From the NCBI GenBank assembly GCA_964304625.1, contig OZ199838.1:7861466-7925465 (forward strand): 64,000 nucleotides of DNA. Direction: 5' to 3'. The DNA is from Kudoa neothunni (lineage: Eukaryota > Animalia > Cnidaria). How positions within the stretch are numbered: the stretch's first letter is position 1; the number at the start of each line of letters is the position of its first letter. A program made the position numbers and the translations under genes. Shown here in pieces: positions 1 through 64,000 of the stretch. The notes under the pieces are model-generated. The model did not search any database. It saw only the letters and a list, made by a program, of their open reading frames with translations, and was not told the DNA's origin.

Positions 1-1558
1 CCTTCTTGAAACAATTGGACATTGTTTGGATCGTTACGTTCTCCCACGATTTTTTTACAAGTATCAACGCATCTAATAAATCAATTGGCTTAAGTTCGAC
101 ATCATTCTCAACTAAAAATGTAGATCTATGTATTAGATATCTTCTATAAACAGCTTTAAATGAATTAGTAATCCCTTGATCCATAGGTTGCAGAACACTA
201 GTTGTGTATTTAGGGAAAAATAATAATTCAATATTTGATAATTGTAATGGTGAATGGGAACTCGCATTATCAAGAAATAGCACAATTTTTTTGTTCTGCT
301 CTTCGAAATTAGCATTTGATTTAACTAAGTATTTCTTAAATATCTCCAAAGTCATCCATGCTTTCTTACTGGAGAAGTAAGGGACTGGGGTATCTTTCAA
401 ATTTTGAAAACACCTTGGTTTTTCATGATGACCAATCACTAATGGTTCCAATTTTTCGCCTAATAGTGATGCTCCAAATAAAAGCGTAACCTTTTTTTGA
501 TCGCTTTGAGCATTTTGCATTTACTTCAGTAGATAGAACATAATTTCTTCCAAAATCAGGTTACCATAAATACGTTCGAGTGAATATAACGTATTGTAAA
601 ATAGTTCTTAAAAAATTCCAATCGATACTTGTCGATGATTGACATAAATTTAATGTTGATATAATTATTTTTTTAACGACATGTAACAAATTAATGATAC
701 CTTTTGTCGTTTTTGTATAGCTTATATATCTTACTGGGATGTTGCTGACAGAATAGATAGAGCTGTTTCATCAAGGTTGTACACTTGTTCAAATTTATAA
801 TTTTTCAATATATTTTTTAATTGAAGTTTTCAATCATCGACAGTTTCCATGTTTACCATGTTTGCCTCACCATGAAAATTTAGTCGTCGTAAATTAAATC
901 TTTCTTTGAATCCACGAAACCAACCATAGCTCATACCTTCCGCTTCTTTATTAATATTTTTTGCAAATTCATTTCGTTTCGAAATAATTTCCAACGACGA
1001 AATTTCCAATTTTTAGACCTCATCCATATTAACTGCTCAAAAACATGTTGATTAATTTCATCATTTGAATCCTTTTTCAAGGTTTTACGATTTCCCTTGA
1101 CTACTCCGGTCTCAGCGGAGCTCTTTATTTCCTCTTTTTTCAATGATATTCCATTCAAAGTTGCAATAGAAGATAAGCCAAAGTGTTTCACTGTGTGACT
1201 TTTAGCATTTTTTGGAGGCTGAATTTCGAAGTATTTAATAATATTATATTTTTCGGTAAGTGTCATCCATTTATGCTTTCTTTGTTCATCCATATTTCTG
1301 TATTAAATGATACCGGCGCGCACTTTGCATCCCTGCTCCGCGAAAATTAGTGCGAATTATCCATTAATGGGTTTAACTCATAAAATTTTCTTATATTTAA
1401 TAGGATGAAACATTTTTAAGTTGTATAATGTCATAATTAATTATTCTACCCATATATATATATATATATATAATGATAAAAATCTCAAGGCTTATTTATT
1501 TTGGCGACAATGAAAAAAGTGCGAATTTTCCATACTGCGAATTAACCGTCACTCACTG
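1..1558 (-). mobile_element. Degenerate pogo/Tigger DNA transposon (3' part runs off the window)
   Basis: Minus-strand terminus TA|CAGTGAGTGACGG at 1560. ORF 931-1293 is a CENP-B-like HTH. Frameshifted catalytic motifs follow: NLDETAL (~760-780), KAWMT (~355-370), DNASSH (~255-270), QPMDQG (~175-190). Confidence 0.85.
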
Positions 1559-1974
1559 TAACACTAATCCTAAATTTTATTATATCACCGATTTTTACCG
1601 AGGAAATGTCTACACACTAATGGATTTATCTGAAGTTTACCGCGTAAATATTCATTTATTCTAGGTTTTCATCCTATCTGATGATGAAAATAAACATTAT
1701 TGATTGTTTAAGAACTGTAAAATATACATTTTTGCTTTTTATTTAACATTATACCAATAATGTTGCTGATAAAAAAATTTATGTAAATAACTCCAGAAAC
1801 AGCAAGAAACAGCAATCCGATGTATATTTGCTATGGAATTGTTAAGATAGGTGTATTGTTTACAATATATAAAATTGAGATAACTTGAATAAACTGAAAG
1901 CATATTTCGTCTGGGGTCAAGAAATACCCTAGTCAGGCACACGCACGCGTTTTGTTTCGGAAGTTAGTACAGGG

Positions 1975-2178
1975 AAGGTTAAACAAAATGCGACGAAGGA
2001 ATTATTTTCCCTCCAAAAAAACAGACTTTTCTAAATGCTTCCATAACTGGAAAAATTGTTGGAAAAAGTGTGTTGATTGGGAGGGTGAATACTTTGAAGG
2101 GGCATAAAACAAATAGTTATAATTATAGATATTTTGTTATAATTAAAAAATCTCGATACTTTTTGAACAGACCACGTA
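1975..2178 (+). mobile_element. mariner 3' remnant
   Basis: Translates to WKNCWKKCVDWEGEYFEG, a mariner C-terminal signature. It is followed by the TIR-like GATACTTTTTGAACAGACCACGTA|TA. Confidence 0.75.
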
Positions 2179-2292
2179 TAACACTGCTCAAAAATGTTGA
2201 TGACAATTCAAATAATGATAACGCCTTATTATATCAATTAAAAAATTAAATTTTCATTACTGAGCTCTTAAAATTTTAGGATGTAATCTAGG

Positions 2293-2750
2293 ATGATAAC
2301 CAAATTCACACTGTCCTCAGATTTAACAAAAATGAAATTGGTGACTGAAACTAAAAGAGATTATGTGGTGTCAACGATCAAAGAATTAATCAATGAAAGA
2401 TTATCCAGTTTTCAAGATTTTGAGCGGAACGAAACTATAAAGGAATACCACACAAAACCTAATGCTGATATTTTGGGGGATAATGAGGTTGATTTTCGTT
2501 CCAACGGATAGGATGTTGACGAGTGGGGAAATATATGAAAGAAAAGATTTCAATTATTTATAAAAAATCCTTTGGATTACTGGAATGGTTCCAAGTATAA
2601 ATGTCTTAAAAAGTTGGTTATAGAAAACTTTTCGAAGTTTTCTAACAGTTCGTGCATTGAAAGAATTTTTCATACAGCAAAAAATCTAAAAAAAGGATGT
2701 TGCTGCTTGCACGCAACTACATTATCGAAATTAAACTGTTTATACTAATA
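2293..2750 (+). pseudogene. hAT transposase C-terminal (dimerisation domain) remnant
   Basis: ~2566-2670 translates to NPLDYWNGSKYKCLKKLVIENFSKFSNSSCIERIF, which fits the hATC pattern PLxxW...SS..ERxF. Confidence 0.65.
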
Positions 2751-2872
2751 ACGGAATAAATAAAGCTAATCGATAATCACATATAATACAGTCAAACCCC
2801 CCCCCTCCCCCATTATCTGAAATTCTTCGAACCCCAGACTTTCCCTCTCGGATGTTGAGATTTCGGTTAAAC

Positions 2873-3616
2873 CAGTGGTGGGCACCACTTTTGGTTCTGC
2901 GGGCCACATTGGCTCATTACAAAAGCTTGGGAGGGCCGCATTGTTGATTAAATGTTTTCTGGAGAACTTAAATACCTATTGGTGGTTTTTCCAACATTTT
3001 GGGGGTACAATAAAAACGTTAGTGTATAAATTAATTTAGAAAGGAATTAATTTTTAAAAAATAGAAATTTGGTGCTCGGCATACTATTGCAAGTTTCGAT
3101 CGGAATAATAGATTTTATCGCTTTTCAAATATGTTAATAAATTAGATTTTTTTAAACTCGGCGAATGTAATGGAAAATATGGATATGGTTCTTAATGCGT
3201 CAAACCTAATTTACGTATTAGTATCGCATCCTCATGTTTTTCTGCTATTCAGTTATTTTTAGATTCTTTTTGTTGTGAATTGAATCTTGTGTATCATTTT
3301 TTCTGAAGTTTATGACGTGATTTTTTTTAAAGCGCGTATTAGATCTTACCTCATTCACATTTACATATGATAATCATAGGTACGATGCAAGCATAGGTAA
3401 AACATCAAATCAGATAATAAAATCGCGTAAAATTAAAGTTTACAAATCCATTATATTCATCAAAATGTTGTTTATTTATTTGTTTATGGAAGATAAATGC
3501 TGTCTTGGTGTTTCTAGATTTTGAAAACATGTACATGCTCGCGCAAATTTCAGCTGCATAAATCCGTCCGCGAGCCGCACAAAATTTATTCGGGGGCCTC
3601 ACTTTGCCCACCAATG
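2873..3616. mobile_element. Non-autonomous hAT (Buster/Charlie-type) element, 744 bp
   Basis: TIRs CAGTGGTGGGCA / TGCCCACCAATG. Perfect 8-bp TSD GGTTAAAC at 2865-2872 and 3617-3624. Confidence 0.9.
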
Positions 3617-3829
3617 GGTTAAACCATGCTCGATGTATGCGCGTGCAATCCGAAAAATTGGGGGGGGGGGTTGGTTACGTATTTTATTTTTCCCGCAACT
3701 CTACTTTGTTTGTATGTAAAAAATATACTTTTTATAAATTATAATGGTGGATAAACCGTGAAAACACTACTTTATGATACAGTATTTTTAGATCCAATAC
3801 GGGTCGCGCGCGCATAGCGCGGATGTGTG

Positions 3830-5020
3830 AACCCGGGGTTCGCGCTACCAACCCTAATCGGACATTCTGCAAACTTTTTGCCGCACAAAATCGGGAAAAT
3901 GAAACAATTTATCAAAAAAATCCAATTTACATATTAATGCTATGTAAATTTAACATTGTTTCAGTAACGTCAAAATTGTGGCAGCAGCGGGTTGACGTAT
4001 TGAAGACTTCCTCTTATTTGAACCAGACTATCCAATGTCGAACACAACATTTTATTTCTCTTGATAGTCTTGAAAGCTCCGGCAGATGAAAATATTCTCT
4101 CTGTGGGAGCGTTGCCTAGGGGAAGTAAAATAAGTGAAATGCGAAATTTTCCAATTAAATTAAAGTCAAAATGTTCAGAAAACTTTCTCCAAATTTTGAA
4201 TAAACTCAATTTTATGACGTCATCACATCCTAAAAATTGATTCCAATTTACTCCGTTATTTAGCCTGTATTCTTGCCCAGCAAATTCGTTCTTAAATGAA
4301 TTATCTGGCTACATATGAAATTGAAGTTTTTGATATTTGCGAGACTTATTTCTTCTCTAATATTGGTGGGAATAGGTTGATTCATTACAGGATTAGTTAT
4401 ACGCTTTATCGAGTTCATCGTCAATTTTAATTGTCCTTGTTCAGTGTCAATAAGTAACTTCACAATATTGCTTCTGATAATTTTTTGGTTTTTGGATCCG
4501 AAGGTGTTAACTTGGAAATTTTCCATCTCATGACTTTATAATTCGAGTTTTTTTAGAAAGATCTTCTGTGATGAAGGATCTTTCGCTTTTAATGTTTTTC
4601 TGAGTTTGGCAGGATTGCTGACGGACACCGTAACGATGTGGAGTCTTGCTGTCTGTGATTTGTTCAAAAGTGTTGTTGATTTGTTGCGATAGGCGAATCT
4701 TTGGTCGCATGGACTAGAATGATGTGTCTATACCTTCTTGCAGTAAAAACAAGGTTTAATTCGTTTACATTTGTCTATTGAATGATTATTTCCTAAACCG
4801 TTTGAACATCTATGGTTGAGTTTCTTTTTCCTTTCTTCTAATGATGGAAATTTATTACATTCGTCGTACCAGTGGTCCGCTTTACAGTAAATACATAACC
4901 TTTTCCATTTGTTATTTGATATGAGATGCTGTTTTGTTAGGTTCTGGTTTATTTTCGAAGTTATTGCAACATAATTCCGCCGTTTCTCTTGACCGGATAA
5001 TTTTTTCGCGTTCTACTCTT
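3830..5020 (-). pseudogene. Decayed hAT transposase
   Basis: ORF 3970-4209 contains LLPLGNAPTERIFS...KRN (hATC motif). A CxxC zinc-finger remnant LCIYCKADHW lies near 4870-4900. Boundaries are approximate. Confidence 0.6.
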
Positions 5021-5035
5021 AATCAGATAAATATA

Positions 5036-6508
5036 TAGGGTTTCTCAATTGAGCTCGACACCATTTTGGTTCCAACAATAATTCATATTTAAACGTTTAA
5101 ATCACTTAAATTTAATTTTTAATCACGAATAATTAAAAAAAATTATATATATACATATTTCGTAACTTAAAATTACGATGACACTACTATACATGCCCGA
5201 AACATTGTGCTATAGAATTAACGTTTCACAATTAAAAATAATTATTTTTCTTTCAAATATATTTTTAAATATTAAATATTATTATAAGATTAGAGCGTAT
5301 ATCCATATTAAGTGTTGGTATTATTAAGTAGCGTTACTAAATTTCTGGCATAAATAAAAAAAGAAACAACCAAACTTTAAATCCAACATTTATATATTCT
5401 TTATTCTAAGATAATTTCTCCACGAGATGACCTAGTAATGTATCCCAACATTTTGTGGTAGAATCCATCGCATTGTTGTGGAGTAGTTTCTTTAAAGCAA
5501 TCTTTAATGGCCACTCTTAATTCATTTTCATTTTTAGGTTTCCTACGGATGACCAGGTTCTTCCAAACAGAGAAGACATTTTCTATGGGATTAAGAAAAG
5601 GGCTATAAGATGGTAAATACCTTATTAGGATATTTTCTCTAGCTACCAAATCTTTTAATCCCGTGTAATGATGAATTTTGGCATTATCCATTACGAAAAT
5701 CGGTTAATGCACACGTTTTGCTATACAGGAATTCTTAAGCTCTTCTAAACAAATCATAAAGTCTTCCCCTGTAACTGCCTTGCCGTGTATTTTGCTATAA
5801 ATTATTCCATTTTTATTTACAGCTGCGACAACAGAAATATTCCTGTTTCTAGCGGCCGATACGAAGCAATAGGCTGACGTTCCTTTTAATGATCTACCTC
5901 TTTTAGGTCGCGTCACAACAGAGAACCCTACTTCATCAAGGAAAACAACACTCTCATGACGCACCGTCGTTTCCAGTTCCCTGAACATTTCTGCGTATTC
6001 CTTTCTTTTTTGAACGGTGGTTTCGCAGTTTCTTCTCTCTGGCTCTCTCACTAAGTTTTTTTGGTATAGCGAAATTGTCCAATCACCCCGTCGATTGTAC
6101 TGAACGACACGACAATTCCAAAATCCTCATGGACTTTATTTTTTATTTCTTTTCTGGAAATTAGGGAATTTTCGTCTACCCTGCTAATAATTTTTTCTTT
6201 CTGTTCAGGAGAAAGAACAGGTCGTCTATTTCCGCCTTTAGGTTTCGACTCAAGAGTCCTACTCATCCTGAATTTGGACAAAATAGACCGTACTGTAGAC
6301 CGAGGCAGACGCATCTCCGATGCAATATAGGTATCACTCCTCCCCTTTTCAAAAAAAGTTGAACATTTGCTCTCTCACTTCTCAATTCAGATGATATTGT
6401 TTTCCGTTGAACTCGTTTCTTAGGCTCCGAAGTAATTAGAACTTTATTATCACCGGAAATAAAACCATCCGATTCAATAAAATTGTTATTTCTTTCTTCT
6501 GGATTCAT
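5036..6508 (-). mobile_element. IS630/Tc1-like DD34E element, frameshifted copy
   Basis: Four ORF pieces (6263-6508, 6051-6314, 5704-6051, 5401-5691) are collinear with the intact 366-aa copy at 21667 and contain FLDEVGF, DNAKIH and LPSYSPFLNPIE. The terminus TAGGGTTTCTCA at 5036 matches the TIR at 21500. The other TIR was not found. Confidence 0.9.
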
Positions 6509-6958
6509 TGCACTATGAAATTTCTTTGCGACAACACAATTAGGGTAACCAATGAGTTTGATCAGAAAACGTCACATATGGTTGACAGAATTAGAGAATT
6601 TTGATGATAAGACCATTGTCTGAGATACGAAAGAAACATATTCAGTTTACCATATTTTTAATGCGCCGCCTTGCGCCGCCTCGATCGTTTGACCGTATTT
6701 TTTATACGAGGTCTTTTGTTCCTGAGTCTAAGGTTGATATTATATTGGTTCCTTCTATGATATAATTTTCTTAAAAATAAATTTTAAAGAAGAATTATTG
6801 TATGGTACCTATTAAAGGCTACATACAAAATTTTTGGGGAATTCGGATTGAGTTTGTTTTAACGTGTAATATACGGTAGTGCAGGGATACTACGAACTTT
6901 TTGATATTATGGTAAGGTTTCCCATTAATGATATATAATATTGTTATTTATAGTATAA

Positions 6959-9900
6959 TGTAATAGCGCGACCAAAACTATAAACTATACACCGACAACT
7001 ACCGATTATTTATAATACTACATTCCTCCCTCTCAAAATTCTGGTATTTCTTTATGTGATTTCGATGTACCGTAACATTTTTGGTTTCTTCGTTTATTTT
7101 ATAGGTGACTGGACCGCACATTTTAACTATTCGAAATAGACCTTTCCAAATTTTGTCATTTGGTAGTTTTTTAAGAACATAGTCGTTTACATGCAAAACT
7201 TTTTGTGGAATTTTATTTCGTGTATAGTATTTGTTTCTTTGTGTGATTTTCTGCTGTTTCTTGTTGCAATTTGTATAATATTTCGGAGCGTTTGCTTTAA
7301 TTTTTGAATATATGAGTGGGTAGATGCATAGTCATCAGAGTCTCTATTTCTCACCACGGTAAATTTGTTATGCGGTCTACCAAAAGTTAATTGGAATGGT
7401 GTGAAGTTGGTTGTTTTATGCGTATTTGTATTGTAAGTATAAACTAACAAAGGGAGAGCTTCATCCCAGTCATTTTCCCTTTTACATTTGATTATCAAAT
7501 TTTTGATACTTCTGTTGAATCGTTCTACAGCTCCATTCCCCTGTGGGTGATAAGGCGTTGTTAATGATTGTTCAATACCTAAAATTGAAAGAACGTCTTT
7601 CATAACTTTGGACGTAAAATTTTTCCCGTTATCAGAGTGTATTCTCTTAGGTTTGCCGTATAGGTATATAAAATTGTTGAGTAAAGCTTCACATACAGAT
7701 TGTGACGTAATATTTTGAAGCGGTATTGCCTGAGCCAGTTTTGTAAATATATCCACAATACAAAGAGTGTAATTATTCCCGTTCATCGTTGAGTTCAGAG
7801 GTCCGATAATATCAATTGCAACAATCTCAATGGGGTACGAAGATTTCATTGGTACCGTTTCCGCCTTACTACATTTATCACTATGGACTTGGCATGTATG
7901 GCATGATTTGACGAACAATTTGGTTTCGTACTCATAGCCGGACCAATGATATTGGTCTCTCAAGCGACAAAATGTTTTAAAAAATCCAGAATGGCCAGAT
8001 TCGTCATGCAATTTCATCAGTACCTGTTTTCGAAACGATGTAGGAACATATAATTGATTAATTTCAGAGCAATTGGTGATCAATTTTCGGTATACCAAGT
8101 TATTCTTAATTACATATTTATTTATATTTGATTTGTTTCTGCATGATTTTAGCAACAGTCTAGTTTCTGAATCACTTTCGTGACTTGCTCTCACCTGGTC
8201 GTTTATTGATACGTTCATACTTTGGTTACAATGTATCATTCCCTTCAAACGTGATAGGCAATCAGCGTTTTGATTGTCCACTCCTCGTTTGTGGACAATT
8301 TGGAAGCGAAAATCCTGCAAAAATAGTATCCATCTAGCGATTCTACCATGACAATCTTTTTGGCTCATCAAATATTTGAGTGGGTTATGATCTGTATGTA
8401 TATCAAATTCTTGTCCCAAAAGGTATTTTCTAAATTTCTTAATTGCGAATATAATTGCCAAACCCTTTTTTTCATACGTTGAGTAGTTTCTTTCTGCTGT
8501 ATTTAGTGCCCGACTAGCATACTCTATCACAACCGGTTTACCATGGTGTATTTGTCCTAATATAGCACCAAGGACGTAGTCAGAAGCGTCAGTGGTAACA
8601 GTAAACGTTTTATTGAAGTCGGGGAACACCAAAGTGGTTGGTTCTCTCAATGAATTCTTTAAATTTTTGAAAGATTCCTTTTGTATTGTCGACCACTCAA
8701 ATTTTGTTTTATTTTTTGCAAAGGTCATATAATGGATGAGAGATGTTTGAGAAGCCTTTTATGTGGTCTCTGTAGAAATTGGCTAGCCCCAAGAATGATT
8801 TTAACTCCTTTGAATTCCGTGGAATAGGGTAGTTTGTAATAACCTTCATTTTTTCTTCGTCTGGAAGAATTCCATTTTTCGTGATTCTATGGCCCAAGTA
8901 AGTTATTTCTTCTTTCTTGAAAATCGATTTATCTTCATTAATTTCCAAATTGTATTGCTTTAGTATCTCACAAATAAATTTTAAGTGCCTATCATGTTCC
9001 TCCAGTATTTGATTCATAACTCGTTGAAAGAATGCAGGAGCACTCACAAGTCCAAAAGGAATCCGGTTAAATTCATAATGTCCACATAACGTTGAAAATG
9101 CGGTTTTTGGCTTTGCATTCTCATTTAATTCTAGTTGCCAATACCCTTGCTTCAAATCCAGTGTAGTATATATCGTAGACTCTGCGAGTGAGGCGATAAC
9201 GTCCTTCGGATTCGGCATTGGGAAGCGCTCAAGTTTTGTTACACTATTCAATTTCCGGTAGTCGATACATTCGAAATCTCCCAGATTTCTTTTTAACAAG
9301 AACAACAGGAGAAGTTCATTCGCTTCGGCTTTTGCGTATGATGCCATTTTTCAACACAGTTTCAACTTGTGTTTCGATCTCTTTGCGGAACATAAATGGT
9401 TGTGATCGAGCTGGGGTGTATACGGGGGGTGAATTTGTTTCGATGTACCTTTTCGGTAGATCGCGGTGATAGGTGTCAATGGTCATTGTGGCAGTCGTTC
9501 CAATTTTTGTAGTCATAGTGACATTGAATATCTTCAGTAGATCTCTCCCAATTATACAGGGATGTATCAAATCTTTTATACCAAAAAGTTGCACTTCTCA
9601 ATCTTGCCAAAGAGATTGATCACGCAACGCGTGACACCAATAACTTCGATGTTGGCACCATTTGCGCCAATTAATTTGGTTTTACTTTTTAAAATAGTGC
9701 CACTAGCAAACTCCTGGGTGATTCATGAAAATGCAGCTCCGGCATCCAATAAACAACATAATTCCTGCCCATTCATCAGTACTTTGGCAAAGAAATTGTC
9801 ATCCAACGACAAGCTTACTCTGCGGCGCATCATAAGAAATAACATTGTACTTAGAACCATAATAATTCCGACTATGTTTAGAACTAGAAGTTATATATGT

Positions 9901-10535
9901 TAGTTTTCTACAGTCCTTTTTTATATGACCAGGAATACCACAATACCAACAGACTATTTTATTTTAAGTTGCTACTAAACCTTTTTTTGACAGCCAAAAC
10001 TTCCTCATTTCCGCCAATTGTTTCATCGGTGTTGTCCAAGTAGGACTGGCATATAGATATCAGGGTTTGTAGGTCCATGATCGGCATTGCACGAATGATT
10101 GGTTGATATTGTTGAGAAATACAACCAATAACTTTAGGTTTGATGTAAAAGAAAATATCATCTTGGGTCGCGTTGGGTCTAGCACAAGTGAGAATAGATG
10201 TTAGTCGAATTGTATATTCATCCATCTTTTCATCCGGTTTTGTAATAGATGAAGCATAGGCTAATATATTAGTCCTAATCATTGTGATGGGATCTCCTTC
10301 TCCCATCACACCGCTACTTGGAATGATATACCTTCTTAATTGTTTTGGAATCGCCAAGGTTACATAGGAATAAGTTTGTTCCACATTGTACCCTTTTACT
10401 TTAGTGGTGGCGTCTATTTCATCGAGTTGGTCGATTATGGGTTCGTTAAAGTTAATTTCTTTTATTTTCATTTCCTCCAATACCTGTCACCAATGAAATA
10501 GCGCGACCAAGACACGTATAAACTATACACCGACT
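6959..10535 (-). mobile_element. Ty3/Gypsy LTR retrotransposon, decayed (element G1)
   Basis: gag 9959-10471 with a frameshifted CCHC knuckle CWYCGIPGHIKKDC (~9910-9955). Protease LLDAGA (~9675-9700), RT 8709-9347, RNase H plus integrase 7187-8728. 3' LTR 6959-7022 (TG..CA, 64 bp) is preceded by the PPT GAGAGGGAGGAA. PBS TGGTGACAG abuts the 5' LTR copy at ~10494. Confidence 0.92.
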
Positions 10536-10551
10536 CACAGCCAGAGGAAAT

Positions 10552-12164
10552 TTGGCTGCATGCTTACTGCGCACTAAAAATCCCCCAATTATATCCAACG
10601 ACGTGGTTAGTACGCAATTAAGAGATCAGAAAAAATATCGATCGTTAGATGAGAAGATTAAAATAATAAATTATTACGACGACAAAAAAGGATTTAGTGG
10701 CTCAAAAACTAAAACCGTTGAGAAATTTAATCTCAAATCGATATCTTCTTTGAATAGCATATTATTAAAAAGGAGCAGTATTATGAAAGATTTGAACTCT
10801 GGAGACCTGGATCACAGCATAAAAACCTTAAGAAAAGGGAATTTTTCCACGTTAGATTCCAAAGTTAAGGAGTGGATTGAGTTAATGAGAGCTCGTAATA
10901 TCGAGCTCTCAGGGGATGATATAATTAAAAAGGCTAATGATTATTCATTTGAAGTTAAAAAAACAACTTCTGAAGTTGGTAGAGGTTGGTTTCAAGGATT
11001 TGCTTCAAGAGTTGGGCTGAAGAAGAACAAATTCACAGGAGGGTCTAAGAGTGTCGATCCTGAAATAGTTTCCACTTGGAAAGATCAACTGTTAAAGTTG
11101 ATTGACAATTATGACCAAAAAGATATTTTTAATTTGGATGAGACTGGGCTATTTTATCAACAAAGAAAAAGTAAAATATACTTTAGATTTGTGCCACAAT
11201 ATGAAATTTAGTGTATGGTTACGTATTTAAAAAGGAGGGAAACTTGCACGGTTCTAAAAAATCGAAGAAGAGGGTAACTATTGCTGCCATTTGCTCGATG
11301 TTAGGAGAAAAAAGACCGTTATTAATAATTGGAAATTATGAAAAACCTCGTTGCTTTCAGAAGATTAAGGACCTCCCACTTTCTTATTACGCAAATAAGA
11401 AAGCTTGGATGACCAGCTTGATTTTTTCAAAATATCTAACGGAGTGGAATCGCGAACTTTCTCGATGCAAGAGAAGTATCTTATTATTTGTTGATAATTG
11501 TCCAGCCCACCCAACACTAAATTTTTCAAACGTCCAACTCTGTTTTTTCCCATCCAAAACAACCAGTGTATTTCAGCCATTGGATAAGAGAATTATTAAC
11601 AGTTTTAAATGTATTTACAAAAATCATCTGACAAGTTATTTTATAAATAAAGCCATTTCTAATTCCACGGATGTTTCTGATAACAATTTAAGTGATGATC
11701 CTCCACACTTACTTGAAGTTATGTGTATGATTAAAGAAGCATGGCAATTAGTGACTGACGAAACAATAAAAAACTGTTTTAAAAAATCATTCTTTTTTAA
11801 TAACTGTGATTCAGCAGACATCATTCCTTCGTTTGATAGTAATTTACCAGAAAATCAACTTGGAGACTGTGTTGATGAAGAAATTATTTCAATTAGAGAT
11901 CCAGAAGAAGAATGTGTTAAATCGATAAATAATGGAGTCGATGCAATGGATGAATCGTCTTCTGATGCAAATTATGAACAAACTAGCACTATTTGTTCCA
12001 TTAATGAAGTTATCGAACATTTAAATAAATTGATGAAGTTTTTTTTTGTTCATGACCCAATTATGTTAGAAAATATGACCAAATTAGACTTTTCTATTTG
12101 CAACAAAAGACGCGGTTCCCAAAAGAACGATAAAATAACCGATTATTTCAAAAAATCTGTGTAA
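10552..12164 (+). CDS. pogo/Tigger transposase (DD29D), two exons 10552-11170 and 11212-12164, ~523 aa
   Basis: HTH-psq and CENP-B HTH followed by NLDETG, FVDNCPAH and QPLD. Removing the 41-nt GT...TTTAG intron 11171-11211 joins the two ORFs exactly in frame. The start codon is uncertain (TTG only). Confidence 0.85.
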
Positions 12165-12399
12165 TTTCGAATTATTATAGTTTATTCACCTTATATTTCT
12201 TTTTTCGTGTATTTACTATTGATTTTTTCAAGAGATATACGAGTTAACATTAATATGGGTAGGCAACTACGGCTGTTAAATACAAAATACAGCGGCGCGC
12301 GACCAAGATATTTCTCTCATTTTGCGCGCACGGACATGGATACTACGTAATACAGGGGTACTACGCACCTAAATGTTTCGTCCCAAAAAACACGCAAAT

Positions 12400-13430
12400 C
12401 ATAAAATGTTACATAAACGCACAAAACTTCGGAAAATATATCGTAATATTAAACATATATAAGATATGATTCCTACGACAAAAATCAATCCATGTCATCA
12501 TTATTGCATAATCGGCAGAGGACAACAATCTTTTTAAATTTATGAGGAATACAGATGGGCTTGTTGCATTTGTCACACCGAATTTTTTTGGACAAAAAAA
12601 CAACGATTTTTGTAATGATACATTGTATATTGGAATCATCATGTGGACAAGTACCAACCTTTTTATTAAAAATTGGGAAACTTAATTTTTGAATATTGTG
12701 GAGAGAAGTTAAATTGTTTTGACGAATTAAGACATTTGGCTTAATCAATTCAATGGCCAACTCTCGACGGAAGCACTGACGTCGGCTGCGATTTGTTCTT
12801 CTATAATCCGTGAATTTTGTTGTGTATATGATATACGCATTCAATGCAGCTATATCAACCAACTCAAGGAAAAAACGGAGGGGCAATCTTCTAGTTGCCT
12901 TAGCACACGAATACAATCAGGTCATACGGTCACTGTTGTCCACCCCCCCCCCCCCTTTTGTTTGGTTACAGTGCATAATTATCTGGGGCCTTTTGCTGTC
13001 ACCTGATTCAATTTCAGAGTCATGGTGTTCTGTAGATAAGAGTATCACGTTGCGATTTATTGGGGGACGTAGGAAACAAGAGTTACATCGCCAGAGTAAC
13101 AAAAACCGAAGATAGTTCTTGGCGATCTTCTACATCCTGAATTTTGGGTGGAATATATGTATTATTCCGTGTCATTGTACCAGTTAAGGTGATGTTGTTG
13201 TCCAAGAAAAAAGGCGCAAGTGGGGCAGAAATAAAAAAGTTGTCTGTTGTGAGTCCTCTACAAGTTCCATAATATGGTTCCATTAAATCTTTTACTTGTT
13301 CATCTTGTTTAACTTCTCTTGTTCTACCAACTTTTCCCCAAGATGTTTGAATATTTAGGAGATACCAAGTCTTCACATCTATGGCCACCCATACCTTCAT
13401 ACCATATCGTAGTGGCTTATCTTTCATATA
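12400..13430 (-). pseudogene. piggyBac transposase, 3' half, decayed
   Basis: Motifs MKDKPLRYGMK, LTTDNFF, TKGGGGVDNSD, RRLPLRFF...AALNAYI, and a C-terminal Cys-rich CDKCNKPICIPH. Truncated at 13430 by a pogo insertion. Confidence 0.85.
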
Positions 13431-15517
13431 CAATCAATCCCCGTTTATCCGGAATTCGTTTAACCGAAAATCGCACTATCCGAACGATTTTTTAAAATTT
13501 ATATTGAAATCGGTGTATATCCTAAATGAAAAAATTTCGTTTAACCGAAAATTCAATAACCGCAGTCCGAAACAACTCTTAGCTAAAATTTTCGGATAAA
13601 GTGCCCGTCGCGCGTGCGCGTGTATATTTTTATATGTTAAATGCGACTGAATATAACGTTAATACAACTTTATTTGAGAAGTTTTCGGATACGATTATAA
13701 TTAATTTACATAGAAAATTTTTATTACATCAAATTAATGAATTTTTATTCAAATTTAATGAATCATTTTATAACTGGTTTGAGTATAAGATAGTCTAACG
13801 CCGCGCAGTTTAGAAATGTCAACAATGCATGACCAAAAGCGTTCAAGAATTGTTTTAAATCCAAGCGATAAAGCATTTATCTGTAAAATAAAAGTGAATA
13901 ATCCAAAAATGACTCTATCCGAAATATCGCATGCTTTTTACAAGGAGAAAAGATTGAAAATTGGGATAAGCACTATTGCAGATATTCTACGCAACTCCAA
14001 TAAATGGAATATTATGGAATCTTCGAATCGCATGACATCTCGGGCGGTAAACATGACAAATTTGAAAAGGCCCTTTACTTGTGGATAAATCAAGTTAATG
14101 CACAAAACGTGTGGATTAATGGGAATATTATTGTGGAAAAGGCAAAAGAATTCGCCACCAAGCTCGGAATAGAGAATATTTCCTTTTCTTCGGGATGGCT
14201 TCATCATTTTAAGAAACGACATGAAATTTCGTCTAAATATGTCCAGGGAGAAGCCGGTTCCGTGGTCATTGAAGATGTCGAGAAAGCAAGAAATGAGCTT
14301 AAAGCCGCCTTAAAATCCTACTCTAAAAATGATATTTATATCGCGGATGAAACCGGGTTATTCTATCATCTGGGGCCAAACAGAACTCTTTCAAGTTTTC
14401 ACCGATCTGGAACCAAAAATTCGAAAGATCGCATCACCATACTCTTTTGTGTGAATGCGTCCGGCACACACAAATTAAAACCTTTAATGATTGGGAAATC
14501 GATGAAACCACGATGTTTCAAACGTTTTGACCCAACACATTACGTGACATACAACTCCAACACAAAGGCATGGATGACCTCCATTATTTTCGAAGGTTTT
14601 TAAAATAATTTAAATTACTTGATGAAGTCCCAAACAGGCACATTCTTCTGTTGCTCGATAATGCAACAAGCTATAAACATGCTGACCTCTCTAATGTAAA
14701 AATTATGATGTTACACCTCCAAACTTAACATCCCACTTGCAACCTCTTGATGCTGGAATAATCAAGCCATTCAAATCAAAATATAGAACGTTGGTTACCA
14801 AAAAATTTATTGAGCAAATGGCAAATGGAAGATGATGATAAACTTAATATAAATTTACAAGATGCAGTGAGATTTACTCATGAATCATGGGATTCTGTTT
14901 CTCAGAGTACCATTCAAAATTGTTGGATTCATACTGGAATAGTTTCCGGTAAAGAAGCCATCCCACCTAGTCATTCCACTAATGATGATTCACTAAATGA
15001 TCCTCTAAAAGTTATCCCTGCATGTCGTTACCAATGTGCTAGAGAATATGTAGACTGTGACAAGGAATTAACAACGGGTGAAATTATTACTGAGGAAGAA
15101 ATTATAAAATATGATGATAATAATAATGATGACGATAACTCTATATCATTTGAAGATCCTGAAGTAGAAACCCCAGCTATTAGTGATCGAGAAGCCATTA
15201 CAGCTATTACCACTACCATAAAATACATTGAACAACCCAGAGTTCATGGCTTAGAAAATGAGAGAAAATTAAAAGATGAATTAGTAACACTACTAACTCG
15301 ATTCAAACGAAATGTGGAAGGGTCTAATTTCGGAAAATTGAAACAAACACTTATAACTGATTATCTAAATAAATACATTATCATGTATAATTATATATAA
15401 ATTAATCTGTCGTAATTTCTCAACATGTTATTGTTTATGCGTTATTACTTTTGTATTTTTTTAAATCTATTTAAAATATCTCTTTCTTCAGAATAAATAA
15501 AAAGGCGGAAGCATTGA
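13431..15517 (+). mobile_element. pogo/Tigger element with frameshifted transposase
   Basis: TIR-like TA|CAATCAATCCCCGTTTATCCG. ORFs 13816-14088, 14004-14603 (IADETGLFY, KPRCF, KAWMT) and 14810-15400. DNA and QPLDAG motifs lie at ~14657-14760. The 3' end is interrupted by piggyBac. Confidence 0.85.
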
Positions 15518-16279
15518 TTAACCCTCCGTGGCACGCGCAAAAAACTTAACGCGAACGCACGCATGGGGTCCACTGGACCCCACGAAGAAAAACTCGATGT
15601 AAATTGCCACATATATTATTTTAATTGATTGTTTTAAAACAGTTGTCGCATATGACGTTAGAGTGTTCCTTGCAAACCTAATTTTTGCAACTGTGACACG
15701 CTGTTCGGGTTTTTTATCGTTTTGGCGAGAACACAAGTGGCAACTTTTTTTGACGATGAGATTGTTGGATTCTTGTAAAAATTGATTTTTGGTGGTTCTG
15801 TAAAGTTTTAATTAAAATAAATTATGTTTAATACCTTTTCTACAGATTTGCTCTTCCATAAGCTGCATGGATAACGATTTCAAAAAGTCTTTCCTTCTTA
15901 TTTGTTTATTCGATTTTATACAGCAAATAACAAAAGCGTTGATTGATAAGAAGTCTAACAAAGTGTGAAATATTACTGCCGGTCATCTTCTAGTTGTTCG
16001 ATTGGTGGAATAATTGGCACACATTTGGTCAACTGTATCAACACCACCCTTGGTAGAGTTATAAAATAAAATAATCTCTGGAATTTTTTTAGGATTTTGT
16101 AAGTCGAATATTGGTTTGTGATGAAATGTGCTCAATAAAATGACCGATTTATTCATAAATGGGACATATGAAAGTAGCGTTAACTCTTTAGTATATGCAA
16201 GTTTTGATGAATACAGTTCTTTTGTTTTTGATGCTAAAAATTCACCAGGAATTTCTTTTTTTTAAAGTTTCGAAAGCGA

Positions 16280-16375
16280 TGTAGCGTACCAACTTAACCG
16301 GCAGCAGCCGGTTGATGATCGGATTATTTGTGCTTTGATAAAAGGGGTTTTTATTAGCGCAAAATACATATTACA
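16280..16375 (+). repeat. 5' LTR of G2 (96 bp)
   Basis: Near-identical to 20338-20434. Contains the hairpin AACCGGC-AGCA-GCCGGTT. Confidence 0.95.
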
Positions 16376-16396
16376 TTGGTGCCGAACGTGTTTAAC

Positions 16397-17170
16397 ATGA
16401 AGTTTACATTTGAATTTGACTTTGCAAAACCAATATGCGATCAGCTGAAAACCCTCGAGCTAATGGCGGTTGCTAACCAATGGAATGAAGATCAGCTCTA
16501 TGCTTTTGCTGCCCTAGCCATACCTGCTGAGGATCGAATCTCTCTGCTTCCGAATGAGATAGGAGTATCAGAATTGGGTAAATTCAATGCACTCCGTAGA
16601 AACATTGTTACCTATGCTCAAAACAAGTAATGCCCTCTGGATTCGTGGAATAAATTGCTTTGTAGCTCCATAAGACCAGGCGAAAACATCGACTCATATG
16701 TCAAACGTCTTCTTGAATATATGAGAATAGCGAGACCAAACATGAGTCAAGATGATATAAACTTTCTTTTGAGACCGAAAGTCATCGAATGTGTTCCAAA
16801 TGATACATTGAAACTTGTTTTGAAGGCTGAAAATAAGTTGAGTCTCGAAGAGATCATCGAAAAAGTGGAGTTGTACTCCAAGTTAGAAAAGAGAAATGAC
16901 GTCTGCTGTATTGGAAATGAACCCGAAACTTCTAATGTCTCTGCAATTCATCAAAAATATGGATATAAGAATGATAACAAAGCCCATAGAACTCAAACGA
17001 ACGAATGTTCACAATGTGGAAGCTTCAATCACAAAACATCGGTTTGTAGACGCGACGCAATCTGTTCATACTGTGGAAAACAGGGTCACCTTAGAAGAAT
17101 ATGCCGAAGCTATTTGGGAAACTTAAGAGGGGGAACTGGAGGTCAAAAACGGTTCCCCCGACAACACTAG
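16397..17170 (+). pseudogene. gag: Gypsy gag with one in-frame TAA (16628-16630)
   Basis: ORFs 16376-16630 and 16655-17170 are in the same frame. Two CCHC knuckles: CSQCGSFNHKTSVC and CSYCGKQGHLRRIC. Confidence 0.85.
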
Positions 17171-20100
17171 ATCTTACTTGCCTTACAACACAGAGCCCGG
17201 ATGTTCCAACGCAACCTTGGACTACTTTAATTTCATTTCCTTATTCTTCTAAAACTTTCAAAGCCATCATTGACACCGGTTCTGCGTATACAATTATAAA
17301 GTCTTCAATTATACCAAAAAATTGCCCCTATCAACCAACACATTTGAACTTGTATACGGCCTCTGGGTCTCCTATAAAAGTCATATCTTTAGTACCCGTA
17401 AATGTACAATGGGATAATAAATTTTCGCCCTTTGATGCCCTTGTTACCCCAACCCTGATTTATGATGCTATTATTGGTCGAGATTTTCTTAAGTCTACTG
17501 GTGCAAATGTATTCCATGATGGTGCTACCGATGCAATAACTGCTAATGTGAATTTTTCGGATAACAATGCTAATACCAGTCTGAATAAGTTGGCAAATGA
17601 TGTATTAGATGAATTCAAAACTGTATTCGCAACAAGTGTCAACGATCTACTTACTGCAAAATCCATTTACCATACCATCGATACTGGCTATTCAAAACCA
17701 GTCGTAACCAAGCCATACAGACTGCCTTTACATTATAAAGATGAAATCACCAAGCAGGTAGAGGATGCCCTCCGCAATAATATAATCCGCCCATCAAGTA
17801 GTCCCTGGTGCTCTTCTGTAGTTTTGGTTCCAAAAAAAGATGGTAAGACTAGGATGTGCGTGGATTATCGCAAACTCAACAATATTACTCAGCGAGATGA
17901 ATATCCACTCCCCAGACTGGAAGATACATTAGACGTGCTCTCTGGATCAACTATCTTCACCACACTTGACCTTCAGTGTGGATATTGGCAGATACCCGTC
18001 GCGGAAGAAGATATTCCCAAAACCGCGTTTTCTCCTGGGAATGGTCTTGGTCTTTTTGAATTTATCAAGATGCCATTTGGCTTGTCGAATGCTCCGGCAA
18101 CATTCCAACGAGGAATGGATGCTATACTGAAAAATGTTCCTAATGCCATGGCGTATCTAGATGATATAATAATTTTCTCTCGAAATGTAACCGATCATAC
18201 CAAGCATGTTAAAACAGTCCTGAGGATATTGCTTCGAGAGAATCTTCGTGTTAATCTTTCGAAGAGTAAGTTTTACCAAAATGAACTTAAGTATCTTGGC
18301 TTTATTATTTCGAAAAATGGCATCAAATGCGATCCAGAGAAAATCGACTCTATCTTGAAGTGGAAAACTCCATCTAACAGGGACGATCTCAGAAGTTTTT
18401 TGGGCACAGTAAACTTTTTACATAAACATCTTGAAAATTTGGCTGACGTTTCCGCTCCTCTGACACAATTGCTAGAACGATCGCATCCTTTCTGTTGGAA
18501 TGATCAATGCCAAAACCACTTCTTGAAGATCAAAGAGCTAGTTAAACAATCTCCTGAACTGTGTTTTCCAGACCTTTCAAAAACCTTCTCAATTGAAACT
18601 GATGCTTCCAACGTGGCCACAGGGGCCGTCCTGTTTCAAGAAACAAAAAGATGCATTGTTGCTTATACTAGTCACAAATTAAACAAAACCGAACAAAAGT
18701 ATTCAACTATAGACAAGGAAGCATTGGCGATCATCCATGCAATAAGAAAGTTCAGACCTTATTTACTCGGTTGCCGTTTTATTATCTATACAGACCACAA
18801 CCCACTTGTATATCTAAAAAATTCTAAAGATCCGCGTGGTCGCAGAGCTCGATGGATTTTGGAATTGGAGGAGTTCGATTTTGAAATTAAATATATTCAA
18901 GGGAAAAACAACCAATGCGCCGATGCTCTCTCTCGAAGTATTGCTATGATAACACCCAATATTGATATTAGTACATTGATGTCTGAACAAAAAACCGATC
19001 CCATGATTGTCCAAGTTAAAGAAGCTATAGAAAGTGGAAACGTCAGGAAATTGAAAAGCAAATCTGCGTGGCAACTCTGGCAAAGAAAACGAAATCTCAA
19101 TATTGAAAATGGAATCCTTTATCATCAATCTAGAAACGGTAACCTTCCAATAGTCCCTAAGAAACTTCAAACTCATATGATCAACTGTATCCACCAGGAA
19201 ACGGCACATTGCGGTGTGAATAAAACACTTAACAAAATTCGAAAAACTTGTTATTGGACCAATATGGACGTTGATGTTGCTAACTTTGTGTCTAAATGTG
19301 AAACTTGCTACAAAATCAAAGGGGAAAACTCTAAGCCTAAAGCGCCCTTAATGCCGATACCTGTTACATCCCAAGCTTTCATGTGGCATGCCGACTTCAT
19401 TGGTCCTCTGGAGCGAACTAAGTTGGGAAATAGATATATTCTTCTATTTGTTGATCAATTCAGTAAATGGGTTGAAGCTTGCCCACTTCAAGTTATCGAC
19501 GCCAAATCAACGGCGGATGCTTTAGTGAGCCTAATTGTATCGCGCCATGGAGTTCCTCAACGCATCCATACTGATCAAGGTAGTCAATTTGAATCTCGCT
19601 TATTTAATGATGTGTGCAAATCACTACAAATAAACCACAGCCATTCAACAGCTTATCATCCTGAAGGGAATGGATTGGCAGAAAGACAAGTTCGCAATTT
19701 GAAAACAAAACTCAAATCTATTCTTTATGAACAAGGCACGAGAGACTGGGATGAAATCCTTGATTATGCTCTTTTTGCCATCAGAACAACTATCTCATCG
19801 ACTACTGGTTACACGCCAGCTTCATTAATTTACGGTAGAGAGTTACGAACCCCAAGCCAAAATGTTTTTGTTTCAGAGAAAACATCGAATTCCGATATTC
19901 ATACTTATGCTAAAGAGTTAGAGAAAAGATTAAGAGTATTATCAAAATCAGCCTTATCAAACATTAAGCAATCACAACTGAGACAGTGCAAATATTACAA
20001 TCGGAACTGCCGCCTAAAGTCACACCCGATTGGAGATTATGTTTTAATCAAAAAAAGAAAAGTAACATCATTATCACCGAAATATGAAGGACCTTACAGA

Positions 20101-20355
20101 ATTATCAAAAGAAATGGATTGGTATACACTGTTCAAGATTCTGATGATAAATTGCTAAACGTACACTTCAATGATACTATTAGAACCTCGAAACCATTTA
20201 ATAAGATTATGCCACCTCCTAAATCCTCCGGCTATTCAAACCATCCAATAAAGAATCCAACTACAATAACCTCAAGTGGTAGAGCAATATTATTACCGTC
20301 AAAATATGATGGTTTTCAAACTTATGGAGGGGAGGAATGTAGCGTACCAACTTAA
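17101..20355 (+). CDS. pol: Gypsy Pol polyprotein (protease-RT-RNase H-integrase), probably entered by -1 frameshift from gag
   Basis: Uninterrupted 1084-aa ORF with IDTGS, YLDD, ETDAS...DHNPL...ADALSR, HHCC, HTDQGSQF...AER and a GPY motif, in Gypsy domain order. Confidence 0.97.
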   Translation: MPKLFGKLKRGNWRSKTVPPTTLDLTCLTTQSPDVPTQPWTTLISFPYSSKTFKAIIDTGSAYTIIKSSIIPKNCPYQPTHLNLYTASGSPIKVISLVPVNVQWDNKFSPFDALVTPTLIYDAIIGRDFLKSTGANVFHDGATDAITANVNFSDNNANTSLNKLANDVLDEFKTVFATSVNDLLTAKSIYHTIDTGYSKPVVTKPYRLPLHYKDEITKQVEDALRNNIIRPSSSPWCSSVVLVPKKDGKTRMCVDYRKLNNITQRDEYPLPRLEDTLDVLSGSTIFTTLDLQCGYWQIPVAEEDIPKTAFSPGNGLGLFEFIKMPFGLSNAPATFQRGMDAILKNVPNAMAYLDDIIIFSRNVTDHTKHVKTVLRILLRENLRVNLSKSKFYQNELKYLGFIISKNGIKCDPEKIDSILKWKTPSNRDDLRSFLGTVNFLHKHLENLADVSAPLTQLLERSHPFCWNDQCQNHFLKIKELVKQSPELCFPDLSKTFSIETDASNVATGAVLFQETKRCIVAYTSHKLNKTEQKYSTIDKEALAIIHAIRKFRPYLLGCRFIIYTDHNPLVYLKNSKDPRGRRARWILELEEFDFEIKYIQGKNNQCADALSRSIAMITPNIDISTLMSEQKTDPMIVQVKEAIESGNVRKLKSKSAWQLWQRKRNLNIENGILYHQSRNGNLPIVPKKLQTHMINCIHQETAHCGVNKTLNKIRKTCYWTNMDVDVANFVSKCETCYKIKGENSKPKAPLMPIPVTSQAFMWHADFIGPLERTKLGNRYILLFVDQFSKWVEACPLQVIDAKSTADALVSLIVSRHGVPQRIHTDQGSQFESRLFNDVCKSLQINHSHSTAYHPEGNGLAERQVRNLKTKLKSILYEQGTRDWDEILDYALFAIRTTISSTTGYTPASLIYGRELRTPSQNVFVSEKTSNSDIHTYAKELEKRLRVLSKSALSNIKQSQLRQCKYYNRNCRLKSHPIGDYVLIKKRKVTSLSPKYEGPYRIIKRNGLVYTVQDSDDKLLNVHFNDTIRTSKPFNKIMPPPKSSGYSNHPIKNPTTITSSGRAILLPSKYDGFQTYGGEECSVPT
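17116..17175 (+). promoter_or_regulatory. -1 programmed ribosomal frameshift signal
   Basis: Slippery heptamer G GGA AAC in the gag frame (17116-17122), a 6-nt spacer, and a 10-bp stem 17129-17138/17150-17159. pol is in the -1 frame. Confidence 0.85.
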
Positions 20356-20434
20356 CCGGCAGCAGCCGGTTGATGATCGGATTATTTTTGCTTTGATAAA
20401 AGGGGTTTTTTATTAGCGCAAAATACATATTACA
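20338..20434 (+). repeat. 3' LTR of G2 (97 bp)
   Basis: Direct repeat of 16280-16375, immediately after the PPT. Confidence 0.95.
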
Positions 20435-21499
20435 AGCGATTATTCCATTTTTTAACAATTCTTGAAAAAAGGGAACAGAAGAAAACCAGTTATCTAAAGT
20501 TATGTTTCTGGCAGAACCCAAAATTGGTTGTGCTAGACGCATAACTACACTTTGAGCAGAATTATTCACGTTACTCTGAGCACCCACATAAACTTCTACG
20601 TTTAAAGTATAAATGTCTTTGAATCTGTCATATTGAATATTTTAAGAATTTTGTTTTGACGTCATTGAAAACATCTTTAATTTTTTCAAATTTATGATGA
20701 GCAGAGTCTGGCAAATTTCCCGCATAATGTAGACATCTTTCCAATAATTTGAACCTATTAAAACTGAAAACCTTTTTGCATAATGGAATGCCGAAGACAT
20801 CATCTTCCTAGAGTTCATTCATGTCGGTTAAATTTGCCTTTTTTATTGCAAGAAAATAATGCAAGCCATTGAATGCTTTTAAATCACATAGATCAAATTC
20901 CGTGCAATCACGTTCTCGTTTGAAATTTGACTTAATGTTTTTTAAATGGTTGTTAGTGTGATAAAATATATTATTTAATATTGCAGCTGTAATAAATAAG
21001 CTCTAGATTTGAGATTCTGAGTTAATATTATCAGGAATGAGTATTTGATTTTTTTCGTTTAAGATATCGTGTTTCCTCTTTTTAGAAAATAATCCAACTG
21101 GATTAGCTGACTATTCAAAGTTATTTCCATAAAATTTATCTTTATTTTCATCAGAAGTTTCCAAAGTTGAGTAATTTTTAGATATATCGGGTTCTTCTAT
21201 ATCCTTAAATGATTCAGAACTCGAATTATCTTTTTATCTAATACCAAATCATCATTACGTGAGTCTTCGCTATGGGACTCTAGATCGGATAGATAAGAGT
21301 TGTTGTTATCACCGTCAAGAAATTTTCTTAAATCCATCTAAGTTGGCAGAAAAGTTAAATAAACACAAATATGCGAATAGAACTGACCGTTTAGAACTAA
21401 GTTAGTTAAAACCAGAAATATCAGGAACGAAAATTCACGTGAGGTCCATTGGACCCCATGCGTGCCACGGAGGGTTAATATGGTTTTACAAACGAAATA

Positions 21500-22954
21500 T
21501 AGGGTTTCTCATTTATACTCGGCATTTTTGCATTTAATCTCGGCACGTCTGCAATTTAAATTAAGCGTATTCGCGTTTAGCCTTTAAATTTGTGTGAATG
21601 CGTAGAAATCATGAACCGGAGAAAAAAATATGTATTATATTTATTCCAATAACCTCAATAAAATTATTATTCTAGAATAATTTCACCTCTAGAAGACCTG
21701 GTGACGTAACCCAACATTTTGCGATAGAAACCGTCATAATGTTGGGATGTGATTTCTTGGAACCACTCTTTTATCGCACTCTTCAACTCGTTTTCATTTT
21801 GACAGTGCCTGCGGATAACTAGATTTTTCCAAACAGAGAATACATTCTCTATTGGATTCAGAAATGGACTATACGGAGGTAAATATCTTATCGTGAATTT
21901 TTGTTGAAGGATTAATTCTTTTAGTCCCTTATAATGATGTATTTTCGCATTGTCCATAACGAAAACAGGATTATCAATACCACTTGATACACAGTTGGAT
22001 GTTAGTTCCTGTAGACAAATTTTAAAATCCTCACCTGAAACCGCTCGCTCGTGTATCTTACTATATATGGTGCCTTTTTTGTTGATTGCAGCAACTACAG
22101 ATATGTTTCTGCTTTTTGCTGCAGAAACAAAACAATATGCAGAAGTTCCTCTCAAAGAGTGACCTCTTTTAGGTCTTGTGACCACTGAAAATCCGACCTC
22201 GTCGAGAAACACAATACTTTCATGTGGTACATTGGTTTCTAAGTCTCTGAACATCTCAGCATATTCAATTCTCTCTCGAAGCGTCGTCTCACAATTTCTT
22301 CTCTCGGGGACCCCTACGAGGGATTTTAAAGTGTAATGAAATTTGCTGATAACTCTGTCCATCGTGCTTAGGGACACTGTTATTCCAAACTCGTCGTTAA
22401 CTTTTTGTTTGAGTTCTTTCAACGTAATTTGAGAGTTGTCGTCCACCCAACTGATAATATTTGCCTTCTGATCAGGAGAGAGGAGTGAAGGTCTTTTTCC
22501 GCTTCTAGATTTTGCATCTAGTGTTCCGGTTTCGCGAAACTTTGATAATATGGACCACACGGTGGATCTTGGTAGATACATTTCGGAAGCAATGTAAGTA
22601 TCACTTCTTCCACTTAAACAGAAATTAAACATTTGTTCTCTTAAGTCGGAAGAAATAGTTTTTCGCAGCTTTCTTTTTTCTTTGTGTGTTGGTATATTAG
22701 AAATTTCGATATCATCGGATATGGAGCTCTCAGATTCAACGATATGATCTTTGTTATTAGGGTTCATCTAGTGAATTCAATCTCTTAATAATATAAAAAT
22801 AATTTAACAAAAAAAACTTTTTTCAACTAACGCGAGATATTAAAAAATTTGAATACTACTGTTGAGGTGCTGAGATTAATTGCAAACGTGCTGGGATTAA
22901 ATGCAAACTGCCGAGATTAAGTGCAAAACTGCCGAGTATAAATGAGAAACCCTA
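21500..22954 (-). mobile_element. Intact IS630/Tc1-like DD34E DNA transposon
   Basis: Perfect TIR TAGGGTTTCTCATTTATACTCGGCA at both ends with TA flanks, ~21-bp subterminal repeats, and a single ORF. Confidence 0.95.
21667..22767 (-). CDS. IS630/Tc1-family transposase, 366 aa, DD34E
   Basis: N-terminal HTH, then FLDEVGF, VMDNAKIH and LPPYSPFLNPIE, with 34 residues between the second D and the E. Confidence 0.95.
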   Translation of the reverse strand: MNPNNKDHIVESESSISDDIEISNIPTHKEKRKLRKTISSDLREQMFNFCLSGRSDTYIASEMYLPRSTVWSILSKFRETGTLDAKSRSGKRPSLLSPDQKANIISWVDDNSQITLKELKQKVNDEFGITVSLSTMDRVISKFHYTLKSLVGVPERRNCETTLRERIEYAEMFRDLETNVPHESIVFLDEVGFSVVTRPKRGHSLRGTSAYCFVSAAKSRNISVVAAINKKGTIYSKIHERAVSGEDFKICLQELTSNCVSSGIDNPVFVMDNAKIHHYKGLKELILQQKFTIRYLPPYSPFLNPIENVFSVWKNLVIRRHCQNENELKSAIKEWFQEITSQHYDGFYRKMLGYVTRSSRGEIILE

Positions 22955-22956
22955 TA

Positions 22957-23295
22957 ATTGTGACGAGATGGGTCTAAGAATAAGGCAATTATCAATTAAG
23001 CTGTATCATGGTCGAGTGAAGAGACGATATGATGATATTTGGCGTCATCAACTTTGATATTACAAAGCGCAAATTGTGTTTCGGCTTGTAAGAACCAAAT
23101 GGCAGGCTGTGATGTCCAAAATTGAGAACTTTTCACGGATGTCACATCTGCTGAGTATGACTTGTCGTTTTGATTGTTATTTCGAAAAATTTTATGAGGC
23201 CACCAATGGAACACAAAAAATTGAAAGTTAGTGTATAACTGAACAGTAAGACTAGTCTCGTTGTTAATCCGGAGCTCATGAGATTAACCGCCACA
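22957..23295 (-). mobile_element. Gypsy relic: short 5' LTR, PBS and gag N-terminus (element G3)
   Basis: FWTSQPAIWFLQAETQF...KYHHIVSSLD is a Gypsy gag N-terminal motif. PBS TGGTGGCC adjoins a putative 89-bp TG...CA LTR at 23207-23295. Confidence 0.7.
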
Positions 23296-24311
23296 TATGT
23301 TTATTACAAATGTAAACTTTATTTCTTTTTTTAACAATTCTAGTTATTCAATTTAATTATTAAAGACCAATAAATGTTATTGAATTTTTATTATAATTAG
23401 ATGTGTTATTGGATAATTAAGATAAAATTTAATTAAAATCATACATAATTTAAACTAATAATCTAAGCGTGTATACGTCATAGCATCGATATGGGTACCG
23501 ATGAGAACTAAAAATTCCAATAACTCGTACTGGTCGGAAAAAATGGTATCGGTGCAATCTTTCGTTTAATTATCGTCATATACCCAGGACAAGCGATGAC
23601 AATAATTAAATTATCAAAAGTCTTACGATTTTTTATACAAAAAACAAAATTCCAACTGCAGTAATCATTGCCAATATTGGCGATCTCCAACTATTTAGAA
23701 GTCTGGAGATTGTCCGGGTCAATTCACGGCGTTGATATTTAAGCCGTCTGAGATATCTGATATTGTGAGGACTGAACATGATTGATGCTTACTTTTGGTT
23801 CTTTGATAACCAATCCGGCCTTTGAGTGTTATGGAATCGTTATAGTAGCGGATCTCATTTTTTGCTGTTGGTCATTTATATTCTCTATATTATTAGAAAA
23901 TTGGGTTATAATTTCATATATAAATTGATTTCACAACTTCCACAAATAATCTGCGTTTGAAAGAAGGGACCCTTGACTATTATTCGTGGTAATATCTATG
24001 CATAGAATATAGAGCAATATTCTCATTACGAACATTAAGTTTTTGCCATGGAAATTAATTTCAAACACGCTAAAGGTGTTATCTAGGTAGAACAACTATT
24101 GTTATTCTAATAATGATTTAACAAATGTGAATTATGCTAAAAAGTGGATTGAGAACTAAATTTGTTAATTTTAACTAGCGAAACATATTGAAATTCTTTA
24201 TGAATAGGTTACGGGCTGAGTTGATATGAACCCAATTTATAATGCTTAGTCAATAGCCACATTAAACGGTAGAACCCCGTAAGTCGAATTTGAGAAAAGT
24301 TTATTTTTGTG

Positions 24312-27300
24312 ATGAGCTTGGAACGTCATATACTGGAAATTGATCCAGATAATATAAGCCGCTATTCAAGACCTAGTTACGATGTTGCCAAAACGATCAG
24401 AGTCATTGACAATAAAGCCAAAAATCCTGTACACGCTGGAGCTACAACAAGTTTTTTTTATTTGCGTATAAATGGATAAGATTTCTTAGCCTGTGTGGAT
24501 GATGAGCATATCGACAAAGTTAAAGATAGGATAAAGAGACTGAAGAGGCTTTATTTCGTCCCAAATAATTTTTTTAAAAAGGATAAAAGTTTGTTCTTGT
24601 TCTGCAAAAATAATTTGTTGAGAAAATACGTTACAGTTTTATTAAACTCAAATGTAATATAATTATATTGCGTTTGTATCTTATATTAAAAAAATTTAGG
24701 GATTTAAAACCAATATTTTTCTAACGATCATAGCCAATCTAATAACGGCTGTCATAAAAACACAATCAAACTATAACGACACTACAAAATATATTACAAT
24801 TGTGGTAACGAGAAAATTATTGTAAAATTTATAATTATATGAATTTAGGATGGCTTAAGTGATTATTTTACTTACATATATCTGTTTGAAGTTTTTTTAA
24901 AAATGATTTCCTTGGGTGCTATTTGGGGTAAAAATACATATCTTAGAGACCCTTTGAATATTCTGGATTTTTTGGCAACTATAATTGGGTGCTTAGTTTG
25001 TATTTTATAACGATTATAATTTTTTTAGTGTTTTAAAACTGAAATACATTAACTTGTTGAAAAACAATACTATTTTTGAATCTGCAGTTGTTCTAAGGGT
25101 ACTACGCCCTATTAGTTTTCTTAATTCGTTCCAAAGTATCAAAGTTTTATTTAATTGGAGTGTATGATATTTTAGACGTCAGTATACTTGTAGAAACATT
25201 CAGTTTGATATGGAAAAACGTCTTAACCATATTGTTCATTTATTTAATGGTCTTGATAACTTTAGCATTAGTTGGAAGAAGCATTTATGACTTAAACCGA
25301 CACATGTTTACATCTACAAATGCTTCAGTACATATTAACAATGATAAATGTAACGAAAAGAGTATCCCTAACTCTATCTTGGCCAAAGATTGTATACAAA
25401 CATTAAACAACTCGAGATTTGGATACGACATGAAATTCGGAAATTTTTACGACTCATTGATGACCGTACTAATTATCTCTTCTTCCCATCACTGGAAAGA
25501 AAATTATAATAAGGTAATTTTTTATCGCGAATTAATAATTTTATTTTGGTAAAATCATCTTGTGCATTTCAGAAACAAAAAATATATATTACGCAGAATT
25601 TTTTTTATCCTTTTATAAAGTCTTGCTTTTAATTAATTCATAAATGGTGATAGTTATTGTATGATAAATATAGCTAACCAATGATACTTACGTTCAAATA
25701 ATTTTTTTGACATTACAATAGATTTAAAAAAATTTGTATGAGATAAATATACATTACTATAATCATGAGTCAATAAGAAGTAATATAAATGGGAATCTAT
25801 AATAGATTCATAATAGCAATGTTTCAGCGCTGTATCGCTAATTAAAATTTAAATGCGCTACAGAAATATGAGCATAAAACTTTATCTTACAACCATTTTA
25901 ATCATTAGGAGATATTTCTTGAATTCTAATGTGCATTAAACATATATAAATAATACTTATTTCAATTTGAAATATTAAATTAGATCATTTACAGCTATTA
26001 CTAACCTCTTTAATTAAAATCATCTTTTATAAATTACTGATCAAAAATATTTTATTATCTTTGAAAAAAAAATCCGTTATACGTATCATAAAACTATTAA
26101 TGTGAATAATAAATAATGGATACATTTACTTTTGAAGTTATTGTGCTCTAATAAATTATTTAAATGCCAAAACATAAATTTAATGTAAATTAAGAGCTCT
26201 CTTTAATTTTTTACAATAGGAATATTAAATATAAAGCAATAACTTATATTAATAGTTATTACGTTCCTAAATATTTATTTATGGGAGAGGGATAACTTTA
26301 AAAAATGCTTCAATAATTTTTAAATGCTAGTGCGAAATATAAGGAAAGAAACACACGCTTCCATAGTTGAAATATGCGCTGGCTATTGTTTTCGTTAAAT
26401 CCATATAGCTTTGTTAATTTCTTCAAGGTATTTCATTCATTGTATTAACACATTCCTAAAATCCCTAGATAAAAAAACTTATCCAGTCACTAGCGCTAAT
26501 GCCCAGCTTTGCCTGGCACTATATGATGGAAAATTTTAACTTTAAATTTTATTTTTGAATGGAGAAATTTTACGGAAGGTTTAATCTAGTTAGCACGTTA
26601 AACCCTGCAAATTTTATTTTTCTATTTAAATGGTTTCATTTTAAAACTTGTCATTATTTTTGCAATGTGATGATTTAGAAAAAAAAAATTTTGCGCGCAC
26701 TTTCCATTCAAATATAAACAGAGGTATGGGGAGAAATTAATGAGTAATTTTAAGTTTATTTTACAAATTATTGATAAAAAATATAATCACCTCAATTTAT
26801 GAGCGATTTAATTAACGGTTAAAGTTCATTTATTTATTAAACAAAATCATTAAGTAATTTAAGTAGGACTTTCGAATCTTTCCAAAATCTTACGATACAA
26901 ATTAATCCTTCTAGTTATAAAATTTATTATTAGTCTACAAACGATAAAAAAATAAAATCGACCTAGGGTGCGTCAGAAATAAAAATATTAATTATTACTC
27001 CTTTTTTTTGCAATTTTATAATGGATGTTAATTAGGTTTTAATAATCTGTGAGTGTTAACTTACGTATTCACTATTTTAGCATATTTTCCCGATTTTTAA
27101 ATAAATGAAACCTTTTTTTTTAACAAAAATACTTGCTGGTTTAAAAATATACAAATTTAATTATCAAAATACGATTAAATCTAAAATGTAAAGGCGTTTT
27201 TGATGTGGAAAATTACAGTAATGCTTAAATATCAACTGGGTTTCTCAAAGGAGTGCATCCTTTTAAAAATAAACGTACTGTTTGATTGTCCTAAAAAATT

Positions 27301-30300
27301 CCTTTGTATTTAACTTTTCTTAGATTAACGAAAACTTTGTGAATATATCGGTTAGAACAAATAAACCAATAATTTCCTGTTAACTTACATGGCACATATT
27401 GAGAGGGGACTGTATTTTGTGCAAAAGTAATCGTGAATATAAATTCTTAAACCACGTATAAAATGAGGTGTCGTATACTTTCATGCAGCTTTTATATCAT
27501 AATGAATTAGTGCGAGCCTAAAGAAAACAGTATATTGATTTGAATATTAACCTTAAGGTCTGGGGGTAAGGAATAATTAGGTTACTACGAACTTAAACAT
27601 TTAAAAAATTGTCTCATCGAACTTAGAAACTTATCGAATTAGTGATGCCAACCATTTTTCAAGAAAGTTTAGGAAAACAAAATAATGAGTAAAAACTTAT
27701 CGAAATGAATATAATTTCAATCTCAATCGATATATTTGATAAAATGAAATTTTCACATCTCAGAAATTCCAATGGAGCATAATTTTCATTTAAGAAGTTA
27801 TCACAAAAATTTAATTATTTGAAAACACTACACATACCTACATCGCTTTTAGAATGTGTATAGACTCAAATTATTTCAACGTGACAACAACTTGTAATCT
27901 CAAATTATATGTTTTATTTAAAATGATTCTAACATTTTTCGCTTAGCTATATCCATAATACTTGAAAAATGAAAATACATATTAAATAATTTGGTTACGC
28001 TTCGAATTTTAAGGGAAATTCTCCATCTCTTGTAAATATGGCTTTAATGGCAATATCTGTCTTAAAATTACTCCAAACAGGCATATGTAACATTTTTGAA
28101 ACATTGTATACCAAAATTAACGGATTTACCTGGTATATCGCGAGTAAAAATTCATTTAATTGATTATCACTTTGAAGTAAACAACATCAATATTATTCAG
28201 GTATATTTAATCTGTTTATTGATATAGGAAACCAGAAGATTTCTTACTTCTGATAACGATATTGATTATGTTTATACTTCTAAGTAAATGGAAGATTTAC
28301 ACCCTCCGAGTAAAATTGGAGTATTTTTACATCCCATATTCTTTTTAAACCAAACGATTAAATATTCAAAAATAATTATTTTTGAAAATTTTGAAGAATT
28401 TTAATCGATTAAATTTGAAATTATAGACCAATATTTCTAGCTAAACATTAACCGCGCACGCGCACAAATCAAAAATGACGCATATCGTAGAAGTAGAATG
28501 TTTATTGACAATACGTTTAAGATTCTATTTTACGAAAGCTTTTAAGCAGCATTAGAATTATTTTGTTAAATATACGAAAAAGAATAACAATAATAATAAG
28601 ACAAAATTGACATAATTATCGGTTAAAACAAATGACTGGAATGGAATTTGCAGTAAGATGAAGCACAAATGTCGCATTTTATTTTGGGCTTTCTATCATA
28701 TTTCTTATCGAAAAATCGACATCTCCCCTAACTATTTTGTCCAATTATAACTGAGGAGTCTTCACTAGCTGTCATATTTTGTTTCCGTCTCGAAAGTAGT
28801 CGATGTGTCAATTGGGTTGCCATCATTTTCAAAAATTCCCTCCGGAGTAATTTTGAAGGAGGGAATAAATTTTTGTATACACAAAAAGCATTAATCAGAC
28901 TGATATCAACCATGTTAAAGAAAACAATTAACGGCCAACAACAAGATATTAGTCTCACATTTGTTTCTGTCAATAATCTGGAAATCGTATCGACTCCGCC
29001 TTTTACTGCATTATAACATCAGGTTTAAATGGCTTTTCCGTTGATATTTGGGTGTTTGTCGAGGAGGAACAAAGCATAGAAGCAGGTTAATTTCTTCGAG
29101 GCTGATATGTTAGTATCATTTCTTTGTTATTAAAAACAAAAAGAGATGAATGAAGAGGAGTCGTTCTATCTGGTCTCAAATATGGCGGTATCTCCCTCTT
29201 ATTTGAACGCATCGTTCCAACAATCGTAAGTTTTTTTTGTAACAATTCATCCGCTAACTCAATAGACGTGAAATAATTGTCACATACGACATTTCGACCA
29301 GAACGTTCAAATGGTTCCACTAACTTTAAAACAATATTCCTCCCAACATTTACAGCCCCCGTATCATTTTGAGATCGCTTTCCCAAATAGAGCATTGCAT
29401 TGCAAACAAAAGTTGACTTGGGTCAGTTATTAAAAAAAACTTTAAGCCATATTTTGAAGTCTTTTTGGCATATATTGTTTGAATTTACAACGACCTCTAA
29501 AAGCCACAAGTTGCTCTCATCGATGCAAAGATCCTCAAAAGGTCGAAAACTCTGGATAAGCGAGCCAACCCAGATATCCCAGAGTTCACGAATGTGGCAA
29601 AATTTATCTGACATTTTTCTTATCTCTCGTGTTTTCAAATCGTCGAAATGAAGAGCTATCTTGATTTGTCGGAATCGATTTAAAGAAAATAGGTCACGAT
29701 AAACTTGTCTTCCCTCTTCTAACCCAAACAATTCTTTGACTGGTTGTAAATTATCGTCAAATATTCCCATTAACAATAAACATCCGATGAATCCATCGAA
29801 TTCGACACTATCTAATTGCTTCCAAGCATCACCGAACAATTTTTACCGTATTGATTTGTATGTTTCAAAATTAAATCATACATTTCCTGGCGAAAAAACA
29901 CTTTAAACGTATCAATAATTTCATTTACATTCTGCAAAACGAAGGATGAAAGAACAGTACGACTGGTCAAAATGTTTTTGGCTGCAGTTCTAGAAGTCGA
30001 GGGTTTTTTAATTGTCTTTAAAGTTCCAGTCTTCTCTATTAAAGAGTCAGATGGAGCATTGATTTCAACTTCCGAATTATCTGATGACGTATCACATATA
30101 AAGGAATAACCCAGGTCAGAAGAATCAGCATCAGAGCAGCTGCCGCTATACTCACTCGAGCTCATTTTACTAACGTCAAATGGCGCACGCGCACAGCATA
30201 TGACCAGTACTATTTGTTGATTAAAACAATAATTCGTCGATGAAATTGTATCAAATTTACCAAAAAAATATTTTTTATTTTGAACAATTTAGTTTAAAAA

Positions 30301-33300
30301 ATGTGGGATGTAAAAATACCCCAATTTTACTCGGAGGGTATTTTCGCGTTATATTTTATTTTATTTTACAAAACAAAAAATTTTATCAGGTAGAATATGT
30401 ATTATATAACGTTAAAAGATTAGACGGAATATACAAAATTTTAGTCTTAGATTTGAGGTAAAAAATTAAAGATTAAATAGGCCTGGGGTATAAAAATACC
30501 CCATTTTACTTGGAAGGTTAATAAAAAACAAATTAAATCCAGCTAGTTAACCAATAAAGTAAGGATGATTGAAAAGTATATGATTATACTTACGTAAACT
30601 GGTGGTAAGTTCAAATCATAACGTCATAGTTATATTTTATGACGATATTACACAATGTTCATTTTTCGTACTACAGTGGGCGTCGGATAAAACATGCTCT
30701 CCTTTGGACCATAAAAAAGTGTGTGTTTAAAACAGGGATTAATTCAATTATGCATAATTTTAACCGTGGATAACAACTAACATTACCAAGTAATGTCAAC
30801 TTTTTTAAGATTATTATTTAGTTTATTAAATAGTTTGTAAATATGTCAATAGCCATCCATGGCTTCTTATTTGAAAAATGGGTGGCCAGTGTTTGCTTTA
30901 AGTTTTTAAAACATCTTGGATGACCCTAATGACGAATTACAATGGGTTAAAGTTTTTCATCTTAAAATGATAAACTTAATAAAGTGAATTCTGTTTTGAG
31001 CATTTAGCAATTTTTTCGTTGGAAAGGATGTAATTTCGTCTTAAAAAAATCAAGAATATATCCTGCTGCTGGATTTAGATTTCATTAATCATACTTATTT
31101 GTTGCTGGTAAAATAAAGCTGTGTTATCTAGATCATAAACTTTCTCAGCTTTATAATTATTTAAATGTTCAATCATGAACAGGTTCTGTTTCAACCATGG
31201 TTGGTTGTGCCATGAAAGTTTAATCGAAGTAAATTAAACCTCTCTTTGAAACCCTAGAGCCAATCCTAACTAAATTCTGTATCTTTACTAATTTTGTATT
31301 GTGTCTCATATTGCTGTGTAATAATTTCCACTGAAGTTGAATCAAAATTTTTTGCCTTCATCTATGAAATCGATTCATATACTTGCTGAGTTACTTATTT
31401 TGTGGGCCTTTCTTTAATGCTAATCGACTTACTTTACTAACAAACTTCCAACAGCCTGCATTATTTTAGCTTTCTTTGGTAAAATACGGTTTAAAGTAAA
31501 TATAAATTTAAGAGCCAAATATTTGACAATGTGTCTTTTTGCTTTTCGATATAAGCTGTCTCCGAAATACTTCAATATATTATATTTTATGTTCATTATG
31601 TATCGTTTGTGAGATTTTTTCCAGGCATGTTGTTAAGCAGGCTGGAAACGGCGTGAATCTTAAGGCGGCCGCATAGAAAAAAATGCGGATTACAAACAAT
31701 GGGCCATACTTGCATTTTTACGTAATTCAACAAAATAAATATTTTAAAAGATAATTGAAGTTTTATTGATTAGTTTAGCGTAAATATATCATCAACATAA
31801 ATTTACGCTAAATTCATGTAATTTATGCGATAAGATAAAAAATGCGGATGAAACACATTGCCATTAACCATTGTATCAGCAAGCCAACTATAAGTCGATC
31901 GTTAGGATAGTTTATGTCTTTTTTATTCCAAAACGGAAAACCAAGCCAATAATTAGTATAATCAGTCAGAAGAAGTTGTTCAACTTTTATTTTTGGATGT
32001 AATTTGCAATTAAAATGCATTCCTCATAGTGTATTCTGTCTATCATACTCAACCTTATTTTTAAAAATAATTTTTTTTTACTTTTTTTAAAATTTTTACA
32101 TCATGTTATTTTTAGTTGCGTTTCAATTTCAATGGGTTTGAAAATATTACATGTGCAGTGTATCTTATCGCTGTAACCCTATCGTCGTACTTAACAATAT
32201 ATTTGATACTTGGTCTCTTGTCAAAGTAATTCGAAATATCAAAAATATAAACAATTAATGATATATTACTAGATATATGTGGGACATTCAGTACTATTAT
32301 GACAAACGAACAAATATAATCTGTCGAAATAATAAAAGTTACGTGCATGAAAAATTGGAAGGTTATACCGATTGGTTATTTTATGGTAAGAATGTTCGAA
32401 TACGCATGGAAACATCGAACCATACGACTGACAATTATGCAACAAATGAATTTCGATCTATGAACGTTTTTGCCTCAAGAATAAATCCAAAGTAGGAATA
32501 AATCAAAATATATTTGTCTTATTTATGATTAAACTAAGATTTTCTGATTTTTTGTCTATTAATTTCTCCATTGTCAAGTCGAAATTGAAAAAGATAAATA
32601 GATCAAAAGAATTGTACTGGGCAGAATTGATAGTTATATTGATAAACACTGCTTCACATCTAAGTTTTTTCCACACAAATAATTTTGAATTTCAATGGAT
32701 AACAACAATTCAAAGTATATCAATATTGGTTACGCTTCTGAAGTTATTTAGGAATTATTGACGTTTCTTCTGGAATGCTCTACGTTGCTTTTTTTACCAT
32801 CAAAGTAATCTGTGTTGACAAATCTAAGGATTTACTTTTCACAGAACCTATAGTGGATGCAATGGTAAGTGAGCATGTGGACTCGAAGCTAAATATTCCA
32901 ATCATTAAAACCCCAACTAGCACATAAGAGAGATTAAAATCTGAATTTGTAACGTTTTAATGTATTTTAGTATGACAAAACTTAGTTTGATTAATTAATA
33001 ATAGAAACTACTCTCTATCACACTTTAATGTGAATATCTCATCGAAATTATTTTATAGTTATAATGAGGGTTTTTATAAAAAGGAAATATTATTATATTA
33101 TATAATAAATAAATATTGTTACTTTAATATGGTTTAAATTATCTTTTAACTATATTATTTGATTGATAAAAAAATTTTTCTTCAATCTTAACGCAAATAT
33201 TTCAATAGTTAATGTTGGCATAGGGATGAATAATATTTATTTTTAATGTATAATGCTGACAAATATATACTATTATAACGGGAAATTCTTGTAGTATTAT

Positions 33301-36300
33301 TTGGCGAAAAATGAAAATTTTTGAATGCTAATTCCTGTTCCAGTAAACATAGTAATGGCTTTTCCTTTTCAATCATTTCACGATATTTTTCTTCCTTACA
33401 TGGGTTTTCATAAATTTTTGTGCAATATAACTATTCATTTAGAAAAGTTTTTCATCGGTATTTTTGAAATCGAGTCAATATATGAATTATCTTACTATTA
33501 AGATGTTAAAGATTTATTTGCCGGGAAAATTTAAATATTGATTTCACCATCGTGGTTTCTACGATACAAAAATTATTTTCATAAATTACCGTATATGGTA
33601 TCCTTATAATCGTAAAATGGGTTTCCAAAATTTTACTGAATTCAATCAGAAATATACAAACTGTGAAATAGTTTTCAACTAATTTAATATTTTCCACAAG
33701 AAATACTATACAGGAGGTAGTCGATTTTCCGTACTTTTATTTTTTCTTCTCTTATATATAATTATCAGACTTAAAACAATTTCTGAAAATCAATAAAGTT
33801 TGTTTTATTCAATTAAAATTAAAAGTTCCAAGGAAAAATTATTTTATAAAAATAGGGATTATCGATTTTACGTAACTTTTCAAAATCCTTTGTTTTAATG
33901 AATTAAATCCATGATAATATTATAAATAATTTAGACATAACGAAAAGTTTATTATTTCCCCATTTTTTAAGGATTTGCGAATAAAACCCGGTAAATCTTT
34001 TACATTCTTGTGTGGTTTTAAACTCGTATCTATTTCTGTTTTGAAGACTACTGAATGAATAATGTCGAATTCATTTCTTCATGTAAAATAAGCTTGGATT
34101 AATTCAAACAAAAATTCCCGGAAGAGGGATCATATAATAATTTTTTCTGTAGTTAGTAATTGATTGAAGGCATTAGAGCCAAGAAAACCGATTTATTACA
34201 GACGATTAAATATGAAAAAAATAGTAAAGGAATTCGATTAAAATAATTTATTACTTATAGGAGCTTTTATGATTACAGATCGTGCCTTAATTTAAAAAGG
34301 ATAAATTTTCTTGGATAGCCATTTATGCACTCAACATTGTTACGATAAGTAGTAGAATAAATTGAGTGCTATTGCTGAAAAATCTTCTACCGACCTTTTT
34401 TGTACAATTTATATAAGACTATATTAATTAAATCAACAAAACAATGTCAAATAATTTTTATGTGCATAAATTTGTTGAGGAAAACTTTTATTTACGTCTG
34501 GAATCCAATTCATATCTAGAAATGGTATCTAAAATGATTTAGAGTTAATTTTATCCGTCTACTTCTGGTAGTTGTTCAGATCGTTCTTTGATTTGTCGTC
34601 ACAAAAATTAACGCGTTTTTAAAGGCGGTAAAAATTTACCCATTTAATTTGAGTAAATTAAAAAAGCAAGAATGAGGATGAAACATTAAAAATATATCTA
34701 ATTTGTTAAAATAGTAATTTCAAAAATATTGTTAACAATTTATGTCTCTGTAGGTCAACTTTTAACCATGGGACCAAATTTTATAACGTCAATCCTGTAT
34801 TTTTCAAAAAATCCAGAAAGTTAACTATTATCTATCAATAAACGAATAATTTTTGTTAAGGATCCAACTACAAAAGTATTATTTCGGTTAAAAACTACAT
34901 TATTTAATAGGATGGAGATCTAAATGCATATAGCCATAAAATTTTCTTTAATTTATTTCAAAAATATTAAAATCTTTCTGAAAGTTAATAATTTTGAACT
35001 TAATTATATTACATCAATACAAAATACTTTCATTGTATGTGCACGTATCAAAAAGTAGGGAAAATCGGTCAATGATGCATTTTCAGTAACTTCTCTCTGG
35101 TCCCGAGAGGATTACGGAAAATCGATTCCCTACTGTACATGCACAAGGAAAATAATATTTTTGTTTTATATAAATCAAAATATAATATATAATATATAAA
35201 TATTTGATGAAAATCAAAATTACTATTAATATTTTTGACTTATCACAGTTTAAATAAAAACTAATTATCATTTTATTTTCTGATTTTATCTATCGTTAGA
35301 TAAAATTTGGCATGACAGATTTTTAATGTTGCATTTCTGATCTCCTAAAAGCCTACATAATATATTTACTTCATATGATATTGTTGAGAAGAAAAAAATG
35401 TCGATCAATTAAAACATACAAGCCGAAATTCATTTTGTTTATACATTCCATACTGCACGCATAGGCAATGGTTTAGATACATTACCTGATTTTCATCTCT
35501 AATAATTTTCAATATTAATATTTGGTGATTCCTATACCTAGAATAGGATTTGATTGGACACATTCTCATAAAATATGTTCTAGTCTCAATTTTTTGGGGA
35601 ATAAATACTTAATACATAATTCAAACTTTTAGACATTTCCGTTTTTATCAGAATCACTTTTCATAACATCGTTATTTGGGGTTTTATACTTGCTATATTG
35701 TTTATTAATATAATGTTTCAACAATTAGATAACGTTTTCTGGAATGATCGAAATAATTTTATTCTTTTCTTTGAAAACTTACGTCATTAAATTCACAATT
35801 TTTAAGTCATACAAAATATTAAAGTTGTTATATGTTTACAAGTAAGATAATTATATTTTTCACTCTATGTTTTATTAAGGCTGAGAGAAGAAACTGAGAA
35901 GTTAATTCCTCCTTTTGTCAAGTTGATGAAATTTCTGGCTGTAATTATGGTGATAACGAGTTTTCTGTTGTTCTCCATGGCGTTGATCTTTGTTACGGCA
36001 TTATCTGGAAGGTAATATACTATCATTCCTTATTTTATACGACAAAATTTAGAAACGAATTAAATATGAATCAAGCATCCAATTATAAATCGTTTTACGA
36101 TGGTTTTATTTCGACATTTCAAGTAATCAATTAAATATGGTGATTCAATACCCCTTGATCTACGTTGATTAGAATTTACTGTTATCCTGCTAAACGATAT
36201 ACTTTAAAAACATTTTAAACACTTTTGCATTCATGAATAATCTGCTTTAGAATTTTGTAGGTATTAACGAGATTGAATATCTTAAAGATCCTCAATATTT

Positions 36301-39300
36301 TATTGGCATCATGATTTTTAGAGCATTACGGTAAAGGCTTCGACATAGCGAGGTTCTTTGGAAATAACTATTTACCACACATTAGCCAGACCCCACTCAA
36401 TATCATAAGTTCGAGCATGAGTGCTAAGATTAATTTGTTGGCCGAAAAATTATCAATTTATTTAAACCTGGTTTTAGACTTTGTAATCTTGTATATCGCA
36501 TCAATTATAAGTTAAATGTGAAATAGTATGGAAGGAACTTAAAGCATAAATGATTTCCTAATAGTATTTATGGCTGCTTTCAACTCTGAGATCGGAACTA
36601 GTTGATTTTCACCAACATAATCAAGATTCTCGTCCACAATTTGATGGCCCTTTAACATTTGTATTAGAGATAACATGTGTCTTCCTGTGTAGCTTCGGCT
36701 TGTTCTGATTCACCCACTTTGCCCGTGTTGTTACTTAGCAGTAGATTTATAATGAACCAATTATAATGCATACCATCAATTATTACATTCTCTGTATAAC
36801 CCACATCTATTTTAATTTGTTGTTGATATTTTTTTCATAAATCAATTCCACAATTTCTGAACATCGGAAAATGCTTAAAACCACTTTGAACAGTTGAGCT
36901 CGTCACAATCCCCGACGGCGCTTTTAATATACAAAGACAATCCAAGATAGTATATTCCAAAATGTTCGTCAATTCTTTATTAAATAGAAACTTTCTATCC
37001 AATGGTTTTCTGCAGTTAGTTATCAAACAATGAACGATCCCGAGATCCGTTGGTTGAGAGATACTAGTAGTAATCCTTGGAAGAAAAATCAATTCAGTAT
37101 TGTTAAATTGATTCACTAGTTGAGGATGAGATAGAAAGTGACCTAGGATAATGAAAACGTTTCTATTTAATTAGTTGAATTGGTTTTCAAAGTTTTTACG
37201 ATTATTTAAGTGTGATGCTGCTGATATCCAACCATATTTTGGAAGAGATAATTTACTGGAAGGTTACCGATATCGTTAAACCAAAGCGGCTTACATTTTA
37301 CTATGACACATGAAAGAATCCTTGCCAGCAAACAAAGCAGTTACTAAGGTGACTCTCTTTTTGGAAAACTTCATTCCTTTCAACTTAATTTCATTTTGAG
37401 TGGTATATGTTGGTTGCGGTAACTGTTCGTGGAAATGAACTGCCTGGTACAAATTAATAATGTCCTCTCATTTGAACCTTTGTAAAACTTAAGCAATCGT
37501 ATAGGTCCATTCAAATACAGCATTTGCATTGGTATTTCCATTCTCATCATGCAATCTAATTTTTTCCAAACAATACCTTGTCTTAAATTTGGAAACTATC
37601 CCTAACAGCACCAAAAATCGTCAATTTTTAGGCTTTCAGCTACTCCTTCAGCTTTTTAGATTGTTAAAAACCTAGGAATATTCTTCTTTTTCCCCTGTCA
37701 GCGTAGAGTTTTATTGCATAGGAAATTTCCAACCCATTGTATTATCCGTTCTTCATTCTTATGCAGTCTGTAGATATATTTGAATTAATTAATCAGCATC
37801 CTTTGATACTATCCCGTCTAAAGACAATTAATCTATTTTTATTCAATATCGATCGAGTAATATTAACTCCTTGGGAAATGAAAATCTTACGTAGTCTTAA
37901 ATTTTTTCTCATAGCATTGACTGAATGGGTTTATATTATTGAATAATTATTATTTTTTTCGTTAATATTTCATCGAGATCTACTCATTTCAGCTTTTCCG
38001 TCGCCACAATAGGCAGAGCGATTAGATTAATCCTGAAAAATGTTATGCAATAGCAAGACCCACTATTCTCAGTGATTCCAATTTTTTAAATGAAACTAAA
38101 AACGCATATGCGATTACTTGTATCCTGCAAAGTAGTAATATGGAATTTTCCAAATGTTTAGGAAATAAATAATAACGGGAAATGGATAAACACGCTATAT
38201 AGAACCATGCAATATCGAGACGTTTAGTGTGTGTTTCTCATTATCAATTAATTCAAAGGTTGAAAATAAGGAATTTTCTTTAAATTAATAAATTATTCTA
38301 TCAATTTTTCTGCTACTCCATACAGTATAAGGTCTTGATATTGCGTAATTTAACGTTTGTGCTATATATTATTTATTTTATTTAAATAGTTTATTTGTTA
38401 GTACTTATCCAAAGGAATCTACGTTATATATTTCTATAAAACTTAAATTACTTATATATTAAGAAATATGGAATTATGGTGGGTCTCGCTACTGCGTAAC
38501 CGTTTTCTCAATTTCAATTTTATAAGCCTTGAATTATACTTCCCCAATGTTCATTTTAGCCAAAACAATGGCTATTGGCATTGTGAATAATACTCAAGTG
38601 TCACTAGTTTGGATTATATCTAACCATTTCTGGTCCCTAGGAATGAAGCAATTGACCAGAAATATTTAAATATAACAGATTTTAAAAATTAAACTCTATA
38701 TATCAGCCAAAAAAGGGGAATGCTACGATTAAAAAGGGATATTGAGCATGCATGCCATTTAGGATTAACAATGCTCGTTGCGATAGCTTCTGCCTTTAAC
38801 TAAACCCTAACAAAGCGTTAGGGAGAAAATTAGAAATCGAATGTTTTGTAGATCAATCGAATAAACTTAATGCTAGAAAGAAGTCTGCAGAGCATCTTTA
38901 CTTTCAAACTGAAAGATTCTATAGTTTTATTATTTTAAGGGAGGTCATTCAATGTTTATCTAATTTTTCCATAAAATATTTTAATTAAAAATTGAAATAT
39001 TACTCGAACTGAAATAACATTAAACTGATGAAAATATGGACGAGCTGAAAACAACCTCCAAACATGGTTGCAGTGATAAAGGATAAAGTGAAAATATTCC
39101 TGATCACTTAGTTATTAAAATTTAAAACTATAGACAATAAACATTCGGATAAATAATTCAAGTGGGAGCAAAATCGGATTTACGAATTTAGAAAGTCCTT
39201 TTTGGTGTATGGGTATTAAATTTCATCAATAAACGTACGACGAAACATTATGATGTATACGAATGATATTTAACTTCTCGGGTATAACTTCTAAAAATAA

Positions 39301-42300
39301 AACCAAAAATATATTATAATTAGATTAGAATACTCTATTTTGTGAAAAATTGGTTTAAGCATTTGTTTAAAAAATTTGAAATAATCAAATTTTACATTGA
39401 TGTAGGCATTACAAAAAAGATAAAACCACATTAGGGATTGGGTCTGTGAGAGGGTAAAGTTATGATAGTGGCTATTACCACGGATCCGTGTAATCCCCAC
39501 CTTCGGCACATGCTATTACCACGGGAATCAATCTCTCTGCAATTGTTATCTCTATTAAATAACTAATTTCACATTACTATTATTTATATTTTTCTCTACT
39601 AAATTATAGAATTAGGTAACAATTGAGAATATCTTTTTTACATATTTATATTGTTTATTTTATTGATCGCTTTCCATAATTAAATGAAAGATTTATTAAT
39701 CTTAATTTAATACATGATCAAAATTGTATTATATCATTTTCTGTCAATAATAAGATTAAAGTTAAAGAATTTTGTGTGATTTTGTAGGTCTGACATTACT
39801 CTTGAAGCGCGCGCCTTTACATGATATATTCAACCTCGTGTTATTTAATTTATTTCCAATCTTTACAATGTTTAAATTATATGATTTATTGTATTCTATT
39901 CATAAATTATGAACTTCAAGATAAAATATGCTCATTATATTTCACAGAAATGATGTGAATTTTCCGCGTTAGTTTTCAATATAGACAAGAAATTTGAGAA
40001 AACTAATCATAATTAGGTTATTTTTCAGAAATTAGATGAATATAACACGATGAACAATGGCTATCCTAGTCAAATAAATAATGAGAGATCTAAGAAAATT
40101 TAGTTTTTTTTTTGTATCCAATAGTGGTTAAAGCGTATCCCTTTGGTCTCCCAACAGACTTCACTCGAGAGGGAATTTTTAAGGCTAAAATAATTTAAAA
40201 CAAGAAAGGAATTGAAAGTACCGTCAAGCTCGATCATATTTAAAGTAGGTGCTAATTGATCTTTAGATAAAACAGTTTGGAGCTCGGGAGCATTTTCATT
40301 TGAAATATTATTAACAATAATATTCTCGATAATCTCCTCACCTTGCGGAACAATATTATTACCAACACCCTCAACAATTATTTGAGAATTAAAAATATTC
40401 TCAATAACATCTATTTTTTGTAAGTTAGATACGAGTAAAATAGTCAAGTTAAGCGTCGTATACCTCTTCCTTCAGAGATATCTTCATCTTCAGCTATAGC
40501 CTCAGAGTATTCAATGGTGCGATTTCCTAAAAATAAATCAAGAAAAATTAAGTTTTCTTAAAATACCTAATTGATTTATTTGTTTTATTAATTTGACGTC
40601 ATGGTTCTTGATTATTTTTTCTATTGTGTTGAATAGTGATAGGCAACTATCATAAAACTCCCCACAATATTCAGCGGACAAAGCTGCTAGCTTATTTGTG
40701 TAAATCACAGAATTTTTTAAACGTTTTCCATAAGAATTAAAAATTCCTTTTGGTTTTATTGTAATACTCTCTTTTGGTGTTATATTTATAGTTTCCATTT
40801 CCAAGAATCGGCTCATGTAATCTTTTGACCACCTAGGGTGGCATAAATTTGAATCGAACATTGGAAGCAGGTTAAACGCTCTCTTTTTAAAAATATGACT
40901 ACATGGAAGGAGATACGATCTGTAAATATAACAATTACATTTTATGGATGTAGTTAAACTATCTGTATTAGTGTTTTCGTCAAAATTTTGAATTTGTTTA
41001 TGGATTATATTGAAGGCAAATGGATTTAAATGATTAAAATACGCGCTTAGAACCTCATTTGAGATATCAAAATTAACTGGGTTCAGTAATATTTTGGTTA
41101 TATTGTATTTCCTTTCTATTCTCATTGATTTGAGAGCGTCAAAGAAATAACGGAAAAAATCATTAAGATTTGAAAATTTCTTTATTGTTTGTTTTAATTG
41201 ACCATTAATGGCTTCTAATCTATTATTGGTCAAGTTTTCATAGAAATGATGTGTTTCACTTAATCCTATGACCCATTCATCAGCGATTGGTTCCCAATTG
41301 GATTTAAAATAGTTAATAAACTTATCGTTGCTTTGTTGAAAAAGGTTATTGCATAATTTATCGAATTCATGTTTATTTTTCGAATAGATAATTTTATTAA
41401 GAGTTTCAAGCAATTGGTCCCTTTTCTCTCGTGTGATACCGTATTTCAACATAGTTATTTCACGTCTGAAACTTTGAGAAACATGAAATATACAGATCAT
41501 TAGATTAGAGTTAGGAAATAGTTCTTTCAAACATTTCCTTAGAGTGTGGTGCTTGTCAGTAATGCTCGTTCGGACATTTTGAGTCATGTTCGGCATCATT
41601 TTTATTAGTTGGGAAATATACCATTTAATTGACTCCGCCGTTTCATCGTACAAGATGCAGCCGCTAGTTATGTGGGTTTCACCAACCGAGTCTTCTGCAA
41701 CAGACAGATACAATGGCGCACTAATGAACTAATAAAACAACGAAATAGAGAAAACCTCCTAAGATTACCGTGAGTCTAGCAGTTTATAGGTTGCATCAAG
41801 CATGAGTAACTCTGGAAAGAAATTAATTGTGTTGAGCATCTGTTTATCCATAAAAAAGATTCCACAAACATTTTTATTATCATCTGATAAAACGCTCACC
41901 ATGCAGTTGTATTGATTCTTTAAAATTTCTAAAACTAAAGTAATGTCATCAGTTCCGACTTAAGAGGATTTTTTAATGTTGTGGATAGCTTTCAAAGGTA
42001 TATTCTTGCCTGTCTCGTCATTTATTTTGGCTTGTATGAGCTTTTTATTTGCTCCGAGAGAAAGAAGCTCTGACAAATAGCCGTCACATCGATTTAATTT
42101 CCTCTGACTGGGTAAGTTTTCATAGATCCATGGATCATTTGGATGGTTATGGGCAGTGTTAGAAGATCTAATCTCCAGGAAATTTCCATCTACACTTACT
42201 CTTAATGTAACTTTAAATGGGCAATCTCTCTTAAGGGAATTTTTCTTGCGTTCGCCTTTACCTCTATTTCGGTAATGGGCTCCAAAGTAACATACGTAAG

Positions 42301-45300
42301 TTATTTCGTAATACACTAGCGTGTCTTTAATATTTCGATTAACCCGGTTTTGCACTGAATCAATTCTTCTTGAATCTCGAATCTTTAAATTCACAAAATG
42401 ACTTTTCTCATACTCTTGAATATAAGATTTTAAACTTTCAAAAGTTTCAAATTTCATTCCAACATGAAAATTGTCTGAATTCGAATCACTCATTGTAGTT
42501 CAACCAAACTCGTGAAACACGTGGAGTTATGTTCACACTGCATGGCTCAAAGCAATAATTTAGAAATGATTAATATTTATAATTAATTCAACGTTAATAT
42601 TGTTTTAGTCTATTAAATTCGCTAACATTTATGTTTCTGACCGTCTATTTTACGTAAATTTACAACCATCTCAAATTTCTTTATTTTTCATAATTTAGTA
42701 GAGAAAAATATAAATAATAGTAATGTGAAATTAGTTATTTAATAGAGATAACAATTGCAGAGAGATTGATTCCCGTGGTAATAGCCACTGCCTAAAGTTA
42801 TTTGATTTTTCATTTATTTGATTAAAAGCAGATATTCAAACAAAATAAAATATTTCATAAAATATCCTTCACAAGCTAAAGAAAAAATGTTATCCTTAAA
42901 TTGTTTCAAATTTTGAAGTATCTGTATCTGAAGTTTTACAAACAAAAAAAGGTCAGTATCCTCTCAGATTAGTGCTCTTAACGCTTACAGGCATATTTAA
43001 TTTTTTTACATATGAATTTTTGTTCATAATACACTATAAGCCTCGCTGAACTCATTTATCTTGGAATTATGTTGTCTTCTATTATAGGGATTCTAAACCG
43101 GGGATAAATTTTAAATGTGAGGGGGTAAATTAAGCGACATTAAAATTAGATAGTAGATAGGGGAAATTTTTGCAAAATGCGGTTCGTGACTTATTTAATG
43201 ATGTCTAAGGAATTATATTGTTTAGAGTAATTAAACTCAATAAATTGTCAGAAATGTTTAAAAAATTTGTTTAGGAATAATTATTTAAAAACTATTTATA
43301 TAGATGTTATTTATCTCTTTCTTTTATGTCTCATTTATTTTTTAGAGATGTAGCCTAATAATAATAATACTTAAAGCGGCTATTTCCATAGTAAATAATC
43401 ACGTGCCACTAATTTTGATCATTTTTAATTATTTCGGGCCTCTAAGAGAGCGCAGGAAACGTTAGAAAATAATTAAATTTAGCAGAATCTGATACAATCA
43501 ATTTTTAGACAGCTTGTTAGTAAAAGTTACTGGGATTAAAAATTGTCATTACGTGGGCGTACATACCTTTTAGGATTAGAATTTATCGTGAAAATACCTT
43601 CGGCCTTATCTAAATCAGTAAAAAACCTTAAAGCAGATGTGAATTTGGTTTCCGAGTTAAGAGAGTAAAATTGGATTTTTCATCAAATCGGGGAGGTGGG
43701 AAATTTGAAAAAACCGTTGAGAATACCTGCTCTAGTAGATTACGCAACAGTTTTATGCGAGAACTATTAGGTCAGTGATATTTCGTGTCATAATTTAATA
43801 AACATGTCAACCCGATCATAGTCAATAAATTTGGTATAAAAATAGTGAGTATCAAACTATAGAATATTAATTAAAAATTAATGAATTTTCGACTTAAGTA
43901 GTTAAATATGTAATTTTTTCGCTTAAATATATTTTAAATGCATAACATATTAAGAATATAGATAATATTGGGCATTCGTCTTATTAATCACTTCATTAGA
44001 TAACCAAATTGGGAACTTAACTATAGCGCAAGAATATGAGGTTGAAAATGAAAAACTTTTGGAATTTTTTTAAGTAAACTAAGGTTTGAAAATTTGAGTT
44101 GATTTGTGATGCATTTTCAACTTTAACCTTCCGAGCGTTTCCAAAACTGACTATACATTTACAGTCATGCCTCGGTATTGCGTGGTAAATTGGGACCGCC
44201 AACATACTACACACAATACAGAATTGATACGTAGTATCGAGTTTCACGCAAGCGCATTGTGCAAAAAATCGATTGAACCATTTATTGGCTCCTTTTTAAA
44301 CATAAATTCATTTATATAATGAAAGTAAGGTTTTTCTACTTTTCATTTTATCTTTAGAGAAAGTGCCTATCATTTTAACCTGCGGCTCCTTCTTTTATAT
44401 AACTGATTTTCGATCCATAACAGGATGCAAATCATATAGACCTTCCGGATCTTGGTTTTAATAGGCTTTTCTAAGAGTTCTTAAGGTGTCCTTAATTTCC
44501 GATGTTGACAGTTTGACGACTAATTGTTCCTTTTGACACTTATCATCAGAGATACTGGCGCATGACCCGCTATTAAATTAGACTACCAACAAGGTCTCCC
44601 CTTCATTCACGTTTTTGTTTGTTAGAAATGTTGTAGCTGGAAAGTTTTTGTTCTTTCTAAAAGATTCTACTGAGGATTGAATGTCCTTTATATTTAAAAC
44701 TAGCGCAAAACCCCCGATTCGCGAAGACTTCCTTGCCTAGCCAAGTAGACTAACACCTGGCGCAGACTAAAGCCTCTTTGATTTTTAAGTAAATAGCGCT
44801 AATGCCCAGTTTTGACTGGTACAGTGTGATGGAAAATTTTAACTTTAATTTTACTTCTGAATGGAGAAATTTTACGGCAAAGTTAATCTAATTAGCATTT
44901 TAAACCCTGTAAATTTTATTTTTCTATTTTAATTTGTGCATTTTAAAGCTTATTTTTGCAATGTGATGATTTAGATAAACGAAATTATGCGCACACTTTC
45001 CATTCAAATATAAATAGAGGTATGCAGAGAAATTAATGGGTAATTTTAAGTTTATTTTACAAATTATTGACTAAAACTATGGTGACCTTAATTTTAAGAG
45101 AAATGTAATTAGCGATTAAAGTTCAGTTATTTATGAAACAACATCGTTGAGCAACTTAAATAGGACTTTCAGTTCTTTTCCAAATTTTGCGATAAAAATT
45201 AATCCTTCTAGTTATAAAATTTATTATTAGTCTACAAACAATAAAAAAAATAAAATCAACCTAAGATGGCGACGAAATATAAATATTAATTGTTACTCCT

Positions 45301-48300
45301 TTTTTCGCAATTTTATAATGATGCCAATGATTTTTTAAAAGCTGTGAGCGGTAACTTACGTATTCACTATTGTAACAAAATTTCCCGATTTATAAATAAG
45401 TCCAACCTTGCTTTTTATCAAAATTCTTACTGGTTCAAAAATATACACATTTAATTAACAAAATACGATTAAATCAAAAATGTAAAGGTGTTTTTGGTTT
45501 GAAAAATTACAGTGATGCTTAAACATCAACTGGTTTTCTTGGAGGAATGCACCCCCTTTTAAAATTAACGTACTGTTTGATTTCCCTAAAAAATTACTTC
45601 GTATTGAACTATTCTTAGATTAACGAAAACTTTGTGAAAATATCGGTTAGATCGAATAGACAATAATTTATTATTAACTTACATGACACGTATTGAGAGG
45701 GGATTGTATTTTATGCAAAAGTAATCATGAATATAAATTCTTAAACTACGCATAGAATGTGGTGTCGCTTATTTTTATGCAGCTTTTATATCATAATGAA
45801 TTAATGCGAGCCTAAACAAAACAGTATATTGATTTGAATATTAACCTTAAGGTCTGGGTTAAGGAATAATTAGGTTACTATGAACTTAAACATTATTTAA
45901 AAAATTGTCTCATCGAATTTAGAAACTTATCGAATTAGTGATGCTAACCATTTTTCAAAAAAGTTTAGGAAAACAAAATAATGAGCAAAAACTTATCGAA
46001 AAGACGAGTATAATTTCAATCTCAATCGATATCCTTTATATATATAAAAGAGGACTGTCGGTATGTTTGTGTGTGTGCCCCTAAGTACGCATGTGCGGAC
46101 AATTTTTTCCGTATAGAGAGCCATATATAAAATTTTTATAAATTTGTAATATTTAAAAAAATCGTTTAATTGTTTTCGGACTACGAAAGTTTCCACAAAG
46201 TATTTATGAAATAGTGATTTTGTCGATTTAAAGTTTGTTTTTCGGATTAAATGAGTTCAACTATAGGATTAGCACTTGCTTATTTCATGGTTATGGTCGG
46301 TTGAAGTTAACTACCTCCTTTATATGCTCCATCATATGTTCATTAACTGCTTCTATCTATCTATCTATCTATATTTATATATAAGGTTGGCGTTTCTATT
46401 TGGGTGTCTGTTTAAACACACTCCTTATTTGCGGAGTTTTAAAGTATATGACTTGATAAGTATATTTTATAAGTTCTATTAATGGTTTTCAACGTGGTAA
46501 AAAATCTATCTATGTTTCATAAATAACGACTTCGTGGAGAGCGTTAAAGTTACATTGATTGAAGCGTTATAATGGAAATACTGCGTTCATAGGTTTCATT
46601 AAATTGTCCGCTAAGTTTTACTTTACGTGATTAAGTTCAATACAGATGTTTGTACTTTTATTTCACCAAATTATTTAAATTGTTTATGATGAAATCGACG
46701 CAATTTGTGGCTGTTTATGATAAAAGCGCATGTATGTTTATGCCGAGCTAAACGATGCTAATTTTAGCAATATCGATTAATTTTCATAAGTTTTCTTCTA
46801 TCTCTTTTATCTCTTAAAAAGTTAGTGGTGCACCCAGTTACCGAGCCAGGCCAGAATTCGACTTTTAAAAATCCTCCGGGCAAAAAAATAACGTTTTAGA
46901 TAACACTTTAAAGGGATTTAAATAATTCGATAATGTAAAAAAATACGACACTGACAATAGATTATTTGACGTTGGTGCCGGGCCACGAAATTTTTAAATG
47001 GACGCAGGGATTGATACTTTCCTACACAGAAATGATCACAATTTAAATTTCGCTAATCCAAATCGCTGATATGTCACTTAAAAATTTTTAGTTATTTTTC
47101 ATCTAGGGATTAATTGAAACTTCAATATATTTGTTGAATATTATTAAGAAACGTATCTATGCGAAATCTTCCCCAAACAACGCCGGGCAGTTCCCGCTAG
47201 TTAAAAATATCAAATGTATAATCGCGCATACGTACGCCATAGATATTGCGTAAATTTTTCCTAATACCAAAAAGTTACCACGCATTATCGAGACCCGAGA
47301 CCTTATTGTAATTTATAATTAACTTTAACTTGGAATTTTATTTTAAATGTAACATCCCTTACTAAAATCGGATCATTTAAATTTTGGGGGTTATAATCAT
47401 CAACATTAACCTTTTATAATGTCAAATAGATATTCACAGGATCCAATATTGAGGAAATTGCAAATAAATACACTACTTCAAATGTGTCATCAAGGGTGTA
47501 CATAATGATTTTCTTATTTCTTATTGTTTTATTATCATGTAAAAGTGTGGAATGCTAGATATTAGCTAATTCGTTATAGATGTTTGGTCCTTTGTTTTGC
47601 TCGCTGTTTTTTACAACTTACTCAAAGAATACCTCAAGGACGACCAAATAAACATTTTTGAAATTGATAATATTGTTGATACTCCATCAAATGAACCGTC
47701 CCTTAATAAACACTTAAAAATTCCTCAAAGTATTCGTATAAATTAAACAATAATTGTTCTATTTAATTCAAGAAATAATAAATTGGATATCAGAAACTTA
47801 CACTCGCTGGAACACAAATAATCTAATGCAACTAGAAACATTTTATATTGGACACAGATCATTATTCCTGTTTGGCCAAAAGAATAGGTAAATTAATTTG
47901 ATCGAATTTAATGTAAATTTTTGATAGAATAAAAAAGTTTCTAATAAAAATTTTATTACGCACTCCATATGAAGAATTTATGCAAGCAATTATATTTCTG
48001 AAAACTGTTTTTATTATGATAAAAACCGATATGACCACTTCACCCAGTAATGCATCGTATATTAACGTAACTACAATTTATAATTATTAAGTTAATTCTG
48101 TTTTCAAGGTATTCTTTTTCGCCGAATATCTATTTTTATTCTTTTTTCTCCTGGAAGCTTTAATTAAGGTATTCATTATTCACCAAAATAATTCATAAAT
48201 ATCAAGAATGATATGTAAACGCTTAATCTATCCTGTCCTTCAAAGTCATATTAATCCAAGTGTCAACATATTTAGATTTATTCGACTAATCTTTGGTTCT

Positions 48301-51300
48301 GCTATTTGTTAATATTTTGTTAAGAGAAATACAGTCGTGTCTCGGTATTGCGTGGTTCAATACAGCGTGTTTTCCCATTTCCCATTAATATTTATTTCTG
48401 AAAATCCAAGAAACTCGGTAAAACTACATCTTCAGTTGTAATAAGTCTCGTATAAGCCATTAATTTCATTTTAAAGTTAAGATCATCAAAAATAGATGGT
48501 TTCTTTATTGCGTGGCTTCCTCCAGGAAATAATCCGCATAATCCGCCTATTGATTATTGATGCGCCAGAAAATTCAAAATGGATAGGTGTCAACCATATA
48601 TAAATGAAAAAAATAATAATTATTCAATGTTACAAGCCTCTTTATTTAATTAATACAACGAGCAAAATCTATGACCATTAAGAGTTTAATTTGCCAAGTA
48701 GTTAATATTGTCCGATTTATATTGAGTCCAATTAGTTTATCCATCTCTCGATGGGATATTTTCAAAGGAGGCGGTACAATTAATTCTAATATTTTCTCTG
48801 ATTGTATAAGAATTAAAGTATGGAAAATATAGCTGGTTAGAAATCTGCTTTTACAACTGGATTGTGCCCCAGCTAGAGAAGAAAAATATTTCTGGGGTTC
48901 TAATCAACAAATAAGCTGAGAACAGTAGCTACAAGTCTAAAAATTTATGACGTATAGTTCAGTAAAGGTTTTTTTCAAATTTCAAGATTAATTACTGTTT
49001 GGAAAACATTATATTGCATGGTGAGGTTGGAAATACCGATACAAATAGCGTATATGAATGGATCTAAAAGGTTTCTGAAGATTTTCAGAGGCAAAAACTT
49101 GTAGAAATTATTAATTTAGACAAGACTGCTCTCATCTACGAACAGTTGTTACAATGAACATTTACCACTAAAAAATGAAATCGGTTTGAAAGCGATGAAG
49201 TTCTCGAAAACGAGAGTCACCTTGGTAATTGCTTATTTCAAAAGGCGACAAATTCCTTCTATAGGCCATAGGAACATTGAAAAAGCCACCTTATTTTTGC
49301 GGTATCAATAACCTCCCAGTGAAATATCTATTCCAAAAAACGGCTAGACATCAGCAGCTTTATTCTTTTAAATTGTTAAAAACATTGATAAGCAGTTTAA
49401 CGAATAAAAAAAGTTTTTCTTATTCTTGATCCTTGATCAATGTAAATCTCACCCTCAATTAATAAATCAATGTAATTACATCGAAATGAGCTTTCTTCCA
49501 AAGTATACTAATGTAATCAAATCAATAGATTTTGTGATCATCCATTATTTGAAGTTTAACTGTAGAAAATCATTCGTTAGTCAGTTTATTTGTCAATGAT
49601 TCTACGAAAATTTTCAAATATACTATCTTGGAGTGTCTTCGTATTTTGTAGGCTGCGTGGAAAATGGTGACGAGCTCAACCTCAACTTTTGAAATTTTCT
49701 CGAGCAATGTCCGATATTCAGAAATCGTGCGATTAATTTAAGGAAACATTTTTAAACATCAATTATGACAAATTTAACGTAAATATTAGTCATACCGAAA
49801 AAGAAACAATTGATGGTATGTAATACAATTGGTACACATTAATCTATTGCTACATAACGCGAATGAGGTTGTTGAATTGAAGCACGTTAAAGTTATACTC
49901 AAAGAAATGCATAGTAAACCTGATACAAATGTCCCAGGATCAACAAAATGCAACGATGATCTCGATTTCTATTAAGAAAATCAAATAATTACGATATCTG
50001 ACCTAAAAATAGTCATAAATATTATTGGATAATCATTTATATTTAAAAGTCCACCTTCATCATTTCACAACCATCCAATATGGATGCCCTATATAAAATT
50101 ATACGGCCTGGAACAAAGTTAACGAAAAATCGACTATTTCTCCAATATACAAATATAGTAATGCGCACGCTCGACCCCTAGATATTGCGTGGTAAATTGC
50201 TATTCCCAAAAAAACCTCGTATATCTAGACCAGCGCTTCCCGATTCGTTTAAGACTTCGGACCCCCACAGTTAATAAATCTAGCTCCGGACCCCCCCCCC
50301 CCCATTAAATTAGAAATTTGAAAACAGATCTACCTTTAGTAGAAAATGAAGTTAGTTAAATTTGAACATAAGTTTTCCAAAAATTATACAAAAACAAAAA
50401 AATATAATAACTATAGTTCAAAAAATCAATTAATTCGGCGTTTGACTCTTTTCTTGTCTTTTTTTTTTGAAACAATAACATCAAAGCGAGGCTCTTTGTT
50501 GGATAATGATAAACACATATCATTTTCGAGAGTGAGTGAATTTCGATATTTATTTTTTATATACAGAAGTGTGGAAAATCCAGCTTCACAAAGCCAAGTT
50601 GTTGAGAATTGAACCAATATTTGAAGAGCTATTTTGGAAAGGGTAGGATATTGAATTAAAGTTCCGCACCAAAAATGTTCGAGCGAACCAGAATCAAATA
50701 ACAATTTCATGGAATGGCATTCTCGCAAATCGATCAGATTTTCTTTTTCTTCGTCATTATCACTCATTTTGTCTAATTTGAATGCAAACGGGTTAATGAT
50801 CCAACTCTCTGACTCCTGTATTTCTCCAGGGTGAAGTAATCATCAAATGAATTTCTCAATCGATCCGAATTCTCGCATATATATTTTTTGAAATCCTCAA
50901 AAACAGTGCTCGTATCATTCAAAACGATTTCTTCTAGAGAAGGAAAATTCGCCAAGTTTTGACAATCGATTCTGGATCTCCATAACATCAATTTTTCCCT
51001 AAAAGAGCACAGTCTATCACGGACGACTATAACATTTATCCCTCTTTCTTGAATAGAGCAATTTAGATCATTGATATGACTAAAAATATTTGCCAAGTAG
51101 GCTAGAATGAATAGATGAGAAATTGGGAATTTCAAAAGTACGCGCAAGATCAGATTTTTGTTCGAATAGAAAGTTCTGAATTTTGTTTCGAAGTTCGAAA
51201 AATCTAGCTAAAGCTTTGCCTCGTGAAAGCCACCTGACTTCGGTATAGTACAGAAGTGCAGATGCTTCTTCACCCGAGTCACTGCAAAATGCCTTGAAGA

Positions 51301-54300
51301 GTCTGTGGTTTAGAGCTCTGCCTTTGATAAAATTTACAATTTTTATGCAAGAGTTCATAACGTTTCTCAAAGTTTCTGGCATCGTTTTTGATGTGAGAGC
51401 TTGTCGATGAAGGATACAATGGGTAATAGTAACGTCGGGAATTCGGTTTCGCATTAGAGTAGCAAAACTGGATCGTTTTCCAAGCATGACCGGAGCACCG
51501 TCTGTACAAATAGATCCAATAAGCTGGAAAGGTATGTTGTTTCTATCAAAAAAGTTATGGACCATGTCGTAAATATCCTTCGCAGTGGTAGTTTTTGTTA
51601 AAGGTTACAAAAGAGAAACTCTTCCACGATAACTTTTGATGTAACATAGCGGACGAAAGAAATTAGTTGGCTACAATTGCCACGTCGGTTGACTTGTCCA
51701 GCTGGATGGAGATTTTTATAGGTGAAGCTTTCACATCTTAAAGAACTTGATCGAGTACGTCCGCACTCATATCATCAATTCTATTTCGAATAATATTGTT
51801 TGAGAGTGGAATCATTTGAAGCTTTTTAGCGGCATTTGGGCCCAAAATAATTTGTGCCGATTCCAAAATACAGGGTTTAGTAAGAGTTTCAGCAATGGTG
51901 TGTGGCTTTTTCTTCGCAATTTTATATGACGCCAAAAGAAATGGTTTACAAAGGGGAGCAAAACCTAACGTTGGAGGAGTCATTCTTGAATCGAATTTTA
52001 TCCTTTTAGTGGTCAAAGATTGATTATCATTCCCTGCTCTTGATGTTCCACCATGCTTAATTGTAAAATGTTCATGTAGTTTTGATGGTTTCAAACTTGA
52101 ATTGGAAAATAATATATCGCATAGAATACATTGGGTTCTGTCAATTCCATCAATTACTCTTTTGGTAAAACCATACTGGGTGTATTCTTCATTCCATTTC
52201 CTAATTTTCTTATGATTTACCATGTTGAAACGAAGGCTAGGATTAAATCAAACGAAAAAGAGGGTGAAATTAGGTTCGCGTGACTTATCTAAGATTTCTC
52301 GAAATATTTTATAGTTACAAACTATTTAAAACTAATAATTTAATTATCATATCCAACAAGAGATTTAAGTATTTCTATTATTAGCATCTGTCTACATCAA
52401 ATTAAATTATAATTAATTGTCATATTTTTATAGAATATATGTATATATAATATTGAACTAAAGTTAAATCTAAAAAGTAAGATAATTTCGCGAGAATATA
52501 AGATCACTAAAAACATAGTTATGATTAAAGGTTGATCCGAATGTCGCCGATTCGGATTCACATACATTACAAAAGATGTTCGTAGCGAAACTATTACACT
52601 CGGCATCATTTTTTTAAATAAAATAACAATAAATATAATTTTCCATCAATAAATTATTAGGAACTGCGTTTATAATATACCATACTGTTACAATATTCAA
52701 AACCCTGTTACAATGCTAGGATATACATTTTTTTTCTTTGACTCAGTTATGGACCCCGGACCCCCAATCGGGAAGCGCTGATCTAGACCTTGCCGTAGTA
52801 TATAATATCGATTCCATGCGTGCGCACGCATGGAATCGATTGAACCATTTATTGGCTCCTTTTTAAACATAAATTCATTTATATAATGAAAGTAAGGTTT
52901 TTCTACTTTTCATTTTATCTTTAGAGAAAGTGCCTATCATTTTAACCTGCGGCTCATTCTTTTATATAACTGATTTTCGATCCATAACAGGATTAAAATC
53001 ATATAGACCTTCCGGATCTTGGTTTTAATAGACTTTTCTAAGAGTTCTTAAGGTATCCTTAATTTTAGATGTTGACAGTTTGACGATTAATTGTTCCTTT
53101 TGACACTTATCATCAGAGATACTGGCGCATGACCCGCTATTAAATTAGACTACCAACAAGGTCTCCCCTTCATTCACGTTTTTGTTTGTTAGAAATGTTG
53201 TAGCTGGAAAGTTTTTGTTCTTTCTAAAAGATTCTACTGAGGATTGAATGTCCTTTATATTTAAAATGTACTTTTTACCAAGACAATTATTCTATTACTA
53301 AGATCAAATTTCTAAGCGGTTCATTTTTAAACTCCCAATAGACTTAATTGAATTATTACAACTGATAATTTTAAATCTCTCATCAAAATCCCTTTGTATC
53401 CTTGGCATGGTCAAATTTACTACACAATGTGGTATCAAACGGGGTTCCCGGACCTTAGGATTGTTACGCAATACAAAATTACTTCGAAATACTGAGCAAT
53501 TTCATATTGATTTGTTTATTCATAGATATTTTTAAACATATTTTACGAGATAATAATGTAATTATTACTTGGCAGTATCCAAATTTACAAACAATTAAAG
53601 AATTAACGAGATATTAGGCTACTACGCAATATCGAGGCACGACTGTATTCTCCTAAATTATTTAAATCATATTTTTACGTTTAATGTTAATAGATTCCAA
53701 TGGGTCGATTTATCACTGATTTTATTCTAAAAAGAAATAAATCGTCGAGTTTGAATGTTTTAAATATTAACATGTTAATTGATATTCTATTATAAATTTT
53801 TTATATATTTGATTAAAATAAAGAATACTTGTCCAGTTGAGTAGCCAGATGAATATTACATAATATGCAACATACGATCACTCAATTTCAATATATGATT
53901 CCAATTTAAAACAATAAATTTGCATTATTTAACAAATATTTCCATCTTGATCCTTGATGTTGGCACATTTTAATATTTTCATGTATAATTTACTTTTTGA
54001 TGAATTATTTGAATTTATATTTTTTAGTTAATATTTATATAATCGTAAACCATGAATAATTTCTAAATATTCGTAGATAATATCGTTTGGTTTGGTTTTA
54101 TCCCCACGGTCTTACCTCAGAAATGTGATGAACGCACTAGAATTAACCCTAGTGATGTTAGAAGCTGCTTTTACAATTACATTAAGGTATATTCCTACTA
54201 ATTTTTGCCTAAATCTTTTTAAGTATTCTCAAATACAACGTGCTTTCAAACGCACTTTATTATTTGGAAATTTTCCATGCCATCAGATATTTGAAATTCT

Positions 54301-56907
54301 TGAATGGACCACATGCCACCGTATTTAAATTTATAAAGCAAAATCAATATTTTCTATTTAAACAGAGGTTTATTTCAAAAAAAGTATTATATAAGGCAAC
54401 ATCTATTGGTATCTTTGTAATTTGGATATTTATAACGTTTTCTGTGATTGGCGTAAAATTGTTACACGTAAACATGATTAAATATCGTGTGAATTTCATC
54501 ATAGTTTTCATTAAGGGATCCTTGATATTCTGTTCTGATAGGACAAAATCACCACAAGATTGCAGGTAATAATTATTTCCTTTATATAAATTGTTGTTTG
54601 AGGTTACTAAATTAAAGGGGGGATTTTTTAACCGTAGAAAACTTTTCAATTTACTTTGATATAACGGTAATAAAGTGGCTTTTAATCAAATATCTATGGG
54701 AACGTAAATTTAGCAACAAAAAAGAATATTAATCTCACCAGAATACAACTATGAAAACGTTTATCAAGGAGTGATGTCTCTTGTGATTTTAACAACTAAA
54801 CAATTATGGCCAGAGTAAGATTAGAAAAACATTATTAAAATAATCTAGCTTAGGCAGCTGCGATCATTAATATCAAATGACACGAATGAAATGATTGTGA
54901 CACGTCTAATGAGTTTATATTTTATTGCAGCTGCTTTAACATTTCGATACGTCGTATACGGCGTTATTTCGGCTCTTTTCATAATTGAATACCAAAGGGA
55001 TTACATGAAAAATCAGTTTGTATTTATTTTATCGTTTGAAATCTATTACTTCACGAATTTAGGCATATTTATTAAAACTTTCGATGACGTCAAAGCCTAT
55101 GAAAAAGCAAGTTACTAGATTCCAAAAGAAACATGAAAGTTTTATTTCCAATGTTGTCAGGAATAGATATTATACATATTTTGCAAATCTCGTTGTTATT
55201 ATCCATGTCATCGTTGTAGCGATACAGGTATCACATTGTATTCTGTAAATCTATATATATATATATAAATAATTTTGAAATTTTATAGCCAGATTTGTTG
55301 ATATATATAATTGTTCATGTCACGCTTGTGCTGTTTTACATTACGGAAAATATCCTAAAGATTATCGCATTCAAAAAGGTTTTGTTGATACTAAATATAA
55401 TTATATTATTTTTAGATATTTTTTATGAACTTCCGGAATGTTTACCATTGCTCTGTTACTATTATTAACTTTGTGGAATTAGTGTTTTTGATCTTATCAA
55501 TTATGGTATATGATTAGGTTTACATTCAATTTATTGGAGATTAGGCGTATAAATCAACCGAAGAACTCATCATAATATCCAAATTGTTAACAATTACTAG
55601 AATAATATTCTTAACAACCCATATTCCAAAATCACTTTTGATAACATTTAAACTCCTTATTAAAAATCTTGTTCCCTTGTTACTAGCATTTATTGGATTT
55701 TTGATGTGTGCCTCAATCGTTGCTCAAAAGGTAAATCCAATCGAAAAAATTTTCGGCATATATATTTAGATATTTTATTACGTTGAAGTTGAGGATGGTT
55801 CCAATTTCGGTCTGAATTTTAATACAACATCGAATTCATTTGTCACGCTCTTCAGGTATGGATATCATATCGTTACTTTTTTGATTAGTAACTTGTACGT
55901 AACAATATTTATAAAAATTTCAAAACACGCTTTATAAATCAGTTATATTAAGAATTTCATCGGAAATTGCTGTTTCATGATAGTTAACATGTTTTAGAAT
56001 AGATATTAATTTTTTTATTTCTAAATTAGGATGGCATTTTTTGAAAATTGGTATGGCGTAATGCAAATCGAAACTTCAACAAACAAATGCGGCAATAAGA
56101 ATTATGAGGGCTGTGGTTCTAAGTTCTCCTATATTTTCTTCCCTTTCTTTGTTTTAATATCGATATTTATTGTAAGTAAAAATATATGTATGTACAAAAT
56201 ATAACTCTCTTTATAAGATTAAAAATATATATTTATCAATGTTAATTGATACTTGCGAGTTTTGTCTTATCAGCAAAGATCGACACAACGTTGGGCCATC
56301 TCATCTCCATGAATTCATTGAAACATGGTCTTATTTCGATCCGAATGCAACGTAATTTTTAAATTGCATTAAATGAAAAATGATGATGTAATAGAGGGAA
56401 GGTCAAATATTCTTGTCTTTATCAGATTGTAGGCATGCTTTCTTATCCATTAGGGTCTGAATGTGTGTTATGTGATCATCTAACAAATATGGTAATGACG
56501 TGTTTTAAGGTTTCACTAATTTAAATAGATAACGTTATCCACTAAAACACCAATAGAGAAAGATGGCTACATCGTTTTTCACAAGACATTATTTTCTCTA
56601 ATTTGGAGAAGCCTATTCATCAATGAATTTGTACAAAAACACGAAAAATGTGAATTTTTAAAATGAAATTAGGGAATCACGAGTATGCGTCACAACATAA
56701 ACGATAATTTATCAGTTATCGAGAAGCTAAAAATCATACTTCCAAACATGACCCAAAATTTCATAAAAAATTTTGTTATTGAAGGTCTTTTAAAATTCTA
56801 CTAACTATGTTTTTAATCTTAATTTAGATACTGATACCCTCCATACGGGGAAAATTTCATATATCAAGTTACTTTATAAACGATTCAAGAGTACAGCAGG
56901 ATATTAA
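24312..56907 (+). CDS. Highly divergent HVA (Cav1/Cav2-type) voltage-gated calcium channel alpha-1-like protein, 36 exons, ~1485 aa
   Basis: Manual GT-AG splicing, all phases compatible, no internal stop. Exons: 24312-24450, 24490-24653, 24700-24804, 24849-24988, 25029-25135, 25176-25513, 32116-32225, 32273-32491, 32539-32714, 32752-32864, 35729-35841, 35880-36011, 36053-36122, 47430-47538, 47580-47729, 47773-47887, 47928-48066, 48109-48168, 54077-54186, 54224-54320, 54366-54467, 54516-54565, 54618-54666, 54714-54814, 54854-55019, 55063-55227, 55289-55378, 55416-55505, 55545-55730, 55770-55855, 56030-56171, 56218-56351, 56395-56491, 56529-56630, 56673-56784, 56828-56907. Four 6-TM repeats in order. 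Motifs: YLRDPLNILDF, LRVLRP, AID LEGYTDWL, GPSHLHEFIETWSYFDP (cf. GPHHLDEF..W..YDP), PLG, DG.I.F..TLFSL. The first exon and start codon are the least certain part. Confidence 0.92.
26490..27730 (-). mobile_element. Non-autonomous Helitron, family A copy 1
   Basis: Minus strand begins A|TC and ends CCAGGCAAAGCTGG (hairpin)...GCTAG|T. Paralogous over its full ~1.24 kb length to 44793-46029. Confidence 0.8.
28302..30517 (-). mobile_element. piggyBac element with fragmented transposase
   Basis: ORF pieces 29812-30165, 29423-29839 (LCIDES), 29087-29395 (VCDNYFTS) and 28728-28973. CCCTCCGAGTAAAATTGG at 28302 has inverted copies ending at ~30338 and 30517, and the latter is followed by TTAA. Confidence 0.88.
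30674..31640 (-). mobile_element. pogo/Tigger relic
   Basis: TA|CAGTGGGCGTCGGATAA terminus. Minus-strand DWL*GFKERFNLLRLNFHG (~31210-31267) resembles the element at 1-1558. The right boundary is approximate. Confidence 0.6.
33711..35135. mobile_element. TA-flanked TIR element (Tc1/pogo-type, decayed)
   Basis: TA|CAGGAGGTAGTCGATTTTCCGTA and the inverted TACGGAAAATCGATTCCCTACTG|TA. Inner repeats lie near 33855 and 35055. Confidence 0.7.
36385..38230 (-). mobile_element. pogo/Tigger relic
   Basis: ORF 36835-37116 reads LIFLPRITTSISQPTDLG...EYTILDCLCILK. FSKKRVTLV lies near 37345-37372. Related to 48332-52795. Boundaries are approximate. Confidence 0.7.
39464..42792 (-). mobile_element. Mutator-like element (MULE), near-intact, 3329 bp
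   Basis: ~100-bp TIRs (GCTATTACCACGGGAATCAATCTCTCTGC...) and a 9-bp TSD TAAAGTTAT at 39455-39463 and 42793-42801. Confidence 0.93.
40090..42493 (-). pseudogene. MULE transposase (WRKY/FAR1-like N-terminus, DDE, SWIM), five exons, one nonsense codon
   Basis: Motifs CPF...HNH, LDATYK, ITDK, CIFH, TNNRLE, SWIM CNC...LPCSH and GRPKG. Single in-frame TAA at 41960-41962. Introns 41721-41768, 40527-40566, 40411-40463 and 40185-40221 restore the frame. Confidence 0.88.
43085..43729. mobile_element. Old non-autonomous hAT element
   Basis: Ends TAGGGATTCTAAAC / GTTGAGAATACCTG. Flanks TTCTATTA and CTCTAGTA match at 6/8 positions with a central TA. Confidence 0.5.
44793..46029 (-). mobile_element. Non-autonomous Helitron, family A copy 2
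   Basis: Collinear paralogue of 26490-27730 with the same boundaries. The terminal CTAG has one substitution. Confidence 0.8.
46032..47200 (+). mobile_element. Non-autonomous Helitron, family B copy 1
   Basis: 5' end A|TCCTTTATATATATAAAAG and 3' end CCC..CAACGCCGGG...GCTAG|T. No TSD. Confidence 0.85.
48332..52795 (+). mobile_element. pogo/Tigger relic with a hAT inserted in its 3' TIR
   Basis: TA|CAGTCGTGTCTCGGTATTGCGTGG. Remnants NLDKTALIY (~49113), KFSKTRVTLV (~49198) and LDQCKSHP (~49432). The 3' TIR is split by the hAT at 50231-52780. Confidence 0.75.
50231..52780 (-). mobile_element. hAT transposon, Buster/Charlie (SCAND3/ZBED8-like transposase), frameshifted
   Basis: Perfect 15-bp TIR CAGCGCTTCCCGATT and 8-bp TSD ATCTAGAC. 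ORF pieces carry BED-like CILC..KPSKL.EH...KH, ICTDGAPVM, HCILH, EVRWLSRG and STTWLCEAGFS. Confidence 0.96.
52807..53645 (-). mobile_element. Internally deleted pogo derivative lacking its left TIR
   Basis: Right end CGCAATATCGAGGCACGACTG|TA. 52834-53266 is nearly identical to 44267-44699. The element begins at a 34-bp palindrome. Confidence 0.7.
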
Positions 56908-57339
56908 ATTGGTTGGAAACTCAATATTTAACCCCTTCAGTCCGGAAAAATCCAGACGAACTAAAAAATGTTAGACTATTCACATTAATTTTATGTTACG
57001 AAATAAATTATGATCGTTTTTGAAATTATTACAGATAAAAAAATAAAAGGGCCGTGAACATTTCACAGACAATTATATCTCTAAAACTGACTGATAGAAT
57101 TTAATGAAATTTTATATATTGACATAGTCCATAAAGAACAATTGATTTCTAAATTTATAAGCATATACACACTGGCTATATAGATGACCTTAAAATAAAG
57201 CGCGCGACTGAACATAAACATGTTTTTAACTTTAGAACCGGGTTGATTACCAAATTATTTATTCATAAAGGTATTCAAATGTTTTATAACTCTATAACGA
57301 CAATTTTTCTTGATTGTGCGCGTGTCTCACATCAATTTG

Positions 57340-58410
57340 TGCGCTATAACGATGAGTCACAATTTATTCAGCGTTGGCACGACACGAAGTTTAATTCTTT
57401 TAAAAAACTAGAAAATGATGTGAAGATTTATGAGAAGGAATCATATTCTAATTTGCACAAACGCCAGGCAAGAACCCTCTTGAATATTACAGGCAGAATA
57501 ACAAAATCAATTAATCCGCTTCTTCGGTACTACGAAATTACATATAGATGTATTTTCGGTGGTACTAATAGGCACAGAAAAAAATGGAGAAAGAAATAAA
57601 ACAACCGCCCAGTTAAAATCACATTGAGAGTATCAGGGGATAGATTGTCGCTTGAAGTGCGTTCCTCTTTATTTAAGCACAACCATTAATGCAATGAAAT
57701 TATTTTCAAAAATTTACCAAACCAAAGAAGGATTGATCTCAGAGATTATCCAACTTATTCACCCAGGTGCAAATAAAAATCTTATCCAGTCAACGATTCA
57801 ATCAGACACGGGGAAAACGAAAAACATGAGATTAAAATTTCTTCATATCATGAAAACCAATCCCGATACCTCCCTAAACTCTTTAATCAAAATAGAAAGA
57901 TTGCTAAAAGAAGATTTTGGTTGATTCGTAAGAATTTTATACAGAGAGCCAAAGATAGTCAATGGAATATTTTTGATTGACCAAGATAGGAAAAGGTTTT
58001 TGGAATTTTATCCTGAAATCATATTTGTTGATGCGACATACAAACTTTTAAACAGGAGGAATTTATAAAATTAATTTTTTAGAGTATCCTTATATTGATC
58101 AGCAGAGGAAGATTCAACAGGACGAACATACATTACAAGTGTTTGTGTTATGTATGAAGAAACGGAGCAGAACATCCAGTGGTATTGTAATGTTTTAAGT
58201 GAATTGGTGCCAACGTTAAAAAACAAGTTGTTTTCGATTACAACTGATAGGGATGAAAAACTTAGAAAATGTCTGAGAAAAACTTCCCTAACACTTCATT
58301 AATCTTTTGCAAGTTTCATGCTATGCAAAATTTTCAGAGTAATTACCACAAGTAAGTTTCTATTTATAGCGTCAAAACGCCAAGAAATTCTGAAAATTTT
58401 TCAATCAATT
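57340..58410 (+). pseudogene. Decayed MULE transposase (paralogue of the 39.5-42.8 kb element), truncated by Helitron B copy 2
   Basis: Motifs YYEITYRCIFG, GANKNLIQSTI, FYPEIIFVDATYKLL, EDSTGRT, ITTD and CKFH. Confidence 0.85.
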
Positions 58411-58411
58411 A

Positions 58412-61260
58412 TCTATATCTACTGTCTATCCGCTACATACACAAAGCTGAAGTGTGCGTGTGCAAGTACGCATGTGCGTCAAAATTGGTTCCTTATAGAG
58501 AGACATATATGAAATTTTTTAAAAATCATTAAATTGTTTTCATACTACGAAATGTTCCTAAAAGTGTTTAGAAAATGGTGATTTTGTCGATTCAAAGTTT
58601 GTTACACGTATTATCCGGTTGCAATAATAGGATTAACACCTGCTTATGTCATGGTAACGATCGGATGAAGTTAACTTTCCTCCTTATATGCTTTATCAAA
58701 TTTAAATTAAGCGATATCACCTGACTTTTCATATAATGTTAGCGTGTATATTTGGGTTTTTGCGCATACACACTTCTTTTGTCAGGAGTTTTAACGTATA
58801 TGACTTGATTAGGGTAATGGTGTACTTACCGGCTACCAAAATTCGGCATGATTTCGTGATTTTTTTTCTGCCGATTTTTTCGTAGATTAAGTTCATTCAC
58901 TCTAAAAAGTTGCAGCATACAAATATAAATCCATTTTTTTTGTTTCTAATGTTTCCTAAATTCGTTGTCATAATTCTTTGTATGTTGTATTAATCTCCGT
59001 TATGATACTACTTTAGGTATTGTTTTCTTGTTTTAACCAATTTGAATTAATGTTTTTGTGAAGTTATCCTCTTTAATTATTGAAAAATGATTTTTAAAAT
59101 ATGTGGAATCTACTTATTTGCCGATTTAATCAATTAAAAATTGAATCATTTTATTTTGGAAATTTTCACAATATACAGATTTAAAATGGAAAAATCAAAG
59201 TTTATGAGTAATGTTACAAAAGAATTTTGGTTTTTTTTAGTTTAGAATTTTTTTATGGACAATTTTCTACCAAAAAGTAGCCAATATTTTACATTTTACG
59301 AAATGAGCTAAACATATTATTTTATTTTAACTAATAATTTTTAAATCTTGTGGCAATTTCTTTTTCTATCTACTCCAAATGTTTCTTGTTTATGCATAAA
59401 GTTAAAACCCATTTTAACAATAATATATCTTTCTCACAAAACGTTCAAAAATATACCTTAGGCGTAGCTAAATCAGTTAATACAAAGCTTATAGAATTAT
59501 ATATTTTATTACAATATTTTTAAAGTTTAATGATTTGAATGTTGTTTATTCTTTTATAATTATATTTTAACACTTTCATTATAACATAGTATATTCATTT
59601 GTAAAAGTCTTATTTGATAAAGTTGATTTTACACGTCACATATAAAATCAGACAGTTTATTCAGTTAGGTAATATTTATTAATAATATTCAAATAGTTGT
59701 TAAATAAATTGAGTTTCCCGCCCATAATAGATCGGAACCATTCTTCATGTAGGTAACTATCGAAATTTAGTCGACTCATACCTCTCTTAATTTTAAGGAT
59801 CTTAAGTTTGAGCCGATCCCAACAAGATTCGATAGTATTTGAATGTGCTCCATTAATACACTAACTTTGGGGATGGTTGATTCGAATGTGATTGTAGCCT
59901 CGTTCTCAATTATTGGTATCAGAGTTTCATGATTTCTTCTTTGAACACTGAAATACCTTACCTCTTTTAGAGTCCTTTTCCCATCAGGATCAACTGAGCA
60001 CAAACAAAGACCAAAAACCCAGGGACCGTCCACCCTATTCCCATATTTTTCAGAATTCGAACATAGAGCTAATTTATAAAATTTACTATCGTATAATTAA
60101 ATAACATATACACATATATTCGTCGGACAATTCTCCACAATCAGGGCAATACTCACTTCCACTTCCATCCGCCTAGAAGACATAACAAATTAATTAAATT
60201 TTTTTTCTTATTACTGTCACTTCATTCTCAGGGATAAAAATTTCCTTTGTAGAAGAATGTTTCCAAGAATCTCCATTCAAGTAACGGCCCCTGTTATTTC
60301 TTCTTTTGTCATGTAATAGACTTTCATCAATTTCAATAATGTATCCTTCACCGCCGAATTTTTGTAGATTGAGGAAATGGTTTGTACAAATGGTTCGAAT
60401 TTTAATAAACCAATTTATCATCGATTTTTTGGAGACAGAAACCATTGATGAGATTGATTCAATAGTATTATCTAAAGATCAATAGTACTAGATCTTTAAT
60501 ATATTCTTGGTAGAGAATTTTTGTTTTGTTCCCTCATTATTTCCGGTAAAAAAGGTTTTTTTGTTTGGACATAGTTTTGTTTTACATCTGTCTTATTTAA
60601 TAAAAACCATTTATTGTATTTCAATTACCTTCTACATACGTATATAACTATGTTTTCATTATTATTTAATGAAGAAATCAATTGGCTAGTTTCCTTTCTC
60701 TTTCTTGTAGAGGTATACATTGTGCCGCAACCTCTACAGTTTCTACATTGTTTTGGAAAGCCATGGACGATTTTTTTCGAAACCAAGAAATTAAATAGAA
60801 TCCCGTTATTATTTATAAGCAAAAAAAAACTCATCGTCTGATTTCATATCAACCATTGCCGCCTTATTTTCTGAAACGTGCGTCCTTAAGCTTAAGTGAT
60901 AAAATACAAACTTTAATCACATATATGCGTAACTATATTAGATTCTAATATTATATTATTATGTGGTATATATCGCGATAAAATGTGAGAAAACATATAG
61001 TTTGAGGATCTTTTTAATTGGCGTCACGTGTTATGTTATGCTCAATTAATGGATTATGACAACGAATTTAGGAAACATTAGAAACAAAAAAAATGGATTT
61101 ATATTTGTATGCTGCAACCTTTTAGAGAGAATGAACTTAATCTACGAAAAAATTGGCGGAAAAAAATCACGACATCATGCCGAATTTTGGTAGCCGGTAA
61201 GTACACCATTACCCTTGATTAGTATATTTTAAAAGTTTTATTAATGGTTTAAAATATGCG
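58412..61260 (+). mobile_element. Helitron family B copy 2 (5' part), interrupted by Merlin
   Basis: 58464-58812 plus 61223-61250 align with 46083-46490. The 3' end was not located. Confidence 0.65.
58813..61213 (-). mobile_element. Merlin (IS1595/IS1016-like) DNA transposon, decayed transposase
   Basis: ~160-bp TIRs starting GGTAATGGTGTACTTACCGG and a 9-bp TSD CTTGATTAG. Motifs GGEGYIIEIDES, KRRNNRGR, GPWVFG, VQRRNHETLIPII and DSYLHEEWFR. Confidence 0.93.
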
Positions 61261-63160
61261 AAAAAGTCTATGTTCGCATCTTTTGTAGCGATTTGACAAA
61301 GAATTCTATAATCAGATAGATTGAAGATTTATAATTAGTGCACGCAATTTTCGACGCTATTATGCATAAAGGAGATTATACACTGATATGCGCAAACATC
61401 TCTGACTCGAAAAACACAAATTAACATTACATATAATTATATTTTAATTTCACGATTTTAATATAATTGTTGTATCATAGAGATTTTTCCTTTCGAAAGA
61501 GATGTCCTCTCACCTGAATGAACATGCCTAATCCTAATCTCCAAAAAATTTTATTTGCGAATGAAGACAACGGTTTGTTTAAAAAATATTGTCGGAAAAA
61601 TTAGCATTGCATTGCTAAAATCTTTTTTTTTCAAGCACTGTAAATAAGTGCTTATTAACGGAAGTTTTAAAACTAGAAAGTGAACGTGTTGAAGGACATT
61701 ATTTTGGGGAAAAACTTCTAGGTCTAGTGTGATTATCTATTATTTTAAATGATAACCCATCATACACATTAGCTGAAACAAGAGAAATCTTTATTTTTTG
61801 ATTTTTGTGATCTCTAAATAACGAAGGGGACTAGAAGATATATGCTTTAACGATTCTATAATTCAACGATGCTTCAACAATGCAAAATGTTTTTGCACAT
61901 GGTTTTGTTTTGTGGGTAAATTTAACTGGTAGCATTTGTAAACAAATTCATTTTAAACAATTTCTAAATTAACTCAATCCTCAATAAAATGCTCCGAATT
62001 ACAACTTTCCCCCATTCTTATTAAGGCGCCCTTTCCGAAACACATCGAAAAAATAAACGTCGAACCATCATAATAAAATCGCCGGTTTAAATCGATCGAA
62101 AATTGCATGCCCTAGATATATCCCATTAAATATTGTAATTACACAAAAAAACGATAAAGAAATTAATTTATGTTTAAACCAGGTACGTCCATGAGCCAAA
62201 TAAGGTTTAGTTTATAATTATAGAAAATCGCATAACTACTAATTATGAAACCCAAGTACAGTAGATGACGGCTCGTGCGCACCTGCCATGATTTAATGAC
62301 TTACACAATACTGTGACTAATTAAAATGAATCGAATAAAAGCACAACAATTATAATAAATTATTAAAACCTTAGTTTTTGTTTTAATTCGTTTTATATAA
62401 GAATTAGCTCCAATTTACTGCTCGAGGGCACTTGAAGAAAACCAAGAAGTTACGTTTTTGAAAGATAAAGTGGATATAATGCCATATTATGAAAGAATAT
62501 CGAATGGGAAAACAGGTAAACTAAAATCCTCAATTATTTTAACTTAAAATATCTATCCTCTTTTTAAATAGGATTTGGGGTAATAAAGAATCCATTATGA
62601 AGTCTCATAATGGAATGAAAATTACAAATAACCACAAAAAATTTACTATTTCTATGAATGATGCTCTAATTTATTTGAGAAAAATGTACAAATTGTTCAG
62701 AAAACGAAATTATCAAATGTTATCTACGGTCATAGATCTAGAGACGACGGTTTACGATTCAAGAATGTCAGAGCTTACCAGTAAAATATTAAAAACTTTT
62801 AATTATATTTTATTGAGAATATTAATTAATTTTATGAAATTATGCATATCAATATATATTAAATTTATCTTGATTATTAACTCTTACTTCTACTTCTCAT
62901 GAGTACAGAAAATAATTCATTTGTTACGCAACACTTCCTTAAGATATAATGATTCATTAAGAAAGTTTTCTGCATGTTTATATTTAAAATCGTTCAAACC
63001 TTTATGATTGCAGTAAACAATAATTTTGATTGCAATAAAATTTGATGTGTGAATTGCATCTATTATTTTTTTAAATTTTTGTTGACAGAAATCATTGGTA
63101 TTATCATCACGTCGTCTAAATGGTTTGTTTCTACAAATTAAAGTCAAGGGTCGACTAGAT

Positions 63161-63305
63161 CAGCGCTTCCCAACTAAAACAAGACTCGCACCCCTTTGCA
63201 TACGTTAAGGTGTAATAACTTAAAATTTATCAAAAATTATTTTCAATTTTGATCGGATCTCGCACCACCTGAGACCAAAGTTCGCACCCCCAGTTGGGAA
63301 CCCCG
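63161..63305. mobile_element. 145-bp hAT/Buster MITE
   Basis: Ends CAGCGCTTCCCAACT / AGTTGGGAACCCCG with an 8-bp TSD GACTAGAT. The TIR is related to the hAT at 50231. Confidence 0.88.
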
Positions 63306-63779
63306 GACTAGATTAATCGCATCTTTCTTTACATGATTGCTATAATAAAATTTTATTTTATTAATATACTTTTGAATATAAATACAAACATAGTGATAAA
63401 TAAGAGAGACTAAACTGTAAGAGCCCATATTAAAACTTTTCTTTGTCCACATGCGTCATGACGGCTCGAGGGCACCTCGAACCCAATTCCCATTTTAGTG
63501 CCCACGACCTGTCACCTACCGTATACTGGATGTTATACTTAATTATGTTTGTTTCTAAATTTCTCATCGACTTAAAAATAAATAATAAGTACTTACATCG
63601 AAACAGATGAATAAATTAAAGTTAAATTATTTAATAGCCAACTACTCCATGAAAATTAACAAGATATTGAAAACAAACAAAATCATATTTCAATTCATGA
63701 TTAAATGCCAGTAACACGTGAATAGGTAGGTATCTTGTTAAGAATATGATCAAAAAAGTCCTAATAATCTTTGTAAATT

Positions 63780-64000
63780 TATCATAACCATTCGTCGTGT
63801 AGATACGAATCCAATCGATTTTTGGTTACACTTTGAGCATTATACGAATATTTTTCGACAATTTGGTTGCTATCTTCAGGTGATGAAATATTATTTATTC
63901 TTCTCTTTATATTTTATATTTTCAACGAATTACGCCTACAACAATTTTTGCATTTGCCAGGGCTTCGGAGTAAATTTTTCTCGACAACGAATTTCTTTTT
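63780..64000 (-). pseudogene. Internally deleted Merlin transposase remnant (runs off the window)
   Basis: KFVVEKNLLRSPGKCKNC (cf. FLVSKKIVHGFPKQCRNC at ~60740-60790) lies next to LDSYLHDEW (cf. FDSYLHEEW at ~59738-59764). Confidence 0.6.

Follow-up and report, generated by a model that had tools for sequence, protein, structure and literature searches.

A four-domain calcium-channel-like gene of Kudoa neothunni with H/S/Q/E at the selectivity-filter columns

Gene model and reading frame

The window analysed, 64,000 nt of Kudoa neothunni contig OZ199838.1 (positions 7,861,466-7,925,465, forward strand; GenBank assembly GCA_964304625.1), carries a Cav-like gene of 36 exons on the + strand, running from an ATG at 24312 to a TAA at 56905-56907. 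The gene was rebuilt by spliced dynamic programming with splice-site scoring, against a profile of Cav2 and choanoflagellate Cav sequences. Exons 1-6 were placed at 24312-24450, 24490-24653, 24700-24804, 24849-24999, 25088-25159 and 25194-25513; exons 7-13 at 32116-32225, 32273-32491, 32539-32728, 35633-35680, 35729-35841, 35880-36011 and 36053-36122; exons 14-18 at 47430-47538, 47580-47735, 47794-47887, 47928-48046 and 48092-48168; exons 19-25 at 54077-54186, 54224-54320, 54366-54467, 54516-54565, 54618-54666, 54714-54814 and 54854-55019; exons 26-30 at 55063-55237, 55293-55378, 55416-55505, 55545-55730 and 55770-55855; and exons 31-36 at 56030-56171, 56218-56351, 56395-56491, 56529-56630, 56673-56784 and 56828-56907. 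The resulting CDS of 4,353 nt is in frame and none of its 1,450 codons is a stop, which reproduces the 36 stop-free exons, start and stop of the first-pass annotation; the other two frames of the spliced CDS hold 142 and 97 stops, and introns hold 0.073 per codon. In-frame alternatives are present at several exon junctions. The annotation's word "intact" holds in so far as the frame is open in the model, and it rests on a model that includes three weak introns, described below.

The alignment scored 425 bits and needed neither frameshift nor read-through (12-bit penalty), against 129 bits for a reverse-complement control and a noise floor of ~130 bits for the procedure. Dynamic programming without splice-site scoring was rejected because it invented micro-exons in transposons, and with cheap frameshifts (3-6 bits) it gave nonsense alignments. 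Single exons served as queries for hhalign, Pfam, BLASTP and protein searches, and the joined model was used only for the frame check, composition, simulation and tree. All four homologous 6-TM domains were covered on one polypeptide by the profile-guided alignment. The DI segment from S1 to the pore loop occupies exons 3-6 (24700..25513, +; Pfam Ion_trans and profile alignment) and DI S6 is exon 7 (32116..32225, +, ending ...YLILGLLS); an S6-like ORF at 25573-25619 was rejected because it has no in-frame join and would duplicate the real IS6, which lies at 32116. Profile alignment likewise placed DII from S1 to the pore helix in exons 9-13 (32539..36122, +), DII S6, the II-III linker and DIII S1-S2 in exons 15-18 (47580..48168, +), DIII S3 to S6 in exons 19-25 (54077..55019, +, together with reading by hand), and DIV S1 to S6 in exons 26-31 (55063..56171, +). 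Pfam Ion_trans was significant in DI alone (exon 4, E 7.6e-9; exon 6, E 2e-4), DII-DIV being recognised by profile-guided alignment alone, below Pfam significance. The DI S5-pore exon matched PDB sequences at chance level only. Exon GC is 31.1% vs 21.0% in the short introns of the gene, an offset equal to that reported genome-wide (PMC12239612 Table 2), and GC3 of the CDS shows no distinction from GC1 and GC2.

The long insertions are all intronic, and exons would have made up ~73% of the gene before they arrived. Intron 6 (25514-32115) holds a piggyBac-type transposase in at least three ORF pieces (29087..30165, -; DDE_Tnp_1_7, E 5e-18 and 2e-17 on separate pieces), intron 13 (36123-47429) a MULE/FAR1-type transposase in pieces (40100..42493, -), and intron 18 (48169-54076) a hAT-type remnant of ~4 ORF pieces (50426..52223, -); nearby transposon ORFs are thus broken, as had been noted earlier. 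A repeat copy in intron 6 (26485..27733, unstranded) shares 86.8% identity with 44788-46032 of intron 13, the pair 36893-37968/48598-49680 is 71% identical and the pair 44267-44699/52834-53266 is 98.2% identical, so that in two pairs the intronic copies differ by 13% and 29%. Simulated neutral substitution at 1% of sites introduced a mean of 2.8 new stops into the frame (P(0) = 0.056) and at 2% of sites a mean of 5.6 (P(0) = 0.0015), against none in the gene, which agrees with the purifying selection proposed in the first pass. Because 1-2% of neutral change would bring 3-6 stops while the intronic transposon copies are 13-29% divergent, the open frame is not well explained by chance or by recent death. 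These comparisons support a reading frame that was kept, as far as can be judged from sequence, by selection while the intronic transposons decayed.

Pore loops and voltage sensors

The four Glu columns of the Cav profile (E/E/E/E) carry H/S/Q/E in the Kudoa gene. The selectivity ring of Cav1 and Cav2 is stated to be always EEEE or, rarely, EDEE (PMC10120453). In DI, SSS-H-HW (25478..25495, +) places one His at the Glu column and another at the Gly column and keeps the Trp; hhalign aligned HHW of this exon with EGW (E 0.006), the match falling on the DIII loop of the profile, at the equivalent position. In DIII, TTK-Q-LW (54792..54809, +) has Gln at the Glu column and Lys one residue before it, with Trp-Pro kept and with hhalign in agreement (E 0.001). 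The sole Glu kept of the ring is in DIV, AFF-E-NW (56034..56051, +), where hhalign aligned ENW with EAW (E 1.9e-6). The DII loop, FTG-S-NI (47433..47450, +), has Ser at the Glu column, Asn in place of the +1 "beacon" Asp of HVA channels and Ile at the Trp, so that the pore Trp is kept in three of the four domains; three to four residues beyond the filter there is a Glu pair. This DII assignment depends on the junction 36122|47430 (FQ|IFTGSNI), across an 11,307-nt intron (GTAATC..AAATAG). The DII pore helix, SNYKSFYDGFISTFQ, was matched by hhalign to nFdtF..alltvFQ of the profile and ends FQ at the GTAATC donor; the next exon starts I-F-T-G and continues into S6. Queried alone, the short filter exon was not placed by hhalign and had no BLASTP match. 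All four peptides and their coordinates are exactly those first reported, as is the loss of three of the four Glu, the DII +1 Asp and the DII Trp. Two observations named in advance as damaging to this reading, pore-loop exons carrying Glu and other residues at the filter columns, were looked for: no alternative exon with a glutamate-type loop was found on the + strand in 24-57.3 kb, and the alignment gave H/S/Q/E at the Glu columns, with hhalign agreeing for DI, DIII and DIV. Single Glu mutants of the EEEE ring in Cav1.2 are said to have lower Ca2+ affinity and selectivity, in work by Yang and co-workers in 1993 and Ellinor and co-workers in 1995.

In HVA Cav channels each S4 carries 4-6 regularly spaced Arg or Lys, a pattern absent from all four domains of the Kudoa gene. 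The DI remnant VLRVLRPISF (25090..25119, +) has two Arg only; DII S4 (35789..35841, +), the best preserved sensor, has three to four basic residues, all Lys, as K..K..K..(Y)..K; the DIII remnant FHAIRYLKFLNG (54273..54308, +), read partly by hand, has two to three, with H, R and K in register; and the DIV remnant SKLLTITRIIFLTTH (55578..55622, +) has two, one Lys and one Arg. A frame-1 reading of DIII S4 (KYSQIQRAFKR) was rejected because it cannot be joined to S5.

Donors begin with GTAA in 18 of the 35 introns, and three introns, all read by hand, have the weak donors GTTTTT, GTATTT and GTTTTA. The first intron (24451..24489, +; GTTTTT..TCTTAG; 39 nt, or 30 nt to 24480) is in-frame and contains a TAA at 24477. 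The 88-nt intron at 25000..25087 (+; GTATTT..CTGCAG), the sole in-frame path from DI S3 to S4, takes out the loop between S3 and S4 together with the outer turns of S4; its retention breaks the frame, and reading it with a frameshift brought no gain in profile score. The 48-nt intron at 35681..35728 (+; GTTTTA..AATTAG) is in-frame and contains TAA 35711 and TAG 35726, so that retention gives two stops; judged by hand, straight read-through would restore near-canonical spacing, and the DII S2-S3 loop and the beginning of S3 are absent from the in-frame model. Together the three could conceal three stops and one frame break. In-frame introns of 3n length with stops are ordinary in this gene, as at 54815-54853 and 55731-55769, both with good GTAA donors.

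Descent, cytoplasmic sites and related loci

In the I-II linker, an AID core, HEKLEGYTDWL (32346..32378, +; E..L.GY..WL), was aligned by hhalign with ERELNGYLEWI (E 0.04). From the end of IS6 to the W-L of the AID there are 35 residues, which fits the profile columns and which we take to be the canonical spacing, as counted in vertebrate Cav1 sequence. Beyond IVS6 lies a GPHH/EF-hand-like region, VGPSHLHEFIETWSYFDPNA (56290..56349, +; hhalign E 4.4e-7, probability 93%), and the protein closes with an IQ-like end, TGKISYIKLLYKRFK (56845..56889, +), scoring 10.9 bits vs the Cav2 IQ columns. The latter depends on the last splice; an alternative donor at 56775 would give GKFHISSYFIN and a stop at 56972-56974, at 2.8 bits vs the same columns. 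Six-frame scans with Pfam GPHH and Ca_chan_IQ gave no match to the gene. In a tree whose comparison set was without identified NALCN, Cav1 or cnidarian Cav sequences, the gene fell within the HVA clade, adjoining bilaterian Cav2, on a very long branch; this placement is favoured by the alignment itself, which was fitted to an HVA profile. On profile alignment and tree the gene is, by descent, an HVA (Cav1/2-type, nearest Cav2) alpha-1, in keeping with its initial description as a Cav-like channel. It resembles bilaterian Cav2 (N/P/Q-type; cacophony/UNC-2) and choanoflagellate HVA Cav in its four 6-TM domains, pore helices and AID distance and, less certainly, in a GPHH/EF-hand-like region and a putative IQ-like end. 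Unlike Cav2, with which it shares only 25-29% identity over aligned columns, it has H/S/Q/E for EEEE, lacks the DII +1 Asp and DII Trp, carries 2-4 S4 charges per domain, and is shortened at DI S3-S4 and DII S2-S3.

Kudoa is a fish-muscle parasite, a cnidarian myxozoan without nerves. A search of its genome for a canonical EEEE Cav paralogue found none; a very distant paralogue, likewise non-EEEE, is an HVA-type alpha-1 homologue of ~31 exons with an open frame (paralogue B, C1:10366459-10373538). Its ring is A/G/-/E, with only the DIV Glu kept and "ENW" common to both genes, and its S4 segments are charge-depleted too. Paralogue B is 21% identical to the Cav-like gene, has no AID and a clearer IQ-like motif, and occupies a compact 7 kb free of transposons; its exon GC is 34.8%, with the same exon/intron GC offset. 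A NALCN-like locus lies apart, at C1:8.727-8.734 Mb. The genome also encodes an alpha2delta-type VWA_N domain, with an alpha2delta-like gene at C1:5.897 Mb; PF08473 matched nowhere in the genome. A six-frame search, insensitive here, gave no match to PF12052 of Cav-beta; two guanylate-kinase matches were rejected as Cav-beta, one being a true guanylate kinase and the other a PDZ-SH3-GK MAGUK. Because no Cav-beta gene was detected, the kept AID is unexplained.

Over 53700-57400, 0 reads aligned from one contig set and three RNA runs, the runs being under the host species label; tuna RNA is reported to yield very few reads that map to the parasite (PMC12239612). With the DI S2-S3 exon as query, an exhaustive HMMER search returned no self or Kudoa protein, the best identities being 43-58%, to protists and other animals, and a search for homologous proteins from the DI S5-pore exon gave no match. 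The nearest unnamed Cav was rejected as an orthologue, since its gene is intronless, lies on a metagenome contig and is not myxozoan.

Functional interpretation

The reading we prefer, at a probability of about 60%, is that a selection-maintained descendant of an HVA Cav1/2-type alpha-1, nearest Cav2, has been re-purposed, either as a leak-type pore without Ca selectivity or as a scaffold that does not conduct. The four-domain fold, pore helices, three of four pore Trp, S6 segments and AID spacing are kept, and the GPHH/EF-hand-like region and IQ-like end appear to be kept too. The ring is H/S/Q/E instead of E/E/E/E, with Lys beside the DIII position, Asn for the DII +1 Asp and 2-4 basic residues per S4. 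With one acidic ring residue and a neighbouring Lys, high-affinity Ca2+ binding would be lost, and because such a pore could not bind Ca2+ with high affinity the protein would no longer be Ca2+-selective or steeply voltage-gated. With three of four Glu and most sensor charges replaced, a calcium-selective voltage-gated role can hardly have been retained. Most probably the product provides a weakly voltage-dependent, poorly selective cation pathway of the NALCN leak type, or else it carries no current and acts by way of the partner sites that it has retained in its cytoplasmic and extracellular parts.

The mouse N617D mutation of Cav1.1 reportedly derives from fish channels. Like the non-conducting skeletal-muscle Cav1.1 (teleost alpha-1S; mouse N617D), the Kudoa gene would be selected for a role other than Ca2+ influx; in Cav1.1, however, where pore changes abolish conduction, a single pore residue differs, EEEE and sensors are intact and RyR1 is driven by the sensor (PMC8184209), whereas the Kudoa gene has a degraded ring as well as degraded sensors, in an organism for which muscle-type coupling is not known. 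NALCN, the sodium-leak channel, likewise has four domains, depleted S4 charges and weak voltage dependence, and can serve as a model of how a pore with poor sensors behaves, but it has three acidic ring residues (EEKE/EKEE/EEEE; PMC10120453) and no AID, as against H/S/Q/E and an AID here, and the Kudoa gene groups with HVA Cav rather than falling to the NALCN class, in a tree without an identified NALCN reference. Asn at the DII "beacon" position recurs in a natural cnidarian Cav, anthozoan Cav3a, which is thought to be Na+-permeable (PMC10120453); that channel is T-type and keeps its EEDD ring, whereas three ring residues are neutral too in the Kudoa gene.

The strongest rival, which we consider unlikely though it deserves weight, is a very young pseudogene, selected until recently with H/S/Q/E and now silent, in which tiny introns mask real lesions, namely the frame break at DI S3/S4 and stops at 24477, 35711 and 35726. 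Each of the three weak-donor introns either is in-frame and contains stops or removes conserved parts of a sensor, and such poor-donor introns, excising stops, the DI outer S4 or the DII S2-S3 loop, could represent early decay. The near-canonical DII S2-S3 spacing on read-through points the same way, as do the AT-rich, transposon-swamped surroundings, an exon GC below the genome exonic value of 36.8% (PMC12239612), and the lack of RNA reads, the last a void test given the host-labelled runs. Against this, ~3 lesions equal only ~1% neutral divergence, so that death would be at most very recent; stop-containing 3n introns are ordinary in the gene, the frameshifted DI segment improved no profile score, and the exons were spared by every transposon insertion.

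A tuned new selectivity or gating ligand, with the DI His pair by the pore Trp and Ser/Gln/Glu forming a proton- or transition-metal-sensitive, or proton-permeable, filter, along the lines suggested in the first pass, seems improbable. The frame is maintained, with pore helices, three pore Trp and S6 kept; two adjacent His would stand at the narrowest part, and the DII Glu pair lies close by. The His come from only one of four domains, however, Lys adjoins the DIII position, and the A/G/-/E residues of paralogue B differ, so that the two genes share no new motif. Loss of Ca2+ selectivity and voltage gating is favoured over tuning because the organism is a hyper-divergent, neuron-free myxozoan, all S4 segments are charge-depleted and paralogue B also lacks EEEE. 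Mis-modelling, in which the true transcript would draw one or several pore loops from different exons or frames and the ring would not be H/S/Q/E, is very improbable: DII hangs on one junction over an 11.3-kb intron, its short exon is unplaced and the procedure has a noise floor of ~130 bits, but the exons that contain the DI, DIII and DIV loops are well supported, the DII helix runs to FQ at a GTAATC donor with I-F-T-G opening the next exon, and no other loop-like exon occurs on the + strand.

Under the re-purposing reading, a wider proposal can be made tentatively: that two HVA Cav alpha-1 descendants, neither with EEEE nor with full sensors, are kept by purifying selection in neuron-less myxozoans. 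They would be the first natural "pseudo-channels" of the Cav1/2 lineage that are non-Ca-selective or non-conducting, maybe partnered by alpha2delta and calmodulin and taking part in the discharge of polar capsules or in signalling of the sporoplasm. If instead the gene is dying, it would be an ordinary step of parasite genome reduction. For annotation, a "voltage-gated calcium channel" match in Kudoa does not imply Ca2+ entry. If selection did keep it open, the gene would be a natural experiment in a Cav scaffold without Ca2+ selectivity or voltage sensing, and would show the fate of excitability genes once an animal nervous system is lost.

Gene structure and intron content

Gene A, a Cav1/2-type alpha-1-like gene (24312-56907, + strand), was modelled from a profile of seven bilaterian Cav2 proteins using a profile-to-genome spliced aligner that allowed GT-AG introns in all three phases and penalised frameshifts and stop read-through. 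The alignment comprised 32 exons from 24504 to 56654 (425 bits, vs 129 bits for the same stretch reverse-complemented and passed through the same aligner) and required no frameshifts or stop read-throughs (12-bit penalty). N- and C-terminal exons and the domain II (DII) S2 exon were added manually, giving a final model of 36 exons running from the ATG at 24312 to the TAA at 56905-56907 (4,353 nt, 1,450 aa, 0 internal stops), identical in exon count, start and end to the in-frame model of the first-pass annotation. Pfam Ion_trans matched two domain I (DI) exons only (E 7.6e-9 and 2e-4), and gene A is therefore strongly diverged. Sequence-search tools were queried with individual exons, and the joined spliced model entered the frame check, base composition, simulation and tree.

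Thirty-one introns are short (34-174 nt, mostly GTAA/GTAT...TAG) and four are long (6.6, 2.9, 11.3 and 5.9 kb), the latter containing fragmented piggyBac, MULE and hAT transposases and repeat copies. The window is AT-rich eukaryotic DNA (26-36% GC) with tiny introns; the K. neothunni genome, assembled from fish data as three chromosomes and a circular mitochondrial genome (40.2 Mb, HiFi coverage ~7x, QV 48.5), has a GC content of 30.4%, a median intron of 49 bp, a median exon of 112 bp and 45.6% repeats (PMC12239612). Two 433-bp repeat copies in different introns (44267-44699 and 52834-53266) are 98.2% identical, which points to transposons having been active recently, or to gene conversion, inside the locus. 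Immediately past the stop codon, open stretches at 57153-58300 (+) resemble a MULE/FAR1-type transposase (e.g. ...EIIFVDATYKLL...), so that transposons both flank and invade gene A.

A stop-free, in-frame GT..AG stretch of 45 nt at 54321-54365 (DIII S4-S5) is optional, keeping the frame if retained and leaving canonical S3-to-S5 spacing if excised; it is a candidate retained intron, and frequent intron retention has been reported for myxozoans (PMC12239612). Right after the DI pore exon, a short open S6-like stretch (25573-25619) reads NIYYAEFFLSFYK. It was rejected as IS6, having no in-frame splice and duplicating the real IS6 at 32116; either chance resemblance or a leftover of an earlier exon arrangement may account for it.

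Selectivity filter, voltage sensors and family

All four pore-loop peptides described in the first-pass annotation were present at the coordinates given there, and the E/E/E/E columns of the profile correspond to H, S, Q and E in the gene A model. Single exons were compared by hhalign with an independent alignment (A2), with agreement in three domains: HHW fell on EGW in DI (paired with the DIII loop of the profile, at the equivalent position), KQLW on EGW in DIII, and ENW on EAW in DIV (E 1.9e-6). A lysine immediately precedes the DIII filter position. The DII filter depends on a splice junction, where the pore helix ends ...STFQ at a GTAATC donor and the next exon, 11.3 kb away, opens I-F-T-G-S-N-I and continues into IIS6; the joined sequence fits FQ-ILTGEDW position by position, and the 36-residue DII exon on its own was placed by neither hhalign nor BLASTP. 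Open stretches of the + strand from 24 to 57.3 kb held no alternative TGE.W- or GE.W-type loop. Profile columns, hhalign (DI, DIII and DIV) and the DII junction thus agree on the loss, read earlier from the sequence, of three of the ring glutamates and, in DII, of both the +1 aspartate and the tryptophan.

The DI S2-S3 exon, the best conserved, was used for an exhaustive HMMER search, which matched many four-domain channels and no protein from K. neothunni itself; seven named Cav2-type bilaterian matches (Trichinella, Drosophila, Bos, Saccoglossus, Branchiostoma, Diretmus and Crassostrea) were accompanied by two further relatives, both choanoflagellate Cav. Gene A retains as Cav1/2 hallmarks an AID-like (beta-subunit site) E..L.GY..WL 35 residues past the end of IS6, a GPHH/EF-hand-like stretch following IVS6 (hhalign, E 4.4e-7) and an IQ-like C-terminus. 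A tree built from 984 aligned columns put gene A inside the high-voltage-activated (HVA) clade, next to the Cav2 proteins and with a very long branch, a placement favoured by an alignment fitted to the HVA profile; the sequences compared included no Cav1 or free-living cnidarian members. Basic residues in S4 number 2 in DI, 3-4 in DII, 2-3 in DIII and 2 in DIV, and the sole in-frame model lacks the S2-S3 loop of DII and, in DI, the outer portion of S4.

Maintenance of the reading frame

The 1,450 codons contain no stops in frame, vs 142 and 97 in the other two frames and a density of 0.073 per codon in the introns. In simulations of neutral change at local base composition, change at 1% of sites produced a mean of 2.8 stops (P of none 0.056) and at 2% a mean of 5.6 (P of none 0.0015). 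Intronic repeat copies differ from one another by 13% and 29%, and the intronic transposases are broken. Introns made up ~27% of gene A before the insertions, all four invaded introns then being small targets, and we infer a chance of ~0.005 that four first insertions would all fall in introns. GC content is 31.1% in exons and 21.0% in short introns, an offset in agreement with those of paralogue B, a second HVA-type gene (34.8 vs 26.2%), and of the whole genome (36.8 vs 26.0%; PMC12239612). Together these sequence observations argue that selection preserved the open frame of gene A during a long drift away from canonical Cav, in line with the purifying selection proposed earlier from intact exons among broken transposon ORFs, and that the selected protein already carried the H/S/Q/E ring. 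Protein searches with single exons returned no orthologues. RNA runs found by species label only, most likely that of the tuna host, gave 0 reads at 53700-57400; of RNA reads from tuna, very few are reported to map to the parasite (PMC12239612).

Three weak introns count against maintenance by selection; should they hide real lesions, neutral divergence would be ~1% and the death of the gene very recent. The intron at 24451-24489 (GTTTTT donor) is in-frame with one stop, that at 35681-35728 (GTTTTA donor) is in-frame with two stops and gives near-canonical spacing when read through, and that at 25000-25087 (GTATTT...CTGCAG) is the sole frame-compatible IS3-IS4 link. Short in-frame introns holding stops and having good donors occur elsewhere in gene A too, so the weak introns are not diagnostic of death.

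Other channel genes and possible function

The genome (40,260,978 bases, 4 contigs) was searched in six frames with Pfam Ion_trans, a Cav2 protein and a Cav alignment. Besides gene A, channel loci were found on contig C1 (local pieces in brackets): an NALCN-like locus (C1:8.727-8.734 Mb), a third four-domain gene (G000:C1:15583975-15588676, +; L001 4975-9676; 210 bits against the Cav profile) and paralogue B (G000:C1:10366459-10373538, +; L003 1959-9038; 359 bits, ~31 exons). The third gene is very diverged, with DIII loop ILTMESW and DIV loop MANQDW; ~9 kb downstream lies a long run of a degenerate tandem repeat coding for FIFIIYF-like peptides (L001+L002 18.5-19.6 kb). Paralogue B is compact and open in frame, only 21% identical to gene A, without an AID and with an IQ-like motif clearer than that of gene A. 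At the four ring columns it has A in DI, G in DII (followed by Glu at +1), no aligned residue in DIII and E in DIV. Neither HVA-type gene therefore has EEEE, and no canonical EEEE HVA gene was seen in this six-frame, genome-wide check, which is insensitive to exons that are small and diverged. Cav-beta was not detected in the genome, GK-domain matches being confined to a PDZ-SH3-guanylate-kinase MAGUK gene (G000:C1:1996180-1999374, -; L006) and a true guanylate kinase (C1:11.906 Mb). An alpha2delta-type VWA_N domain (G000:C1:5896618-5896755, +; L009 4618-4755; 31 bits, E 7.6e-6) ends ...YEPRFRPW, the motif that in alpha2delta/CACHD1 stands just before the VWA domain; the genome seems to retain an auxiliary-subunit-like gene.

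Mutagenesis by Yang et al. 1993 and Ellinor et al. 1995 reportedly showed that every EEEE glutamate adds to high-affinity Ca2+ binding. According to a review, Cav1/Cav2 channels invariably have EEEE or EDEE rings, and Cav3 moves towards Na+ permeation once its DII +1 aspartate is neutralised (PMC10120453). With a single Glu, an adjacent Lys and no +1 Asp, the ring of gene A would not be expected to select Ca2+, and 2-4 charges per S4 in shortened sensors would make steep voltage gating unlikely. On these grounds we expect one of two things of the gene A product: a leak-type pore of poor selectivity and weak voltage dependence, which would work like NALCN although gene A is not a NALCN, or a non-conducting scaffold acting through the partner surfaces that it keeps (AID, GPHH/IQ-like and extracellular). 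The latter loosely resembles non-conducting Cav1.1 (PMC8184209), whose sensors, unlike those of gene A, are intact. The loops, exons and ring of the first-pass annotation stand, but its interpretation as novel selectivity or a scaffold held only in part: a proton- or metal-sensitive filter through the DI His is possible, but the His comes from one domain only and the ring residues of paralogue B differ.

Myxozoans are cnidarians that have no neurons, and their polar capsules discharge as independent effectors (PMC12464826). The main interest of gene A is that a Cav1/2 descendant lacking the calcium ring has apparently been kept by selection in such a neuron-free animal.
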